A DNA stretch of 64,000 nucleotides from Nitrospirota bacterium (GCA_963840455.1 CAWIYV010000011.1:608001-672000), one strand, 5' to 3'; counted from the first letter of the stretch, positions 1-64,000 are shown. Notes: generated by a model from the letters alone, not told the origin. A program made the numbers and translations.

Positions 1-643
1 TGAGCGACGCCCCGGCTATGCATCCGGCATGAAGAGCAAGGTCGTTTTTTACTTCTTCCGGAAGCTCAGCTGTGGCTACGACATCGGATACGGCAAGACG
101 CCCGCCGGATTTGAGTACCCGGAAAGCGTCGTCGAACACCTTATGTTTTTCCGGAGAAAGGTTGATCACGCAATTCGATAAGATCACATCAATGCTCTTG
201 TCGGCCACCGGAAGGTGTTCAATCTCGCCGAGTCTGAACTCAACATTCTTGTAACCCGCTTTCATGGCGTTCTCTCTGGCTTTCGATACCATTTCGGGAG
301 TCATGTCCACGCCGATGACCTTGCCTGTTTCGCCGACGGCTCGAGCAGCAAGAAAGCAATCGAATCCGCCACCGCTCCCAAGATCAAGCACTGTCTCCCC
401 CCTTTGGAGGGAGGCAATTGCCTGCGGATTTCCGCACCCCAAGCCCATATTGGCCCCATCCGGAACTGCAGATACATCTTCATTTGAATAACCAAGCCGA
501 ACCGAAACCTCACCAGCTGCAGATGTGCTATCTGGGGAACAACACGAGGAAGTGGAGCAGCAACCGGAGTTTCCAGACTGTGCCACTTTGCCATAATTGA
601 ACCGTACGGCCTGTCGTATTTTGTCTTTTTTTACTGCGTCCAT
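1..643 (-). CDS. arsM: Arsenite S-adenosylmethionine methyltransferase (runs off left edge)
   Basis: Not in ORF track because no stop lies in the window. Read manually from ATG 643 with GGAGG RBS: [88 protein letters not shown]; ArsM motifs, inside an ars operon. Confidence 0.92.
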
Positions 644-654
644 TCTCTGCCCTC

Positions 655-1344
655 CTACCAGTTTGTCACGCCAAGATACAGCCCCACGACCACGAGCAAT
701 GTGCCGCTGAACCGCTTCGAATAGAGGGAAAAGTTCTTGATGCCTTTTGAGCTGACGATGTTCTCCGTGAGGCCGATGGAAAGACCGGCAACAAAGATCA
801 GAGCGCAGTGACCGACAGCGTAGGCGAACAGAAGCGATCCGCCGTACAGGATATCGCCCTGGGTCGAGACATAGGCCAGGATCACCGCCAGCACCGGCGT
901 AGCACAGGGGGACGAAACAGTGCCGGTCAGAAGGCCGAGAATGAACGCGCCCCAGAGACCCCGGGACTTCACCTGACGCGTTTTCTGAAATGGAAGCGGG
1001 ATTTCGATCAGGCCCATGAGCTGGAGCCCCATGATAACGGCGATCAGGGCGAGGCCGACATAGAGCCACCGCCCGGCAAAGGAAAGGAAGGAGCCCATAG
1101 CAGACGCCGCAGCTCCCAGGACCGTGAAGGTAATGGACAAACCGAGGATGAAGACGAGCGAATAGGAGGCTGCTTTCTTCTTGTTCCCTTCCGAATATCC
1201 GCCCACGTACCCGATGATCAGCGGAATAGCCGCGAGCACGCAGGGACTTGCGGCGGAGATCAAGCCGCCGACAAACACGGCCAGAAACGCCAGGCTGTGA
1301 TTATTCTGGATGATCGTCTGTATATTTTCCAACAAGTACTGCAT
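655..1344 (-). CDS. ccdA: CcdA/DsbD-type transmembrane electron transfer protein
   Basis: Six-TM hydrophobic protein with SPCV and SSPCATPVL Cys motifs. Confidence 0.88.
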
Positions 1345-1368
1345 CGAAATCTCTCTACGCGGTCCGCG

Positions 1369-1587
1369 CTACCCGTTTTTCAGCCCTGCCTTTGCCTTGT
1401 CCACGACCCGGCGGACATCAACCAGGCATCACCTGCCGAGCGGGTGGTTCGTGCCGCAGTTGCACCCTCCGCCCTTCTTCTCCGCAAGTATTCGCTCCAT
1501 GATCAGGGAGCGGTTCTTATTTTCGAGCACATCCCGCGTTATGTCCTCTTCCGAATACCCAAAGCAGTAGCAAATTTGGTTTTCCAT
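1369..1587 (-). CDS. Small Cys-rich Fe-S/metallochaperone-like protein (BFD/CopZ-NT-like), probable selenoprotein (in-frame UGA at 1429-1431)
   Basis: MENQICYCFGYSEEDITRDVLENKNRSLIMERILAEKKGGGCNCGTNHPLGR-U-CLVDVRRVVDKAKAGLKNG* (72 aa). TGA falls at the first Cys of the family NPxGxCC motif and a hairpin follows immediately. Confidence 0.75.
1393..1428 (-). promoter_or_regulatory. Putative bacterial SECIS element
   Basis: Directly 3' of UGA: UGCCU..GUCCGC-CGGGUC-GUGGAC-A-AGGCA forms a two-part stem with a G-containing apical loop. Confidence 0.6.
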
Positions 1588-1592
1588 GGCAA

Positions 1593-1994
1593 TTATATCC
1601 CCGTCTTTTTCAGCATGGCCGCGATTTCCTCATAAGGATAGAATCCAATGTGCCGGTGAAACTCTTTGCCGCTCTTGTCCAGAAAGACCTGCACCGGGAT
1701 CATGTACACACCGTATCTGCGAGCCGTCTGCTGGTCCTTCTTAACATCAATGAAGATTACGTCAAGCTTTCCCTTGTAGGTGTCGGACAGCTTTGCCATC
1801 ACCGGTTTCATCTGTTCACAGGGAATACAGCCCACAGAACCGAGTTCCAGCATCACGATCCTTCCTTCGGCCTTCGCCTTGTTCAGTGAATCATCGAGAC
1901 CGCCTGCATTGCTGCACGACGTGGAAAGCGTCAGGACCAGAACCGCCAGAATCATTATCCTCAACCTTGTCTTGCGTCCTCTTTTAACTTTCAT
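1593..1994 (-). CDS. Exported thioredoxin-family protein
   Basis: N-terminal hydrophobic signal with possible lipobox Cys, GCIPCEQM CxxC, cis-Pro IPVQVF. Confidence 0.85.
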   Translation of the reverse strand: MKVKRGRKTRLRIMILAVLVLTLSTSCSNAGGLDDSLNKAKAEGRIVMLELGSVGCIPCEQMKPVMAKLSDTYKGKLDVIFIDVKKDQQTARRYGVYMIPVQVFLDKSGKEFHRHIGFYPYEEIAAMLKKTGI

Positions 1995-2009
1995 TTCCGA
2001 TCCATTTCT

Positions 2010-2084
2010 TTATTTCACCCGCTCGACGATGGCTGTCAATCCCCTGCATTTCGGGCACCCGGAACCGAGGATCTCGATCTTCAT
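2010..2084 (-). pseudogene. Truncated small redox-active disulfide protein (MTH895-like) remnant
   Basis: MKIEILGSGCPKCRGLTAIVERVK* (24 aa), paralog of the N-terminus of 3715..3957; TGATG-coupled to the upstream arsD remnant. Confidence 0.65.
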
Positions 2085-2209
2085 CAAGCCATGGCCTTTC
2101 TGAGCGTTTTTGATATCCCCGCGGTCCTCACCTGGCCGTTCCTGCAGATCGCCGGGCCGCAAAGCCCGGACGAGCAGCACATGGCTGGATCATAAATTTC
2201 GATTTTCAT
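2084..2209 (-). pseudogene. arsD: Truncated arsenic metallochaperone ArsD remnant
   Basis: MKIEIYDPAMCCSSGLCGP matches the ArsD N-terminal DPAMCCSTGVCG motif, then loses similarity and stops at 41 aa. Confidence 0.75.
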
Positions 2210-2231
2210 AAATGCTTTTTTTCCTTTCATG

Positions 2232-3311
2232 TTAAAGAGATGCTGAACCTTTTACCCGGCAATACTCAACAGAAAAGTATCTTTTCTGAAAATACCGAGC
2301 GACATTGACCAGACCGATCAATACCGGCACCTCCACCAGCGGACCGATGACGGCGGCGAAAGCTGCACCCGAATTGATCCCGAACACGGCAACTGCGACG
2401 GCTATAGCAAGTTCAAAATTATTGCTCGCAGCGGTAAAGGAGAGCGTCGCGGTTTTCGGATAGTCAGCGCCGATCTTCTTCCCGAGATAGAACGACACCA
2501 GGAACATGACCACGAAGTAGATCAAGAGCGGCACAGCAATGCGTAGCACATCAAGGGGTAGTTTGACGATATAGTTGCCCTTGAGCGAGAACATGACGAT
2601 GATGGTGAACAGGAGCGAGATAAGCGTTATCGGGCTGATCTTCGGGATGAAGACGGTCTCATACCATTGGCGGTCTTTCAGCTTGATAAGCGTAAAGCGG
2701 GTCAGTATCCCGGCGATGAACGGAATGCCAAGATAGATGAAGACGCTCTCCGCGATCTGGCCGATCGTTATATTGACCACAACGCCCTTAAGCCCGAACC
2801 AGCCTGGAAGGACAGTGATAAAGATATAAGCATACACGGAAAAGAAAAGGACCTGAAAAATAGAATTGAATGCAACTAGACCGGCTGCATACTCGGTGTC
2901 TCCGCAGGCAAGGTCGTTCCAGACGATCACCATGGCAATGCAGCGGGCAAGGCCAATCATGATTAGGCCGACCATGTATTCGGGATACGACCGGAGGAAG
3001 ATGATAGCAAGAGCGAACATCAGAATCGGACCGATTACCCAGTTCTGCACCAGAGAGAGGCCCAGTATCTTCTTGTTCCGGAAGACCTCACCAAGTTCTT
3101 CATACTTGACCTTAGCCAGCGGCGGGTACATCATGAGGATAAGGCCGATCGCTATAGGGATATTGGTCGTGCCGACCTGAAAGCTGTTGATAAAGGCTTC
3201 CGTGCCCTGGATGAAGTACCCGAGACCCACCCCGAGGGCCATAGCCGCGAAAATCCAGAGTGTAAGAAAGCGGTCTACAAAAGAAAGCTTTTTCTCCGAA
3301 GTTTCACCCAT
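2232..3311 (-). CDS. acr3: ACR3-family arsenite efflux transporter
   Basis: [43 protein letters not shown] and GPLVEVP signature motifs. Confidence 0.96.
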
Positions 3312-3330
3312 TGTTTTCTCCCCCTTTTCT

Positions 3331-3711
3331 TCAACCGCAGCAGCGGACCTTGCTCTTCAGCGACACGACCTTTCCGCCTTGTTCTTTCCTGTTAAGAAAA
3401 GAATCAAGACGCTTCCTGTCGCCTGACATCGTACCGCCCTGCATCCGCTCACAAGCGGAGAGGATCAGCATCCTCCGGAACAGGTCTTTTTCGTTCAGGC
3501 TGTAATGGATCCATTTCCCCTGTTTGCGGTCCTTGATGAGCCCCGCTTCCTTGAGCGCACTGAGATGAAAAGACACCTTCGGCTGCACCATGTCCAGCGC
3601 GGCCGTGATGTCGCACACGCACAGTTCGCCCTGCTCCAGCAGCTTTACGACCCGGAGTCTGGTTTCGTCGGAAAGCGCCTTGAATATCGTCACGAGTTCG
3701 TTCATGTCCAC
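3331..3711 (-). CDS. arsR: ArsR/SmtB-family repressor
   Basis: [31 protein letters not shown]; C-terminal CC pair. Confidence 0.93.
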
Positions 3712-3714
3712 CCC

Positions 3715-3957
3715 CTACGCTTCACCTTTGATCAGTTCCTTCACCTTCTCCAGGCTTGGGAGCGGCTTTCCCGAATGCTTGATCTTGCCGTTCACGATAA
3801 GCCCCGGTGTGGATAGAATGCCGTGCATAGCGATCTGGCCAATGTCGGTGATCTTCTCTATTTTTGCCTCGATACCAAGTTCTTTCACAGCTGTTTTCGC
3901 CAGTTCCTCCATCTTGAAGCAATTTGAACAGCCTGGACCAAGTACCTTGATTTCCAT
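3715..3957 (-). CDS. Small redox-active disulfide protein (thioredoxin-like, MTH895 type)
   Basis: MEIKVLGPGCSNC...GILSTPGLIVNGK. Confidence 0.88.
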   Translation of the reverse strand: MEIKVLGPGCSNCFKMEELAKTAVKELGIEAKIEKITDIGQIAMHGILSTPGLIVNGKIKHSGKPLPSLEKVKELIKGEA

Positions 3958-3971
3958 TGTTCTCCCTCCTC

Positions 3972-4323
3972 TTAAACCCTCTTGAACTTTAATTGTAGTG
4001 CTGGTATTCGCGAAACTGTATGCGGAGGCTGCAGCTTGAATTCATGGGCAGCTGCAACGAGTCCGGCCCTGACGATCAAATCAGCGGGAATCGCTTCATG
4101 GGTCTCGTCGGCATATACAACGGTTCTGCATTTCGCTTCGCCGCACGTTTCACAGCATTTGCTCTGACCGGTTTTCGCGCCAAGCCATTCTTCCATGAGC
4201 TTTCCAGCGATCAGGATCTTGTTGGACGGCCTTTTCAACTTCCTGCTCCGTAGTACCGCACCGAGGACAGGTCTGTTTCTGCTCATCAAGCAGCCGTTGC
4301 CATTCAACAACAAGCGTCTTCAT
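3972..4323 (-). pseudogene. DUF2703-family Cys-rich protein, internally deleted and frameshifted
   Basis: ATG 4323 gives MKTLVVEWQRLLDEQKQTCPRCGTTE..; C-terminal half SNKILIAGKLMEEWLGAKTGQSKCCETCG..CRTV..EAIPADLIVRAG lies in another frame; junction near 4220-4230. Confidence 0.7.
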
Positions 4324-4336
4324 CCCTGCTTGCCTC

Positions 4337-5293
4337 CTACAGAATTGCGTTAAACAGGTAGCCTACCCCGACGATCGTGACGGTCATGATCCCCACGAAC
4401 ACGGCAAGGAGCTTGATCTTTAACACTTTCCGAAGAATGATCATTTCAGGAAGCGATAGAGCCGTTACAGCCATCATGAACGCAAGCACGGTCCCCATAC
4501 TCATCCCCTTCTCCATAAGAGCATAGACGATGGGAATGACTCCGGCTGCATTGGAGTAGAGCGGGACGCCGATCATGACCGCAAGCGGCACAGCAAAAGG
4601 ATTACCGTTGCCTGCATATTTCACGAGGAAATCATCTGGCGCATACCCATGGATAAACCCACCGATGCCTATCGCGATGATGACATAGAGCCACACCTTT
4701 TGGAGGATCTCGGCGGTGTTCATCCGGGCATAAACAAGGCGGTCCTTAAAAGACTGCTTGACCGAGTTGATGGCCATGCCCATTGACTGTATTTTATAGA
4801 CGTATTCCTCGACCCAACTTTCGAGTTTAAGCCTACCGATAATATACCCTGCTACAATGGCCACCGACAGCCCGGCGCTCATGTAGATCACTGCGACCTT
4901 CCAGCCGAACAGGCCCCAGAGAAGCACAACGGCGACCTCGTTCACCATGGGAGATGAGATCAGGAAGGAGAATGTAACTCCGAGCGGTACTCCGGCCTCG
5001 ACGAAGCCGATAAAGAGTGGCACTGCAGAGCACGAGCAGAACGGAGTAACAATTCCCAGGAGCGCAGCGAGAATATTGCCTATAAATTCTCGTTTATGGG
5101 ACAGGATTCGCTTGGTACGTTCAGGCGAGAAGTAGGACCGGATGACGGATACGGCGAAAATAATGACGGAAAGCAGCAGAAATATCTTTATAGTGTCATA
5201 AATGAAGAATTCCAGGGCTCCCGACAACCGTGCGCCCCGCGACATCCCAAAGAGGTCATACACTAGATAATCAGCCAAGACCTTTAGCATCAC
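4337..5293 (-). CDS. DUF318/ArsP-family permease
   Basis: TPFCSCSAVPLF, FLISSPMVNE, GVPLYSNAAG and ALSLPE motifs. Confidence 0.9.
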   Translation of the reverse strand: MMLKVLADYLVYDLFGMSRGARLSGALEFFIYDTIKIFLLLSVIIFAVSVIRSYFSPERTKRILSHKREFIGNILAALLGIVTPFCSCSAVPLFIGFVEAGVPLGVTFSFLISSPMVNEVAVVLLWGLFGWKVAVIYMSAGLSVAIVAGYIIGRLKLESWVEEYVYKIQSMGMAINSVKQSFKDRLVYARMNTAEILQKVWLYVIIAIGIGGFIHGYAPDDFLVKYAGNGNPFAVPLAVMIGVPLYSNAAGVIPIVYALMEKGMSMGTVLAFMMAVTALSLPEMIILRKVLKIKLLAVFVGIMTVTIVGVGYLFNAIL

Positions 5294-5300
5294 TTCACCT

Positions 5301-5348
5301 CATATAAAATATTTTTTATATGTTAGCGAAGCGGTGCGGTTTTGTCAA
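5301..5348 (-). promoter_or_regulatory. Sigma70 promoter with overlapping ArsR-type operator for the ars operon
   Basis: TTGACA (5343-5348), 17 bp, TAACAT (5320-5325); perfect 9-4-9 palindrome CATATAAAA-TATT-TTTTATATG at 5301-5322. Confidence 0.75.
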
Positions 5349-5399
5349 GTTCTTATTTGTCGGACCGTCTGAAGTTGGGGTGATAATTGCACTATGAGC

Positions 5400-5850
5400 T
5401 ATTGTGGTCTACGTGCAGACTACAGGAAGATGATCGCGCTGTAATTATCGATTCGCATTCCACACTAAAGCCAAGAGCGATGATGTTGTGGCCATGGCAC
5501 TGGCCCATCTCATCCTTGGGACAAGGACCGCGCGGCGGCCCCTCCCCTCCGGTCCAAAATAGCAGCCTTTCTTCAGCCAGCCGAAGTCGCCACCGGGGGT
5601 CAAGTTGAGGGGAGGGACGCCAATAGGCATCTGTGAATCCGGGGTCAAGACATGGTAGGTTCTCTGGACCGGCTCGTTATGGCAGATCAGGCAGGTCGAG
5701 CGAGTATCAGAATCCTGCAGAAGGTTAGCGGCCTTTGCGCCGTGAATCTGGTGGCGCCCATACAATCGCCCACACCGCCGCTATGGAACGCGAAGCTGGT
5801 GGCGTTGGGGCCGAAAATTACAGTAGTTGCAACGACGCTGGCTTGTCGAG
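5400..5850 (-). pseudogene. OmcS-like multiheme cytochrome c remnant (frameshifted, 3' truncated; bounds approximate)
   Basis: Across frames: ..SFA-FHSGGVGDCMG(fs)HQIH..LLQ..STCLICH..YHV.T....MP.G.PPL.LTPGGDFGWLKK..(fs)..GHNIIA; parallels the OmcS N-terminus as recalled. Confidence 0.75.
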
Positions 5851-5918
5851 AATCTCTGGTTCGAGATCGAGTTGAACACCAACACCATCAGGAATTGCCA
5901 GGGTATTTCGCTTTGATC

Positions 5919-6644
5919 TTAGGAAGAGGTTCTGTAAAGTCCTTCCTTCAGAAGGTTAAACTCGTAGAATCCTCTGATGCGACCAAGAATCTCGAGAGTG
6001 TGTTCGGGATAATTGGATATGCGTCTTTTGTCTCTGGCATATGTGTCTCCCATGAAGTACATTCTCAGGGCATACTTGATGTCCTGAGGGGACTTCTTGA
6101 TGTAGCGTTGCAGATAAAAGATGCTGGCTTTGATGTTTGGTTCGATTTCGTAAACGTCTTCAAGTGTTCTCCAGATGCCGGCCTCTATCAGCTCGTTCGT
6201 ATTGACCTTATAGTTGATACCACAGAGTCCGCCGGCAAGGCCATTATCTGCATCGGGCTCAAAGTTGCTTTCCTTCCGCATAATTGCATAAAGCAGGAAG
6301 CGAATCTCCAGGTCTTTGGTTAGGCGGACGATCTGCCTGATATTGACTGGGTCAACCCGAGGATTGTGAAGCCGAGCGTAGGCAAGAAGAATCTTGAATT
6401 CGATATCTTCTTTCCGCATGCTAATCATCTTCTCTGGAGTGTATGCAGCCGGCTGTGTCAGCTTCACACTATCAGGAACTACTGCTTGAGCTGACCTAGA
6501 TGAGGTGATTGCAACCCCGATGAAGATACCAATGGCGATTAGGGTGGTGATGATACCAAGGAAAAATGAGACTTTCTTGATGTGCTTCAGGAGGTTTTCG
6601 GTTTCTATTGTGTAACGTCTGAGGGTAATCATTTTGACTCCCAA
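5919..6644 (-). CDS. Membrane-anchored lytic transglycosylase (SLT domain)
   Basis: N-terminal TM; LYAIMRKESNF..A.GL..IN and NIKASIFYL SLT motifs; ATG start probably 6632. Confidence 0.7.
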   Translation of the reverse strand: MGVKMITLRRYTIETENLLKHIKKVSFFLGIITTLIAIGIFIGVAITSSRSAQAVVPDSVKLTQPAAYTPEKMISMRKEDIEFKILLAYARLHNPRVDPVNIRQIVRLTKDLEIRFLLYAIMRKESNFEPDADNGLAGGLCGINYKVNTNELIEAGIWRTLEDVYEIEPNIKASIFYLQRYIKKSPQDIKYALRMYFMGDTYARDKRRISNYPEHTLEILGRIRGFYEFNLLKEGLYRTSS

Positions 6645-7333
6645 TACCTTTTTGTCTACTGACGAAAATAGCCCTAATGTTAAAGTCTGACTCGGCTTTG
6701 TTCTTAGGGCTCGCGGGTATGTGGTGGTACCTTAGTACTAAATATAATTTAGTTAACAAGCTTCTTTTCCTGTTCATCCCAGATGAACACGTAAAGTAGG
6801 CTTGGGTTTTGGTACTCTGTCGGGGTATGGTCTCCTTGTCCAATCTCAACCAGCGCGACTTCTTCGCTGAGGCTCGGGTCATCCATAGGGTGTTGATCTT
6901 GGTCACCCCGATAAACCAAATTAATTGTTTTTACAGTACTCCAAAAGTAGTAAAACTTAAGTTAGATAATTGCAATTTTATCGCCAGTGTTGTAATTATC
7001 ATCATTTCAACTATTTAGTACAATGTGCTGGTTAGAGGGGGATAGAAGGGATGGGTTAATTGCCGACACGGAGGGGTGGAATTACCATATTGACGTTATC
7101 TCGAAAGAGAATTTTCAGTTTCCAGGAGGTTAAATTTCAACGAGTACAGTAAAAATAGTTTTGTTTGATGCTATATTAAAAAGTGGAAATATCTGGGTAA
7201 CAAACCTGCCATTATTAATTCACACTAAATCTGCCTAAGACGCTATCATGCTTGTTTTAGGCAACCCCGAAGGCAGTCCAAGCAAAAAGTCCAATTCCCA
7301 ACCTGGTACAATAATCGGGGGGCGGGTCAACAG

Positions 7334-7360
7334 AAAGGGCCGGATCTCTCCGGCCCTTTT
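7334..7360. terminator. Rho-independent terminator after the Kelch gene
   Basis: AAAGGGCCGGA-TCTC-TCCGGCCCTTT perfect stem, 18 bp past the stop. Confidence 0.75.
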
Positions 7361-7377
7361 GTCAAACGAACTAGGCT

Positions 7378-10300
7378 CTACCAGTAAATTTCGGCGGTTG
7401 TGGTTGGTGCAGAGGTGGAAAATCCGCCCACAAGCAGCAGCTTGCCATTCGATAGCAGCGTGGCGGTATGTGCTGCGCGTGCAGTGGCAAGGCTCGGCGC
7501 CGCTGACCAAGTGCCTTCCGCCGGATCATAGAGTTCAGCGAGAACACTGCCGACACCGCTGATATTACCGCCGGCTACCAGTACCTTGCCATTGGGCAAC
7601 AACGTGGCAGTATGCTGATTTCGCACGCTGGCGAGACTCCCTGTCGCTGACCATGTGCCAGATGCCGGATCATAAAGCTCGGCACTGCTGCCGCCGAAAC
7701 CGCTCGCAACAAGCACATTGCCATCAGGCAGAAGCGTGGCAGTGTGATCATAGGTCGGAGCTATAAGACTGCCCGTTGGCGACCATGTGTTGGTGGCTGG
7801 ATCATACAGTTCAGCAGTGCCAAGATGGCCGCCAATCGTATCTCGTCCTGCCGCTATCAGCACTTTTCCGCTGGCGAGCAGCGTTGCAGTATGGCCTAAA
7901 CGCGCATTAGCAAGGCTCGGCGCTGCAGTCCAGATTCCCGTTACCGGATCGTAGAGCTCTGCGCTGGCAAGCGCTGCCGCACCATCCCATCCACCTGCCA
8001 CCAGTATCTTGCCGTTAGGCAGCAGCGTGGCAGTATGACCATTGCGCGCCGTAGCGAGACCGCCTGTCGCAGACCATGTACCAGCGACGGGATCATACAA
8101 CTCGACACTGTCAATCGCTGCAATGCCGCTCCAACCTCCTGCAACCAGAACTTTGCCGTTCGACATCACCGTAGAGCTCTGATATTCACGGGGAGTGGCC
8201 AGATTGCCCGTCGTTGACCAGAGCCCGGTCGACACGTCGTACAGCTCGGCAATGGCAAGAGCAATCACCCCGTTCGACCCACCCGTTACCAGCACTTTGC
8301 CGTTCTGCAGCAGAGAAGCGGCGTGGGAATAGCGCGCATCTGCGAGACTGGAGGTCGCCGACCATCTGCCGGCATCCGGATCATACAACTCGGCACTGGC
8401 CAGAACCGGCGGACCGTAGCCACCCACTAGCAATACTCTACCATTGGGTAGCAGCGTGCCTGTATGGGTGTGGCGAGCGGTAAAGAGATTCTGCGCTGCA
8501 GTCCAGGTGTTGGCGGCTGGATCATACAGCTCGACGTTATCCTTCGAGACGGGACCATTCAATCCTCCCGTCGTCAGCACCTTGCCATTAGGCAAGAGTG
8601 TCGCCGTCATGTTGTAGCGTGCAGTGATGAGACTCGCTGCATAGGCCCAGGTATTGGTGGAGGGATCGTACAATTCGACGCTGGCCGTACCGCTGCCGCC
8701 AGTATGCCCACCCATCACCATCACTTTGCCATTGGGCAACAGCTTTTCGGCGTGGTACATTCGCCCTGAATTGAGACTCGCTGCCGCAGTCCAATTTCCC
8801 GTCGCCGGATCGTAGAGCTCTGCAGTGCCAAGCGTTGACGAACCATCATATCCGCCCGTCACCAGTATCTTGCCGCTGGGCAGCAAGGTGGCTGCGTGAT
8901 AGTAGCGCGCAGTAATGAGGCCCGTTGCAGAGGACCAGGTATTGGTGTCTGGATCGTACAGGTCGGCATTGGCAAAGGCTGTCGCACCATTCGTTCCACC
9001 CACCACCAAGACTTTACCGTTGGGCAACCGGAGACCGGTTGCCAGGTAGCGCGCCGCAGAGAGAGAGCCTGCCGAAGACCAGGTGTTGCTGGCAGGATCG
9101 TACAACTCGGCGCTGGCCAGAAAAGTCGCACCCACACCATACCCCCCTGCGACCAGCACTTTGCCATTTTGCAGCAACGTAGCGGTATGCGTCGAGCGCG
9201 CAGTAGTGAGACTCGCTGCTGCGGTCCAGGTATTGGTAGCTGGATCGTATATTTCGACACTGGCCAAAGCACTGCCAGAAAGCCCCCCAACCACCAGCAC
9301 CTTGCCATTGAGCATCAGCGTGGCAGTCTGAGAGTAGCGCGCCGCAGCAAGGCTGGCCGCGTTAAGGATCCCACCACGCGGCAGCGGTCCGCAGATCACT
9401 TTGAGAGCTGCAACGTTCTCATTATGCACGGTACTCGCACCGTAGGTCTGGGTACATGTCTGGTTCGCCGGCGAAGAAACAATGGAAAGGTCATAGGCAG
9501 CGCCGTTATTCAACTTTGCCGGGAAGGTGAACGGTCCATCGGCGAATAGAGTGATGGTGTCCGCGCCATTGTTGGCCAGCGTGATGCTGTTACCGGCCGC
9601 CAAACCGGTCAACGTGCCGCCGATACCGGCTGTGACGGTCAGCGTCGCGGTATTAGATGTTCTTCCGCTCAACGATGCCGAAATAGAGCTTGTGCCTAGG
9701 GTCAGACCTGTGGCGATGCCGCTGGCATTGACCGTGGCCACAAGGGAATTGCTGGAGTTCCAGGTGACCGATCCGGAAATGTCACCGAAGGTGCCGTCTG
9801 AATAGGATCCGGTGGCGGTGAACGTGGTCGTTGTGCCTTTTGCGATTGACGCAGAGGCAGGCGTTATAGCGATGCTGTTCAAGGCAGCTGCAGTGACAGT
9901 GATGTTGACTGCAGGCGAAGTAACGCTGTTCATTGAAGCCGTGATGGTGGCCGTTCCCACGACTATACCCGAAACGACGCCCGTGGCACTCCCGACACTG
10001 GCGGTGGCAGGATCTATCGAGGTCCACATGACCGCAGTGGTGATGTCAGCCGTGGTCCCATTCGAGTAGATTCCGGTGGCCGTAAGGCTGCCTGTCATCC
10101 CTTTGGCGATCGTAGCGGAGCCAGGTGTAACAGCGATGTTGGTCAGGGTTACCGGAACAGGGATCCGGTCGCAAATGTAATTGCTGGAAGTTACCTCTGT
10201 GGAATCCAGAACCGTGTCCCCACTGGTATCCAGGCCCACGCTGATCTTTACGCCGCCGTTTGAACAGTTCGTTCCCACAGATTCGGTCGTAACCGATACC

Positions 10301-10590
10301 AGTGCCGATAGACCGGCATTGCCGTTAGCTCCATTGCAAACATATTGCGTACTGGTGACCTCCGAAGGGTCAAGGACGCCATTGGCATTGACATCGATTC
10401 CCGCGTCCACCGAGATGCCACCGTTCGGGCAGATGCTGACCGGCGCTGTATATCTGAGCGCTGTGACCACTGAATTCTTACCCGTGGGTGTGTTCGCGCT
10501 CCCTCCGCTTCCTCCGCCGCATCCTGCAAGCGCCAGGAGTGATATCAAACCCAATACTTGTAAATTGATTTTGGTAGTGTTTAGTAGCAT
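7378..10590 (-). CDS. Surface lipoprotein with Ig-like (Big_2) domains and about 13 Kelch repeats
   Basis: RBS plus ATG 10590; lipobox LAGC; two CxNGG..G.D..G..LD..E repeats; two Big_2-like domains; repeated ARxxHTATLLxNGKVLVxGG..AELYDP..W units. Confidence 0.88.
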   Translation of the reverse strand: MLLNTTKINLQVLGLISLLALAGCGGGSGGSANTPTGKNSVVTALRYTAPVSICPNGGISVDAGIDVNANGVLDPSEVTSTQYVCNGANGNAGLSALVSVTTESVGTNCSNGGVKISVGLDTSGDTVLDSTEVTSSNYICDRIPVPVTLTNIAVTPGSATIAKGMTGSLTATGIYSNGTTADITTAVMWTSIDPATASVGSATGVVSGIVVGTATITASMNSVTSPAVNITVTAAALNSIAITPASASIAKGTTTTFTATGSYSDGTFGDISGSVTWNSSNSLVATVNASGIATGLTLGTSSISASLSGRTSNTATLTVTAGIGGTLTGLAAGNSITLANNGADTITLFADGPFTFPAKLNNGAAYDLSIVSSPANQTCTQTYGASTVHNENVAALKVICGPLPRGGILNAASLAAARYSQTATLMLNGKVLVVGGLSGSALASVEIYDPATNTWTAAASLTTARSTHTATLLQNGKVLVAGGYGVGATFLASAELYDPASNTWSSAGSLSAARYLATGLRLPNGKVLVVGGTNGATAFANADLYDPDTNTWSSATGLITARYYHAATLLPSGKILVTGGYDGSSTLGTAELYDPATGNWTAAASLNSGRMYHAEKLLPNGKVMVMGGHTGGSGTASVELYDPSTNTWAYAASLITARYNMTATLLPNGKVLTTGGLNGPVSKDNVELYDPAANTWTAAQNLFTARHTHTGTLLPNGRVLLVGGYGPPVLASAELYDPDAGRWSATSSLADARYSHAASLLQNGKVLVTGGSNGVIALAIAELYDVSTGLWSTTGNLATPREYQSSTVMSNGKVLVAGGWSGIAAIDSVELYDPVAGTWSATGGLATARNGHTATLLPNGKILVAGGWDGAAALASAELYDPVTGIWTAAPSLANARLGHTATLLASGKVLIAAGRDTIGGHLGTAELYDPATNTWSPTGSLIAPTYDHTATLLPDGNVLVASGFGGSSAELYDPASGTWSATGSLASVRNQHTATLLPNGKVLVAGGNISGVGSVLAELYDPAEGTWSAAPSLATARAAHTATLLSNGKLLLVGGFSTSAPTTTAEIYW

Positions 10591-10712
10591 GACCTCCTGC
10601 CTCCTTAACATTTTAAAGTAGAGAGTGATTTCATTTGTGGAGAAGCCTATGCCAAATTAAACATATTGTCAATAAAAAAATTGGTCAATACTAAATATAT
10701 TTGTTTTCTTTG

Positions 10713-10970
10713 GAAAAAAAGAGCTAATTCCTGATTGGAGTTAGCTCTAGATCGTGCAAGTCTTTGGCCGATGGTGCACTCCAAGGACCAATAAAACACT
10801 GAAAATCAGTGCCTTAAATGGTGGAGGCGGCGGGAATTCTATCGTTCGTCCAACCCATCGATATTCGGCGAGTATTTTTTCGAGAAATTGCGACATACCC
10901 CAAATAGATACCCCTGAAATGCTGGATGCTGTAAGTCTGCATTGGATGATATAAGACAGCATTGGACAAT
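10713..10970 (-). repeat. att junction J1: tmRNA-3'-end core 10819-10838 with conserved arms
   Basis: Hairpin 10720-10748 with T-tract on -, IHF-like AATCAGTGCCTTA 10804-10816, core TGGTGGAGGCGGCGGGAATT, arm CATACCCCAAATAGATACCCC. Confidence 0.88.
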
Positions 10971-11029
10971 GTAGTCATACTATGCATTTTGCACTACAGG
11001 TTTTAAGGGGCAGGTCAAGCTTCAGTCGT

Positions 11030-12937
11030 TCACTGCGGCGTGATATCGCTCTGCTTGATGCCTGCATCTGACTTGGCTTGATCCATCAGTGCGGCGCAGT
11101 TGCTGTCCGTTTTATCGCCAAAATCGAGCAGGGGTATCAGCCCGGCCACGCCCACGGTCGCTGCGGCCAGACCCACCGCGAAGCCGCCGCGCACTGCCAC
11201 CTTGTTCGTGTCAGGTTTAGCCTTCGGCTTTATGAGCGTGCCAGTGACAAGGATCGGGCCTCGCAGCGATACCAGGCTGAACCCCTTCGACTGCGATACC
11301 AGTCTCAGGTGCAGCGATTCATCGGCAAAGTTCACGTTGCCATCGCCGGTAATATTTACCTTGGGCGTATCCAGCACCAGGTCCTGGACTTTGAAATCCC
11401 CTTCGACGGCCTTGAAGTTCGCCACCATGCATCGTATCGGGACGTTTTTGTCGCCGCGCAGCAGCACCAGGAACGAGTTGGCGATGTCGACGTTGGCTTT
11501 TCTGAGCAGCAGCTCGCTTATGGTGCCGCCGTCTATGATCAGCGCCGCCTCGCCGTTCGCCGATCCCATCATTTGCGAAATCGAGTCTCCCTTGGCGTCG
11601 AGCTTTGCGCGCCCGCCAATGACTCCCGGGTTGGAGGCAGTCGGTTTCGAGGTCGGGAGCAATTGGTCGAGGTGCAGTCCTTTCGCCGTGATGTCGGCAT
11701 GGGTGATGATGTGTGGCCCGCGCCCGTCCATCGTGATCTCCGTGACCAGCTTGCCGCCGGCGGTTTCGAAGTTCAGCGGCGCAAGTTTGAGCGTGCCGTC
11801 CTTTATGATGAGATGTGCATCCATCTTTTCGATCGGCAGCCTCGTGGTAATGATCTTATCGCCCTTGAAAAGGACATCGGCATCGGCAGCGCGGATCTTT
11901 TCGAGGCTGAAGGGCATGGTCGGCAGCACCTTGTTGCGCGGTCCGCTGACGAGGTCTGCGCCTATGAAGCCGCTCAAGTCGTTCATTTCCAGGCGGCGTG
12001 ATTCCAGGTCGGCGGTGATCAGTTGGGGGATCTTGCTGCGGTCCACCGACAGATCTCCGGTCAAATCACTCTTTCCCACTAACCCCTCAAAGCGCTTGAA
12101 TGTCCAGATGTTGCCGGTATGGGTCAGGTACCCTGTCAGCCTGTAGGGAGGCGTCGGCGGAAAAGGCACACCGATGATCGGATACAGCTGGGCAAGATCG
12201 ATACCTTCGAGAATGATATTTACCTTTTCGTTTTTCAAGTGCAGGGGGTCGAGCAGCGTTCCGTTGATGCTGGCCCTGGTCCTACCCAGCATCAAAATCG
12301 CCTTGATCGGGTAGGGCCGGTCGGCGCGGCGCAGCGCAAGCAGCGCTCCGCCGCTCATATAGAGCTTGGCGTCCATTCCCCTGAACCTGCCTTTTCCCTT
12401 CACTTCGACCATGGTATCCGGCCCGCCCTCGGCAACGGCTAAGGTATTTATCACGAATGACAGGTTCGTATTGTTCGTTGGATTGCGATACGTGAGGGTT
12501 CCATTATCGATGGAAAGCGAACCTATGTGGGGGAATTGCCATTGCTTGCCTGCCTTGTTGAAAACCCAGTTCGGCGTGCTGTCCTTGTTTACTTCGAGCG
12601 CCAGATAAAAATCGGACAAGGATATTTCAGGAATTGACAAACGGCCAATGAGGAGCTTCGGTATGCTGATAGTGAGATCAACGCGCTTGATCTTCGCCAT
12701 GGGCGGATTGTTACCCCATTCTGCGTTGCCCATCACGATGTCGTTGGCGATGATGCGCGGCCACAGCGAAAGATGCACATCCAGATCACCCTTGATCTCA
12801 AAGCTTCTGCCCGTCGAACGTGTCACCTGGCGCGCTACATACGGACGAGCCAGATTCCAGTCGAATGCACTTACGGCCACGACCAGCAGCAACAGGCCTG
12901 CGCCTACTCCGACAAGCCACTTTCTCCTTCGGGTCAT
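11030..12937 (-). CDS. AsmA-family (YhjG-like) protein
   Basis: RBS plus ATG 12937; N-terminal TM, FDWN..RP..GR.FEI.GDL.V, PPTPPY.L.G.L, G.VG.SDL.G and IRC.VA.F motifs. Confidence 0.85.
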   Translation of the reverse strand: MTRRRKWLVGVGAGLLLLVVAVSAFDWNLARPYVARQVTRSTGRSFEIKGDLDVHLSLWPRIIANDIVMGNAEWGNNPPMAKIKRVDLTISIPKLLIGRLSIPEISLSDFYLALEVNKDSTPNWVFNKAGKQWQFPHIGSLSIDNGTLTYRNPTNNTNLSFVINTLAVAEGGPDTMVEVKGKGRFRGMDAKLYMSGGALLALRRADRPYPIKAILMLGRTRASINGTLLDPLHLKNEKVNIILEGIDLAQLYPIIGVPFPPTPPYRLTGYLTHTGNIWTFKRFEGLVGKSDLTGDLSVDRSKIPQLITADLESRRLEMNDLSGFIGADLVSGPRNKVLPTMPFSLEKIRAADADVLFKGDKIITTRLPIEKMDAHLIIKDGTLKLAPLNFETAGGKLVTEITMDGRGPHIITHADITAKGLHLDQLLPTSKPTASNPGVIGGRAKLDAKGDSISQMMGSANGEAALIIDGGTISELLLRKANVDIANSFLVLLRGDKNVPIRCMVANFKAVEGDFKVQDLVLDTPKVNITGDGNVNFADESLHLRLVSQSKGFSLVSLRGPILVTGTLIKPKAKPDTNKVAVRGGFAVGLAAATVGVAGLIPLLDFGDKTDSNCAALMDQAKSDAGIKQSDITPQ

Positions 12938-13237
12938 GATCGTTCTAGCTCCTTGTATCTTGTGTTTCCGGGCAGACAGGTAGCACGACCAGGTTTCAGA
13001 TTGTCGTCTTACCAAGCAAGAGGCTCTGTGTGTTTATAATTATAACACGTGGTGTCAGGAAAAAGAAAAGCCCCTCGCTGTCATTTCGAGCGCAGCGAAA
13101 AATCCCGCAATGGGGACAATATCCCGATTACATGATGCTGTGTGTAACCTGGATTTTATGATGTAGTTTCTGAACAGCAGCTTCTTTCTGCAGCTCACGA
13201 CAGTTTCATTTTATTGAAATTGCTAGCTCTATATCTA

Positions 13238-13539
13238 TTGTCCAATCGCCTAAATTACAATACCCCGAAAAATACCCCAACTTGTGAGCGCTAGAAAACA
13301 AAAAAAGAGCTAATTCCTTTAAGGAGTTAGCTCTGGTTCCAGCCTGTGTTCAGTGGAGACTTTCGAAAAAATCAAAATATCACTGAATATCAAATAGATA
13401 TGGTGGAGGCGGCGGGAATTCTAAAGTTTGTCCAACCTTCGATATTCCACGATATTTATTTCTAGAAATTACGACATGCCCCAAAGAGATACCCCTTTAA
13501 TGCTCGATGTCACGAGACATTGTCGGACTAATTCGGTCT
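13238..13539 (-). repeat. att junction J2: core 13401-13420 with conserved arms
   Basis: TACCCC pair near 13261-13278, hairpin 13306-13334, IHF-like TATCAAATAGATA 13388-13400, exact core, right arm ending GGACTAATTCGG. Confidence 0.9.
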
Positions 13540-13570
13540 GGAACCCGACTTCAGTCTCCGGTCTCAGGCA

Positions 13571-14953
13571 CTAGCCTCCGGGCAGGAAATCGATCGGGTA
13601 CAGAATGGTCGTCTTGGGTACATTCTCCTTTGGCCCAAAGTTGAACTTCTTGACGCGCTCAACAACCTGGGCCACCAGCTCCGGAGAGGCCAGATCGGAG
13701 GACTGCATCGTGCATGCAGAGACTTCGCCGCCCGGTTCAATGGTGATCCGAAGCAGGATCTTACCGCGCAGGGTCGGGTTTTTTCTGAGTTCGGTATTAT
13801 ACATCCGGTAGAGCGATGCCTTGTACTTATCGAAGACGATCTGGATCTCTTCGTCCGTCCTTGCCGGTCCGGGCCCGGAACTGAGAGGTCTTGAACCATC
13901 ACCCAGGCCCGCCATACTGCTTTCTACCCGCGTAAACCCTACCCCGCCAATGCGATTGCCGTTGCCGTTACCGATGTTGCGGCTGACTCCTGAATTGCTG
14001 ATGCCGCCGCTGCCGCCTGTGCCACTCGCTCCGGGTATTGCGACAAGCGACCGGCTGGCACGGGCCTGACCTGCTGCGGCAGACTGGTTATTGATTTTGG
14101 CTTCAGCGCCGAGCTTTGCAGCGGGAGTTTCCTCGATCAGGTCCTTAAAGGAGTCCCGGAAAGCAAGTACCCCCGTGGTCTCCGCCCGTTTACGCGCTAC
14201 CTGCTTTTCAGCCGGGGCGGGTTGCTCTTCCTTCGGCTTTTCAGACGCTTTTTCCCGGGTCTTGTCGGCCTTCTTCTCTTCTTTGGTACGATCAGGCACC
14301 TGCTCAGGAATGGGCGGTTCCTTCCTGAGCATCGAGACAAGGCGCTCCGGGACAACGGCCACTACCGGGCGTGTGAGCGGAGGAAGCTTCCACAGGCCAA
14401 TGACCGTGCCAAAAACAATATAGAACAGGAAGGCGAAAAGAAGCAACCGGCGAAAACGTTTTTCGCTCTCGGATTCTTTCCTCCATGGCATTGTCATTGA
14501 ACGATTGGGGGCTTCCACAAATTCACGTTCTATGATGTACTCTTCCTCGCGGCGCTCTTCACGGGCGTACGCATCGCGTACTTCTTCCGAGAGAATGTCA
14601 AGTTCGTTGAGGCACTGTCTTATCTGCCCCTCGAGAACCGTCCGTTTTTCCAGAATGCCTTTAATATCGCCGTCAAAAAGGGCGATCCGGTTCTTGATCC
14701 GTTCAAGGTGCTTGGCGCTTGGGGTATTTGCGATCCCGTCCCAAAAGAGTTCGCCTGCATTAAGCTCCCCCAGTTTGCCGAGCGCGTTTAGAACGTCCCG
14801 CAACGCATCGAACCGCTGCATGTCGTCCGAGAACGCCTCGATCTCCTTCTCTACAGATCGAAGTTCGCTTTGCAGTGCATCGTGCTGTCGCTGGATCTGC
14901 TCGATATTGGTGCTCAGATGAGCCAATTCTTCTGATAAAATGGATGTGTTCAC
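13571..14953 (-). CDS. TonB-like AgmX/PglI (GltG-like) C-terminal domain protein
   Basis: N-terminal coiled coil, single TM, Pro/Lys/Gly-rich linker, C-terminal RTDEEIQIVFD..KA.LYR.YN.ELRKNPTL.G; probable GTG start 14953 with RBS. Confidence 0.8.
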   Translation of the reverse strand: MNTSILSEELAHLSTNIEQIQRQHDALQSELRSVEKEIEAFSDDMQRFDALRDVLNALGKLGELNAGELFWDGIANTPSAKHLERIKNRIALFDGDIKGILEKRTVLEGQIRQCLNELDILSEEVRDAYAREERREEEYIIEREFVEAPNRSMTMPWRKESESEKRFRRLLLFAFLFYIVFGTVIGLWKLPPLTRPVVAVVPERLVSMLRKEPPIPEQVPDRTKEEKKADKTREKASEKPKEEQPAPAEKQVARKRAETTGVLAFRDSFKDLIEETPAAKLGAEAKINNQSAAAGQARASRSLVAIPGASGTGGSGGISNSGVSRNIGNGNGNRIGGVGFTRVESSMAGLGDGSRPLSSGPGPARTDEEIQIVFDKYKASLYRMYNTELRKNPTLRGKILLRITIEPGGEVSACTMQSSDLASPELVAQVVERVKKFNFGPKENVPKTTILYPIDFLPGG

Positions 14954-14966
14954 GATAACTCCGCTA

Positions 14967-15461
14967 TTACTCCGCCTTCTGGACGACAGCGAGTGATATC
15001 CTTCCATATCCAGAGGCCGTGCACGTTGACATTATTTTTTTAAGCACCTTAAACGGGATCGTTTTGTCGGCGAGGAGAGTGATTTCCTTGCTTTCAGCGA
15101 CCACGTTGGTGCCCATACCGACCATATCGCTTTCAAGCTGCTTCAGCCGATCTCGTATTTCACGAACTAATCCGATGCTGTCATCCAAAAGGCTCGGGGT
15201 GTTGACCACGGGTTCGTTCTGGATCATGACTGTTTCCGGGCTTACCACGATCGCGATCGTTTCCCTCGGTCTGGCCTCTACCGTGGACACGGGCAGTGCG
15301 ATCTGCGCATCCGGCAGAGTGCTGTTGAATGAGTGGAAAAGCAGGAAAAACACCAGAACGCAAAGGACATCCATCATCGGGATCAGGTTTATACCAAGAC
15401 CTTTGATCGCGCCTTTCTTGTTGTTCCGCTCCATCCGCCTCATGCGTCTGCTGTGTATCAT
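14967..15461 (-). CDS. ExbD/TolR-family protein
   Basis: INLIPMMDVLCVLVFFLL; ADKTIPFKVLKKIM. Confidence 0.9.
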   Translation of the reverse strand: MIHSRRMRRMERNNKKGAIKGLGINLIPMMDVLCVLVFFLLFHSFNSTLPDAQIALPVSTVEARPRETIAIVVSPETVMIQNEPVVNTPSLLDDSIGLVREIRDRLKQLESDMVGMGTNVVAESKEITLLADKTIPFKVLKKIMSTCTASGYGRISLAVVQKAE

Positions 15462-15973
15462 GGCGCATCTCCTATGGCTATCTTTGAAAAGAGGGCGATC
15501 TTCTTCACTTCATCGCTTCCTTCCGACCGGACATCTGCGCTCCGCACCGCATCCATGACCTCGATAAGATGGTCGTACTTGATATCCGGCTCCATCAAAA
15601 CCGTCGCGTCGTCCTTTTCCGGATACTGGTTCTTGATACGCGCGAGGACCTTTGACAGAAGCTCAAGGTCATAGCTATCGCCTTTTTTGGGGATCGAGGC
15701 TTCCACTGATGAGCCATTGGCGACCTGCAGCCCTGCCCTGCGGACTATCACCTCGATGGCGAAATTGGGCTTGCTGGCCAAAGCCCCGCCGCCTGCGGTC
15801 GGAACGGAGAGTTCCTGGACCGTAATGCTCATAAAGACGGCGGTGATGAGCAGGAAAACCACGAGAACGGTAAGGATATCCATCATTGGCGTCAAATTAA
15901 GGAGGTGCATGATATCCGTATCGAAATCAGATGGTTCTTCTCCTCCCCTTCTTTTATGAAATCGCTTGATCAT
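15458..15973 (-). CDS. ExbD/TolR-family protein (second copy)
   Basis: LNLTPMMDILTVLVVFLL; EPDIKYDHLIEVMD; ATG 15973 with RBS. Confidence 0.9.
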   Translation of the reverse strand: MIKRFHKRRGGEEPSDFDTDIMHLLNLTPMMDILTVLVVFLLITAVFMSITVQELSVPTAGGGALASKPNFAIEVIVRRAGLQVANGSSVEASIPKKGDSYDLELLSKVLARIKNQYPEKDDATVLMEPDIKYDHLIEVMDAVRSADVRSEGSDEVKKIALFSKIAIGDAP

Positions 15974-16649
15974 GATTGGCTCCTGTAAGTTGCGTACCAG
16001 GCAGGACCGGAGGTCTGTCGGCCTGTCTCTTCGCAAAGTTGGAAATGGTATTTAACGCCTTTACCGACGCCATTTCCAGACTGTTCACGATCTTGCCCGT
16101 ATTTGTCGTCAGGCGGGCATGGAACAAAAGAAGCGGGATCGCCGCCATCAAACCAAATGCAGTGCAGTTCATGGCCTCTGAAATGCTGGCCGCGAGCAGG
16201 GCGGCCTTCGAAGCGGGGCTCGCGGTCGCTACTGCGGCGAAGGCGCTGATAAGGCCCATAATGGTGCCCAGTAGTCCAAACAGGGTAGCGATATTCGAGA
16301 GCAGCGCCAGATACGGAGTGCGCTTTTCCAATTGAGGGACTATTTCCATGAGGCTCTCTTCCATGGCGATCTCGATGTCTTCCCGACGTTTCACCGCTCC
16401 CTGGCGGGCCAGTCCCATCCCCATCATTTGAGCCATGCTGGATTTGCCCTTGTTGGCCATGTCCCGGGCCTGGTCGAACTCACCCTTTTCGAGTACCGGA
16501 TGCAACTGGTCCCACGCCTTGTCGTTCTCTGTCTGGACCCGGCTCAAGTGAGTCCATCGTTCGATCGCGATGGCCAGGCCGACCAACAACACGAGCAAAA
16601 TAGGGAACATGAAGAACCCACCACTCTGAAAAAACCGTACGATAAACAT
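15954..16649 (-). CDS. MotA/TolQ/ExbB proton-channel protein
   Basis: NIATLFGLLGTIMGLI..ISEAMNCTAFGL. Confidence 0.93.
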   Translation of the reverse strand: MFIVRFFQSGGFFMFPILLVLLVGLAIAIERWTHLSRVQTENDKAWDQLHPVLEKGEFDQARDMANKGKSSMAQMMGMGLARQGAVKRREDIEIAMEESLMEIVPQLEKRTPYLALLSNIATLFGLLGTIMGLISAFAAVATASPASKAALLAASISEAMNCTAFGLMAAIPLLLFHARLTTNTGKIVNSLEMASVKALNTISNFAKRQADRPPVLPGTQLTGANHDQAIS

Positions 16650-16687
16650 TTTGCTTCCTCCTTGTTTTCGCTAACGCGATAATGTTG

Positions 16688-17017
16688 CTATTTCTTGCTG
16701 CTGACCTCGTAAAAATCCAGCTGCCGCTTGAACACGTCACGATCAACCGGCGTTGCGCTTTCATCCAGCTTCATTCCCATGCTTGTCGCCGCGCCTATTT
16801 CCGAGCTCTTCCACGGCACGATATACAGGGACTTCGGGGCTTCATCGTTACCGACGATGGATATGCCTGAAAGCTCCTTTGCGTCAGATGCCTTCGCATC
16901 CTGCTTGGACTCTGTCGTCTTTGGCGCATTTTGGGCCGCCGGTCTCTTTTCAGAAGCCATGGCCATGCCACTCATCGTAAGAAGCAGTCCGACAATAAGC
17001 AATCCTTTCAGATGCAT
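16688..17017 (-). CDS. Small exported protein (GltF-like)
   Basis: Signal peptide; SGISIVGNDEAPKSLYIVPWK motif; position within the cluster. Confidence 0.6.
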   Translation of the reverse strand: MHLKGLLIVGLLLTMSGMAMASEKRPAAQNAPKTTESKQDAKASDAKELSGISIVGNDEAPKSLYIVPWKSSEIGAATSMGMKLDESATPVDRDVFKRQLDFYEVSSKK

Positions 17018-17036
17018 GTTCCCTCCTTTCTTTAAA

Positions 17037-17729
17037 CTAATGTCCGGCCCTCATACGAAGTTCGGCTATCCAGGTATTGACCTGTGGGTCAGAGGGCATT
17101 CCCTCGCTGTAGACCTCAAACTGTTTGAGCGCACATACCGGATCGTTGAGATAAAGATCACAAAGTATCCCGAGATTCTTATGGACAGGCAGATACTCCG
17201 GGAAGCGTGCGATCTCCTTCTCATAAACCTCTCGCGCCTCCTTGAATCGTCCAGCCTTCCTGAGAAGCAACCCATATTCATTGCTGGCTACCGGGTGAGC
17301 GTCAAATAATCCCAAAGCGGTTTTTAGGTTCTGCTCGGCCTGCTCAGGTTTGTTCATCCGCATATAGGCAACCGCAATGTTAATATATGGCGCAGTGACG
17401 CCCGGTTGCCGCTCGATAACTTTTGTCAGAAGTTCTATGGCCTTGTCATTTTTCCCGTCCTTCATCAGTGAAACGGCGCGCTCGAATTCCCCCTTGGATT
17501 CGCTGTCCATTTTAGGGTTTTCCCTGATGACGAACCCCTGCTGGCCATTCTCAAGCTGTGCCACGGATGGCCCCTGGTCTATAACGGCTGCGTTAGGGGT
17601 CGGAGTCTCTGATATCTTTGCCTTGGCCGCGCATCCTGTAAATACAAAGACTAGGGTCATCATGGATAACCAAACGGCCATCCTTTTAGGTCCTGACAGC
17701 AATATCAATTCTCTATTATTGCCCTGCAT
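17037..17729 (-). CDS. TPR lipoprotein (GltE/AglT-like)
   Basis: Lipobox FTGC; TPR repeats; NLGILCDLYL. Confidence 0.8.
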   Translation of the reverse strand: MQGNNRELILLSGPKRMAVWLSMMTLVFVFTGCAAKAKISETPTPNAAVIDQGPSVAQLENGQQGFVIRENPKMDSESKGEFERAVSLMKDGKNDKAIELLTKVIERQPGVTAPYINIAVAYMRMNKPEQAEQNLKTALGLFDAHPVASNEYGLLLRKAGRFKEAREVYEKEIARFPEYLPVHKNLGILCDLYLNDPVCALKQFEVYSEGMPSDPQVNTWIAELRMRAGH

Positions 17730-17759
17730 GGCACAGATCCTTTCCTGGTCACAGGACCA

Positions 17760-20700
17760 TTATTCTGACGCTGTCTCAGATGGGGAACTCTTGACGCCGA
17801 TCTCGCCCGATGTCTTAACCAGATTATGAGGCTTCACATTCTGTCCCGGGTCCGCCTTCTTTCCCTCTTGCTGAACATCAGCCGGATCCATATCAGGTTC
17901 CTGTTTCACAGCCTTCACCGGTTCCTTTGGCACTTCTACTTTTTCGTCCTTCATTGGACTATCAGCCTTCTGCACGGCTGGTTCATGACGCTCTATGGCG
18001 TACAGGTAATGGTCCGCTGAACCTATGACGGGGCTATCCTCTTCCGGTTTATTGTATCGGGCGGGAAGAAGCGCTGCCAGTTTATGCAGGCTCTTATCGA
18101 CCCACTCGTTATATACCCCGCGGGAGACGAGCTCGAGATTGCTCTTATGCATGGAAATGGCCTTCTCCTCGAAGGGATATGCCTGTTCCTCAAGGGCAAG
18201 TTCGTACTCTTCAAGCTCGAGTGCGGTCAAGTCTTTAGGACGTTCCGACTCCTTCAGGCCCAGGCTAAAGTCGGAATAGATCTCGGCAAGATAGAAGGTC
18301 GCAGCGGCAGTGACCTCGCCGACCTCATAATCGAGGAGTTTGCTGAACTGCTGGGTCACAACCTTCATCAAGCTCTTTTTCTTGTCAAGGTTCGCCTTGA
18401 ATGGCTCAACCAGCTTGATCCCGGTAAACTGGCCGAAGGTCTCCTCGGCCAGGACCAGGGCGCCTTTCCCTGCAAGATAGCGGGTACGAGGAGTCCGTTC
18501 CGCCCCCGCTCCGGCATCGATGACGATGATCTGTTTTATCTCGGCTAAATAGTTCTCCCGGTCGTTCTTCTTTAAGGATTCTGCTATCTTGTTTCGGGTT
18601 TCGAGGTTTGCTTCCACCGGATGCGGGAAATGTTCAACATAGCGCCGATAGACAAGAAGTGATTTGGCCTGGTCTCCCGCCTTCTCATGAAGTTCTGCCG
18701 CGGTCAAAAGCGCTTCCCGCCTCACCTCGTCATCTTGCGACTCCGTTTCCATGCGTTCATATTCTCCGGCTGCAAGCGTAAATTTACCGTCCTCGCGGTA
18801 AACATAGGCGATCTTCTTGGTCACCTCAGGCAGGAGCGCATGTCCGGGGAACAGGGTCCGGAATCCGGCGAGTGCCGCGGCCGCTGCCTGCCAGTCCTTA
18901 AGCTGGATAAGTGCTGCTGACGCATCATACTCCGCATTGACCCTGATCTTGGACACAGGGGCAAGGCGTCCCACCCGCAGGAAATGCTCGGAAGCTGCCT
19001 TGTAGTCTGCCTTTGCATTCGCGTCTTCGCCCTGCTTGTAGATCGCCGCAGCAAGGTTGTCGGTCAAGGCTTCACGGCCTTTGTCTCCATCAGGGAAGAG
19101 CGTGAGTGCCTTTGCGTAGGCGGTTTCCGCTTCATTGTACCGATGGAGCTCGTAGGTCCCGTGGCCTGCCACGATCCACGCTCCGCGAACGACATCAGTA
19201 CCGGCACCGGGGAATCTATCTATGAGCTTCCGCGCGGCGGCCACTGACTGCTCGTAATCCTTCATATTGTAAAGGTCATCTGCGGCTGCCCCAAGAACGA
19301 TTGCCGTCTTTTCATGCTCCGGATAGGTGTCGGCAAACTTGAGAGAGCTCGCTACGACCACTCGCTTTACGCTATCCTTCTCCTCGGGAGGAACACTGTC
19401 CATATGTTTACGATAGGCGTAAACTGCGGCGTAACCGGCTTCTTTGGACTTTTCATGGCGCGGGTATTCATAGGCTGTCCTTGCGTATTCAATAGCCGCA
19501 AGGTCAAAGTTTTGATTTTCCAGGTACAGGTCGGCGAGCAGGTAATTCATGCCCGGAGACTCGGTATCCTTCGGGAAGGACGTGAGGAATTCCTGGTACC
19601 AGTTACGCGCTTCCTCGAAGTTTGCCTTTTTCTCCTTTACCTCTTTCGGGTCCTGGTAAAGCGAGTGATAATGCTTGGACAGGTCGGTAATATTCGTTTT
19701 GAGCCATGCCAGGACCTCTGGACGGGCACTTGGCTCGAAATGCTTCCAGTATTCGGACTTAAGCCCGTAATTATGAGCAAACTGCTTTTTCGCGTCAATG
19801 ACCAGGCTGGGAAACGCCCCGGCAGTATCTATCTCGATCACGCGCATGGCGAATTGCGGCGCTACCTTGTGGACCGGGTTGCTGTTAACGAAAGCATTGT
19901 AGACCGTCGCAGCATCGGCGTAACGCTGTTTATCGAAGTAGAATTCTCCAAGGTTGCTGTAGATCCCATCCTCGTAACTGCGCTTGCCGTGGCTTTCAAA
20001 GTACGCGGCCGGTGACGTGTCTCCATGCAGGCTGGAAAAACACAGGCTGATGGCGCGGAAGGTGTCATCGATGCGCTTTTTCTCCTGCTCATCCTTGGTC
20101 TGGTAAAAATCGTAGCCCACCGACACCTTGTGATCGAGAAGCGTAATGTACCTGTCCAGGGCTTCATCGTAAAGTTCCTGCTTATAGAATGTCCAGCCGA
20201 GCTTGTAGAGGGCCAGCTGGTAAAAGGGTGACTGCACGCCCATCTTGACGATACTTCCGTAAGCATCTTCGGCATCAAGGTAATGCCTGCGGGTGTATAG
20301 ATATTCGGCACGCCTGAACTGCACCTCATCAATGTAGCGGGACTTGGGGTATTCCTTAACCAGACGGTCCATGACCTTCATGGCCGGGTCAACCTGACCC
20401 AGTTCCTCGTACGCGCGGGACATCTGATAGAGCACCTGGTCGTTCCTGTCATATGAGGGGTAATCCTTGATAAGCTTTTCGTAAAGCGCGATCGCCTCGC
20501 GGGCGCTTGCCCGCTCAAGATCCTCAGAATTTGCGGCACCGGTAAGGGTTGCCGAGCTCAAGACTGCACGTTTTTCAAAATCCGCATCGGACTCTGGCGG
20601 TGCCGGGGCCTCCGCCGATGTATGGCCCGGCGATTTCGCGATAGCCGGCGAGACTTTCGTGACTACGGAATGTTTCGGGGCAGACATTGCCGATGCCTTT

Positions 20701-20975
20701 CCGGCAGGTTCCGGTCCATTCGCAAGGATGCCGTATTCCTTTGCGATCTTAAGGTCTGCCAGACGGCGGATGGCTTCCGGCTTCAGGGCGGAGTCCGGCG
20801 CTTCCTCCAAAAATTGCTGATAGGCCTGCATTGCTTTATCGAGGCCGCCGGAGATCTCCTCTTCCTTGATCTCGATTTGCTGGCCCCGCAGCTTGGCGAT
20901 CGTATCCCTGCTTCCCGTTGTTTGACAGGCGGCCAGCATTAAAGATACGGCTAATATGAGTCTGACGACGTTCAT
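17760..20975 (-). CDS. Large TPR lipoprotein (GltD/AgmU-like)
   Basis: Lipobox LAAC; many TPRs; C-terminal YELALEEQAYPFEEKAI..H..N motif. Confidence 0.82.
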   Translation of the reverse strand: MNVVRLILAVSLMLAACQTTGSRDTIAKLRGQQIEIKEEEISGGLDKAMQAYQQFLEEAPDSALKPEAIRRLADLKIAKEYGILANGPEPAGKASAMSAPKHSVVTKVSPAIAKSPGHTSAEAPAPPESDADFEKRAVLSSATLTGAANSEDLERASAREAIALYEKLIKDYPSYDRNDQVLYQMSRAYEELGQVDPAMKVMDRLVKEYPKSRYIDEVQFRRAEYLYTRRHYLDAEDAYGSIVKMGVQSPFYQLALYKLGWTFYKQELYDEALDRYITLLDHKVSVGYDFYQTKDEQEKKRIDDTFRAISLCFSSLHGDTSPAAYFESHGKRSYEDGIYSNLGEFYFDKQRYADAATVYNAFVNSNPVHKVAPQFAMRVIEIDTAGAFPSLVIDAKKQFAHNYGLKSEYWKHFEPSARPEVLAWLKTNITDLSKHYHSLYQDPKEVKEKKANFEEARNWYQEFLTSFPKDTESPGMNYLLADLYLENQNFDLAAIEYARTAYEYPRHEKSKEAGYAAVYAYRKHMDSVPPEEKDSVKRVVVASSLKFADTYPEHEKTAIVLGAAADDLYNMKDYEQSVAAARKLIDRFPGAGTDVVRGAWIVAGHGTYELHRYNEAETAYAKALTLFPDGDKGREALTDNLAAAIYKQGEDANAKADYKAASEHFLRVGRLAPVSKIRVNAEYDASAALIQLKDWQAAAAALAGFRTLFPGHALLPEVTKKIAYVYREDGKFTLAAGEYERMETESQDDEVRREALLTAAELHEKAGDQAKSLLVYRRYVEHFPHPVEANLETRNKIAESLKKNDRENYLAEIKQIIVIDAGAGAERTPRTRYLAGKGALVLAEETFGQFTGIKLVEPFKANLDKKKSLMKVVTQQFSKLLDYEVGEVTAAATFYLAEIYSDFSLGLKESERPKDLTALELEEYELALEEQAYPFEEKAISMHKSNLELVSRGVYNEWVDKSLHKLAALLPARYNKPEEDSPVIGSADHYLYAIERHEPAVQKADSPMKDEKVEVPKEPVKAVKQEPDMDPADVQQEGKKADPGQNVKPHNLVKTSGEIGVKSSPSETASE

Positions 20976-22861
20976 TTGCTCACCTGTTCATGGGTCGCTG
21001 CCCTTGTGGCACGTTCATAGCTGTCCGCCATGGAGAAGCGCGCCTTGGTCTGGTACTCGGTAAGCCTTGTACGACGGCTTCCGAGCTCATTTACAGCCAT
21101 GGTCTCAAGCATTTCTCCCTGACGCAGCATAAGTTCCCCTACTTTTTCGCGGGAGGCCGTGATGCGGCTCCGCATGGTGCGTATCCTCTCGTCGTAGCCT
21201 TCATAGCTTTGCGTGGCGGCCTGCCGGGTACGGACAAAGGATGCGTACTCCTTCTTTAACCGGTCAATTTCATTGTTCAGGTCAAGGAGATGCTTATGGG
21301 CTTCCGTGAACCTGCGGTCATATTCCGTATAGATATTGAAGCGCAGTAACCCCCGTAAGCGGTTGATGCGGGCAGCGATATCTTTAGGCACGGCCTTGCC
21401 GCCTGCTTTGAGCTTTCGTTCCATAAGCGCTATCTTTTCACCTATGATGCGTTCATCCACGGTCTGCAGATACTCGGGATGCGGAGCTGTCAGCATGGCT
21501 TTGAGCCGACGCTCGATCCGGTCGCGCTGCTCCAGACGCAGGCGCATTTTTGAGTCGAGCCGCCGGAATTCCTTGTCGATCTCGGGTAAAAGTGGCTGGT
21601 AATATGCTTTACGCTTCCCGATGATATCGTTGAAGGCGACCAGGTCATCCGACCAGACATCCAATTTTTTACGAAGCTCTTCAAGGTCGAGATAATTCTT
21701 CAGTGATTCCTGAAAATCATGGGATGCCATGAGGTCAAGCAGGTAGAAGGTCTCCGGCGTTTCCGGCAGTTCGCGGAGCCTCACGACCCAGTTAGGATCC
21801 TGCTTGATCTCTTCCCGTACTAATGCCGCTAGGAACTTGCCTTCGCGGATGCTCGTTATGGAAGCTCCGAGCTTGTCGATCTCCCTGCCGAACGATTCCA
21901 ATGCTTTTCCATATAAAACCGCCGCCTTGCTGTAGACGCCGAGCTTGCCGTACGCATACGGGACGGCAAGCATGGCTTCCTCAACCGCAGGGTCCGAAAC
22001 CCTGCCCTCGGAAAGTATTGTCCAGGGGACCAAGGCGTCCATGAACCGTTCGAGGGAGGCATCGGCCCATCCGGAACTGAGGAGCGCCCGGTTGGAGAAG
22101 GGACCGGTGAGCCGTACCCTGTCCAGGACATACTTGGCAGCAGTGAATTTTTTTTCTGAAAGGAACTTTTCACCTAAGACAAGGTTGGATTTGTCCTTGA
22201 TCGCCAGCGTGACATTGTCGTCGTTCTTGATCTGGCCGGCACCGCCGAGCGAGCTTCGGCCCTCGATCTCCTTCCCGTCCCTGATAAGGGCGATTCCGAG
22301 ATTGTAGGTGCTGAAGCCTAAAAAGCCCGGAGCGTCCTGGATGTCCGTAAAGATGCGGGCTGACTCGGCAAAACGGCCGTTGGCCATGAGGATCTCTGCC
22401 TTGAGGAAAGCCAGATCATTCCGCATCTTCTCGGGAACGGCGCCCTTGATGCGGTCAACAGCCTCCTGAGCCTCCTTGGGCTGTCCTTTTTGGAAATAGA
22501 TGCGCGCGAGGCGGAAGATAGCCTCGTTACGGACAGGCTCGGGGACGTTCCCTTCGATGACCGACTTGATGGCGCGTCCGGCGCGCTGATGCATCCGGTA
22601 GTAAAGCTCGAAATCGCCCACATCGAACTTCGCCTCATTGATATGGTAATGAAGCGTATCCTTTTCGGGCTCATCCACATGGTAGTGCAGTGCGATCTCC
22701 GTATCGAGTTTTGAAACCGCATCGAACCATTCCCCTTGATATGCATGATAAAGGGCCTCTCCGAAATAGAGGTCCTTCCGGTCACGGGGTGCGGCCGTTC
22801 CTGCCTGCGCCGAAGTCGCAAGAAACATATAAATTATGAATAAAATGATCAGCCTTTTCAT
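20972..22861 (-). CDS. Exported TPR/coiled-coil protein (GltC-like)
   Basis: Signal peptide, TPR-like helices, C-terminal coiled coil ending ARFSMADSYERA. Confidence 0.72.
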   Translation of the reverse strand: MKRLIILFIIYMFLATSAQAGTAAPRDRKDLYFGEALYHAYQGEWFDAVSKLDTEIALHYHVDEPEKDTLHYHINEAKFDVGDFELYYRMHQRAGRAIKSVIEGNVPEPVRNEAIFRLARIYFQKGQPKEAQEAVDRIKGAVPEKMRNDLAFLKAEILMANGRFAESARIFTDIQDAPGFLGFSTYNLGIALIRDGKEIEGRSSLGGAGQIKNDDNVTLAIKDKSNLVLGEKFLSEKKFTAAKYVLDRVRLTGPFSNRALLSSGWADASLERFMDALVPWTILSEGRVSDPAVEEAMLAVPYAYGKLGVYSKAAVLYGKALESFGREIDKLGASITSIREGKFLAALVREEIKQDPNWVVRLRELPETPETFYLLDLMASHDFQESLKNYLDLEELRKKLDVWSDDLVAFNDIIGKRKAYYQPLLPEIDKEFRRLDSKMRLRLEQRDRIERRLKAMLTAPHPEYLQTVDERIIGEKIALMERKLKAGGKAVPKDIAARINRLRGLLRFNIYTEYDRRFTEAHKHLLDLNNEIDRLKKEYASFVRTRQAATQSYEGYDERIRTMRSRITASREKVGELMLRQGEMLETMAVNELGSRRTRLTEYQTKARFSMADSYERATRAATHEQVSK

Positions 22862-22864
22862 AGT

Positions 22865-23380
22865 CTACCTGTCTTTAAAGGTAAGGCTTTCAGAAGCTAA
22901 AGATACTTCCACGATCTTCGGAGCCACATCTTTGCTCACCATGAAATGCTCTGATCTCTGGAAATCCGAGCCGCTGCTGGTCTTGCCCGAAACCTGGACA
23001 TGAAGGTCATGGTCGCCGGTACGGACATTGCCGGTATAGATCTTCTGTACCCCGCCCTTCCGAAGGGCTTCCAGCTCCTTCAAGGTGTACAGATGATGGG
23101 TAACCGGTTTACCGTCCATCTGAATATCAACTGAGTCGAGACGGAAGGTTTCGCCGGTCTTTAGCGATACAAATACCGAGACCTCCGTATTTGACGGATA
23201 GAGGAGCTTCTCTTCGAGCTTCGCCAGTTCAGCAGAAATGGAGAGGGCATCGCCCTTTATCTCCTGGACCTGCTCGTCAAGGCCCTTGACCTGTTCCTTG
23301 GAGATCTGCTGCCCATAAGAGGCGCTCCCCATGAGCAGCACGGTGATCCCGAAAAAAAGCGCTTTCTGCCAGTAACTCAT
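22865..23380 (-). CDS. Exported hypothetical protein of the cluster
   Basis: Signal peptide, short coiled coil, beta-rich domain with EALRKGGVQKIY. Confidence 0.7.
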   Translation of the reverse strand: MSYWQKALFFGITVLLMGSASYGQQISKEQVKGLDEQVQEIKGDALSISAELAKLEEKLLYPSNTEVSVFVSLKTGETFRLDSVDIQMDGKPVTHHLYTLKELEALRKGGVQKIYTGNVRTGDHDLHVQVSGKTSSGSDFQRSEHFMVSKDVAPKIVEVSLASESLTFKDR

Positions 23381-23424
23381 TTTGTCCTCCTAATGTCTCA
23401 TTAACAATAAACGGTGTTTCAGCC

Positions 23425-26400
23425 CTATATTTGCCCGATCAGGTTGATGAACAGGCCCTGGGTCTTGTAATCCAGCTGGGTCAGATCGTCCGAGAATTTA
23501 CTTAAGTTATAGCCGATCCCCATCTTGAGGAAATTGCCGAGGCGACGATATATTCCCACCAGCACCCCGCTCATCTTATCCTGTGCATCAGGCAGCTCAA
23601 GAACGCGGCCTTCTACCATGGCATCCCACTGGTGTACGAACTGCCAGTCCACGCGAAGAACAAAAAGCTCCGCCCGGCTATCGTAGAACTTCTGCGTTAC
23701 ACGGTCCTCGCTCACTTGCCCCAGACGGTAGGCGTATTTGCCGCCGATAGCCCACTGTTTCGTCAGGTCATACATCACATCCAGGGACAAGATGTGGCTC
23801 TTCTGGATGAAATCCGCCGCGGTATTGGTGACCGTGCCGGCAGATGTATTGGTGACCGTGTCGGTGACCTGTCCCACGGTCGGAAGATTATAGAAGTAGG
23901 TATACTTGAACAAAGTATTCAAGCGGTCGTTCATCACAGGCCGGTAGCCGTAGCCCAGCACCGCTTCCGTGTATTTGCCGTCATAGAAGCCGCCCAAAGA
24001 GCTCTTGCTGTCGGCGTAGTTAAGTTTCCCGAGGAGACGAGATGAAGGGTCTAGCTGGTACTTGAATGCGGTCTTAATGAGCCAGCTGTTCATGTCCGAT
24101 GTGCCCGTGGTCATGTCGGGATTTATGGTTTCCGTCCTGTCTATGCGGTACTCGAACGCGGCTGTCCAGGTAAGGCGGAGGTTGCTGTAGCCTGCCCGTA
24201 CTCCCGCCGCCTTGCGGTCAAGATGTGCCGCGGTGATGGGGTCACGGAGAGTTCCGAAATCCACATTTGCGCCGAAATTCCAGTGGTCAAAGGGCGCTAT
24301 GTCAACGCCTGCGGCATGGGTAAGCCCCGTCGGCACATTCCCGTGCGTGTACTTTTCTTCAGCGTACACGCTCGTTGTATCCGAGTAACGGGTCTTGAAC
24401 CCGGTGACCATATTGCCTTTGTTCGACCGGATGCCGTTGTCCGGGATCTCGTTGTCGTAAACATAGTTCATGTACATGCTGGTCCGGTCAGAATAGAGAT
24501 ATTCCGTGCCGGCCTTGCCCGCTCCACCGAGGTCGCCGGATGAAACTTCCCCGTTCACCTTGAATCGGTCGGTGACGCGGTACTCACCGCCCGTTCCCAA
24601 GCGGCTGTTGTCCTCGCGGTTCCCGGTCTTCTTGACCGTATCCTGAACAAAGCCGTAGGCTCTCCATCTTTCCTTGGAATCGTATGTCGCCCGAATAGCC
24701 GCATCCGTCCGGTCACCCTCTACCTGGGTCGGCGGGACGACCGGCGAATGGTCACTACGGCCGTCCTGCCGTACGCCGGGGCTTATGGTCCAATGCCCGG
24801 TGAGACGGTAATGAAGGTCGACTTCGGACGAATTGGTGGTAAGCCCCTGCTGCCTTTCTGTTTTGTCCACCTTGGCCGCCACATCGAGCCTGTCCGTCAC
24901 CGGCGCCCTCAGGGTACCGCCGTACTGCAATGTGTCCGTAGCCGTTTCAAGGCCGGGAGCCGAATAGCCGGCGCCAATGCTTTGTGTGTATAAGGTCATC
25001 TGGCCGTCAGCCCCATTGATGATGTCCCTGAAACCGATGCTGGTGTCGACCCGGTACGCGCCGGCAGAAACAGGAGTGGAAGAGCCGAAGCTCTGGCATG
25101 TCGGGTTGGCCGTGGTGCCGGTAAAGCTTGAGCAGGTTTGGCTAAAAGTAAAACCTCCATTATTGGATGTAAGGGAAGTGAGGCCAGGCCCTTTGCTTCT
25201 CCCCGTCTCCACCTTCACCCATGATAGGTCGCTTTTCCGGAGGGTCAGATCGGCGGCACTTAACCCGCTCGGGTCCTCCGAATCTCCGTCCTTGGTTGAC
25301 GTTATGCCCAGCTTTACATAGTCGTTCAGCCACACATGGGTGCGTCCGCCCAGGCTCATGCTGTTGGTGTCTCCTGCAGAGGGCTCGTATTCATAGCGGA
25401 CGACCAGGTAGACGGGGTTTCCAAGAGCAGCTTCGCTCATCACTATAAGGTTGTCGTTAGCCGTCGGCGACAGAGGCGCTGTCAGCAAAACGCGGCCCTG
25501 GAGGTAATCAACGGTGTAATCGAGGTTCTGCGTCAGGTTCTTGACCGCGAGGACCAGACCTGAATCCTTGTCGCGCACCTCGATACGCATGCGGTCGGAA
25601 CCTGTAAGGATGTTCTGATGACGCAGATAATAGAGAGACCCGCCGGTCCCCAAAAATTCGTCGCGTGTCCCGACCGTGCCGGGCTGTGCGGCAAACCCGT
25701 CCATCATGAACCGCTTCTCGCCGAAGCCCGTCACTCCCGGTGTCTGGTAATGGGCATTCGCGCCATACAATCCCCGGTCTACCTGTGCCAGGTCGTTTTC
25801 GTTGTAGCCGATCTTGAAATTGCCCCACAAGCCGTAATTATCGTCCTTCTTCATCTTTAAATAGAACTTGCCCAGGGTCGGCGCCCCATCTTCCACGGTG
25901 CTGTCGTCACCGTAGGTAGGATAGAAATACTGGGGGTTGATGTTCCGGAACAATGCGTCGGGCGTATTGTTCAAGTTCCTGAAGATGTCCTTTACCGGCC
26001 CTTCGAGCGAGTCAGCGCTTGAGATCAGCTCCCAGCCATTGCCGAACTTGCCCTTGGTATAGTAGGCCAGACGGCCGTCCGCGCTTAGTTCATTATTAAA
26101 GTGCGTACTGTCTTTGGTCACGATATCCGCCGGGCCGGTAGTTCTATCCCGCGCAATAGTGAGGTCGGCGATGCCGACGTAGAACCAGTCGTTCTTTTTG
26201 AGATCGAGATCGCGCAGGAACAGGTCGCCGTTGCCGGATCTATCGAGTATCGCCACTTCGACGGTGTGCAGGCCTGACGGCAGTATCTCTTCGGCAACGA
26301 ACTTGCCTTCATCCCCGATGGGAACGGAACGCCCGGCAACGAAAACAGAATGTCCCGCCGGGACCTCGCTACCGTAAACCTTTATCGTCCCACCCTTCTT

Positions 26401-28572
26401 CGGGATATTTTCCGCCACGAGATGGTTTTCGCCGTAACCGACCAGTAATTCCTGCCCTGCGTCTTTCTCCATAATATCCGCAGCCTGCTGGTCAACGATC
26501 CAGATAGGAAGCGGCTTTGTTTCGTCGAAACGCTCAGCAGGATCGTAGACGCGGAGCACGTATTTAAGTTCAAGTCCGGGCGCCTTGTATTCCGGGAAGG
26601 CTGGCTGCCACTCTGCGAGGCCATCTTTACCCCCCTCGATCACCGCAATGGGTTTGCCGTTTACCGACCCCTCTTTGTCAAAGATCCTGATCTCCCATCT
26701 TTTGATGAAGCCGGCGTAGTTCGTGTAGGTGCGGAACCGCATCAGGTTCTCACGATATTCCGTCTTTGGGTCGTCCTGGTAACGAATGGACAGGGGCCAG
26801 GCCGTAGCGGCGAGCCGGGGTTTCAGTTCAAGGTTGTCGAATTTGAACTCTATGTTTGCCTTGTTGAGCAATACGTCGGTACACCGTTCGATATCGGCGA
26901 TGCTCTTCCCCGGATCGTCGACCGGCTTCCCGTCCACCGTGATGCGCATGAGGTTAAGCGCAAGGGGGTCTTTTGGAGCGGCCTCACGCGTCAAGCGCGT
27001 GATATCCATCCTCTCGGTGTCGTCAAGGGACATTTGCTCGTCATATACGACCTGTACTTCTACCCGCGCCGTATCGGACCCTACGAAGCCGGTATTCACC
27101 ACGTCATCCGATTGAACAAACCCATGCCCCTCGAATTCCGCCTGCGGTTCTTTAAGACGAAGTTCTCCTTTAACGGTATCCATGGCCCGGCGGGCCCGCG
27201 CGGTCGAAAGGCCGACATCGTCCTGATACACGACCGCGGTGCGGCGCTCGAGACGTTCATTATTGGTATAACCGATGAAGCGCAGACGCACATTCGTTTT
27301 GTCTTTGATCTCGTCCATGCTGCTCCGCAAGCGTTCCAGATCTTCTGCCGTAATGACGGGCTTGCCATCTGCAATACGTATCGGCTTGATGCCGCCTGAT
27401 GGAGAATCATACACGCGGGTCACGGTTTCGGAACCGGCCGCTTCCGGGCAGAGCTGCGGTTCATCCGACTGTTCCTGCAGGGCGTCGTCATACCAAAATT
27501 CAACCTCTATACGTCTATTGAGCGCCCTGCCCTTTTCGCTGTCGTTCGATGCGATAGGGCTGGCCGCTCCCTTGCCTTCAACGTCGATCGCCGACGCTGG
27601 GATCTTAAGAGCATCCTGAACGGCCAGCGCCGCCCGGCGAGCCCGCGCTTTCGACAGACCCACCGCGTCTCCATAAATGCGCCCGGACCTGCCTGATAAC
27701 GGCAGGTTATCGGTATAACCGATGAACTTGACAACAACATGCTCTTTATTGCCCAGGTTTATAAGCGCCTGCCGTACCTTCGAAACGAACTCACCTGATA
27801 TGGCCGTCGTTTCTTCGTCGAAGCGAAGCGGTTCTACGAGATTTTTGATGCGGGCGCGCTTTGATTGCCCTTTCTTATACCGTACTTTGCAAACCGTCTC
27901 AACGCGGCACACCTTTATGCGGTTCATCTCGGAAGCGACCACCACTTCCTTGTCCACGAGCTTATCGGTGATCTCGTCGTACCAGACCTCAACTTCGACA
28001 CGCCGGTTTTGCGCTTTGCCTTGTTCGGTTATATTGCTGGCTATCGGCTTGGATTCTCCTAGGCCATCGTACGTGATGGACTCGGCCGGTAGATGGAGCG
28101 CCCTCTGGAAATATTCGGCGGTGACTCCCGCCCGCTCCCGGGACAGTGTTAGGTTGTCGCCGTACTTCTGCTTTACTTCTCCGAATAGCTGTGCATTGTC
28201 CGTATGCCCCACAAAGTGCAATCGGACGTTGTCCTTTCCTTTCATGCCGTCCAGCACGTTACGAAGCCTCTCTACGTAGCCGTTAGGTATATCCGCCTCG
28301 CCGGACGCAAAGTGGATCGGAGGGACGACGTTCTGAAGCTTGACGGTCTTGACCGCCTTTTCCATGACCTTCTTCATTTCGATCTTGTCGCCCTGTTTGC
28401 CGTCCTCATCCTTGCCCTGCCCCCATAAGGTGCGCGGCAGATCGGTGCCTTCTTGTTTCTCCACAGCCTGACCAAGAGCGGCTGGCGTAGAAACAGAGGC
28501 TGTTTCAGCGCGCGCTTGCGCTCCAGAGAGAACAAGGCACGAGATGATGATAATATGAATACGTTTAAGCAT
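23425..28572 (-). CDS. OmpA/MotB-domain outer-membrane protein with large C-terminal beta-barrel
   Basis: Three OmpA-like domains (GHTDN..LSRERA..NRRVEV); C-terminal aromatic beta-strands ending GLFINLIGQI. Confidence 0.82.
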   Translation of the reverse strand: MLKRIHIIIISCLVLSGAQARAETASVSTPAALGQAVEKQEGTDLPRTLWGQGKDEDGKQGDKIEMKKVMEKAVKTVKLQNVVPPIHFASGEADIPNGYVERLRNVLDGMKGKDNVRLHFVGHTDNAQLFGEVKQKYGDNLTLSRERAGVTAEYFQRALHLPAESITYDGLGESKPIASNITEQGKAQNRRVEVEVWYDEITDKLVDKEVVVASEMNRIKVCRVETVCKVRYKKGQSKRARIKNLVEPLRFDEETTAISGEFVSKVRQALINLGNKEHVVVKFIGYTDNLPLSGRSGRIYGDAVGLSKARARRAALAVQDALKIPASAIDVEGKGAASPIASNDSEKGRALNRRIEVEFWYDDALQEQSDEPQLCPEAAGSETVTRVYDSPSGGIKPIRIADGKPVITAEDLERLRSSMDEIKDKTNVRLRFIGYTNNERLERRTAVVYQDDVGLSTARARRAMDTVKGELRLKEPQAEFEGHGFVQSDDVVNTGFVGSDTARVEVQVVYDEQMSLDDTERMDITRLTREAAPKDPLALNLMRITVDGKPVDDPGKSIADIERCTDVLLNKANIEFKFDNLELKPRLAATAWPLSIRYQDDPKTEYRENLMRFRTYTNYAGFIKRWEIRIFDKEGSVNGKPIAVIEGGKDGLAEWQPAFPEYKAPGLELKYVLRVYDPAERFDETKPLPIWIVDQQAADIMEKDAGQELLVGYGENHLVAENIPKKGGTIKVYGSEVPAGHSVFVAGRSVPIGDEGKFVAEEILPSGLHTVEVAILDRSGNGDLFLRDLDLKKNDWFYVGIADLTIARDRTTGPADIVTKDSTHFNNELSADGRLAYYTKGKFGNGWELISSADSLEGPVKDIFRNLNNTPDALFRNINPQYFYPTYGDDSTVEDGAPTLGKFYLKMKKDDNYGLWGNFKIGYNENDLAQVDRGLYGANAHYQTPGVTGFGEKRFMMDGFAAQPGTVGTRDEFLGTGGSLYYLRHQNILTGSDRMRIEVRDKDSGLVLAVKNLTQNLDYTVDYLQGRVLLTAPLSPTANDNLIVMSEAALGNPVYLVVRYEYEPSAGDTNSMSLGGRTHVWLNDYVKLGITSTKDGDSEDPSGLSAADLTLRKSDLSWVKVETGRSKGPGLTSLTSNNGGFTFSQTCSSFTGTTANPTCQSFGSSTPVSAGAYRVDTSIGFRDIINGADGQMTLYTQSIGAGYSAPGLETATDTLQYGGTLRAPVTDRLDVAAKVDKTERQQGLTTNSSEVDLHYRLTGHWTISPGVRQDGRSDHSPVVPPTQVEGDRTDAAIRATYDSKERWRAYGFVQDTVKKTGNREDNSRLGTGGEYRVTDRFKVNGEVSSGDLGGAGKAGTEYLYSDRTSMYMNYVYDNEIPDNGIRSNKGNMVTGFKTRYSDTTSVYAEEKYTHGNVPTGLTHAAGVDIAPFDHWNFGANVDFGTLRDPITAAHLDRKAAGVRAGYSNLRLTWTAAFEYRIDRTETINPDMTTGTSDMNSWLIKTAFKYQLDPSSRLLGKLNYADSKSSLGGFYDGKYTEAVLGYGYRPVMNDRLNTLFKYTYFYNLPTVGQVTDTVTNTSAGTVTNTAADFIQKSHILSLDVMYDLTKQWAIGGKYAYRLGQVSEDRVTQKFYDSRAELFVLRVDWQFVHQWDAMVEGRVLELPDAQDKMSGVLVGIYRRLGNFLKMGIGYNLSKFSDDLTQLDYKTQGLFINLIGQI

Positions 28573-28622
28573 TATTTATTTAAAAGCGTCATGGCGGTCT
28601 TATTATCGGCGCCAGGCTCTAT

Positions 28623-31600
28623 CTATCTTTTTTCGGGAGGCGCGCCCTTCCGCCAATAGACCTCTGTCTCGACCATGAGTTGATAGAGCCCTTGCCCCCA
28701 CCTTCTAGCAATTTCGCGTTTCACCGCCTCAGTACGAGCTTTTGCAACTGCCGGGTCTTCCACGTCACCCAGATACGAGATGCGGAGGATAGAGGGGGCT
28801 TTACGCATTTCGGCGAGAAGCATCTCTATCCTTGGCTTCCACTGCTCGCGCATCTCGGTCGTTCCCGGCTCGAACGCACCGTCGGCAATGTCGAGACGGA
28901 CGACACGGTGCAGTGCCGCGCCAAAGTTGAATTTAATTGCTTTACCGCGGGTCACGCGCCTGACAAGCGGGTTATCGGTGGTGACGCGGTACCCCGTAGG
29001 CAGCGTCCGGTCATCGAGCTTCAGGATGAAGTTGCTGCCCCGGTCCTCATTGGGTATGGCGGCGCAGGTAATATGGTAACGGCCGTACTTGTCGGTCGTA
29101 GCTATAAGGCCGCGCGCGGAGACGATCCTGACCCCACCAAGGCCCTTCTCGCCTTGGTCGGGGTAGCCGTTGGCGTTCTCGTCGTCGAACACTTTGCCAA
29201 TGATGTCCGTGCAGTCCAGCGTGGGGTCGGGTACGACCCTGACCGTCGCCGTTGCCACGCCGGACACGGCTTCACCGGTAGTACCGTTCATCACCTGCGC
29301 GCTATTAACATAGTTCCCTTCCCGTACGCCTGCGCCGGCAATAAGCAAGAGCCTGATAACGTGTTGGTCTGTGCCTGCGAGCGAAACGTTGACAAAGCGA
29401 AGGTCGCGCGTCGTCATCGTCGGTTCAAGCGGTTTGCCGTCGTAACGCGCGGAGCCGCTGACGTATTTGAAGCCCGGCGGGAAGGTATCGACGATGGTCG
29501 CGTTCGGGAACGGCGCGCCCAATGTATTCTTGACCGTGATCGTGTACGGCACCATTCCGCCTTTTGTCACGTTGGGGAGCAATGCCGTCTTCGTGATAGA
29601 GAATGCGGCGTTAAGCGGCGGGTCTGCCGGAACATGGTTATTGAATAGTTCCACGCTCCCCGGGCCTGCGTTACTGAGCGTAAAATGGAGATAATATTTT
29701 GTCCCTGCCGAACCCGCGGCGACACTCGTTGCCGGCGCGAACTCGGATGGCTGCGCTTCGCAATAGGTCAAGGTTGCCGGGATGGCATCATCGACCGTGC
29801 CGGGACAACCCGGCACCGAGAACGACGCGGTAGCACCGGTTGTTGTGGGCGGAATGAGCTGGGACGGCATGGGGCCGTATCCGGAAGCCGGCGGTGTCAC
29901 CTGGATAAGGTAGTCGGCGCCCGACGGGCAGGACGGGTCGCTGAAGTTCATGTCGAACTTGTAATAGCCCGTTGCCATGGTCACCTGGTTCTGCTGCGCG
30001 GGGTCATCGAAACAGGCGGAAGGAAGCACGCCATTCGTCGATGCGCGAAGCATGGTAACGGTGGCGCCCGCGATGGGAGTACGGAGGACGGAGTTATAGA
30101 CCACGCCGTTCGGGTCGATAGGCAGGTCAAGGTTCTGGAGATTGCTGCCTGACGCTGCCGTGATGCCGGTGATGCGCTGGAGACCATTGGTGAACGCCGA
30201 GGATGCGAGCCCCAAAAGCGCTGTTGTCGCAGTGGCCCCGGGCGCACGGAACCGGACCTCATACTGGTCGGCAGGCGTCGTCGTGGGCGCCAAGCCGTTT
30301 ATTCTGTACGTTCCGTAGCTATCGGTTACCACGTAACCTAAAAGAGTGCCGCTCCGGTAAATCTGGACCGTCCACCCGGAAAGCGTCCTTTCACCGCTAT
30401 CGGCCGTATTGTTGAAATTTGCGTCATGCCAGAGGCGGCCGTTCATTGCGGCGCTTCCAGGCGTACCGCCTATGTCAACTGATGCGGAGGCAGAGGCGGA
30501 TTGAGCAGGCGTGTTCCATGTGACCTGCGCGGTATTGGTAACCGTTGTCCCGATAACACCCGATGCGATATCTGCGCGGAACCTGAGCACGGCCGTCCCG
30601 TTCGAAGGCAGATTCCCATAGACCGCTGCGTAATTGGCCGTAATGACCGCTCCGGCGACATAGACCCCGGCGCTCGATCCATTGAGCAATGCCGAACCAA
30701 CCACGTAGGAAAGCTGGGCAGGCAGAGTATCGGTTATAACCACGTTGGTCGCGGGCACCGCGCCGATATTGGTCACTTGCACCACATATTCGAGCTCTGA
30801 GCCGATATTGGCCGTCCCGCCGCCAACAACGGCGACCTGCTTGGTTATCGTTACCTGCTGGCCGTTACCAACGACGACAAGGGTCGGCTGGTAACCGTTT
30901 GATGGGTTGCCGTCCGAATCGGTCAAAAGCGTTGGCAGTTCTGTGTTGATTACACTGCCCTGGTTGCTGATTATGGTGCCAGAAGGAACGCCTGCGTTCA
31001 CCCGGACGCTGAACATGACAGTCGCTGCTGCTCCGGGAGACAATATGCCGGCCCCGGTTCCCGGAAGCGGCGGCGTCCTGTCAGAAGAACTGACCGGGAG
31101 ACCGCCAATAAGAGGAGAGCCGCCACTATCGGATACGGCGATGCCGTTAAGGATCACAGAGTTAGCGACATACGTCGTATTCAGAGGCACCAAGTCCGTC
31201 AAAACGACGTTCGTTGCCGGCGTAGCCCCGGAATTGCTGACCGTTATGGTGTAGCGGAGCACATCGCCTGGATCAACGATCCCCGGAGTTCCATTGTCGA
31301 CGGCGATTGCGACTGATTTCTGCGCGTACAGAAGCGGCATGTTGCCGACCACCCTGCAGGTAGGATCACCTGCCGCAGGGGTGGCCGGGTTGTCGGTAGG
31401 CTGTTCAGGGAAGGGACCGCTGCCCGCTCCGGAGCCGGAGACAAAGCCCTGGTTGCAAATGGCCGACCCATTTATAAGGCCGGGGCTTACGACGGCATCT
31501 AACGTGACAGTTCCCACATTGCTCGTCGCAGAGGTAGCGTCGGCGCGCATGGCGCCGGCCGCCGCGTTCTCGGGTGCATGCACGAGCATGCCGTTTTGGA

Positions 31601-34600
31601 CCGGCGACACGCCGGGTGCGGGGTCGCTTACAGCCGTCCCGTTAAGTTTGGTGCTGTTTGCAACGTATGTTGTATTTGCCGGTATCTGGTCCCGAAGAGA
31701 CACTCCCATCGCGTTCTCGGTGCCGATGTTCTTGACCGTGATCGTGTAACGGACGGTATCCCCCGCCATCAAGACGGCCGGGTCGCCCGTCATGTCCTGC
31801 GCCGTTTTCTGGATGCGAAACGCCGGTGCGGAGGAGATCACGGTTCGTGTCGGGTCTTCATCACCCTGTATCGCGGGATTGTCGGCACCGTTGACGTTGG
31901 GATCGTCGCTGTCACTGAAAAGGATGCCGGATACCGTAAGTTGAGCCTGGTCTAAAACGACCGTACCGTTAGTGATCACGGGAACCAGCCTCGCGTCGAA
32001 CTCGATCACTATCGTGTCAGAAGTCCCGCCCGCGGCCGTGATATTGAGATTACGAATGTCCACAAGCCCTGTGCCCTTACTGCCGCCCGTTGGGCTGGTG
32101 TTAGAGGCAGAGGCGCCCGCGGGCACGGTAACGAGGCTGAGAGTGCCCGGGACGAACATCGGGGATGCATTGAGCCTGTCCAGTTCGTCGGTAATGGAGA
32201 AATTGTTAACTGTTGCTGTGCTGATGTTCCTGACCAGGATGCGGTACCGAATCATATCGCCAGGTGTTACGACTGCGCCCGGTTGCTTGCCCGGCGTCAC
32301 GTTCGTAAAGGTCTTTTGGAACACCAAAACCGGCTGCACGCCAAGCGTGGTCGCGGTCACGGGTCCAACGCAGTAGACATTGGGCGCCGTGACATTCGGG
32401 CAGCCCGCGCCGGTTCTTTCATACGGACTCTGTCCATCGAGCGAGGTCCAGTCGGCGATCACACCGTTTAATATCGTGCTGTTGGCAATGACGACAGTGG
32501 CACGGTAGGTGAGTATCAAGGTCTGGCCAACAGGGATATCAAGGCTCCCGTCGCCATTCCCCTGCCCCCAGATGAGCGGGCCGTTTGGCTGGCCAGTGGG
32601 TGTCGCTGCGAATCCGGGGACAGGAACACCATTGATCGTAGCTGTAGATACAAAGCCCGAATACCACGAAAGTCCGGCCGGAAGAGTGTCTTTCACGTCG
32701 ACGTCGAAGGCCGTCGAGTTCCCGGTGTTCGTTGCGATAACGTCATATTCGAGGATGTCGCCGCTCACGGCCGCATCACCCGGCTGTTTGCCTGGTGTAA
32801 CGTTGGCCGCGGTCTTATTGAGCGTCAGTTTCGGTTCTACAATGGTAACGAAAGAGGTGGATGCGGTCACCGACTGTACCGCGCCAGTAGCACCATTCGT
32901 ATAATTGACGATAGCGGAGTTCTGAAGCGTTCCGCCTGCCCTGGTCAATAGGTCGTTATTTGCGCGTCCGGAGTACTTGATGCGAATGGTCGGGTTGACC
33001 GCGTTTACGGCACTGTCGTCCTCACTGGCGGTGATCACCGTACCGATGTTCCATATGGCGTTGCCGGTCGTGTTGTCAGCCGGAAACGAGGTGAATGCCG
33101 CTTCGCCGGGTGAACTGCCATTAATGCTCGTAATGCCGATGAACTCATAAGTAATGTCGTAGCTGGCATTGTTCGAAAGAGCATAACTTAATCCCGTCGC
33201 TGCCAGGTTGTCGGTGACCGAGATATTCCTCGTAGTGCCCTCCGGAAGCTGTATCTCGATCTGGAACTGTTTCTGTGCGCCGATGGCGGGAATGACTGCT
33301 GGAGACAGGTCGGTCTTCGTTACCTGTACGGCCGGGACCAGGAATGAGGTGCTGGCAGTCGTTTCATAATCGTTTATGGCGTTCCCGGCGTTGGGCAAGG
33401 CGCCATTACGCATACCCATGTCGCTGCCGTCCGCTCCTATGCTTCCGGTGCTGTTAAGGGCCGTAGTTTGGCCAGGAAGCGATTGCCAGCTGGCCTGAAT
33501 GGTATTGGTCAGGATCTCCTGCGGTTGTGCAGTGCCCGCGACCTTGACCTTGAAGGTGAATGTCCGGGTGGCTCCCGGAGCTATGGAATACTTCGGGTTG
33601 GATGCGTTCCAGCTGAATATCGGGCGATTGGCACCAAGCGATGCCGTATCAACGATGTCGGGCATATCCACGCCGCCCGCAGACCCGGGAACATAGGTCA
33701 AGTCCCTGACAGCAGCGAGGTCATCCAAGACCCGCAGGTTGTACGAAGTCGCCGTGCCGGAGTTGGTGGCCGTCACGGTCACGGTAACGGTGTCGTCGGC
33801 ATCGCCGCTTGCGACCGAGAATGCCTTTGTAATGGTGATCCTCGGTTCCTGCACGACAACGGCGGCCTCTCCGTAGGTAAGGTTGACATGCTGCCCTGTC
33901 TGGTCAATATAGTTCGCGGTCACGTTGGTCGAGTTGCCGCCATTTCTGATCGCGCCGCCATTATTGGTATTTGCCGTATTCTCTACCCGAGCGATGAAGC
34001 TGACCTTGAGGTCGTAACGATTGTTAGTCGTCCCTTTCGTGACCTCCTGGTCGCCGAAGTTCCACATAACCAAGTTGTTGGAACAGGTCGGCGTGATCGT
34101 TCCGCCCGGGACGAAGCCTGCCGCGGAATACGGCGCCGCGCTTAAGTTTACGGCCGGCGCCTCGGCGCACCGTACGCCCACAGGGAGTTCGTCGCGGACC
34201 ACAAAGCTCCGGAGCTGCGAGACGGGAATTGACGTGGTCAGTTCGTATCTGATCTCCTCGCCTACCGACACCGGCTGGGGGCTGGATGCGCTCAAGGGTG
34301 TTTGGGAAAGGTTGACGATCTTCTTCGGCTGTGTCAGTACCGGAATGATCCTGACCGTGGCATGGGCGTCGGCGGTCGCATAGACACGTGCTCCGCCCCT
34401 GTCGCCGTTTGGTTTCTGCGGGACGCTCTGGTGGCCGGAGGGGCCTTCAAGGGTGTCGTATGAAGCGTTCGCGGTGTTGCCGAACTGCTGGAGCGGCGCC
34501 GCGCTGTCGTCAAAGTCAACGCGGTAGTAGAGCCTTACCGAGTTACCGGCGTCGATACGCTGCAGAGCCTTGCTGTGGGTATAGGAGAACTGGACGGTCG

Positions 34601-37600
34601 CCGGGACGCCGTTTTTGACCGTGTTGTCGGTCGTGATCGTCCCTTCACCGTCGGGGTCTGCGCCGTCCATCTGCCCGTCACCCTCATTGTCCAGTCCATC
34701 GCTCCCGAACGGAAGAACATAAGCGAGGTCGCTCGCGTCCTGGGTATCGGTTACTATGACATCGTACGCCGGGGAGCGCGGGACGCCGTTGCTGCTTGCT
34801 TCGTTGGTGATCGTAAGCCGGTAGATGTAGGAGCTGTAGGCGTCCCCATCATCGGCAAGCGTCACGAAATGGCTGCAGGCCGGTCCCAAGCCGTAGAGCG
34901 TTTCATTACAGACCTCTTTAACGATCGTTACCCTCGGCTCTCGGACGGTGAGATCAACGCGCCTTCCTGCCTCGCGCGGGTAGCCCACGGTATTCGGTCC
35001 CAGGTCATACACTTCTTCGAGGTTCGTAATGGAGTTGAAGAATACAGCCTGAAAATATGAAACGAGGATGTTGCGGCTGTTGGCTGCGTGGAGGTTCGGG
35101 GCAGCGCTCACGTTTATGGGATTATTCATGATGCGGTTCGACGTATTGACGCGGAACCACTCATCCTTCACTGTGATGCGCTCTGCGGGAACGGCCTGGT
35201 TGAACGTCCAGTTATAATATCCTTCATCTAAGACTTGAGGAGCGGGCGGAACGAGGCTTACCCCCCTGTTAAGGCTGATGCCTTTGATGGCGGTAGTCGT
35301 ACTGCCGAAGGGGGCGATGTTTGCAAAGGGATCCGTGGACGATATGTATCCCTGTCCCGCCGGAGATTGGTCAATGACCTGGATCCTCTGGACCGCAATG
35401 TAGGTAAAGCCCGGGGTCTTGAAGCCGAACCAGCCGCCTGTATCGATATGGAACGTGCATTCTTCGCCGATCTCTACAAAGCGGTCGGGGAGCGGCGGCA
35501 GCGGCACATTGTTTTCCGTGCAGTTGCCGTACTCGGACTTGACAAGATTGAATCCAATGACACGCGCCCTTATGCCGTCCAATGTGTAGTTGTTCGCGCG
35601 GTCGGTGATGCCGTCCGGACGCGGGGTCGGCGTCGGGAACCACAAAGGCGTGCCGTCCCATAGCCTGATCTCTCCTACCGTGTCCGCGCGGAACGTCAGG
35701 TCGTCTGCCGCATTGGGGTCAACATTTTTGATGACCTGGAAGGCATAGTTGACGGTAGCGCCGGGGGCGATCCTTCCTCCGGTGCAATCGTAGACTATTG
35801 CAGTAACCGGTATGGCCGCAGGCAGTGTCCAGGCAGCGAGCGGCGGCGGGTTTGTGGTCCTGGTGCAGGCAGCAGGCGCTGTCGATACTGCCATCCCCTG
35901 CCCAAAAGTGACGTAGGTATGGTACTGGCTCCTATCGTTATTGTTGCTTGCGTCATGCCCGCCGTTGTTCGTTACAGCGACCGTCAAGGGCAGCGGCTGG
36001 GTCACGTCGTTCGTAAGGATGAAGATAAGTTCCGTGCCGATGATGTCAACGTCGAGGTCCTCCGGGAATGCCGGGGGGCTGTCGTTAAAGGTAATGGCCT
36101 GATGGCCTTGCGTTGCGCAGAATGGGTCAAAATCGACGGTCAGCCTGTTCGCCAGTGTTGTCTGGTTGGCAGGATCTGTTCCCGGCGGGCTGCTGTTCGG
36201 GGCCTCGACCCGGACATCGAGATTGGCGACCTTGTCGTAAGATGACGTCTTTATAAGAACGATGGGAAAGGTCACCGTAAGGACGTCGCCCTCACGGAGC
36301 ATATTGAACTGGTCGGCGTAGATCGGGTGCGTGGTCGAGCTGGTCAGGGTGAATATAGGCTGCGTATTCGCGAGCGGTACGGCGGGATTGGTGGATGTCA
36401 AGGTACCCGCGGCCGGATTGGTCCATGTGATGGTATCTACCATTCCCGGATAGCTGCCGTAGGCGGGGTCGATCGTATTGACGCCAAAGGTGGCTCCCCG
36501 TACTTGGAGGGCTTTGGTAAATCCTCCTGCCCAGTACGTGGGGTCAATGACATACTCGGCTGGAAGAAGGTCGGTAAGCCGGATATTCTTGACCGTGCCG
36601 CCGGACCCATTGGTGATGGTGATGGTCACCATGCCTTTGCTTCCTACCGGTTGTGATGTATTGATGCCGGTGATCGCGCGCCCTATGTTAAGGTTCGCGC
36701 GCTGGCCGTAAAGCGTATACAGGGTTGCAACAGCGTTAGCCGGCGTTCTGCCGGTAGACGTTGCGGTGATGCCTCCGGCGGGCGGTTGCACTCCGCAACC
36801 CCACTGGACGCCGCTCACGGTATTGGTCTTGCTGCTTACGCATGAACCGTCAGCCGTGATCTTTCCTACGAGATAGAAGGAGGCGGTACCACCGGCAGTG
36901 ACATCCACTTCAAAGCCGTCCGGGGAAATTCCCATGTTGCCGAAGGGATTTGTAACAACAAAGGCGGAGATATTGTTCGTTGCGGCGACACAGGGAGAGC
37001 CGCCCGGCCGTACGCCGTTATTGGCGGCGATCGCATTGGCGCTTGCGGCCGTCGGACAAGCATGGTTAATGACAAGATTATTGGCCTGCATGACATCGTT
37101 AAAGCGAAGGTCCTGAAGTCCCGCAAGGCCGGTATTGTTCACGCTAACACGCCAGACAACATCATCATTGTTATTGCCGTATACTGGATTGCTGCGGCTC
37201 CCCTCGCGCTGGTTCGCGTCGTAATTCCAGCCGGTCTTCGTTACGGCCGGGACAGGTTCGTGAAGGGGCAGGGTATCCACTGCGTTCTGCGGAGAGTCGG
37301 AGCAGCCGGAGTTGGTGCCGAAGGTCAGGTTCGCCTGGATGGTACGGTTTGCGCTGACCAGGCCTTCGGGATTGGTGGTGCGTCGAACAGCAAAAATAAT
37401 GGTAATGGTCTCTGCGTTTGATACCGGCCTCTGGTCAGAATCAAGGTTTGCCAGGGCCGGGATCTGTGCAGACGTCCAGGTAAGCACAGAACCGCCGCCG
37501 CTGATCACCGGGGCCGCCCCCGCGACTAACGGCCCGCCGTTAACGCTATATCTGATAGGCGTCGGCGCGGTCGGGTCGTAGGTGAGGCCGGAGCTTCCCA

Positions 37601-37856
37601 GATTCTCCGTGACCGTCATGCCCGTCATCGCCGCTCCGGAGTACGGGTTCGCAACGACGACCGAAACATAACTGTAGCCGCAGAGTTCCGCGTAGCTGGA
37701 GTTTCCGGTCAGGTCATGGTCAATGAACTCTGGGGCATTGTTCTTGATGTCGCAGGGAGCCGCAAAGGCTGTGCCTGCAGCTAAAATAAGGATCGCTGCG
37801 TATGCGGCTGCTTTACCAAGGTTCCTCATTAAGCTTGTTGATAATGTATGCTTCAA
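28623..37856 (-). CDS. Giant DUF11/isopeptide-fimbrial-domain surface protein (putative adhesin), 3077 aa
   Basis: Signal peptide; repeated K...PGD.L.Y.I.V.N.G...A..V..TD.LP....YV modules; SdrD-B-like GRLWHDANFN and GKVFDDENANG domains. Confidence 0.85.
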   Translation of the reverse strand: MKHTLSTSLMRNLGKAAAYAAILILAAGTAFAAPCDIKNNAPEFIDHDLTGNSSYAELCGYSYVSVVVANPYSGAAMTGMTVTENLGSSGLTYDPTAPTPIRYSVNGGPLVAGAAPVISGGGSVLTWTSAQIPALANLDSDQRPVSNAETITIIFAVRRTTNPEGLVSANRTIQANLTFGTNSGCSDSPQNAVDTLPLHEPVPAVTKTGWNYDANQREGSRSNPVYGNNNDDVVWRVSVNNTGLAGLQDLRFNDVMQANNLVINHACPTAASANAIAANNGVRPGGSPCVAATNNISAFVVTNPFGNMGISPDGFEVDVTAGGTASFYLVGKITADGSCVSSKTNTVSGVQWGCGVQPPAGGITATSTGRTPANAVATLYTLYGQRANLNIGRAITGINTSQPVGSKGMVTITITNGSGGTVKNIRLTDLLPAEYVIDPTYWAGGFTKALQVRGATFGVNTIDPAYGSYPGMVDTITWTNPAAGTLTSTNPAVPLANTQPIFTLTSSTTHPIYADQFNMLREGDVLTVTFPIVLIKTSSYDKVANLDVRVEAPNSSPPGTDPANQTTLANRLTVDFDPFCATQGHQAITFNDSPPAFPEDLDVDIIGTELIFILTNDVTQPLPLTVAVTNNGGHDASNNNDRSQYHTYVTFGQGMAVSTAPAACTRTTNPPPLAAWTLPAAIPVTAIVYDCTGGRIAPGATVNYAFQVIKNVDPNAADDLTFRADTVGEIRLWDGTPLWFPTPTPRPDGITDRANNYTLDGIRARVIGFNLVKSEYGNCTENNVPLPPLPDRFVEIGEECTFHIDTGGWFGFKTPGFTYIAVQRIQVIDQSPAGQGYISSTDPFANIAPFGSTTTAIKGISLNRGVSLVPPAPQVLDEGYYNWTFNQAVPAERITVKDEWFRVNTSNRIMNNPINVSAAPNLHAANSRNILVSYFQAVFFNSITNLEEVYDLGPNTVGYPREAGRRVDLTVREPRVTIVKEVCNETLYGLGPACSHFVTLADDGDAYSSYIYRLTITNEASSNGVPRSPAYDVIVTDTQDASDLAYVLPFGSDGLDNEGDGQMDGADPDGEGTITTDNTVKNGVPATVQFSYTHSKALQRIDAGNSVRLYYRVDFDDSAAPLQQFGNTANASYDTLEGPSGHQSVPQKPNGDRGGARVYATADAHATVRIIPVLTQPKKIVNLSQTPLSASSPQPVSVGEEIRYELTTSIPVSQLRSFVVRDELPVGVRCAEAPAVNLSAAPYSAAGFVPGGTITPTCSNNLVMWNFGDQEVTKGTTNNRYDLKVSFIARVENTANTNNGGAIRNGGNSTNVTANYIDQTGQHVNLTYGEAAVVVQEPRITITKAFSVASGDADDTVTVTVTATNSGTATSYNLRVLDDLAAVRDLTYVPGSAGGVDMPDIVDTASLGANRPIFSWNASNPKYSIAPGATRTFTFKVKVAGTAQPQEILTNTIQASWQSLPGQTTALNSTGSIGADGSDMGMRNGALPNAGNAINDYETTASTSFLVPAVQVTKTDLSPAVIPAIGAQKQFQIEIQLPEGTTRNISVTDNLAATGLSYALSNNASYDITYEFIGITSINGSSPGEAAFTSFPADNTTGNAIWNIGTVITASEDDSAVNAVNPTIRIKYSGRANNDLLTRAGGTLQNSAIVNYTNGATGAVQSVTASTSFVTIVEPKLTLNKTAANVTPGKQPGDAAVSGDILEYDVIATNTGNSTAFDVDVKDTLPAGLSWYSGFVSTATINGVPVPGFAATPTGQPNGPLIWGQGNGDGSLDIPVGQTLILTYRATVVIANSTILNGVIADWTSLDGQSPYERTGAGCPNVTAPNVYCVGPVTATTLGVQPVLVFQKTFTNVTPGKQPGAVVTPGDMIRYRILVRNISTATVNNFSITDELDRLNASPMFVPGTLSLVTVPAGASASNTSPTGGSKGTGLVDIRNLNITAAGGTSDTIVIEFDARLVPVITNGTVVLDQAQLTVSGILFSDSDDPNVNGADNPAIQGDEDPTRTVISSAPAFRIQKTAQDMTGDPAVLMAGDTVRYTITVKNIGTENAMGVSLRDQIPANTTYVANSTKLNGTAVSDPAPGVSPVQNGMLVHAPENAAAGAMRADATSATSNVGTVTLDAVVSPGLINGSAICNQGFVSGSGAGSGPFPEQPTDNPATPAAGDPTCRVVGNMPLLYAQKSVAIAVDNGTPGIVDPGDVLRYTITVSNSGATPATNVVLTDLVPLNTTYVANSVILNGIAVSDSGGSPLIGGLPVSSSDRTPPLPGTGAGILSPGAAATVMFSVRVNAGVPSGTIISNQGSVINTELPTLLTDSDGNPSNGYQPTLVVVGNGQQVTITKQVAVVGGGTANIGSELEYVVQVTNIGAVPATNVVITDTLPAQLSYVVGSALLNGSSAGVYVAGAVITANYAAVYGNLPSNGTAVLRFRADIASGVIGTTVTNTAQVTWNTPAQSASASASVDIGGTPGSAAMNGRLWHDANFNNTADSGERTLSGWTVQIYRSGTLLGYVVTDSYGTYRINGLAPTTTPADQYEVRFRAPGATATTALLGLASSAFTNGLQRITGITAASGSNLQNLDLPIDPNGVVYNSVLRTPIAGATVTMLRASTNGVLPSACFDDPAQQNQVTMATGYYKFDMNFSDPSCPSGADYLIQVTPPASGYGPMPSQLIPPTTTGATASFSVPGCPGTVDDAIPATLTYCEAQPSEFAPATSVAAGSAGTKYYLHFTLSNAGPGSVELFNNHVPADPPLNAAFSITKTALLPNVTKGGMVPYTITVKNTLGAPFPNATIVDTFPPGFKYVSGSARYDGKPLEPTMTTRDLRFVNVSLAGTDQHVIRLLLIAGAGVREGNYVNSAQVMNGTTGEAVSGVATATVRVVPDPTLDCTDIIGKVFDDENANGYPDQGEKGLGGVRIVSARGLIATTDKYGRYHITCAAIPNEDRGSNFILKLDDRTLPTGYRVTTDNPLVRRVTRGKAIKFNFGAALHRVVRLDIADGAFEPGTTEMREQWKPRIEMLLAEMRKAPSILRISYLGDVEDPAVAKARTEAVKREIARRWGQGLYQLMVETEVYWRKGAPPEKR

Positions 37857-37933
37857 CGAATCGACCTCTCCATTGCGAAAAGGTAAATAAATCTTCTAAG
37901 GCCATAACGTAACAGAACAAGGCGCCTAAAATC

Positions 37934-37967
37934 TCGGCTTTTCATGACGTGCAATCGGCTTTTCATG
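37934..37967 (-). promoter_or_regulatory. Tandem direct repeats, candidate AraC-family binding site upstream of the adhesin operon
   Basis: TCGGCTTTTCATG at 37934 and 37955 (21-bp period); related copies near 38599 and 39416. Confidence 0.5.
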
Positions 37968-38002
37968 CTTTTTTTGCTCATAAATCACCTTCGGGCCAGA
38001 CT

Positions 38003-38542
38003 TCATGACCCTTTTCTGTAAGCCGACGGCGTATGACCGGTCACCTTTTTGAAGATCCTGCCGAACCCGGTATTGTCGGCAAAACCCACATATGCGGCGA
38101 TCTCGGCTATGCTCTGGGGACTGGTGCGCAGAAGTTCCTTGGCCTTTGTGATCCTCATGCTGTTTACATACTCCTGATAGGACATGCCCACCACTTTCCG
38201 GAATGTTCTCGAAAAATGGGACGGGGACATGCCGGCGAGACCGCAAGCGGCGTCTCTGCTGATATCTGTCCTGTAGTTGTCGTTGACGAATAGAACGGCC
38301 TTCTGTATCTTGTGATACTGGAGATTGATGACGGCGGCTGACGGTGCTTTTGGCTCGTCCTCTGTCGGGGTTCCGAGAAGGCTGTCCTTTAGGAAGGGTT
38401 TCCTCAGAAATCCGCTGTCGCTGCTGCTTACCACCCTGGGACCCATTTCCTCGACTCCTTCTGGCGTGCCGCTATGGTCGAGGACGGGTGGCGTGATCCC
38501 TTTGTGTTCTTCCATGACTTCGTCCTTGTTCCCTTTGAACAA
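38003..38542 (-). CDS. AraC-family transcriptional regulator (HTH only, no receiver domain)
   Basis: AGMSPSHFSRTFRK..RITKAKELL..IAEIAAYVGFADNTGFGRIFKKVTGHTPSAYRK. Confidence 0.85.
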   Translation of the reverse strand: MFKGNKDEVMEEHKGITPPVLDHSGTPEGVEEMGPRVVSSSDSGFLRKPFLKDSLLGTPTEDEPKAPSAAVINLQYHKIQKAVLFVNDNYRTDISRDAACGLAGMSPSHFSRTFRKVVGMSYQEYVNSMRITKAKELLRTSPQSIAEIAAYVGFADNTGFGRIFKKVTGHTPSAYRKGS

Positions 38543-38584
38543 TTAAATGCGGAAATGTCTGTAACGGATGAACGATACCGGAGT

Positions 38585-39380
38585 TCAGGAGCTCCTGTCT
38601 CGGCTTTTTATGACGTGCGCAAGGACTTTTATGCTTTTTTGAGCAAAAAGTGCTTTTTGATGCGGGATCTCAGGCAGGCTTCTGTAGAAAGATGGCGTAT
38701 AGCCGGTGAGCTTTATGAAAATTCTGGCGAGGCCGGTTGGATCGGCAAAAACGAGGAAGACGGCGATTTCAGTCACGCTCCGCGTGCTAGTGCGGAGAAG
38801 GTTCTTGGCCTTCGTGATTCTGCGGCCATTAAGATAGTCCTGTTAGGGCAAGCCCATCACCTTCTTGAATATTCTCGAGAAGTGGATGGGGACATGCTGG
38901 CCTCCCGGCAACGGCGTTGAGGCAGATATCGGTTCGGTAGTTGTCGTTGATGCAACGAACGGCCTGCTGGATCTTATACTACTGGCTGGGGGTGACGGTG
39001 GAAGGCGGCGTCCCCGGCAGCGCCGGTGTATTGGGCCCGGGTAGGATGTTCTTTCTGTTGGGCTTCTTCAGGTAATTGCAGGCGCCGCTCCTGCATGCCT
39101 CGACCTCCACCTCTTCGTCGCCGTATGCCGTAACGATGAGAACGAGAATGGATGGTGCAACGTCCTTGATTTCTTTCATGACATCGCTGCCTGACATTGC
39201 GGGCAACCGGTATTTTACGACGACAAGATCAGTGTCGGGGCGCCGCTTTACCCGTTCTACCGCAACCAGGCCGCTCCGGGCCATGACAATTCGATAGGCG
39301 TAGGAATAACCCATCTTCTTCACCTCGTTCCTCGGCAGGGTCCTGCTGCATGCACTGCTGTGACCAGGAAGATCCCGCAT
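38585..39380 (-). pseudogene. Degraded duplicate of the REC-AraC regulator
   Basis: Nucleotide near-copy of 39445..40200 with an internal deletion, stop codons (TAG TAA near 38976-38981) and frameshifts. Confidence 0.85.
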
Positions 39381-39444
39381 CGGGAAAACACGAGCAGAGA
39401 CAAACCTCTTCTGTCTCGGCTTTTTATGCTTGTGGGGAAAGAAA

Positions 39445-40305
39445 TTACTTCTGGGGCAGGCTTCTGTAAGTGGAAGGCGTATGGCCGGTCAGCTTCTTGA
39501 AAATTCTGCCGAAGCCGGTCGGATCGGCAAAACCGAGGGAGACGGCGATATCAGTCACGCTCTGGGCGCTGGTGCGGAGAAGGTTCTTGGCCTTCGTGAT
39601 TCTGCGGCCGTTAAGATAGTCCTGATAGGGCAAGCCCATCACCTTCTTGAATATTCTCGAGAAGTGTGCCGGTGACATGCCGGCCTCCCCGGCAACGTCG
39701 TCGAGGCAGATATCGGTCCGGTAGTTGTCGTTGATAAAACGAACGGCCTGCTGGATCTTATGGTACTGGCTGGGGGTGACTGCGGCAGGCGGCGTACCCG
39801 GCGCGGCCGGCGTATTGGGCCCGGGAAGGATGTTCTTTCTGCGCTGTTGATCCGCGTGCCGGAGGGCGAGATAGAAGTCGATCTTCGTGGACAGCTCGGA
39901 TATGCTGAAGGGCTTCTTCAGGTAATCGCGGGCGCCGCTCCTGAATGCCTCGACCGCCACATCCTCGTCGCCGTATGCCGTGACGATGATAACGAGTACG
40001 GAGGGCGCAACGTCCTTGATCTCTTTCATGACATCGATGCCAGACATGTCGGGCAGCCGGTATTCGATGACCGCGAGATCGATGTCGCTGCGCCGCTCCA
40101 CCCGCTCGATCGCAATCCGGCCGGACTGGGCCGAAATGATTCCGTAGGCGTCGGAAAGGTTCTCGATGTACCCAGTATCGCTGTCAACGATCAATATCTG
40201 GGAAGGCGCGGTGTTTCCCACGGTGGGCGGACACGCGTTGTTTGCACCTTTCCGGCGACGTTTCGTGCCGTGGTTTCTCGATTGCTTGTCAATCATTGTG
40301 GTCAT
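39445..40305 (-). CDS. Response regulator receiver plus AraC HTH (atypical REC)
   Basis: ILIVDSD..DLAVIEYRLPDMSG..TAYG..YLKKPF plus AraC domain; the phosphoacceptor position appears as E, not D. Confidence 0.88.
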   Translation of the reverse strand: MTTMIDKQSRNHGTKRRRKGANNACPPTVGNTAPSQILIVDSDTGYIENLSDAYGIISAQSGRIAIERVERRSDIDLAVIEYRLPDMSGIDVMKEIKDVAPSVLVIIVTAYGDEDVAVEAFRSGARDYLKKPFSISELSTKIDFYLALRHADQQRRKNILPGPNTPAAPGTPPAAVTPSQYHKIQQAVRFINDNYRTDICLDDVAGEAGMSPAHFSRIFKKVMGLPYQDYLNGRRITKAKNLLRTSAQSVTDIAVSLGFADPTGFGRIFKKLTGHTPSTYRSLPQK

Positions 40306-40537
40306 TCATTTCACCCGTCTGTCCAGACTTCGGTACGGAATGGCCTCGGAGATATATTTGGAGGAACCCGTTCAACCAGGTGACTCTTGAGGAGTTCCCT
40401 TTGCATTTTTGACCTTTACATCTGTCAACATAGGAGTTTAACTCCTTTGGAGGATAACGCTCTTTACCATGGGGTAGATTCACCGCAATGTTACCACAAA
40501 TGTCAATGGACGGTTTATGAATCATATTATACAATAT

Positions 40538-40650
40538 AAAAGTAAAAAGCCCATTTTTCAATGGGCTTTTTACTTTCCTAGATATGGTGGGACTTTAAAA
40601 TGGTGGAGGCGGCGGGAATTTAATAGTTTGTCCAATCCCATGATATTCCG
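40538..40650 (-). repeat. att junction J3: core 40601-40620 with divergent arms
   Basis: Exact core followed by TAATAGTTTGTCCAA..GATATTCC; a different terminator hairpin at 40539-40576. Confidence 0.82.
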
Positions 40651-40826
40651 TAATTCTCTTGCTTTCCTGTGCTATTTTTTATCAGCCTGATTCTTGTGTT
40701 CACTTCTCAAACCAGCTTCCGAAGCAGCCATTCAAGCCCTATTTGGGAATAGTTTCGAACAAGGCTCGCTCCGGACATTCATATACGGCCTCCCATGCGA
40801 TAATTTCAAGAGAGGAGGTCAAGGAG

Positions 40827-41432
40827 CTAGTTCATCTTTACGCCATTCAGATAGATTTCATACTTCCTTACGCCCTTAAGAAACGTCGGGATGTGGTATG
40901 GTGTGTGCTTGTGCCAGTAAAGCGGCTTGAATTCCAATACCGCTTCTTCCCCGCTGCGAAGTGTGATGTCAGCGTCCACAATATAGTCGTCCTCCGGCAG
41001 TACAAAATATACCTTATGCGCTCCCTCACGTAGCCGGATCTTTCTTTCCAAAATATAACTTACTCCCGTCCCTGCCTCTGGGTCTCTGCTCGTATTTCCT
41101 TGCTCGTCATATGCAGGATCGACATCCTTCTGTCCGTCCACCTTCCAGACCACAGCCTGACCGTCGATGTTCAAGACAAATGGATAGCCCGGCTTTCCAT
41201 GCAGGCTTTTTCCCGACTCGTCGCTATGATAGCCTTCCACGTGGGTCTTAATGTTCGCTTTGACGACGAGGTCAATATAGCCTTGAGGTTTCGCGCCGGT
41301 ATCATTCATTTCGGTGAAAACGTCCGCCCTCTCGCTTTGTGACTTGGCGGCGATCATTTTTGCCGTCGCACCACAGCCTGCGAGGATCATAAGCAACAGG
41401 ACAACCGAAACATATGCATTTATTCTCTTCAT
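40827..41432 (-). CDS. Hypothetical lipoprotein
   Basis: RBS AAGGAG plus ATG 41432; lipobox LAGC; His-containing segments. Confidence 0.72.
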   Translation of the reverse strand: MKRINAYVSVVLLLMILAGCGATAKMIAAKSQSERADVFTEMNDTGAKPQGYIDLVVKANIKTHVEGYHSDESGKSLHGKPGYPFVLNIDGQAVVWKVDGQKDVDPAYDEQGNTSRDPEAGTGVSYILERKIRLREGAHKVYFVLPEDDYIVDADITLRSGEEAVLEFKPLYWHKHTPYHIPTFLKGVRKYEIYLNGVKMN

Positions 41433-41517
41433 TTTCTTCTCCTTATTATATTGCGCTCTCGCCGTGTTCTCTGGTCTTGGTCCTGACCGCAATGACGCAT
41501 CAACTGACTGCCGCACG

Positions 41518-41860
41518 TCATATCGCATCTCTTCCTCTTTCATTTGTTCTTATCTTCACTATTTCATCCACATTGATCACAAATATTTTTCCATCGCCCG
41601 TATTTCCCGTATGGGCAACTTTCTGAATCACGTTGACGACATCAGCAACCATCTCATCACGTACAACAACTTCTAGTTTTATTCGCGGAACAAATTCCAC
41701 CATCTCATATACGATCTTTGTCTTTCGCATTCTTGGCCCTGCTTTTACCGAACCCTTTGATTTCCGATATCGTTACGCCCGGCAACCCTTCAATTTTGTG
41801 CAGCTCTTCCGTTACCTCCAGCAATTTGAACGGTCTTATTATTGCTTTTATCTCTTTCAT
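41518..41860 (-). pseudogene. P-II family regulator with +1 frameshift
   Basis: MKEIKAIIRPFKL..GVTISEIKGFG from ATG 41860; C-terminal half (HTGNTGDGKIFV..IRTNERG..AI) in another frame; span of 343 bp is one base over a whole number of codons. Confidence 0.8.
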
Positions 41861-41952
41861 GGTTTTTTCCTGTCCTTTCATTGATTCATGGAGAAGAAGT
41901 CATTGAAGCTCCCTGCAGCAAGCTACGGGGAATGCGCTCGCTCCTGGATTCA

Positions 41953-44900
41953 TCACATTTCTGCTTCGACCTTTCTCTTTTCAAACCAGCTGTAAACCGA
42001 AGGGATAATCAACAACGTAAGCAGCGTTGAAGTAAACAACCCGCCCACAACAACGGTAGCCAATGGCTTTTGTATTTCAGAACCGGTTCCGCTGGCCAGC
42101 AGCATCGGCAGTAAACTGAAAATTGATATTGATGCCGTCATCAATACCGGCCTTAATCGGTCAAGGCTTCCCTTTCTGATCGCCTCCTGCAGTTCATGTC
42201 CTTCTTCCCGCAATTGCGAGATGCGTGATACCAGCACCAGCCCATTCAAAACAGCAACGCCAAAAAGAACGATAAATCCAACTGACGCCGGCACGGACAA
42301 ATATTGCCCGGACAGATAGAGAGAGAAGACCCCGCCGATGAGTGCAAACGGCAGGTTGGAAATAACCAGCAGTGACAGACTGACCGATCTGAACGATAAA
42401 TACAGGAGAAGCATGATCAGGCCTACGGCCGCGGGTCCGATGATCATCAGTTTGGTCATCGCTCTCTGCTGGTTCTCAAATTGCCCGCCCCACGTAAGAT
42501 AATAGCCGGCCGGTAGTTTGACCTGAGCACTGATCTTCTGTTTTGCTTCGGCAACAAAGCTGCCGATATCCCGGCCCGTGATGTTCAGTTCAATACCGAT
42601 CCGGCGCATCCCGTCCTGGCGGCTGATCTGGACCGGCCCTTCAATCATCTTCACTTCAGCCAGCTGTTCGAGCGGAATATTGATGCCGGTTTTCGCGGTA
42701 ATCATCAGGTTCTTGATTGCTTCCAGGGAATTGCGCTTCTCCTCCGGCAGGCGCACAGTGATGGGGAAGTTGCGGTTTTCCTCGTACAGCTGCGATGCCG
42801 CCTTGCCGGCTACGGCAATCTCGATCACCTTCTGTACTTCACTGATGTTCAGGCCATAGCGGGCGATCTTCGAGCGGTCGATGTTGACGGTCAGGTAGGG
42901 CTGCCCGGAAACCTTTTCCGCATTCAGATCGGTGCCGCCTCTGATCGTGGAAAGCACCTTGGCGATCTTCGCCGATTTTTCGCTGAGCGCATTGATATCT
43001 TCGCCAAAGAGCTTGAGGATCAGCTGCGCCCGGGTGCCTGCCACCAGTTCGTCGATGCGGCACTGGATCGGCTGGCTGAATCCGAAGGTGATCCCCGCGA
43101 TCGACTCCAGCGATTTCCGCATCTTATTGGTCAACTCTTCTTTTGATATGTCCCGTTTCCATTTGCTCTTCGGTTTGAAGATCCCCACGTAGCCGGTCTT
43201 GTCCGTGCCTCGCGTGTCCAGGGCGACCCCGGTCTGTCCGATTCGTCCCACGATGGTATCCAATTCCGGGAACTGCTTTAGCTTGTCGGCAGCCTGCTGA
43301 TTCACCTCCATCGCTTTTGCCAGGGAAACTCCGGGAAGCATGGACACATCCATATCGAAAGCGCCTTCATCCATGATCGGGATGAATTCCGTCCCCAGTC
43401 GGGTTACCAGAAAGAGCGAAGCGACCAGGAGAGCTCCCGCTATGCCCAACACCACCTGTTTCCTGTTCATGGCATAATCGAGCATCGGCAGATAGAGCCG
43501 GTTTGCATGCCGCATGATGAAGCTCTCCTTTGACCGGTGCGGTTTCAGGAACAGGATACAGAGTGCCGGTATGACGAATACCGAGAGGAACAGCGAGGCG
43601 AGCAGGGCGATGGCGACCGTGATCGCCAATGGCCCGAACATCTTTCCTTCGATCCCTTCCAGCGAAAGGATAGGGATGAAGGTGAGCGCAATGATCAGTT
43701 CGCCGAAGATGCTCGGTTTTCTGACCTCCATGACCGCCCTGAGCACCGTAAATATTTTGGGGTGTCGGGCCCCCTCGTCACTCAGGTGCCGCTGGACGTT
43801 TTCAACCTGGATAATGGCAGTGTCGATGATCATTCCTATGGATATGGCCAGCCCCCCGAGAGACATCAGGTTTGCGCTGATCCCCGTAAGCTTCATGACT
43901 ATGAACGTTGCCAGGAGCGACAACGGTAATGCAATGAGAACCACGATACTGCCCCTGATGCTGTTCAGCAGCAGATAGAGCACGATCAGGACCAGCAGGG
44001 AACCCTCGATCAGCGCCTTGTTTACGGTGCTGACGCTCGCTTTCACAATATCGCTTCTGTCGTAATAGGGGACAATCCTGATCCCATCCGGGAGCACGTT
44101 GTTTTCGTTGATCTCCTTGACCTTTTCCGCAACCCGCCGCACCACGTCGCGGCTGTTTTCGCCGCGCAGCATCATGACGATGCCGCCGACACATTCATCC
44201 TTGCCGTTCTTTATGGCAGCGCCCATGCGGACAGCCTCGCCGATCTTGACCTGGGCTACGTCGCGAATAGAGGTCGGCGTCCCACCCGCCGATTTCAGGA
44301 CGATGTTTTCGATGTCCTTTACATCCTTTATCAGCCCTACTCCGCGGACAATAAACTGGTCTGCACCGCGTTCGAGCAGGTTCCCGCCGACGTTTTCATT
44401 ATTATTTCCGATCGCCGAAAACACCTCTTCCACAGTTACGCGGTGCTGCAGCAGCTTTTCCGGCGACACGATCACCTGGTACTGCTTGAAATACCCGCCG
44501 AAGGAGTTGATCTCGTTCACCCCGGCGACACTCTTCAGCTGCGGTGTGATGATCCACTCCTGAATGGTCCTCAGGTTGGTCAGGTAGGGAATCTTCTCCC
44601 GCGGGTCATCCGGCATAGTGCCTTCAAGGGTATATTGATAGATCTCACCCATGGCCGTGCCGATAGGTCCCATGGCGACCTCGACTCCCTTCGGAACCTT
44701 TTCCCGTGCCTCCGCCAGCCGTTCGAATACCAGCTGCCTGGCAAAATAGATATCAACATCATCCTTGAAGACGATTGTTACGATCGAGAGCCCGAACTTC
44801 GTGACCGAACGCATCTGCTCGATATCGGGCAGGCCGCGCATTGCCATCTCGATCGGGTAGGTTACATTTCGTTCGATCTCTATTGCCGATAGTCCGTCCG

Positions 44901-45057
44901 CGTGGCTGACAACTTCGACCTGGATGTTCGTAACGTCCGGAAAAGCATCTATCGGCAATTTCCAATAGGAGTACAATCCGGTTGTTACTATCAGAAGCGA
45001 AAGGAATATGACCATCCCTTTCTGCTTCAGCGTATATTCGATAATTTTTTCCAGCAT
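41953..45057 (-). CDS. czcA: CzcA/CusA-family heavy-metal RND transporter
   Basis: LPIDAFPDVTNIQV, ANLMSLGGLAISIGMIID, RLRPVLMTA. Confidence 0.93.
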   Translation of the reverse strand: MLEKIIEYTLKQKGMVIFLSLLIVTTGLYSYWKLPIDAFPDVTNIQVEVVSHADGLSAIEIERNVTYPIEMAMRGLPDIEQMRSVTKFGLSIVTIVFKDDVDIYFARQLVFERLAEAREKVPKGVEVAMGPIGTAMGEIYQYTLEGTMPDDPREKIPYLTNLRTIQEWIITPQLKSVAGVNEINSFGGYFKQYQVIVSPEKLLQHRVTVEEVFSAIGNNNENVGGNLLERGADQFIVRGVGLIKDVKDIENIVLKSAGGTPTSIRDVAQVKIGEAVRMGAAIKNGKDECVGGIVMMLRGENSRDVVRRVAEKVKEINENNVLPDGIRIVPYYDRSDIVKASVSTVNKALIEGSLLVLIVLYLLLNSIRGSIVVLIALPLSLLATFIVMKLTGISANLMSLGGLAISIGMIIDTAIIQVENVQRHLSDEGARHPKIFTVLRAVMEVRKPSIFGELIIALTFIPILSLEGIEGKMFGPLAITVAIALLASLFLSVFVIPALCILFLKPHRSKESFIMRHANRLYLPMLDYAMNRKQVVLGIAGALLVASLFLVTRLGTEFIPIMDEGAFDMDVSMLPGVSLAKAMEVNQQAADKLKQFPELDTIVGRIGQTGVALDTRGTDKTGYVGIFKPKSKWKRDISKEELTNKMRKSLESIAGITFGFSQPIQCRIDELVAGTRAQLILKLFGEDINALSEKSAKIAKVLSTIRGGTDLNAEKVSGQPYLTVNIDRSKIARYGLNISEVQKVIEIAVAGKAASQLYEENRNFPITVRLPEEKRNSLEAIKNLMITAKTGINIPLEQLAEVKMIEGPVQISRQDGMRRIGIELNITGRDIGSFVAEAKQKISAQVKLPAGYYLTWGGQFENQQRAMTKLMIIGPAAVGLIMLLLYLSFRSVSLSLLVISNLPFALIGGVFSLYLSGQYLSVPASVGFIVLFGVAVLNGLVLVSRISQLREEGHELQEAIRKGSLDRLRPVLMTASISIFSLLPMLLASGTGSEIQKPLATVVVGGLFTSTLLTLLIIPSVYSWFEKRKVEAEM

Positions 45058-45088
45058 GATAGATGATCTCCCGCCCAGGAAAGGCTAA

Positions 45089-46381
45089 TTACTTGCCATG
45101 ACCATGTTCGTCGACGAGCTCGCCTTTTTTCAGCTCTGATTTGAGAATGAACGCGCCCTTGACGGCAACCGGCTCGCCCTTATTGAGTCCGCGAATTACT
45201 TCCAGACGCTTCCCCAACGTCCGGCCCACCGCTACCTCACGCATTTCGAACTTCTCCGGAGCGGTCTGAATGAAAACATAGTTCTTGGAACCGTCGAGAA
45301 AGACTGCCTCCTCAGGTATTATGATCGCTTTCTCCATCTGCATGCCCTTTGCGTCGATGGTCACGGTGGCGAACATGCCCGGTTTCAGGAGACGGTTCGC
45401 GTTCTCGACTTCCACGCGGGCCTTCACCGTTCGCGACTTTTCATCCATGATCTCGCCGAGATAGGATATAAAGCCCCGAAAGCTCTTCTCGGCATAGGCC
45501 GTTGTCGACACTTTGACCGCCGTACCCGACTTCACCCGCCCGAGATCTTTCTCGTAGATGTCTATGATCACCCAGAGCCTGGAGAGGTCGGCAACGATGA
45601 AGAGCGGTTTTTCGGGGCTCACGACTTCACCCTGTGTTGCCGTGCGCTCGATTACCGAACCGCTGATCGGCGAGGTCATAGCGATGAGCGGATGCTGATT
45701 ACCGCTCTGCTTGTTCCCGAACTGTTCGACATCAATCCCGAGCAGATGAAACTTCTCTTGCGCAAAGGTGAGGTCCGCCTCTGCCTCGGCCAGATCCTGT
45801 CGCGCCTTGATCACGTCCTTTTCCGGGGATATCTTCTTCGAGAACAAGGTTTCCTCGCGCTCAAGGTTCTTCCGCGCGAGTACGGCCCGGCCTTTCGCCT
45901 TCGCATATTCAGCCCATGCCTGCCCCAGCTCGGGGCTGTCGAACCAGGCAAGTGCCTGGCCGGTCTTTACCGCATCACCCTGGGACGCTACAATCTTCAC
46001 AAGCCGTCCCGAGGAGCGCGCGCTGATCTTCGCCACTCGGTCTCCGTCCAGCTCGATCGCGGCCGTCGCCTCGATGGGGGCTGAGAAAGGTTCCAGCGCT
46101 GCAGCCATAACTTCGACACCTGATGCCTTTTGCGCTTCTTCTGACAGGTGCACAACGGCTGCTTCCTCGCGGGTCTTTTCGTTTTCGTGCACCTCTGCAT
46201 GCTCCTTTTTTTCCGTCGATCCGTAAAACGACAGGACCGTGACGAGAAGTGCGATCGCACCAGCAGCTATGAGCGCTGATTTCCTGTTGCGCCGTGCTGT
46301 ATCTTCCATAGCTACCCATTTATCCCGGATCAATTCCTTCATGACCTTCATTTCTGGCTTCCTCCCGTTGCTTTTTCCCAT
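45089..46381 (-). CDS. czcB: CzcB-like RND periplasmic adaptor (start may be ~46350)
   Basis: Membrane-fusion-protein motifs SPISG.V, LF.VADLS.LW, LKPGMF; C-terminal HGH. Confidence 0.88.
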   Translation of the reverse strand: MGKSNGRKPEMKVMKELIRDKWVAMEDTARRNRKSALIAAGAIALLVTVLSFYGSTEKKEHAEVHENEKTREEAAVVHLSEEAQKASGVEVMAAALEPFSAPIEATAAIELDGDRVAKISARSSGRLVKIVASQGDAVKTGQALAWFDSPELGQAWAEYAKAKGRAVLARKNLEREETLFSKKISPEKDVIKARQDLAEAEADLTFAQEKFHLLGIDVEQFGNKQSGNQHPLIAMTSPISGSVIERTATQGEVVSPEKPLFIVADLSRLWVIIDIYEKDLGRVKSGTAVKVSTTAYAEKSFRGFISYLGEIMDEKSRTVKARVEVENANRLLKPGMFATVTIDAKGMQMEKAIIIPEEAVFLDGSKNYVFIQTAPEKFEMREVAVGRTLGKRLEVIRGLNKGEPVAVKGAFILKSELKKGELVDEHGHGK

Positions 46382-47574
46382 GCGTTCAGCGCAAGCTGCA
46401 GCCGAACCTGCGACTCCAAATAGGCGAACTGGGCGTCGATGGTGTCCTTCTGCGCGAGCCGCACCTCAAAGAACCCGAATTTCCCCTCTTTGAAGGCTAG
46501 GTTCATGAGGCTCAGGTTTTCCATGGCCTTGCCGAGAACATCTTTCTTGAACAGGTTCAGCTCTTCCACCGCTGCTATGAGATTCGCGTGGGCTTCTTCG
46601 ATCTCCCGGACCACGATCCTCTCCAGAGACGCCTGTCTGATCAGGGCCTGCCCGGCTTTGGCAGCAGCCTCCTTCCGGTCCGCCTGCTTCCGGTCGAAGA
46701 AAGGAAGTGGGAACGACAGCATTACGCCTGCCTCGTTCAGCCCGGTGTCGCGGTTATAGAAACCTGAGACGGTAACGCTCGGAATCGCCTCGCGACCCGC
46801 CAGCTTCATGGCCGCTTTTGCCTGCTGAACCTCTGCGGCGGCGGATTGTACGTCGGATCGCTGCGGAGCGTCCGCGTCCCGGATCTTCTCCCTGTCGGGA
46901 ATAGCCGGGGTTTCCGATGGAAGCTCGCCTTCAACAGTGAAATCGGCAGATGGTTTCATGCCGAGAACCTCCTGCAGGCCGAGCAGCGCTTCCCGCCGCT
47001 CCCGCTCCGCGAGCATGCGATCACGCCTTGCTTTGCCGAGCTCCACATCGGCCAGATTCTGTTCGAGCGCCGAAATATCGCCTGTCTGGAACTTAACTGT
47101 TGCCGAGGCGACCAGTTCCTCCTGGAGCTTTACCGCTTCCTCTGCCAGGTCTATTTTCCGCTTTGCAGCAAGGGCTCGCGCAAAGGCGTCCTTGACCGCT
47201 GCAATAAGGACGCGCTCTCTGTCTCGAATGTCCAGGAGCGCCTTCTCCCGACCGCTTCTGGCGGCGTCTACGCGCAGGCCTCGTTGTCCCGCCAGCTCGA
47301 ATTCCTGAGATAGTCGTACTTCATAGTTTTTGGCCTTCTCGCCGCCGTCCGGCAGCGTGTCCTTCCTGGACAGACTTCCCTCGATAACCGGATTGCTTCT
47401 GAGCAACAACCCTGCCTGATCAAGTCTACCCTGGGCAGTGTCCTTCTCCAACCGGACGGACTGAAGGTCGGGATTGTTTTTGAGCGCCGTGTCCACCGCT
47501 TCGCCGACTGTTATGGCAAAGACCGGCTGCGCAAACAGCAATAAACTGCACGCAAAAATAGACATCCGTGTCAT
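46348..47574 (-). CDS. czcC: CzcC/TolC-family outer-membrane factor
   Basis: ALKNNPDL, SQEFELAGQR, SFPLPFFDR motifs. Confidence 0.88.
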   Translation of the reverse strand: MTRMSIFACSLLLFAQPVFAITVGEAVDTALKNNPDLQSVRLEKDTAQGRLDQAGLLLRSNPVIEGSLSRKDTLPDGGEKAKNYEVRLSQEFELAGQRGLRVDAARSGREKALLDIRDRERVLIAAVKDAFARALAAKRKIDLAEEAVKLQEELVASATVKFQTGDISALEQNLADVELGKARRDRMLAERERREALLGLQEVLGMKPSADFTVEGELPSETPAIPDREKIRDADAPQRSDVQSAAAEVQQAKAAMKLAGREAIPSVTVSGFYNRDTGLNEAGVMLSFPLPFFDRKQADRKEAAAKAGQALIRQASLERIVVREIEEAHANLIAAVEELNLFKKDVLGKAMENLSLMNLAFKEGKFGFFEVRLAQKDTIDAQFAYLESQVRLQLALNAWEKATGGSQK

Positions 47575-47689
47575 GAGTACACCTCACTTCGATTCAATTA
47601 ATTAGGAAAAGGGGCGCGAGCGCGCAAACACACACCGCACGACAAAGGTCGCTCGGGCACGATACGGATCATTGATAACGCTGCGGGGG

Positions 47690-48049
47690 TTAATTCTGAG
47701 GTGGCTTGGCGATGGAATACGAAGGGTCTGAAAATGCGATTAGCTTCGGGAGATGGTTCGTGTGGATGATCATAGACGGAGCGCCGCACCACGTATTAAC
47801 CACTGTAGCGGCGGTGTTGGCGCAAACGGGGCAAAGATCTTGCGCAGCGCTTGTTTCTTGCTGAGCGGGTCGATCGGCGTCAGACGACGAGATATTGGCA
47901 TCAGAATGATGCACGTCATCCGTAAAGCGCTGTTGCATATCCCGAAGCGGGACGATGTCCGCACAGTCGTCGCATGCAACCGCGTCCACTATAGGTGCGG
48001 CAATAACGCTTACCAGAAGAGTGAGTATGAGAAGTGATTTCAGCTGCAT
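47690..48049 (-). CDS. Small exported Cys/His protein upstream of czcC (CzcI-like position)
   Basis: Signal peptide, CDDC, HH, CPVC, C-terminal KPP. Confidence 0.55.
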   Translation of the reverse strand: MQLKSLLILTLLVSVIAAPIVDAVACDDCADIVPLRDMQQRFTDDVHHSDANISSSDADRPAQQETSAAQDLCPVCANTAATVVNTWCGAPSMIIHTNHLPKLIAFSDPSYSIAKPPQN

Positions 48050-48205
48050 TAAGGTTGGATAATACGTCATTTTATCAAGCAACGCAATATCAAGTTAGGA
48101 TTATATTGGTCTTTATTATATCTATTGTAAAGCCTTAACGATGATAATTTATATCTAGGACGTGTGTGAAAGCCTCACAACTGGCGATTCAAATCCGAGT
48201 GGCAC

Positions 48206-48488
48206 ATACCCTCAAAATTACCCCAACTTGTGATTGCTGGAAGACAAAAAAAGAGCTAAATCCGTTAGGGACTTAGCTCTGGTCTCCATCTGAGTTCGAT
48301 GGAGACTTTCGGAAAAAATCAAAATAACACTATTATATCAAATAGTTATTGTGGAGGAGGTGGGAATTGAATTGTTTGTCCAACCGCTCGATATTCCGCG
48401 TATATATTTTCGCGATATTACGAGATACCCCAAATAGATACCCCATGAAAGCTGGATGTTGTAAGACATTGCTGGACTAATTCGGCTT
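48206..48488 (-). repeat. att junction J4: degenerate core 48349-48368 with conserved arms
   Basis: TTGTGGAGGAGGTGGGAATT (3 mismatches), perfect IHF consensus TATCAAATAGTTA 48336-48348, hairpins 48252-48280 and 48282-48306, TACCCC pairs on both sides. Confidence 0.87.
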
Positions 48489-48625
48489 TCATAGCTCATC
48501 GAGATATCGTATGGGCCTATGTTAGCGGAACGCGAGCAAAAGGTAGAGCGCGTTTGAGCGGAGCGAGAATAAACTACTAGTGTTGAAGTATTCTTTGACG
48601 ATTGAACCTTCTGTTCATAATTCTT

Positions 48626-48955
48626 TCAGTTGCTAATATCCATTCCTTGAAGTCTATCAATTTCGGCCTGTCCGTACCATTTAAGGCAGAAGTAAAGGGT
48701 TCTCATTAATACCCAGGCGCCGGCTAAATCAGAAAGAAGGTAATTGACAACCTGCCAATCCTTTGCAAGTTCGTACCAATCGCTTTCATCCCAGCAACGT
48801 ACACGAGGTGGAAGATATGCAGAAGACATATTTTGGGCCCACTGTTCGCGCGCGCTCTTTTCCGCATAGTTTGAGAGCGCAGTGATCAGCTCGCTTATCT
48901 TCCCGACGTCAGGCATAGACACTATGGTATTTTCCATTATACAGCTCCTGTCCAA
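48626..48955 (-). CDS. Hypothetical protein
   Basis: AT-rich ORF of about 103-109 aa with no recognised motif. Confidence 0.4.
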   Translation of the reverse strand: MDRSCIMENTIVSMPDVGKISELITALSNYAEKSAREQWAQNMSSAYLPPRVRCWDESDWYELAKDWQVVNYLLSDLAGAWVLMRTLYFCLKWYGQAEIDRLQGMDISN

Positions 48956-49212
48956 GCCGGCCCTGCTGCGATATTTGGCTTTCTGCTGACCGTAAAACTC
49001 GGCACGAATCGGTGTTGCCGAGAAGTCCTGGGAGTAGCCCTCGCATATCCACCGGTTTGTGCCAACCTATTATCGTTGTTAAATTACAGCTTCTTCCCTT
49101 CCGGCGTATTGTGGAAGAACAGTGGCTCGCTATACTTGTCCTTGCCAAAATCGCGGATGATTATCTATGCCTCTCTGCTCAGTAGCACTCGTCCCGGTAA
49201 CGGCCCAAAAAT

Positions 49213-49242
49213 CCCCTGAAGGGGTTTATGTCCCTTCAGGGG
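49213..49242 (-). terminator. Rho-independent terminator after the porin gene
   Basis: CCCCTGAAGGG/CCCTTCAGGGG stem followed by a T-tract on the minus strand. Confidence 0.72.
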
Positions 49243-49272
49243 CAATTGGGAAGCAACGATGAATCTTGCAAA

Positions 49273-50454
49273 TTAGAATATGTAATTGATGCCGAAGGAA
49301 ACCACGGACGGGTCTTCGCCGGCTCCCGGTGTGAATGAACCGCCTGGACCGGCTGTGCCGAGGCCGTAGGTGGCATTCGTTTCGTTTTTTGTCTGCGCAT
49401 ATAGGGCGTAGATGGTGGCGCGCTTTGACAAAGCATGGTCGATGCCTACCGCCATCCACGTAGCGCCCGTATTAGTAGCTGGGTTATCGCCGTCACTGGC
49501 ATTTGCATAGGCAATCTTGATCGTCTCTTTTCCGAATGTCTGGCTGGCCGCGATGTACCAGGCGTTACGGGTCTTGTCGGAGTTGGGTTTTTCGTCCTTG
49601 ATCATCTCGTATACCGCCGAGATCTTCGTGTTCCCGAAGGTAAGACCTGCGCCGAACTTTGTCCCCTTGTTCTCGGAACCGTCCGAATCCCAGGTCGTGT
49701 AGCCGTTCTTGTGGATCTCGTAGGCCGCCGAGAAATATACGGGCTTTGCGTCATAAACCACCGATGCGGACGATAGGCTCGCGCTGCCGAGGTTGTTGTT
49801 GTTCGATTCCGTTCCCGAACTCGTACCCGTACTCGTATTGGTATTCCCCGTCATGGAACGCGACAAGGCGAAACTAATGCCGCTCCACGAGGGCGAAAGA
49901 TACACGACCGAATCCTTCGCCCGGAGCTCGAAATTCGCCGTTCCGTTCACAGTCCCGATCACAGCGTTGTAGTCGCCCATGGAATCAACGAACAGGTCCA
50001 GCTTGCCCGTGGACGTCTTGTACGGGGTATCATAGATGCCGAGAAGCAGCGTGCCGGCGGCCTTATGGCTTAGTCCTAGGAAGGTGTTCCGGTAGGTGAT
50101 CTTGTCGATGTCCGTCGTCTTTGAAGTCACCGGACTGGGTGTTACACTCGAAACTACTGTTGTCTGCGTTCCGTCCAGGTTGACTTGCAGTTCTAATTGG
50201 AATACCGCGTTCAAGCCATTGCCAACGTCCTCTGAGCCTTTGAAACCGAGGCGCGACGAGTTGGTTGAGACCTTGTACAGCTTTTGGTCAGCCGGGGACT
50301 TCGCTCCTGTGTCGATCATGTCGTAAGACACCTTTGCTGCACCATAGATCTCGATGTTGCCTTTGACCGTCGGCGCGTCGCCTTCTGCCGCCAGCGCCAG
50401 GGAGCTAATACTTACAAAAACCGCTAGTGAAAGACCTGCTGCAAATTTCCTCAT
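49273..50454 (-). CDS. Gram-negative porin
   Basis: Signal peptide; SRLGFKGSEDVGNGL.AVFQLE, RNTFLGL, DHALSKRATIYA; C-terminal F. Confidence 0.92.
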   Translation of the reverse strand: MRKFAAGLSLAVFVSISSLALAAEGDAPTVKGNIEIYGAAKVSYDMIDTGAKSPADQKLYKVSTNSSRLGFKGSEDVGNGLNAVFQLELQVNLDGTQTTVVSSVTPSPVTSKTTDIDKITYRNTFLGLSHKAAGTLLLGIYDTPYKTSTGKLDLFVDSMGDYNAVIGTVNGTANFELRAKDSVVYLSPSWSGISFALSRSMTGNTNTSTGTSSGTESNNNNLGSASLSSASVVYDAKPVYFSAAYEIHKNGYTTWDSDGSENKGTKFGAGLTFGNTKISAVYEMIKDEKPNSDKTRNAWYIAASQTFGKETIKIAYANASDGDNPATNTGATWMAVGIDHALSKRATIYALYAQTKNETNATYGLGTAGPGGSFTPGAGEDPSVVSFGINYIF

Positions 50455-50547
50455 CGCGCAACCTCCTTAGATAAGATATTTCCACGTTCTTGCGAATAGC
50501 TTGACTGCAGAATATACGAAGTGTCAGTAACTACATTATTGATAAAG

Positions 50548-50571
50548 CGTTATATATCATAGGGAATAACG
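50548..50571. promoter_or_regulatory. ModE-like operator
   Basis: CGTTATAT-N8-GAATAACG resembles the ModE box CGnTATAT-N8-ATATAaCG; lies between the porin and divergent mop/transporter genes. Confidence 0.55.
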
Positions 50572-51027
50572 GTAGTCAAGCAAAAATGTGCCGGCAATTA
50601 CATGCGCTTCTTTCTAATTTGCCGTCCAGTGTGCAAAATTTTGTTTCGTCTCTTCCCTCTAATCGCAGCGTAAATGATATTTTCACTACGACATTGCGTC
50701 CATGATATAATTGGTGTTATACATAGTAGTCTGTTTTGGCTGGAGGTTCGATACAGTGGTTGCTGGAATGCTCGCATTCAGCGTTATTATTTTTTGGATA
50801 AGCGTTGCTATTAGCAAGCGGCGCGATAAAATGGAGAGGTCGGAAATTGCCACTTATATAGTGCTCATCGCTTGGGGATCGCTCTTATGGGGCTTATTTC
50901 TCATGAAATTCGCGAGATAGCCCTTGCATTGACGGGGTAGGATCGGAAGCTGCCACCAGTCTCTGATATTCAGCAAATGGTCCAAAGATTGATATTACAC
51001 AAATCATACTCATGAAGGAGGAACGCC

Positions 51028-51234
51028 ATGAAGTTAAGCACAAGAAATCAGATCAAAGGCAAGGTGATTGAGGTGAAGAAAGGTGCTGTCGCAGCAAAAG
51101 TGAAGATCGACATTGGCGGCGGTAACACGATCACATCCACGATCACGGCAGATGCTGTAAATGACCTCAAATTGAAGAAGGGTGATAAGGTTATCGCCCT
51201 TATCAAGGCCAGTAGTGTCATGATCGGCAAGTAG
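51028..51234 (+). CDS. mop: Molybdenum-pterin binding protein (Mop/TOBE)
   Basis: MKLSTRNQIKG..ITSTIT..V.DL.L..GD.V.ALIKASSV; strong RBS. Confidence 0.92.
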   Translation: MKLSTRNQIKGKVIEVKKGAVAAKVKIDIGGGNTITSTITADAVNDLKLKKGDKVIALIKASSVMIGK

Positions 51235-51313
51235 CACCTGCCCCAGCGAGGGTGATTTCTGCGGTTAAAGATATCACCTCGTTTTAGACAGCATCGGAGG
51301 ATGTCGTTCTGTC

Positions 51314-52501
51314 ATGGAATTGAGCATCAAGGACGAGAAGAGCGAGGATGCGAAGGCTCGGGCCGAGGCAGGCATTGCTGTTAAGACAAGGAATCAATAC
51401 AACCGCATGGAATGGGCCGGCGCTTTCGGCGACGTCGGAACGCTGATCCCTTTTGTCGTTGCATATATCACGATCGTGAAGATGCCTCCCCTCGGCCTTC
51501 TCTTCATGTTCGGCGTTATGCTGCTCGCGTCCGGACTCTACTACCGAACGCCGCTTCCCATCCAGCCCATGAAGGCCATCGGTGCGGCGGCAATCGCGGG
51601 AGGCATCAGCCCCGCTGCCCTGTACGGTGCAGGCTTTTCGACCGGGCTTTTCTGGCTTCTTGCAGGCATTACCGGAATTCTGCGGCCGATTGCCAAGCTG
51701 GCAACAAAGCCCGTTGTGCGCGGTATCATGCTCGGCCTCGGCCTCACGTTCATGGTTGACGGTGTCAACCGGATGAGAACAGCGCCCGTTCTGGCTGGCA
51801 TCGCCCTGGTCGTCACCTATATTCTCCTCACCAATCCCAAAGTCCCGGCAATGTTCATGCTCCTTATCATCGGCGTTTTGTCCGCGGTGATCATGAACCC
51901 TCAGCTTCTATCAGAACTGGCGAAGATCCACATCGGGTTCAACATGCCGGTGTTCAGCCTTCCGATGATCACCTGGAACGATTTTGTGACCGGCACGTTG
52001 CTTTTCACCCTCCCCCAGATCCCGCTGACCCTCGGCAACGCGGTCATCGCAATTACCGCCGAGAACAACGAACTCTTCCCTGATAGGCCGGTTACGGAGA
52101 AGAAAATTGCAATTTCTCAAGGCATCATGAACCTCATCGCACCCCTCTTTGGCGGCATTCCGATGTGCCACGGCGCCGGCGGCATGGCCGGACATGTCCG
52201 CTTCGGAGCAAGGACCGGCGGAGCACTGGTCATCCTCGGGACTTTGCTGATTTTCATCGCTCTTTTTCTAAGCGATTCTGTCTCCATTATCTTCAAAATA
52301 TTCCCAAACGCGATCCTGGGCGTAATCCTGTTCTTTGCCGGTTCGGAGCTCGCCATCGTTGTAAGAGATATCGGCGACAAGAAGGCCGACTTTTACGTGA
52401 TGCTCGTGGTTGCAGCTGTTGCCATGTGGAATATGGGAGTCGCGTTTCTCGTTGGCGTGATCATGGATAATGCACTCAGAAAAGAGTGGCTTAAGATTTA
52501 G
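51314..52501 (+). CDS. MOT1-family molybdate/sulfate transporter
   Basis: EWAGAFGDVGTLIP, PIQPMKAI, PQIPLTLGNA, PMCHGAGGMAG..FGARTGG. Confidence 0.88.
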   Translation: MELSIKDEKSEDAKARAEAGIAVKTRNQYNRMEWAGAFGDVGTLIPFVVAYITIVKMPPLGLLFMFGVMLLASGLYYRTPLPIQPMKAIGAAAIAGGISPAALYGAGFSTGLFWLLAGITGILRPIAKLATKPVVRGIMLGLGLTFMVDGVNRMRTAPVLAGIALVVTYILLTNPKVPAMFMLLIIGVLSAVIMNPQLLSELAKIHIGFNMPVFSLPMITWNDFVTGTLLFTLPQIPLTLGNAVIAITAENNELFPDRPVTEKKIAISQGIMNLIAPLFGGIPMCHGAGGMAGHVRFGARTGGALVILGTLLIFIALFLSDSVSIIFKIFPNAILGVILFFAGSELAIVVRDIGDKKADFYVMLVVAAVAMWNMGVAFLVGVIMDNALRKEWLKI

Positions 52502-52566
52502 ATTCTTTGATAGCCCCCCGACCGACACACATGCGATTCATATTGGGTAGAATTCCCGAAGGCGCT

Positions 52567-52918
52567 ATTTAATAGTTTGTCCAATCACCTGAATTACAGT
52601 CATTATCAGAAATTCGATTTCTCAAACATACACCCAAAAGTACCCCCAACCATCTAGTCCTAGAAATAAAAAAAGGAGCTAAATCCGTTAAGGACTTAGC
52701 TCTGGTCCCCACCTGTGTTCAATGGAGACTTTCGAAAAAAAACAAATATATCACTGTAAAAACAAATGATTATGGTGGATGCGGCGGGAGTTTAATAGTT
52801 TGTCCAACCGCTCAATATTTCACGATTATTATTCAGCCCTTATATATATGACATACCCCAAATAGATACCCCTGAAATTCTGGATGTCATGATGACCGCA
52901 TTGGACTAATTCGGTCTT
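52567..52918 (-). repeat. att junction J5 (core 52773-52792) preceded by an empty mini-element starting at 52567
   Basis: TGGTGGATGCGGCGGGAGTT; extra right-arm start ATTTAATAGTTTGTCCAA at 52567; hairpin 52676-52703; IHF-like 52760-52772. Confidence 0.87.
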
Positions 52919-52941
52919 AGCCTGCCAGGGAACAAATGCGC

Positions 52942-52998
52942 TTACTTCGGCACCTTGCTCAGCGGAATGCCGAGTGCCTCTGCCACTCCTTTTCCATA
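52942..52998 (-). pseudogene. Possible 3' remnant of a monofunctional catalase
   Basis: YGKGVAEALGIPLSKVPK* resembles the clade-3 catalase C-terminus (DPxYGxxVAxxLG); only 18 aa. Confidence 0.4.
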
Positions 52999-53051
52999 AC
53001 GTTCCGGTTCAGCGGTGGCAGTATGCCGTCCGCTGGAACCGGAGGTCAGTT
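52994..53051 (-). mobile_element. Integron attC-like site (58 bp)
   Basis: Minus strand: AACTGAC-CTCCG-GTTCCAGC-GGACGGCATACTGCCACC-GCTGAAC-CGGAAC-GTTATGG; 5/6-bp spacers, extrahelical base in L'', R'' AAC changed to GAC. Confidence 0.62.
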
Positions 53052-53101
53052 TACTGTTTGTTCCGCCCCGTCAAGAGACCATGCAGACCTGGATGCCACG
53101 A

Positions 53102-55324
<2,223 letters not shown>

Positions 55325-55425
55325 TTACATTGATTTTATTGATCCAACCGGCTCGTGAACGTATCGTGGCGCCGCTCCTCATCAGCGAGAACGTTCTCAA
55401 AGAGAAGCCGCGCCGTCGCGGTGAA

Positions 55426-55836
55426 TCAGCCTGCACGTTTTCGGCGGCAATCTTTACAATATCCATAATATTCGTATCTCATTGCCACGGGTTGAAAATC
55501 CGTCTTCTGCTGTACCTGCGCATATGATAGCGTGATTCCGCCGGGAAGGTCTTCGATCCTGCCGCACCTCTTGCAGATGAGATTGATGTGGTTCGTTGTA
55601 TTGACATCGTACCGATTGTCCCGGTTGTAGAATTCCAGTTCGTGGATGAAGCCCTCTTTTTTCAGAATGTCGAGAGTTAAATAAACTGTGGACATGCTGA
55701 CGTGCGGCACTGTTTTCCTTATCTTTTTCAATATGTCAGCGGCACCGGGATGCGTCATGTCCTTCGAAAGCAGGTTGATGATCGCTCGTCTCGGCGAGGT
55801 TAGTTTGTAGCCCTTCTCTCTGAGGCTCTTTTGCAA
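55426..55836 (-). CDS. Fur/PerR-family regulator
   Basis: KLTSPR..HPGA..STVY.TL..HINLICKRCG..GYCKDC; directly upstream of katG. Confidence 0.88.
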   Translation of the reverse strand: MQKSLREKGYKLTSPRRAIINLLSKDMTHPGAADILKKIRKTVPHVSMSTVYLTLDILKKEGFIHELEFYNRDNRYDVNTTNHINLICKRCGRIEDLPGGITLSYAQVQQKTDFQPVAMRYEYYGYCKDCRRKRAG

Positions 55837-55883
55837 AACGTTTCAATTTCCTGCGGAGTTGAGGACTGTTTCATAATATACAT

Positions 55884-55938
55884 AATAGGAATGGTTCCGA
55901 ATTAGGTTTAATTATGATTAGTCTGTTCTCTTTGTCAA
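55884..55938 (-). promoter_or_regulatory. Promoter with PerR-like operator
   Basis: TTGACA 55933-55938, CATAAT 55911-55916; imperfect palindrome AATAGGAATGGTTCCGAAT 55884-55902. Confidence 0.5.
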
Positions 55939-56350
55939 GGCATCTTGTCCTAAAAAATATCGTTGATGAAATAATGCGATTACGATAAATCTTCCTTCCC
56001 TCGTATCTTTCCGAAGGCCCCCTATCCGGTCCCAATTCTCAACGTAGGCCCGGATCACGGCCTTCGTCGATAACAATGACCTTGTAGTGTTCGATTCCGA
56101 ACAGAAGCGCTAATCCTTATTGTATCCTCATGAGAAGTGACTTGAGAAGTGACTGTGATACTGCATCTACGGCGATCTGTCAGAAGCCCTATGCGGCGAA
56201 TTCTCAAGAATAGAATACTCATCCGTACAGTTCCCCAATGGCGATATCCATAGCAACCAGTTTTCCGGCGTCCTGGATTTCCCCTTCGAAAACCTTGCGG
56301 CAACCGCATCAGGGAAGGATGACCCTATATCATCGCTTTGTGCGGCTTCT

Positions 56351-57340
56351 GTGACAGAAGGCCGTGAAGTGCTCTTCACCCGATCCACCATCGCGCCCCG
56401 CTATACCTACTACAGACCCGCCGACTCCGCAAGGAACGCCGACCACGCGACGAAGACCGGACCGTTCCAGGTGCTTGGAATCGAGTACGATCACTGGCTG
56501 GGAGACCTTCCGTACGTCCTCATCCAGACCTCAGGGGCCGTGGGAGGAAATACGGACGGATACGCGGAAGTTTTCGCCGGCCTGGGCCTTAAATTGCCCT
56601 TAATAGAAAGACGCGGGTCATTCGCACTCTATATGGACGCAAATGGTGCGGTCGGCGCGGCAGGGGGAGGCAATCTCGACACCGGTAATGGGATGATCAC
56701 CAAGATCTCCTTGGGAGCAATCATCGAAGCAGACCGTAAGTTCGGGCTGTCACTCAGGGTCGGCAAGGCAACTTCGCACGGGACCTTTGAAGCAGATACG
56801 TACGAAACATCGCTCCGTTACTCCTGGGAAGCCGCCTTCCTTGGAGGTCCAGCAAAAGAGCCCGCAACAACCGTTCACGATGTTAAAATCAGCGAATGGC
56901 GCATTCGATATGCTGTCCAGCAGTATTATAACGCAACATCCAAGGACGGCATCGAGCAGAATATCTCCCTTCTGGGTGTGAAGCTCGATAAGATCATAAA
57001 TGGTACGCAGTTCTACATTACCGGGCAGGCCTATAGCGCTGTTCTCGGCAATGCGGGCGGATATTCCGCAGGGTTCATGGGCATTGGATACGAGACGCAG
57101 CCGATATTTACGGAGAGGACCAGGGCGTTCATTGAACTGCTCGGCGGCGCCGGCGGCGGGGGAGGAATCGATACGGGAGGCGGAACGATCGTCCATGGCG
57201 CAGGGGGCCTCCGATACGAGATCACGCAGAATCTAGGGCTCGAGCTCGAAATAGGGCACATCAGTGCGCTGAGCGGCGAATTGAACAGCGTAACCAGCGG
57301 AAGAAGCATGACCTATCGGTCCTGGTCATTCATTCGTTAG
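56351..57340 (+). CDS. Outer-membrane beta-barrel-like protein, two internal repeats, probably 5'-truncated
   Basis: Two SAVxGNxxGY..GAxGGG..DTGxG repeats; alternating beta-strand pattern; no signal peptide or clear start. Confidence 0.55.
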   Translation: MTEGREVLFTRSTIAPRYTYYRPADSARNADHATKTGPFQVLGIEYDHWLGDLPYVLIQTSGAVGGNTDGYAEVFAGLGLKLPLIERRGSFALYMDANGAVGAAGGGNLDTGNGMITKISLGAIIEADRKFGLSLRVGKATSHGTFEADTYETSLRYSWEAAFLGGPAKEPATTVHDVKISEWRIRYAVQQYYNATSKDGIEQNISLLGVKLDKIINGTQFYITGQAYSAVLGNAGGYSAGFMGIGYETQPIFTERTRAFIELLGGAGGGGGIDTGGGTIVHGAGGLRYEITQNLGLELEIGHISALSGELNSVTSGRSMTYRSWSFIR

Positions 57341-57551
57341 CCGCTTTTTTTTAAAACACCCCCTCGACATCAACTTCATTTCACTTTCCACTTCACACCA
57401 CGAACGCATTAAGTCTATCCGCGCGGTGAAGCCAAAAAAAATAAAGCAAATTGATCCCCTTTGGCATAGATTTGCTTAAATTGTCACATTATGCCCTGCA
57501 ATATCGAACAGGTTGAGGGATACGTCACGGAGGGGATCGAGAAGAGGATGC

Positions 57552-57947
57552 TTAGGACAGCGGCCACGTTTCAATGCGCAACCCTTCAATGTGCACAAAA
57601 TGCTTCTTGTTGCCCGTTACCAGAACCGCTTTATGCGCAATCGCCGTTGCCGCGATAAGAGCGTCAACCTCTCCGGTCGGCTTGCCGATGCTTCTCAGTC
57701 TGCTTTTGATCGACCCGAACGCGTCGGCGCATTCCAGATCGAAGGGTATCGATTGGACAACATCCAGCAGTCTGGTCAGTTTATCAAGATTGCGCGATGC
57801 ATTCTGCGACGCCTTCGCACCATAATTCAACTCAGCCACAACCAAGGCGCTTACAGCGACTTTATCGATATTGCCCGCAATCCGGTCCAAGACCGATTTG
57901 TTCCCGTTCAAAAAAGCTATGACGACATTCGTATCCAGGAGAATCAT
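57552..57947 (-). CDS. vapC: VapC PIN-domain toxin
   Basis: MILLDTNVVI..VAELNYG..DALIAATA...LVTGN.KHF. Confidence 0.92.
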   Translation of the reverse strand: MILLDTNVVIAFLNGNKSVLDRIAGNIDKVAVSALVVAELNYGAKASQNASRNLDKLTRLLDVVQSIPFDLECADAFGSIKSRLRSIGKPTGEVDALIAATAIAHKAVLVTGNKKHFVHIEGLRIETWPLS

Positions 57948-58186
57948 GCAAAGCTAACCTCTCTGCCCTGATACTGATGCCGTTCCTTCTCGATCTCTTC
58001 GAAGATCGGCACGATCGTGGCATCATCTGCCCATGCGCCGCAGAGCGATGATATGATCTTCCGCTTTTCGGCAACCTTCAAGGCGGGTTCGATCTTGACG
58101 ATCACCTTTGTACCTTCGGGAATTTTTACTTTTTTAGGAAGGCGAATCATACCTTTTACTATTTTGCTCGTTACCGTGAATACCAT
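57944..58186 (-). CDS. Putative antitoxin (AF2212/DUF104-like)
   Basis: RBS plus ATG 58186, 80 aa, G.IRLPKKVKIPEGTKVIV; 4-bp overlap with vapC. Confidence 0.72.
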   Translation of the reverse strand: MVFTVTSKIVKGMIRLPKKVKIPEGTKVIVKIEPALKVAEKRKIISSLCGAWADDATIVPIFEEIEKERHQYQGREVSFA

Positions 58187-58291
58187 AGCACACCTCCCCT
58201 GAGACGCCAAAGAACCTCTATACGACAGCAAATACATCCATAAAATAGCATGGTCAATGTTATATGACAAGTGACATCTCATATATGAATA

Positions 58292-58540
58292 CAAAAAAGA
58301 GCTGATTCCTAATTGAAATTAGCTCAAAAGGTCGCAGGTATTCGTATAAACATACGCAAAATACCAAGGAATATCGTGCAATATCAATGACTTCCTAAAT
58401 GGTGGAGGCGGCGGGAATTTAATAGTTTGTCCAACCCCTCGATATTACGGGATTATTTTTTCGTAATATTACGACATACCCCGAATTAATACCCATAAAA
58501 TGCTGGATGTCATAAGCTCTAGATGGATTAATTCGGACTT
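58292..58540 (-). repeat. att junction J6: core 58400-58419 with conserved arms
   Basis: Hairpin 58299-58325, IHF-like TATCAATGACTTC 58382-58394, exact core, CATACCCCGAATTAATACCC arm. Confidence 0.88.
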
Positions 58541-58821
58541 CTTAAGACATCAACTTTATATGCTACTATTTTTATAGCCTTCAGCTTGACCCGATTCAAG
58601 AAGGACCATTCACTGCATGTTTCTATCGATATAATTCAGCTCTGGAAGATTCTGGCTCTGTGAAGAACACCTACAAGAGTGGAATAGACGATTAATCAAC
58701 AGTAGTGCTGTCTTCTGGTTGTAACTTGACCTATCAGCATTGTGACCTACACCTACAAACATTGGTTGGCATCTAAGCAGAAAATTAACAATTTCCTGTG
58801 GTAATAAATCGTCTCTTCATA

Positions 58822-61800
58822 TCACTTTCCCTCTGTGGCTGTGGCAACAGTAGGCGCTGCTGCTTGCGGTTTATATTTTCCCCGGCCGAAAAGACGAGAG
58901 ACTAGGACGAAGAAAAACGGAATAAAGATCAGGTCAATGAAGGTGGCCGAAAGAAGCCCGCCGGTTACTGCTGTGCCAATCGCGTTCTGCGCTGCGGCCC
59001 CGGCACCTCTGGTAAGGGCTAGCGGCAGGGTGCCGAAGAAGAAAGCCAAAGAGGTCATGATGACTGGCCGAAGCCTGATCTTCACCGCCATCAGGGTAGC
59101 CTCTATCAGTTCATGGCCCTGATGCAGCTGCGCCTTGATAAATTGGATAATAAGAATGGCGTTCTTTGTGGAAAGGCCCACGGTGGTGAGCAGGCCGATC
59201 TGGAGATAAACATCGTTCGGCAGCATCCGCAGCGTAACCGCAGTGACCGCTCCAACCAACCCCAGCGGAAGCATAAGCAGGTTTACGAAGGGGATTGTCC
59301 AGCTCTCATACAGCGCTGCCACAGAGAGAAACACTACCAGCAATGAGATCGCATAGAGCGCCGGCGCCTGTGCCCCGGCATTCTTTTCTTCATAGGAGAG
59401 GCCGGTCCACTCGTACCCGATCCCGACTGGCAGTTCGGCAGCCATTGCCTCAATCTCGGTCATCGCTTCACCGGTGCTTATTCCCGGCGCTGCCTGTCCC
59501 AGTATCTCCATAGACGGGATGCCGTTATAACGTTCCAGACGGGGCGAGCCGTACAGCCATCGTCCAGTTGCGAAAGCTGAAAACGGCACCATGTCGCCGT
59601 TTTTGTTGTTGACATACCACCTATAAATGTCCTCCGGCAGCATCCGGTATCTGGCATCCGACTGGAGATAAACTTTTTTGACCCGTCCATTCTGTATGAA
59701 GTCGTTAACATAAGAGCTTCCCCAGGCTGTTGACAGGGTGTTGTTGATATCCGTCAGCGACACTCCCTGGGCGCCGGCCCGCACATCATCTATGTCGAGC
59801 TTGAATTGGGGCGCGTCATCCTGACCATTGGGGCGTACTGCGACCAGCTTGGGATTTTTCATAGCCATGCCCAGAAGTTGGTTGCGTGCTTCTATAAGCT
59901 TTTCATGTCCCAGGCCGCTCCGATCCTGCAGCTGGAAGTCAAAACCGTTGGCCACACCCAATTCAAGCACCGCCGGTGGAGAAAAGGCGAAGGCCAGACC
60001 GTCACGGAATTGCGAAAACGCCTTCATTGCCCGTCCGGCAATAGCCGGAGCCTTCAAGTCCGGGGTCTTACGCAGTTTCCAGTCCTTGAGTCTCACAAAT
60101 GCCAGCCCCATGTTCTGGCCACGGCCGGCAAAACTGAATCCGGTTACCGTGATCACACCTTTCACCGTACTGGTCTCCTGTTCAAGAAAATGTTTCTCCA
60201 GCTGCCGTATCACCTGGATGGTCCGCTCCATTGTAGCTCCGGCAGGCAGCTGGACCTGGCAAATGATGAATCCCTGATCCTCATCAGGAAGAAAGGCGGT
60301 GGGAAGCCTCAGGAACAGGAACCCCATGGCAATAACGAAAGTGCCGTATATTATCAGGTAGCGCACCGGTTTTTTGAAGGAGCTGCCTACGATTCGTTCG
60401 TACTGTGCTCTGCTGCGTTCAAACAAATTGTTGAACCGGCGAAAGAACCACCTGAACCAGCTGGATTCCCCGAAGTGATGCCCCTTTTCCATCGGCTTGA
60501 GCAGAGTAGCGCAGAGCGCGGGGGTCAGTATCATCGCCACCAGCACCGAGAGAATCATGGCGGAGATGATGGTGATGGAGAACTGACGATAGATGACGCC
60601 GGTGGAACCGCCAAAGAAAGCCATCGGCAAAAAGACTGCGGTCAGTACCGTGGCTATTCCCCAGAGTGCACTGGTGATCTGTCCCATGGATTTGATGGTA
60701 GCATCGTGAGGTGACAACCCTTCCTCGGACATGATCCGTTCCACGTTCTCCACCACCACAATGGCGTCGTCCACCAGCAGTCCGATGACAATTACCAGAG
60801 CAAACATCGTTAGTGTGTTGATCGAAAAACCGGCAGCTGCCAGGATCCCCATGGTGCCCAGCAGAACCACCGGCACCGCGATGGTCGGGATCAGGGTGGC
60901 CCGGATATTCTGCAGAAAGATGAACATGATGATAAAGACGAGGAAGACCGCTTCTATCAGGGTCTGGACAACTTCCTCGATCGAGATCTTGATGAAGGGT
61001 GTGCTGTCGTAGGGGTAGACAACCTTCATGCCGTGAGGGAAGTACTTGGACAATTCTTCCATCTTGGCCCGAACTCGATTGCCTGTTTCGAGGGCATTGG
61101 CCCCGGATGCCAGCCTGAGGGCCATGCCTCCTAACGGTTCCCCATTGTAGAAAGACTGAATATCGTAATTCTCCGTGCCGATCTTGGTCTCGGCCACATC
61201 CTTGAGCCTCACGGTCGAGCCGTCACTATTCGTGCGAAGGATAATGGCATCGAACTGATCCGTTGTCTGGAGCAGGGTACGGGCCGTTATGGTGGCGTTC
61301 AGTTGCTGGCCCGGGGTGGCGGGCGTACCGCCGAACTGTCCAGCCGATATCTGGGCATTCTGCGCCTGCAACGCCGCAATCACATCGTTGGCGGTCAGGT
61401 GGAAGTTATGCAGCTTGGCCGGGTTGAGCCAGATCCGCATGGCATTCTGGGTGCCGAACAGCAAGAGTTCACCTACCCCATCCAGACGGCTGATGATATC
61501 CTGAAGGTTGGAGACCATGTAGTCGGTCAGGGCGTTCCGGTCCATGCTCCCGTCTTCCGATACGAGCCCGACAATCAGCAGAAAGTTCCTGGTGGATTTT
61601 ACTACTGATATGCCTTGCCGTTGCACGATTTGGGGCAGAAGCGGCACAGCCAGTTGCAGCTTGTTCTGCACCTGGACCTGGGCGATATTCGGGTCGGTTC
61701 CCGCCTTGAAGGTCAGGGTGATGGCCACAGCTCCTGAAGAGTCGCTGGTGGACGACATGTAGATCAGATTGTCAATGCCATTGAGTTTCTGTTCGATCGT

Positions 61801-61989
61801 CTGGGTGACCGTGTCTTGGACGGTCTGGGCCGAAGCGCCCGGATACACGGCATTGATGGCGATCTGCGGCGGCGCGATGGGCGGGTACTGAGAGACCGGC
61901 AGCGTTTTTATCGCCAGGAGGCCAGCCAGCATGATCATGATGGCTATCACCACGGCAAAGATAGGACGATTTATAAAAAATTTCGGCAT
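58822..61989 (-). CDS. acrB: AcrB/MexB-family multidrug RND transporter
   Basis: [52 protein letters not shown]. Confidence 0.95.
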
Positions 61990-62000
61990 AACGGTTTCCT

Positions 62001-63224
62001 TTATTTATTAGCTGATGCCGCTTTCGGATCACCGGCCGGAGCTGCGCCTGTTTTGCTGCCGAACTCCACGGCCTTGACCGGGGTTCCCGGCCTCGCCTTC
62101 TGCAGTCCTTCAACGATGACACGGTCACCTGCCTTCAGTCCTTCGCTGACCAGCCAGTTGTCGCCCACCGTTCGCACGACCTTTATGGAACGCGTCTCCA
62201 CCTTCTCTTCGCCATTGACCACCATCACCATTGCATTGCCGTCGGGGCTGCGGGTGACGCCTCGCTGGGGAACGAGAATAGCTTGTTCGTTGACCCCTTC
62301 ATCCAGAATAGCTCTGACAAACATGCCTGGGAGCAGGATCTGTTTCGGGTTTGGGAAGATCGCCCGCAGGGTAATGGAGCCGGTGCTCTGGTCAACAGTG
62401 ACGTCCGAAAATTTCAGAGTGCCCGACAACGAATAGGCGCTGCCATCCTCCAGCACCAGCTTGACCCGCGCCTGGTCTGTCGTGCTGTTTTTCAGCAGGC
62501 CGCTGGCCAGATTCTGCTTCAGATGGAGCAACTCGGCGCTCGACTGGGTGACATCCACATACATGGAACTGAGCAGCTGAATGGTGGCCAGGGCCGCTGG
62601 CTGGTTGGCGGTCACCAGTGCCCCGTCGGTCACAGTAGAGCGGCCGATCCTGCCGGAAATGGGAGCGGTTATCCTGGTATAGGCCAGATTGATCCGGGCG
62701 GTCTCGAGTGCCGCTTTGCCGGCCTCGATGTCTGCCTCAGCCAGCTTGAATGCTGCATTCAAATCGTCGTAATCCTGCTTACTGACAAAATTATTTTTAA
62801 CAAGTTCACGATATCGCTCGGCTTTAAGCCTGGCGTTAATGACATTGGCTTCAGCTCTGGCAAGTGAAGCCTTCGCACTGTTGTAGGCTGCCTGGTACGT
62901 AGCCGGGTCAATCTGGTAAAGAATCTCGCCCGCCTTGACATCCGAACCCTCAGTAAACAGACGTTTTTGGACGATGCCACCTACCTGCGGCCGCACTTCG
63001 GCAATAAGATAAGCCGAGGTACGACCGGGAAGCTCTGTGGTAAGTGTAACACGCTGCGGCTGCACAACGATGACCCCGACTTCAGGAGGGGTGCTACGAG
63101 ACTTCCCGACTGTGGTATTCTTTTTTTCGCAACTCGTTAAAATCATGCCTGCGATGAGGATAAGCAGAATAGTGATCAAGTTAGCTAAGCCCTTGGTTAG
63201 CTTATACAACTCTTCCAATTTCAT
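62001..63224 (-). CDS. acrA: AcrA/MexA-family periplasmic adaptor lipoprotein
   Basis: Lipobox LTSC; [35 protein letters not shown]. Confidence 0.93.
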
Positions 63225-63539
63225 CTTCGATTTCTCCTGTATCTATAAAATGTAAAGATGGTAGCGTTGTAAAAGAGCTATGGTAGCAATAAACAGTGAA
63301 AAATGATCCCATCCAATCTTGATAGTATCAGTTAATACTTAGCACTTTTCCCGGGTACGATTACTACTAAATATAGCAGCACTGGGAACGTCTAGCCGAA
63401 TAATATTAAGGCTTAAGTTGTATAACAGTATTCGACTGTCACGACTTCCTTGACTGCCAATTCCTTACTATCATTTTTTTATAGTATACTTGAATACAGA
63501 TTCGTAAATCAGGAAGAACTTCACATCGGGAGGCCAACA

Positions 63540-64000
63540 ATGAACAAGAAAAGCAAATATTCCGCGCTCCTCCGCTACTATGTTGTTTTTCACGCAGCAG
63601 TTTTGCTCACGGCAATTTTATCTGTAGCCAGTATTGCATCAGCTAAGGAAAAGATCATCCCGCAGGAATCGATAAAAACACTCGGCAAATTAAGTGAAGC
63701 GCTGTCCGAGGTCGCCGATGTTGTGCGGCCTGCGGTCGTGAACATATCCACGACCTCGGTAGAGACCATGGAGGACAACCCCCTCGGCGATATGTTCAAC
63801 GACCCATTTTTTAGACACTTTTTCGGCGACCAGCCCGGCGGCGGGCATCCAGGACAGAAGCGAAAATTTAAATCATCAGCCCTCGGCTCCGGTGTAATCG
63901 TATCTGAGCAGGGATATATTTTGACGAACAATCACGTCGTAAAGGGCGCGGATGAGATCAAGGTCATCCTCTACGACAAGCGTCAATTCAAGGGCAAAGT
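63540..64000 (+). CDS. DegP/DegQ (HtrA) serine protease (runs off right edge)
   Basis: RBS GGAGG plus ATG 63540; VRPAVVNIST..DPFFRHFFG..ALGSGVIVSEQGYILTNNHVV. Confidence 0.92.
   Translation, partial: MNKKSKYSALLRYYVVFHAAVLLTAILSVASIASAKEKIIPQESIKTLGKLSEALSEVADVVRPAVVNISTTSVETMEDNPLGDMFNDPFFRHFFGDQPGGGHPGQKRKFKSSALGSGVIVSEQGYILTNNHVVKGADEIKVILYDKRQFKGK

Follow-up and report, generated by a model that had tools for sequence, protein, structure and literature searches.

The locus analysed here raises the question of how functionally self-contained gene modules came to be strung together between copies of one short sequence, and which recombinase could have placed them there. It lies in a window of 64,000 nt (GCA_963840455.1 CAWIYV010000011.1:608001-672000; source assembly G000, contig C11) from a Nitrospirota bacterium, and positions given without a contig are those of this whole stretch. 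A search of the window for the core sequence TGGTGGAGGCGGCGGGAATT, together with the ORF positions, confirmed the six same-orientation, intergenic copies listed in the initial annotation as well as their core-to-core spacings of 2582, 27200, 7748, 4424 and 5627 bp. The core matches the plus strand exactly at 10819, 13401, 40601 and 58400, with three mismatches at 48349 and with two mismatches at 52773, and it was not matched in any of 100 shuffles that served as a control.

The core had been read as the 3' end of a tmRNA gene (T-loop remainder, T-stem 3' strand, acceptor strand and CCA), and its reverse complement is indeed identical to the last 20 nt of the ssrA gene of G000 itself. The intact minus-strand ssrA that had been predicted to the right of the window was found at G000:C11:703275-703624 (200 bits), 31 kb beyond it. 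The ssrA-identical stretch comprises 20-23 nt per junction, and six of the eight repeat copies are exact; because only this much of ssrA is present in each junction, ARAGORN and Rfam (gathering score) made, as expected, no calls in the window. Upstream of ssrA lie small yggU-, divIVA- and yggT-like genes, which were named by eye from their translations, and beyond these a P5C-reductase (proC-type) and an Ala_racemase_N (yggS-type) gene, both supported by Pfam. A 373-aa ORF in the same stretch was rejected as an antisense artefact.

Across the genome, allowing up to three mismatches, the core occurs ten times, that is in ssrA, in eight copies downstream of it and once on the small contig C5, a strain variant; it is confined to these places and not scattered genome-wide. 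The eight downstream copies are on the same strand and span C11:618819 to C11:697332, within 85 kb of ssrA. A ninth, degenerate junction, which consists of a P arm (see below) and the core, lies outside the window at C11:~597650, 21 kb further out, so that, measured downstream from ssrA, the nearest junction is at 5.9 kb and the farthest at about 106 kb. This hypervariable region of ~106 kb, of which the window covers the middle, lies immediately 3' of the tmRNA gene, a single-copy gene in this Nitrospirota MAG. The array exceeds what the initial annotation described: it comprises at least nine cassettes of 2.6-27 kb over about 106 kb and includes the first 10.8 kb and the last 5.6 kb of the window.

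All junctions have the same order: first a P arm, in which a TTGGACAAAC box accompanies two GGGGTAT repeats, then the 3' end of ssrA, and finally a P' arm containing an intrinsic terminator and sometimes a second GGGGTAT pair. In an alignment of 18 junctions from seven genomes, the blocks ATTAGTCCAAC, ATGACATCCAGC, GGGGTAT-N5-GGGGTATGTC, GAATATC and TTGGACAAACTATT, followed by the core, are conserved throughout. The double GGGGTA/GGGGTAT motif occurs nine times in 4.03 Mb, seven of them within junctions, and all 11 occurrences of TTGGACAAACTATT (up to one mismatch) are in junctions. A terminator-like hairpin was scored in two of the scanned junctions, a third one in the scanned stretch was not called, and in the arms of the others the hairpin was recognised by eye; the junction repeat matched no Rfam family at the gathering score. 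That five of the window copies have arms in common was upheld, with a right arm of about 150 nt and a left arm of about 110-170 nt, and the copy at 40601 is the odd one, sharing the core and only about 40-55 nt of the right arm with the others. The length of the arms (about 300 bp) and their direct arm-type repeats suggest a tyrosine integrase, and the junction looks like an attP site, in line with the hybrid attP-type junctions proposed initially. The downstream arm that adjoins ssrA today ("type A") has counterparts at several of the internal junctions.

Within the window, the junctions and cassettes 6 to 9 are assigned to the minus strand, cassettes 3 to 5 to neither strand, and cargo functions are those predicted by Pfam. 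The right part of cassette 9 occupies positions 1-10712, the whole cassette extending over C11:~597650-618819 (about 21 kb). Its cargo is of the arsenic/metalloid type, with a SAM methyltransferase, a thioredoxin, ArsP permeases and an SBF-family transporter, which we take to be Acr3-like, and further includes an SLT-domain protein and a 1077-aa Kelch-repeat protein. The junction between cassettes 8 and 9 (10713-10970) consists of a P arm at 10839-10970, the exact core at 10819-10838 and, downstream, a type-A arm whose intrinsic-terminator hairpin falls at about 10714-10750. Cassette 8 (10971-13259) holds only an asmA-family gene (11030-13015) along with the gene's own upstream region, and is separated from cassette 7 by a junction at 13260-13560 with a P arm, the exact core (13401-13420) and a type-B P' arm bearing a terminator and a GGGGTAT pair. 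Cassette 7 (13561-40539; 27.2 kb) encodes a MotA/ExbB protein, three TPR proteins, a 1715-aa OmpA-domain protein, a 3077-aa DUF11 adhesin and tandem AraC-type response regulators. At the junction between cassettes 6 and 7 (40540-40660), the P arm is truncated to about 40-55 nt, including the TTGGACAAAC box, the core (40601-40620) is exact and the downstream hairpin differs from those of the other junctions.

Cassette 6 (40661-48205) carries an RND/MFP/OEP efflux set of the heavy-metal type and two small ORFs, and the junction that follows (cassettes 5/6; 48206-48500) combines a P arm, a core with three mismatches (48349-48368) and a type-B P' arm whose terminator is at 48252-48280. Cassette 5 (48501-52546) contains a porin and a MOT1-family molybdate transporter. 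In the junction between cassettes 4 and 5 (52547-52917), a P arm and a core with two mismatches (52773-52792) are accompanied by a type-B P' arm in which a terminator (52676-52702), a GGGGTAT-like pair and a second TTGGACAAACTATT box (52571-52584) are found. Cassette 4 (52918-58291) comprises katG, a Fur-family (PerR-like) regulator, unknown ORFs and a PIN-domain toxin with its upstream partner. The junction between cassettes 3 and 4 (58292-58551) has a P arm, the exact core (58400-58419) and a type-A downstream arm with a terminator, and the left part of cassette 3 (58552-64000), which in full measures 25 kb and reaches C11:691408, contributes an RND pump, a membrane-fusion protein and the beginning of a gene for a trypsin-like protease.

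The cargo assignments of the initial annotation were largely supported by Pfam (AsmA, MotA/ExbB/TPR/OmpA/DUF11 adhesin, RND/MFP/OEP, porin/MOT1, KatG/Fur-family/PIN toxin), with "Agl/Glt" as its putative reading of cassette 7, and its statement that most cargo runs in the minus direction agrees with the 23 of 27 ORFs of at least 100 aa on that strand between 10819 and 58400. The flanks of the array show the same minus-strand bias; the bias of the cargo may stem from replication direction rather than from the elements themselves. The G+C content of all nine cassettes (0.50-0.557) is lower than the genome mean (0.579).

The junction family was matched in 17 of 64 genomes of the bacterial family, in other genera of which it borders cassettes at ssrA; in metagenomes it was found in 46 contigs, 33 of them with an ssrA-end 15-mer and eight with two or three such 15-mers. 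The comparison of relatives that had been suggested revealed that synteny is broken at the ssrA end: the 5' flank of ssrA is syntenic in the relatives G002, G005, G007 and G011, and similarity ends within about 110 nt past the end of the gene. G007 has one 4-kb cassette between ssrA and a P arm with an identical 28-bp repeat, and this repeat carries G007's own ssrA variant. Close relatives vary in their cassettes; in G003, the katG cassette is terminal and adjoins the ancestral flank. The cargo is found in other contexts as well, with katG and czc at ordinary chromosomal loci in G001, G002 and G005, the RND/MFP/OEP (czc) module at non-att loci in G001 and G002 and beside an att junction in G003, and the asmA gene of cassette 8 in a different chromosomal context in G003; cassettes 1 and 2 had no nucleotide match in the five genomes of the genus. 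Between G066 and G057, the cassettes are 86% identical and the ssrA flank 76%. For the czc cassette, the breakpoint between G000 and G003 is situated about 150 nt inside the P' arm, away from the core, and therefore fits later homologous exchange better than simple site-specific movement.

As noted initially for the modules, no tyrosine or serine recombinase was found in the array, and Pfam detected no recombinase, integrase, resolvase, transposase, relaxase or transfer domain in the 69 of 73 array ORFs of at least 100 aa that were scanned. An integrase, which had been considered possible to the right of the window, was present neither there nor anywhere else on C11, as all seven PF00589 matches of the genome are on other contigs; PF00239 and PF07508, indicative of serine recombinases, had no match genome-wide. 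PF00589 was likewise absent from the ssrA cassettes of ten relatives, where the closest matches on an ssrA contig are 61 kb and about 208 kb away, and among five relatives PF00239 matched only in G057, outside its ssrA contig. No tyrosine recombinase was encoded in the 46 metagenome loci (293 ORFs, 184 kb), and neither remnants of an ICE or IME nor autonomous relatives were seen in G000, the ten relatives or these loci, although absence from MAGs does not amount to absence in nature. In public runs, which offer only short contigs of relatives, no excised circle or empty site was observed; the joints seen in public-run contigs of related strains all came from one mosaic junction contig.

We consider it probable that the array arose by site-specific tandem accretion of circular, non-autonomous cargo islands into the 3' end of ssrA. 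At each integration, an island-borne attP, composed of a P arm, 20-23 nt identical to the ssrA end and a P' arm, would recombine with ssrA, with a crossover at or just inside the T-loop. The incoming island would supply a new ssrA 3' end together with its terminator and would displace the earlier site outward, which would leave a hybrid junction of P arm, core and P' arm. The two GGGGTAT direct repeats and the TTGGACAAAC box beside the core, with a second pair and box in many P' arms, are laid out like the arm-type and core-type sites to which a heterobivalent tyrosine integrase binds. An integrase of the tyrosine type probably made the junctions and presumably acts in trans from a helper element absent from the assembly; in that case the array would currently be fixed. 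The initial proposal that all cassettes are mobilised in trans by one integrase is retained only as something we infer, the assembly having just two Xer-like tyrosine recombinases and no serine recombinase. Homologous recombination between the junction repeats probably reshuffled arms and cassette order later on. The type-A downstream arms at internal positions are not predicted by the simplest one-site insertion unless type A is another P' variant, and in a MAG the cassette order could in principle be chimeric between strains, whose existence is shown by contig C5.

Alternatively, integrase-bearing islands or prophages might have integrated serially at ssrA, each losing its integrase and mobility genes by deletion afterwards. 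Decay of this kind is the textbook explanation for cis-mobilizable elements and tandem islands (PMC5704250); decayed integrases exist elsewhere in G000, for example as a C-terminal remnant at a tRNA-Ala gene on contig C14; and cassette 3 starts with a ~90-nt 3' fragment of a foreign ssrA, evidence of older events of a different kind. We nevertheless regard this origin as unlikely, since no integrase remnant was detected in the nine cassettes, in those of the relatives or in the metagenome loci (184 kb), and both att arms are well conserved across genera. With the sites retained, an independent and complete loss of the integrase each time would be unparsimonious. It seems to us quite improbable, too, that the array is a resident cassette platform run without any helper by host XerC/XerD or a non-canonical recombinase, as a functional analogue of an integron, even though G000 has no full-length site-specific recombinases besides the two Xer-like proteins, no class other than Xer was shared by the array-bearing genomes that were checked, the att family lacked an integrase in cis in every case seen, and katG, asmA and czc, chromosomal in sister genomes, are inside cassettes here. 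A site in the T-loop and acceptor arm with direct arm repeats is typical of phage-type integrases and not of Xer. In a crude pattern search with a dif consensus (up to five mismatches; 33 matches), no junction was among the best 25, which include all seven five-mismatch C11 matches that could appear, and the best dif-like candidate was at C7:451052. Nor does any unknown protein recur across the G000 cassettes.

That the repeat is an ordinary dispersed intergenic element, such as a terminator-bearing repeat or a small non-coding RNA gene family, or a local duplication, with a tmRNA match unrelated to mobility, is hardly credible in our view. The copies are intergenic, and in their downstream arms the flanking genes' strand does contain a good intrinsic terminator; however, the exact ssrA identity over 20-23 nt, the single orientation, the break of synteny at ssrA, the G007 repeat with its own ssrA variant and the lack of an Rfam match all point away from it. 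All copies lie within about 106 kb downstream of ssrA with one exception, a degenerate relic that is itself near another ssrA fragment. A broader view, which we put forward tentatively and rather doubt, holds that Nitrospiraceae-like bacteria possess a family-wide, ssrA-anchored cassette platform whose recombinase, either a host enzyme (XerCD, for example, or an unrecognised protein) or a dedicated helper element that comes and goes, is never cassette-borne.

Compared with known systems, the tandem accretion at ssrA favoured here resembles integrons in its one-directional array of cargo cassettes with one recombination site each on a fixed chromosomal platform. The integron analogy of the initial annotation was nonetheless rejected, as no intI or other resident integrase adjoins the primary site and the sites resemble attP, their direct repeats in the arms and ssrA core forming an architecture unlike that of attC sites, which are imperfect palindromes that recombine in folded single-stranded form. 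Moreover, the cassettes (2.6-27 kb) have their own regulators (Fur-family, two-component, AraC-type), and the junctions have terminators, whereas the mostly promoterless cassettes of integrons are transcribed from one common promoter. Integrative mobile elements exploiting Xer (IMEX), such as the CTX/TLC arrays, target dif, carry dif-like sites and use the Xer recombinases. Like these, the cassettes are integrase-less tandem elements at one chromosomal site whose recombinase is not self-encoded; unlike these, they target ssrA, and none of the best 25 of the 33 dif-type matches is in a junction.

The hallmarks of ssrA genomic islands, namely an adjoining intact ssrA, direct repeats of the ssrA end and a synteny break at the 3' end, are present here, whereas no island-encoded integrase or integration module was found. 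In Dehalococcoides, 16 ssrA islands have a six-gene integration module encoding CcrB-like serine recombinases (DsiB/DsiA) and 15 are without it; some islands without the module were suggested to be cis-mobilizable (McMurdie et al. 2011, PMC3146451). The likeness includes several tandem islands directly downstream of a single-copy ssrA, repeats within about 100 kb with extra conserved sequence upstream of each, and strain-specific niche cargo (PMC3146451). In contrast to those islands, none of the nine cassettes here has a recombinase and the genome is without a serine recombinase; the arms of about 300 bp with direct repeats suggest a tyrosine integrase, and the phylum is Nitrospirota. Cis-mobilizable elements (CIMEs; Pavlovic 2004 and Bellanger 2011, as cited in PMC5704250) are described as decayed ICEs or IMEs beside a functional relative able to mobilise them. 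With these the cassettes share flanking att sites, the lack of integration and transfer genes, the tandem position at the target 3' end and chimeric internal att sites, and they differ in that neither an ICE or IME nor any remnant of decay is present and the lack of an integrase extends across the family.

Neither tandem islands at tmRNA genes nor cis-mobilizable elements without an integrase are new. What is unusual is an att family without an integrase in every instance seen, i.e. in nine cassettes of this genome, in those of several other genera and in 46 metagenome contigs. Since the arm architecture is conserved across all instances, a recombinase that still selects for these sites is implied. 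Its identification would show how a hard-to-culture, environmentally important phylum trades modules for peroxide, metal, molybdate, arsenic, envelope and defence functions, and the P arm together with the ssrA end provides a concrete marker for flexible-genome hot spots in Nitrospirota metagenomes. If the family-wide platform should be real, it would supply the chromosome with modules for stress, metals, defence and the cell surface and could move genes (katG, asmA, czc) that have chromosomal positions in sister genomes. It would then represent a functional counterpart of the integron built on tmRNA/attP chemistry, its attP-like sites of ~300 bp being conserved across genera.

The 20-nt core repeat is present in six plus-strand copies in the window, four of them exact, one with two and one with three mismatches, whereas 100 shuffles of the window yielded no match. 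All six copies are intergenic. According to repeat finding and alignment, five of them are embedded in a repeat about 300 bp long whose arms are related on both sides, whereas at 40601 only the core and about 40-55 nt of the right arm are present. ARAGORN and Rfam called no tmRNA or tRNA in the window itself. The tmRNA gene (ssrA) of this genome lies on the minus strand 31 kb beyond the right end of the window (C11:703275-703624, 200 bits), as the initial annotation had predicted for an intact copy. Its last 20 nt, when reverse-complemented, match the repeat exactly, which confirms that the core corresponds to a tmRNA 3' end, and its T-loop reads TTCAATT.

Allowing up to three mismatches, the 20-mer occurs ten times in the 4.03-Mb assembly, namely in ssrA, in eight array copies of the same orientation (C11:618819, 621401, 648601, 656349, 660773, 666400, 691408 and 697332) and once on contig C5. 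A sensitive BLAST search including the arms added two sites, a degenerate junction at C11:~597650 and a solitary relic at C11:302747. The array comprises at least nine cassettes over about 106 kb, and the first 10.8 kb and the last 5.6 kb of the window are parts of it too.

Numbered outward from ssrA, cassette 1 (5.9 kb) encodes Usp, a P-type ATPase and a dihaem cytochrome c, and cassette 2 (5.9 kb) a cytochrome b561 and a two-component system. Cassette 3 (25.0 kb) carries MsrAB, MprF with VirJ, an MFS transporter, an alcohol dehydrogenase, a GH15 hydrolase, S41 and M16 peptidases, a trypsin-like protease and an RND pump; cassette 4 (5.6 kb) KatG, a Fur-family regulator and a PIN toxin; cassette 5 (4.4 kb) a porin and a MOT1 molybdate transporter; and cassette 6 (7.7 kb) an RND/MFP/OEP set. 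MotA/ExbB, TPR proteins, an OmpA-domain protein, a giant DUF11 adhesin and AraC-type regulators are found in cassette 7 (27.2 kb), AsmA in cassette 8 (2.6 kb), and arsenic-type genes, ABC/LolA-like genes and a Kelch protein in cassette 9 (~21 kb). The latter, a 1077-aa protein (window 7378-10611), contains some 14 Kelch repeats in tandem (period, 144 nt) besides Big_2 and DUF7151 domains. At window 38002-40305, three paralogous AraC-type/response-regulator genes stand in tandem, with repeat segments 65-90% identical, and one or two of them look truncated. Tandem-Usp genes in the cassette nearest ssrA (C11:702160-703101) and in cassette 9, just left of the window (C11:606865-607782), share 81% nucleotide identity. 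Among array ORFs with a length of 100 aa or more, 58 of 73 are on the ssrA strand, but the flanks show this bias too, and replication direction may be enough to explain it. In composition, the cassettes have a G+C content lower than the genome mean and are distant in tetranucleotide usage, yet they stay inside the 5-95% range of the genome, which makes this weak evidence.

An alignment of 18 junctions from seven genomes revealed a common anatomy. In ssrA orientation, the upstream P arm is kept in all junctions, across genera, and contains ATTAGTCCAAC, ATGACATCCAGC, two direct GGGGTAT repeats (GGGGTAT-N5-GGGGTATGTC), GAATATC and, directly before the core, TTGGACAAACTATT. In the core, identity to ssrA begins in the T-loop and extends over 20-23 nt through to CCA. 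The downstream P' arm forms a strong intrinsic-terminator hairpin in every case; type B has an extra GGGGTAT pair and often a second TTGGACAAACTATT box, which type A, including the arm now adjoining ssrA, lacks. The double GGGGTAT motif occurs nine times in the genome, seven times in junctions, and all 11 genomic copies of the 14-mer box are located in junctions. The GGGGTAT pairs and the TTGGACAAAC box are candidate recombinase-binding motifs, and the layout would match the attP of a tyrosine integrase with arm-type and core-type sites, as known from lambda-type sites. Judged by site architecture alone, the integrase would belong to this class.

Further traces of ssrA and tRNA genes were found elsewhere. 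A solitary degenerate P arm with core (C11:302747-302846), 300 kb from the array and 9 kb from a 36-nt ssrA-like fragment (C11:311723-311757), may be a translocated or secondary-site relic. Just within cassette 3, past a second terminator-like hairpin, a diverged ssrA 3' fragment of about 90 nt (C11:691062-691151, window-equivalent ~83060-83150) has the T-loop TTCGATT instead of TTCAATT and is left over from an older or foreign event that targeted ssrA. On contig C14, three same-strand tRNA 3' portions (56058-56075, 59774-59791 and 72629-72646), each preceded by some 15 identical nucleotides, resemble another hot spot for tandem islands, in this case at a tRNA gene.

Of 41 genomes sampled as relatives, 9 contain the junction family, as do 17 of 64 genomes from the family. 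In four of the relatives (G002, G005, G007 and G011), synteny covers the 5' flank of ssrA, and similarity stops just past the gene. Six relatives (G007, G066, G065, G071, G056 and G057) carry one to three cassettes each, bounded by ssrA-P' and P-core; in G007, both copies hold the ssrA variant of that very genome, with 28 bp of identity. These small cassettes carry genes for an 800-aa fusion of an AEP-TOTE primase with an SF2 helicase (the name "TOTE" follows Pfam and bioRxiv 10.1101/2025.09.15.676423) and for a conserved protein of 205 aa that matches no Pfam family, as well as toxin-antitoxin genes, and no integrase was found in them. The AEP-TOTE cassette of about 4 kb recurs at L018:7789-10191 (G007), L029:6778-9177 (G066), L031:7015-9414 (G057) and 11 metagenome loci, stands in tandem in G057 as one intact and one pseudogenised copy, and is probably a defence module. 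The P-arm pattern matched 46 metagenome contigs, of which 33 contain the ssrA-end 15-mer and eight contain two or three of these, 1.7-4.0 kb apart; two junction patterns gave no match in viral contigs. Among the public sequencing runs listed, all available as contigs, the best contains 0.28 of the sampled words of the window and none reaches half. In four of these runs, neither an excised circle nor an empty site was seen. The few joints between junction copies all have the same depth, and their best reading is a single mosaic junction contig from a relative, which speaks neither for nor against circles.

Within the genus, G003 has several cassettes in common with the present genome at 83-93% identity and in a different arrangement. 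Its katG cassette ends in a junction abutting the ancestral flank (homologous to C11:596-583 kb), and its asmA has a context like that on contig C10 of the present genome. In G001, G002 and G005, czc is found in non-att contexts and katG is flanked by homologues of C11:800-806 kb and C11:881-889 kb. These two positions, whose homologues are close together in the three relatives, are 74 kb apart in the present genome (C11:806.6-880.9 kb), where the ssrA array contains katG. For cassettes 1 and 2, the genus offers no nucleotide match. Contig C5 (C5:1-7677, 7.7 kb) opens with a P arm and core (one mismatch), and the sequence that follows differs from C11:581.6-586.9 kb by two indels and is otherwise a variant with 96-99% identity to it, which indicates strain-level differences at the distal end of the array. 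The initial annotation had expected relatives to break exactly at cores; this agrees with the loss of synteny just after ssrA, but the breakpoint between the present genome and G003 is located about 150 nt inside a P' arm. Together with the mosaic junction arms, this breakpoint points to later homologous exchange between junction repeats.

Which recombinase could have acted on these sites? The tyrosine recombinase profile PF00589 matched seven times in the genome, none of them on C11, so that an integrase to the right of the window, as previously suggested, was not found; the serine recombinase profiles PF00239 and PF07508 had no match in the assembly. Pfam scans covering 69 of the 73 array ORFs with 100 aa or more (all but C11:611590, 611972, 613445 and 623019) and of six smaller ones revealed no recombinase, transposase or relaxase domain, and PF00589 detected no helper integrase in cassettes of ten relatives. 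Likewise, comparing 13 integrases with 293 metagenome ORFs and the cassette ORFs (phmmer, hmmsearch) gave no match. Tyrosine recombinases of about 490 aa in relatives, near which contigs often begin, have no att arms, tRNA or ssrA end nearby. On C14 (532749-533193), a C-terminal tyrosine integrase remnant with stop codons lies behind a tRNA-Ala(CGC) gene and adjoins GGGGTAT-N5-GGGGTAT, one of the two non-junction pairs; we rejected a link of this remnant to the array, because full-length homologues are located at tRNA-Ala in six relatives without the motif. A 373-aa ORF upstream of ssrA turned out to be an antisense artefact. The Pfam-supported genes 5' of ssrA (P5C-reductase, Ala_racemase_N, laccase-type and radical-SAM proteins) have a housekeeping look, and three small genes adjoining ssrA are yggU-, divIVA- and yggT-like, as named by eye from translations. 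Two of the PF00589 matches are full-length and score like the Xer pair present in every relative. A host recombinase of the Xer type may act on the array but has no positive support: in a crude pattern search for dif-type sites, none of the best 25 of 33 hits lies in a junction. The best dif-like site of the assembly in this search is a palindromic AT-rich 28-mer at C7:451052.

Taken together, the data, based on a metagenome-assembled genome, fit tandem site-specific accretion at ssrA. The proposed likeness to an integron was abandoned, as the array shows none of the defining features tested. A literature search on tmRNA genomic islands in Nitrospira brought up nothing on this array, judged by title or abstract. 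The closest precedent are the Dehalococcoides ssrA islands, which share the 20-bp repeat, the insertion point in the T-loop, the confinement of repeats to about 100 kb and the occurrence of islands without integration modules, which were proposed to be cis-mobilizable (PMC3146451; cis-mobilizable elements are defined in PMC5704250). In contrast to these islands, no att-family member seen here holds a recombinase. Since the genome also has no candidate beyond the Xer pair, we infer a helper integrase, which would act in trans and be absent from the assembly. Integration would then have been followed by homologous exchange between junction repeats, and the array would presently be fixed.
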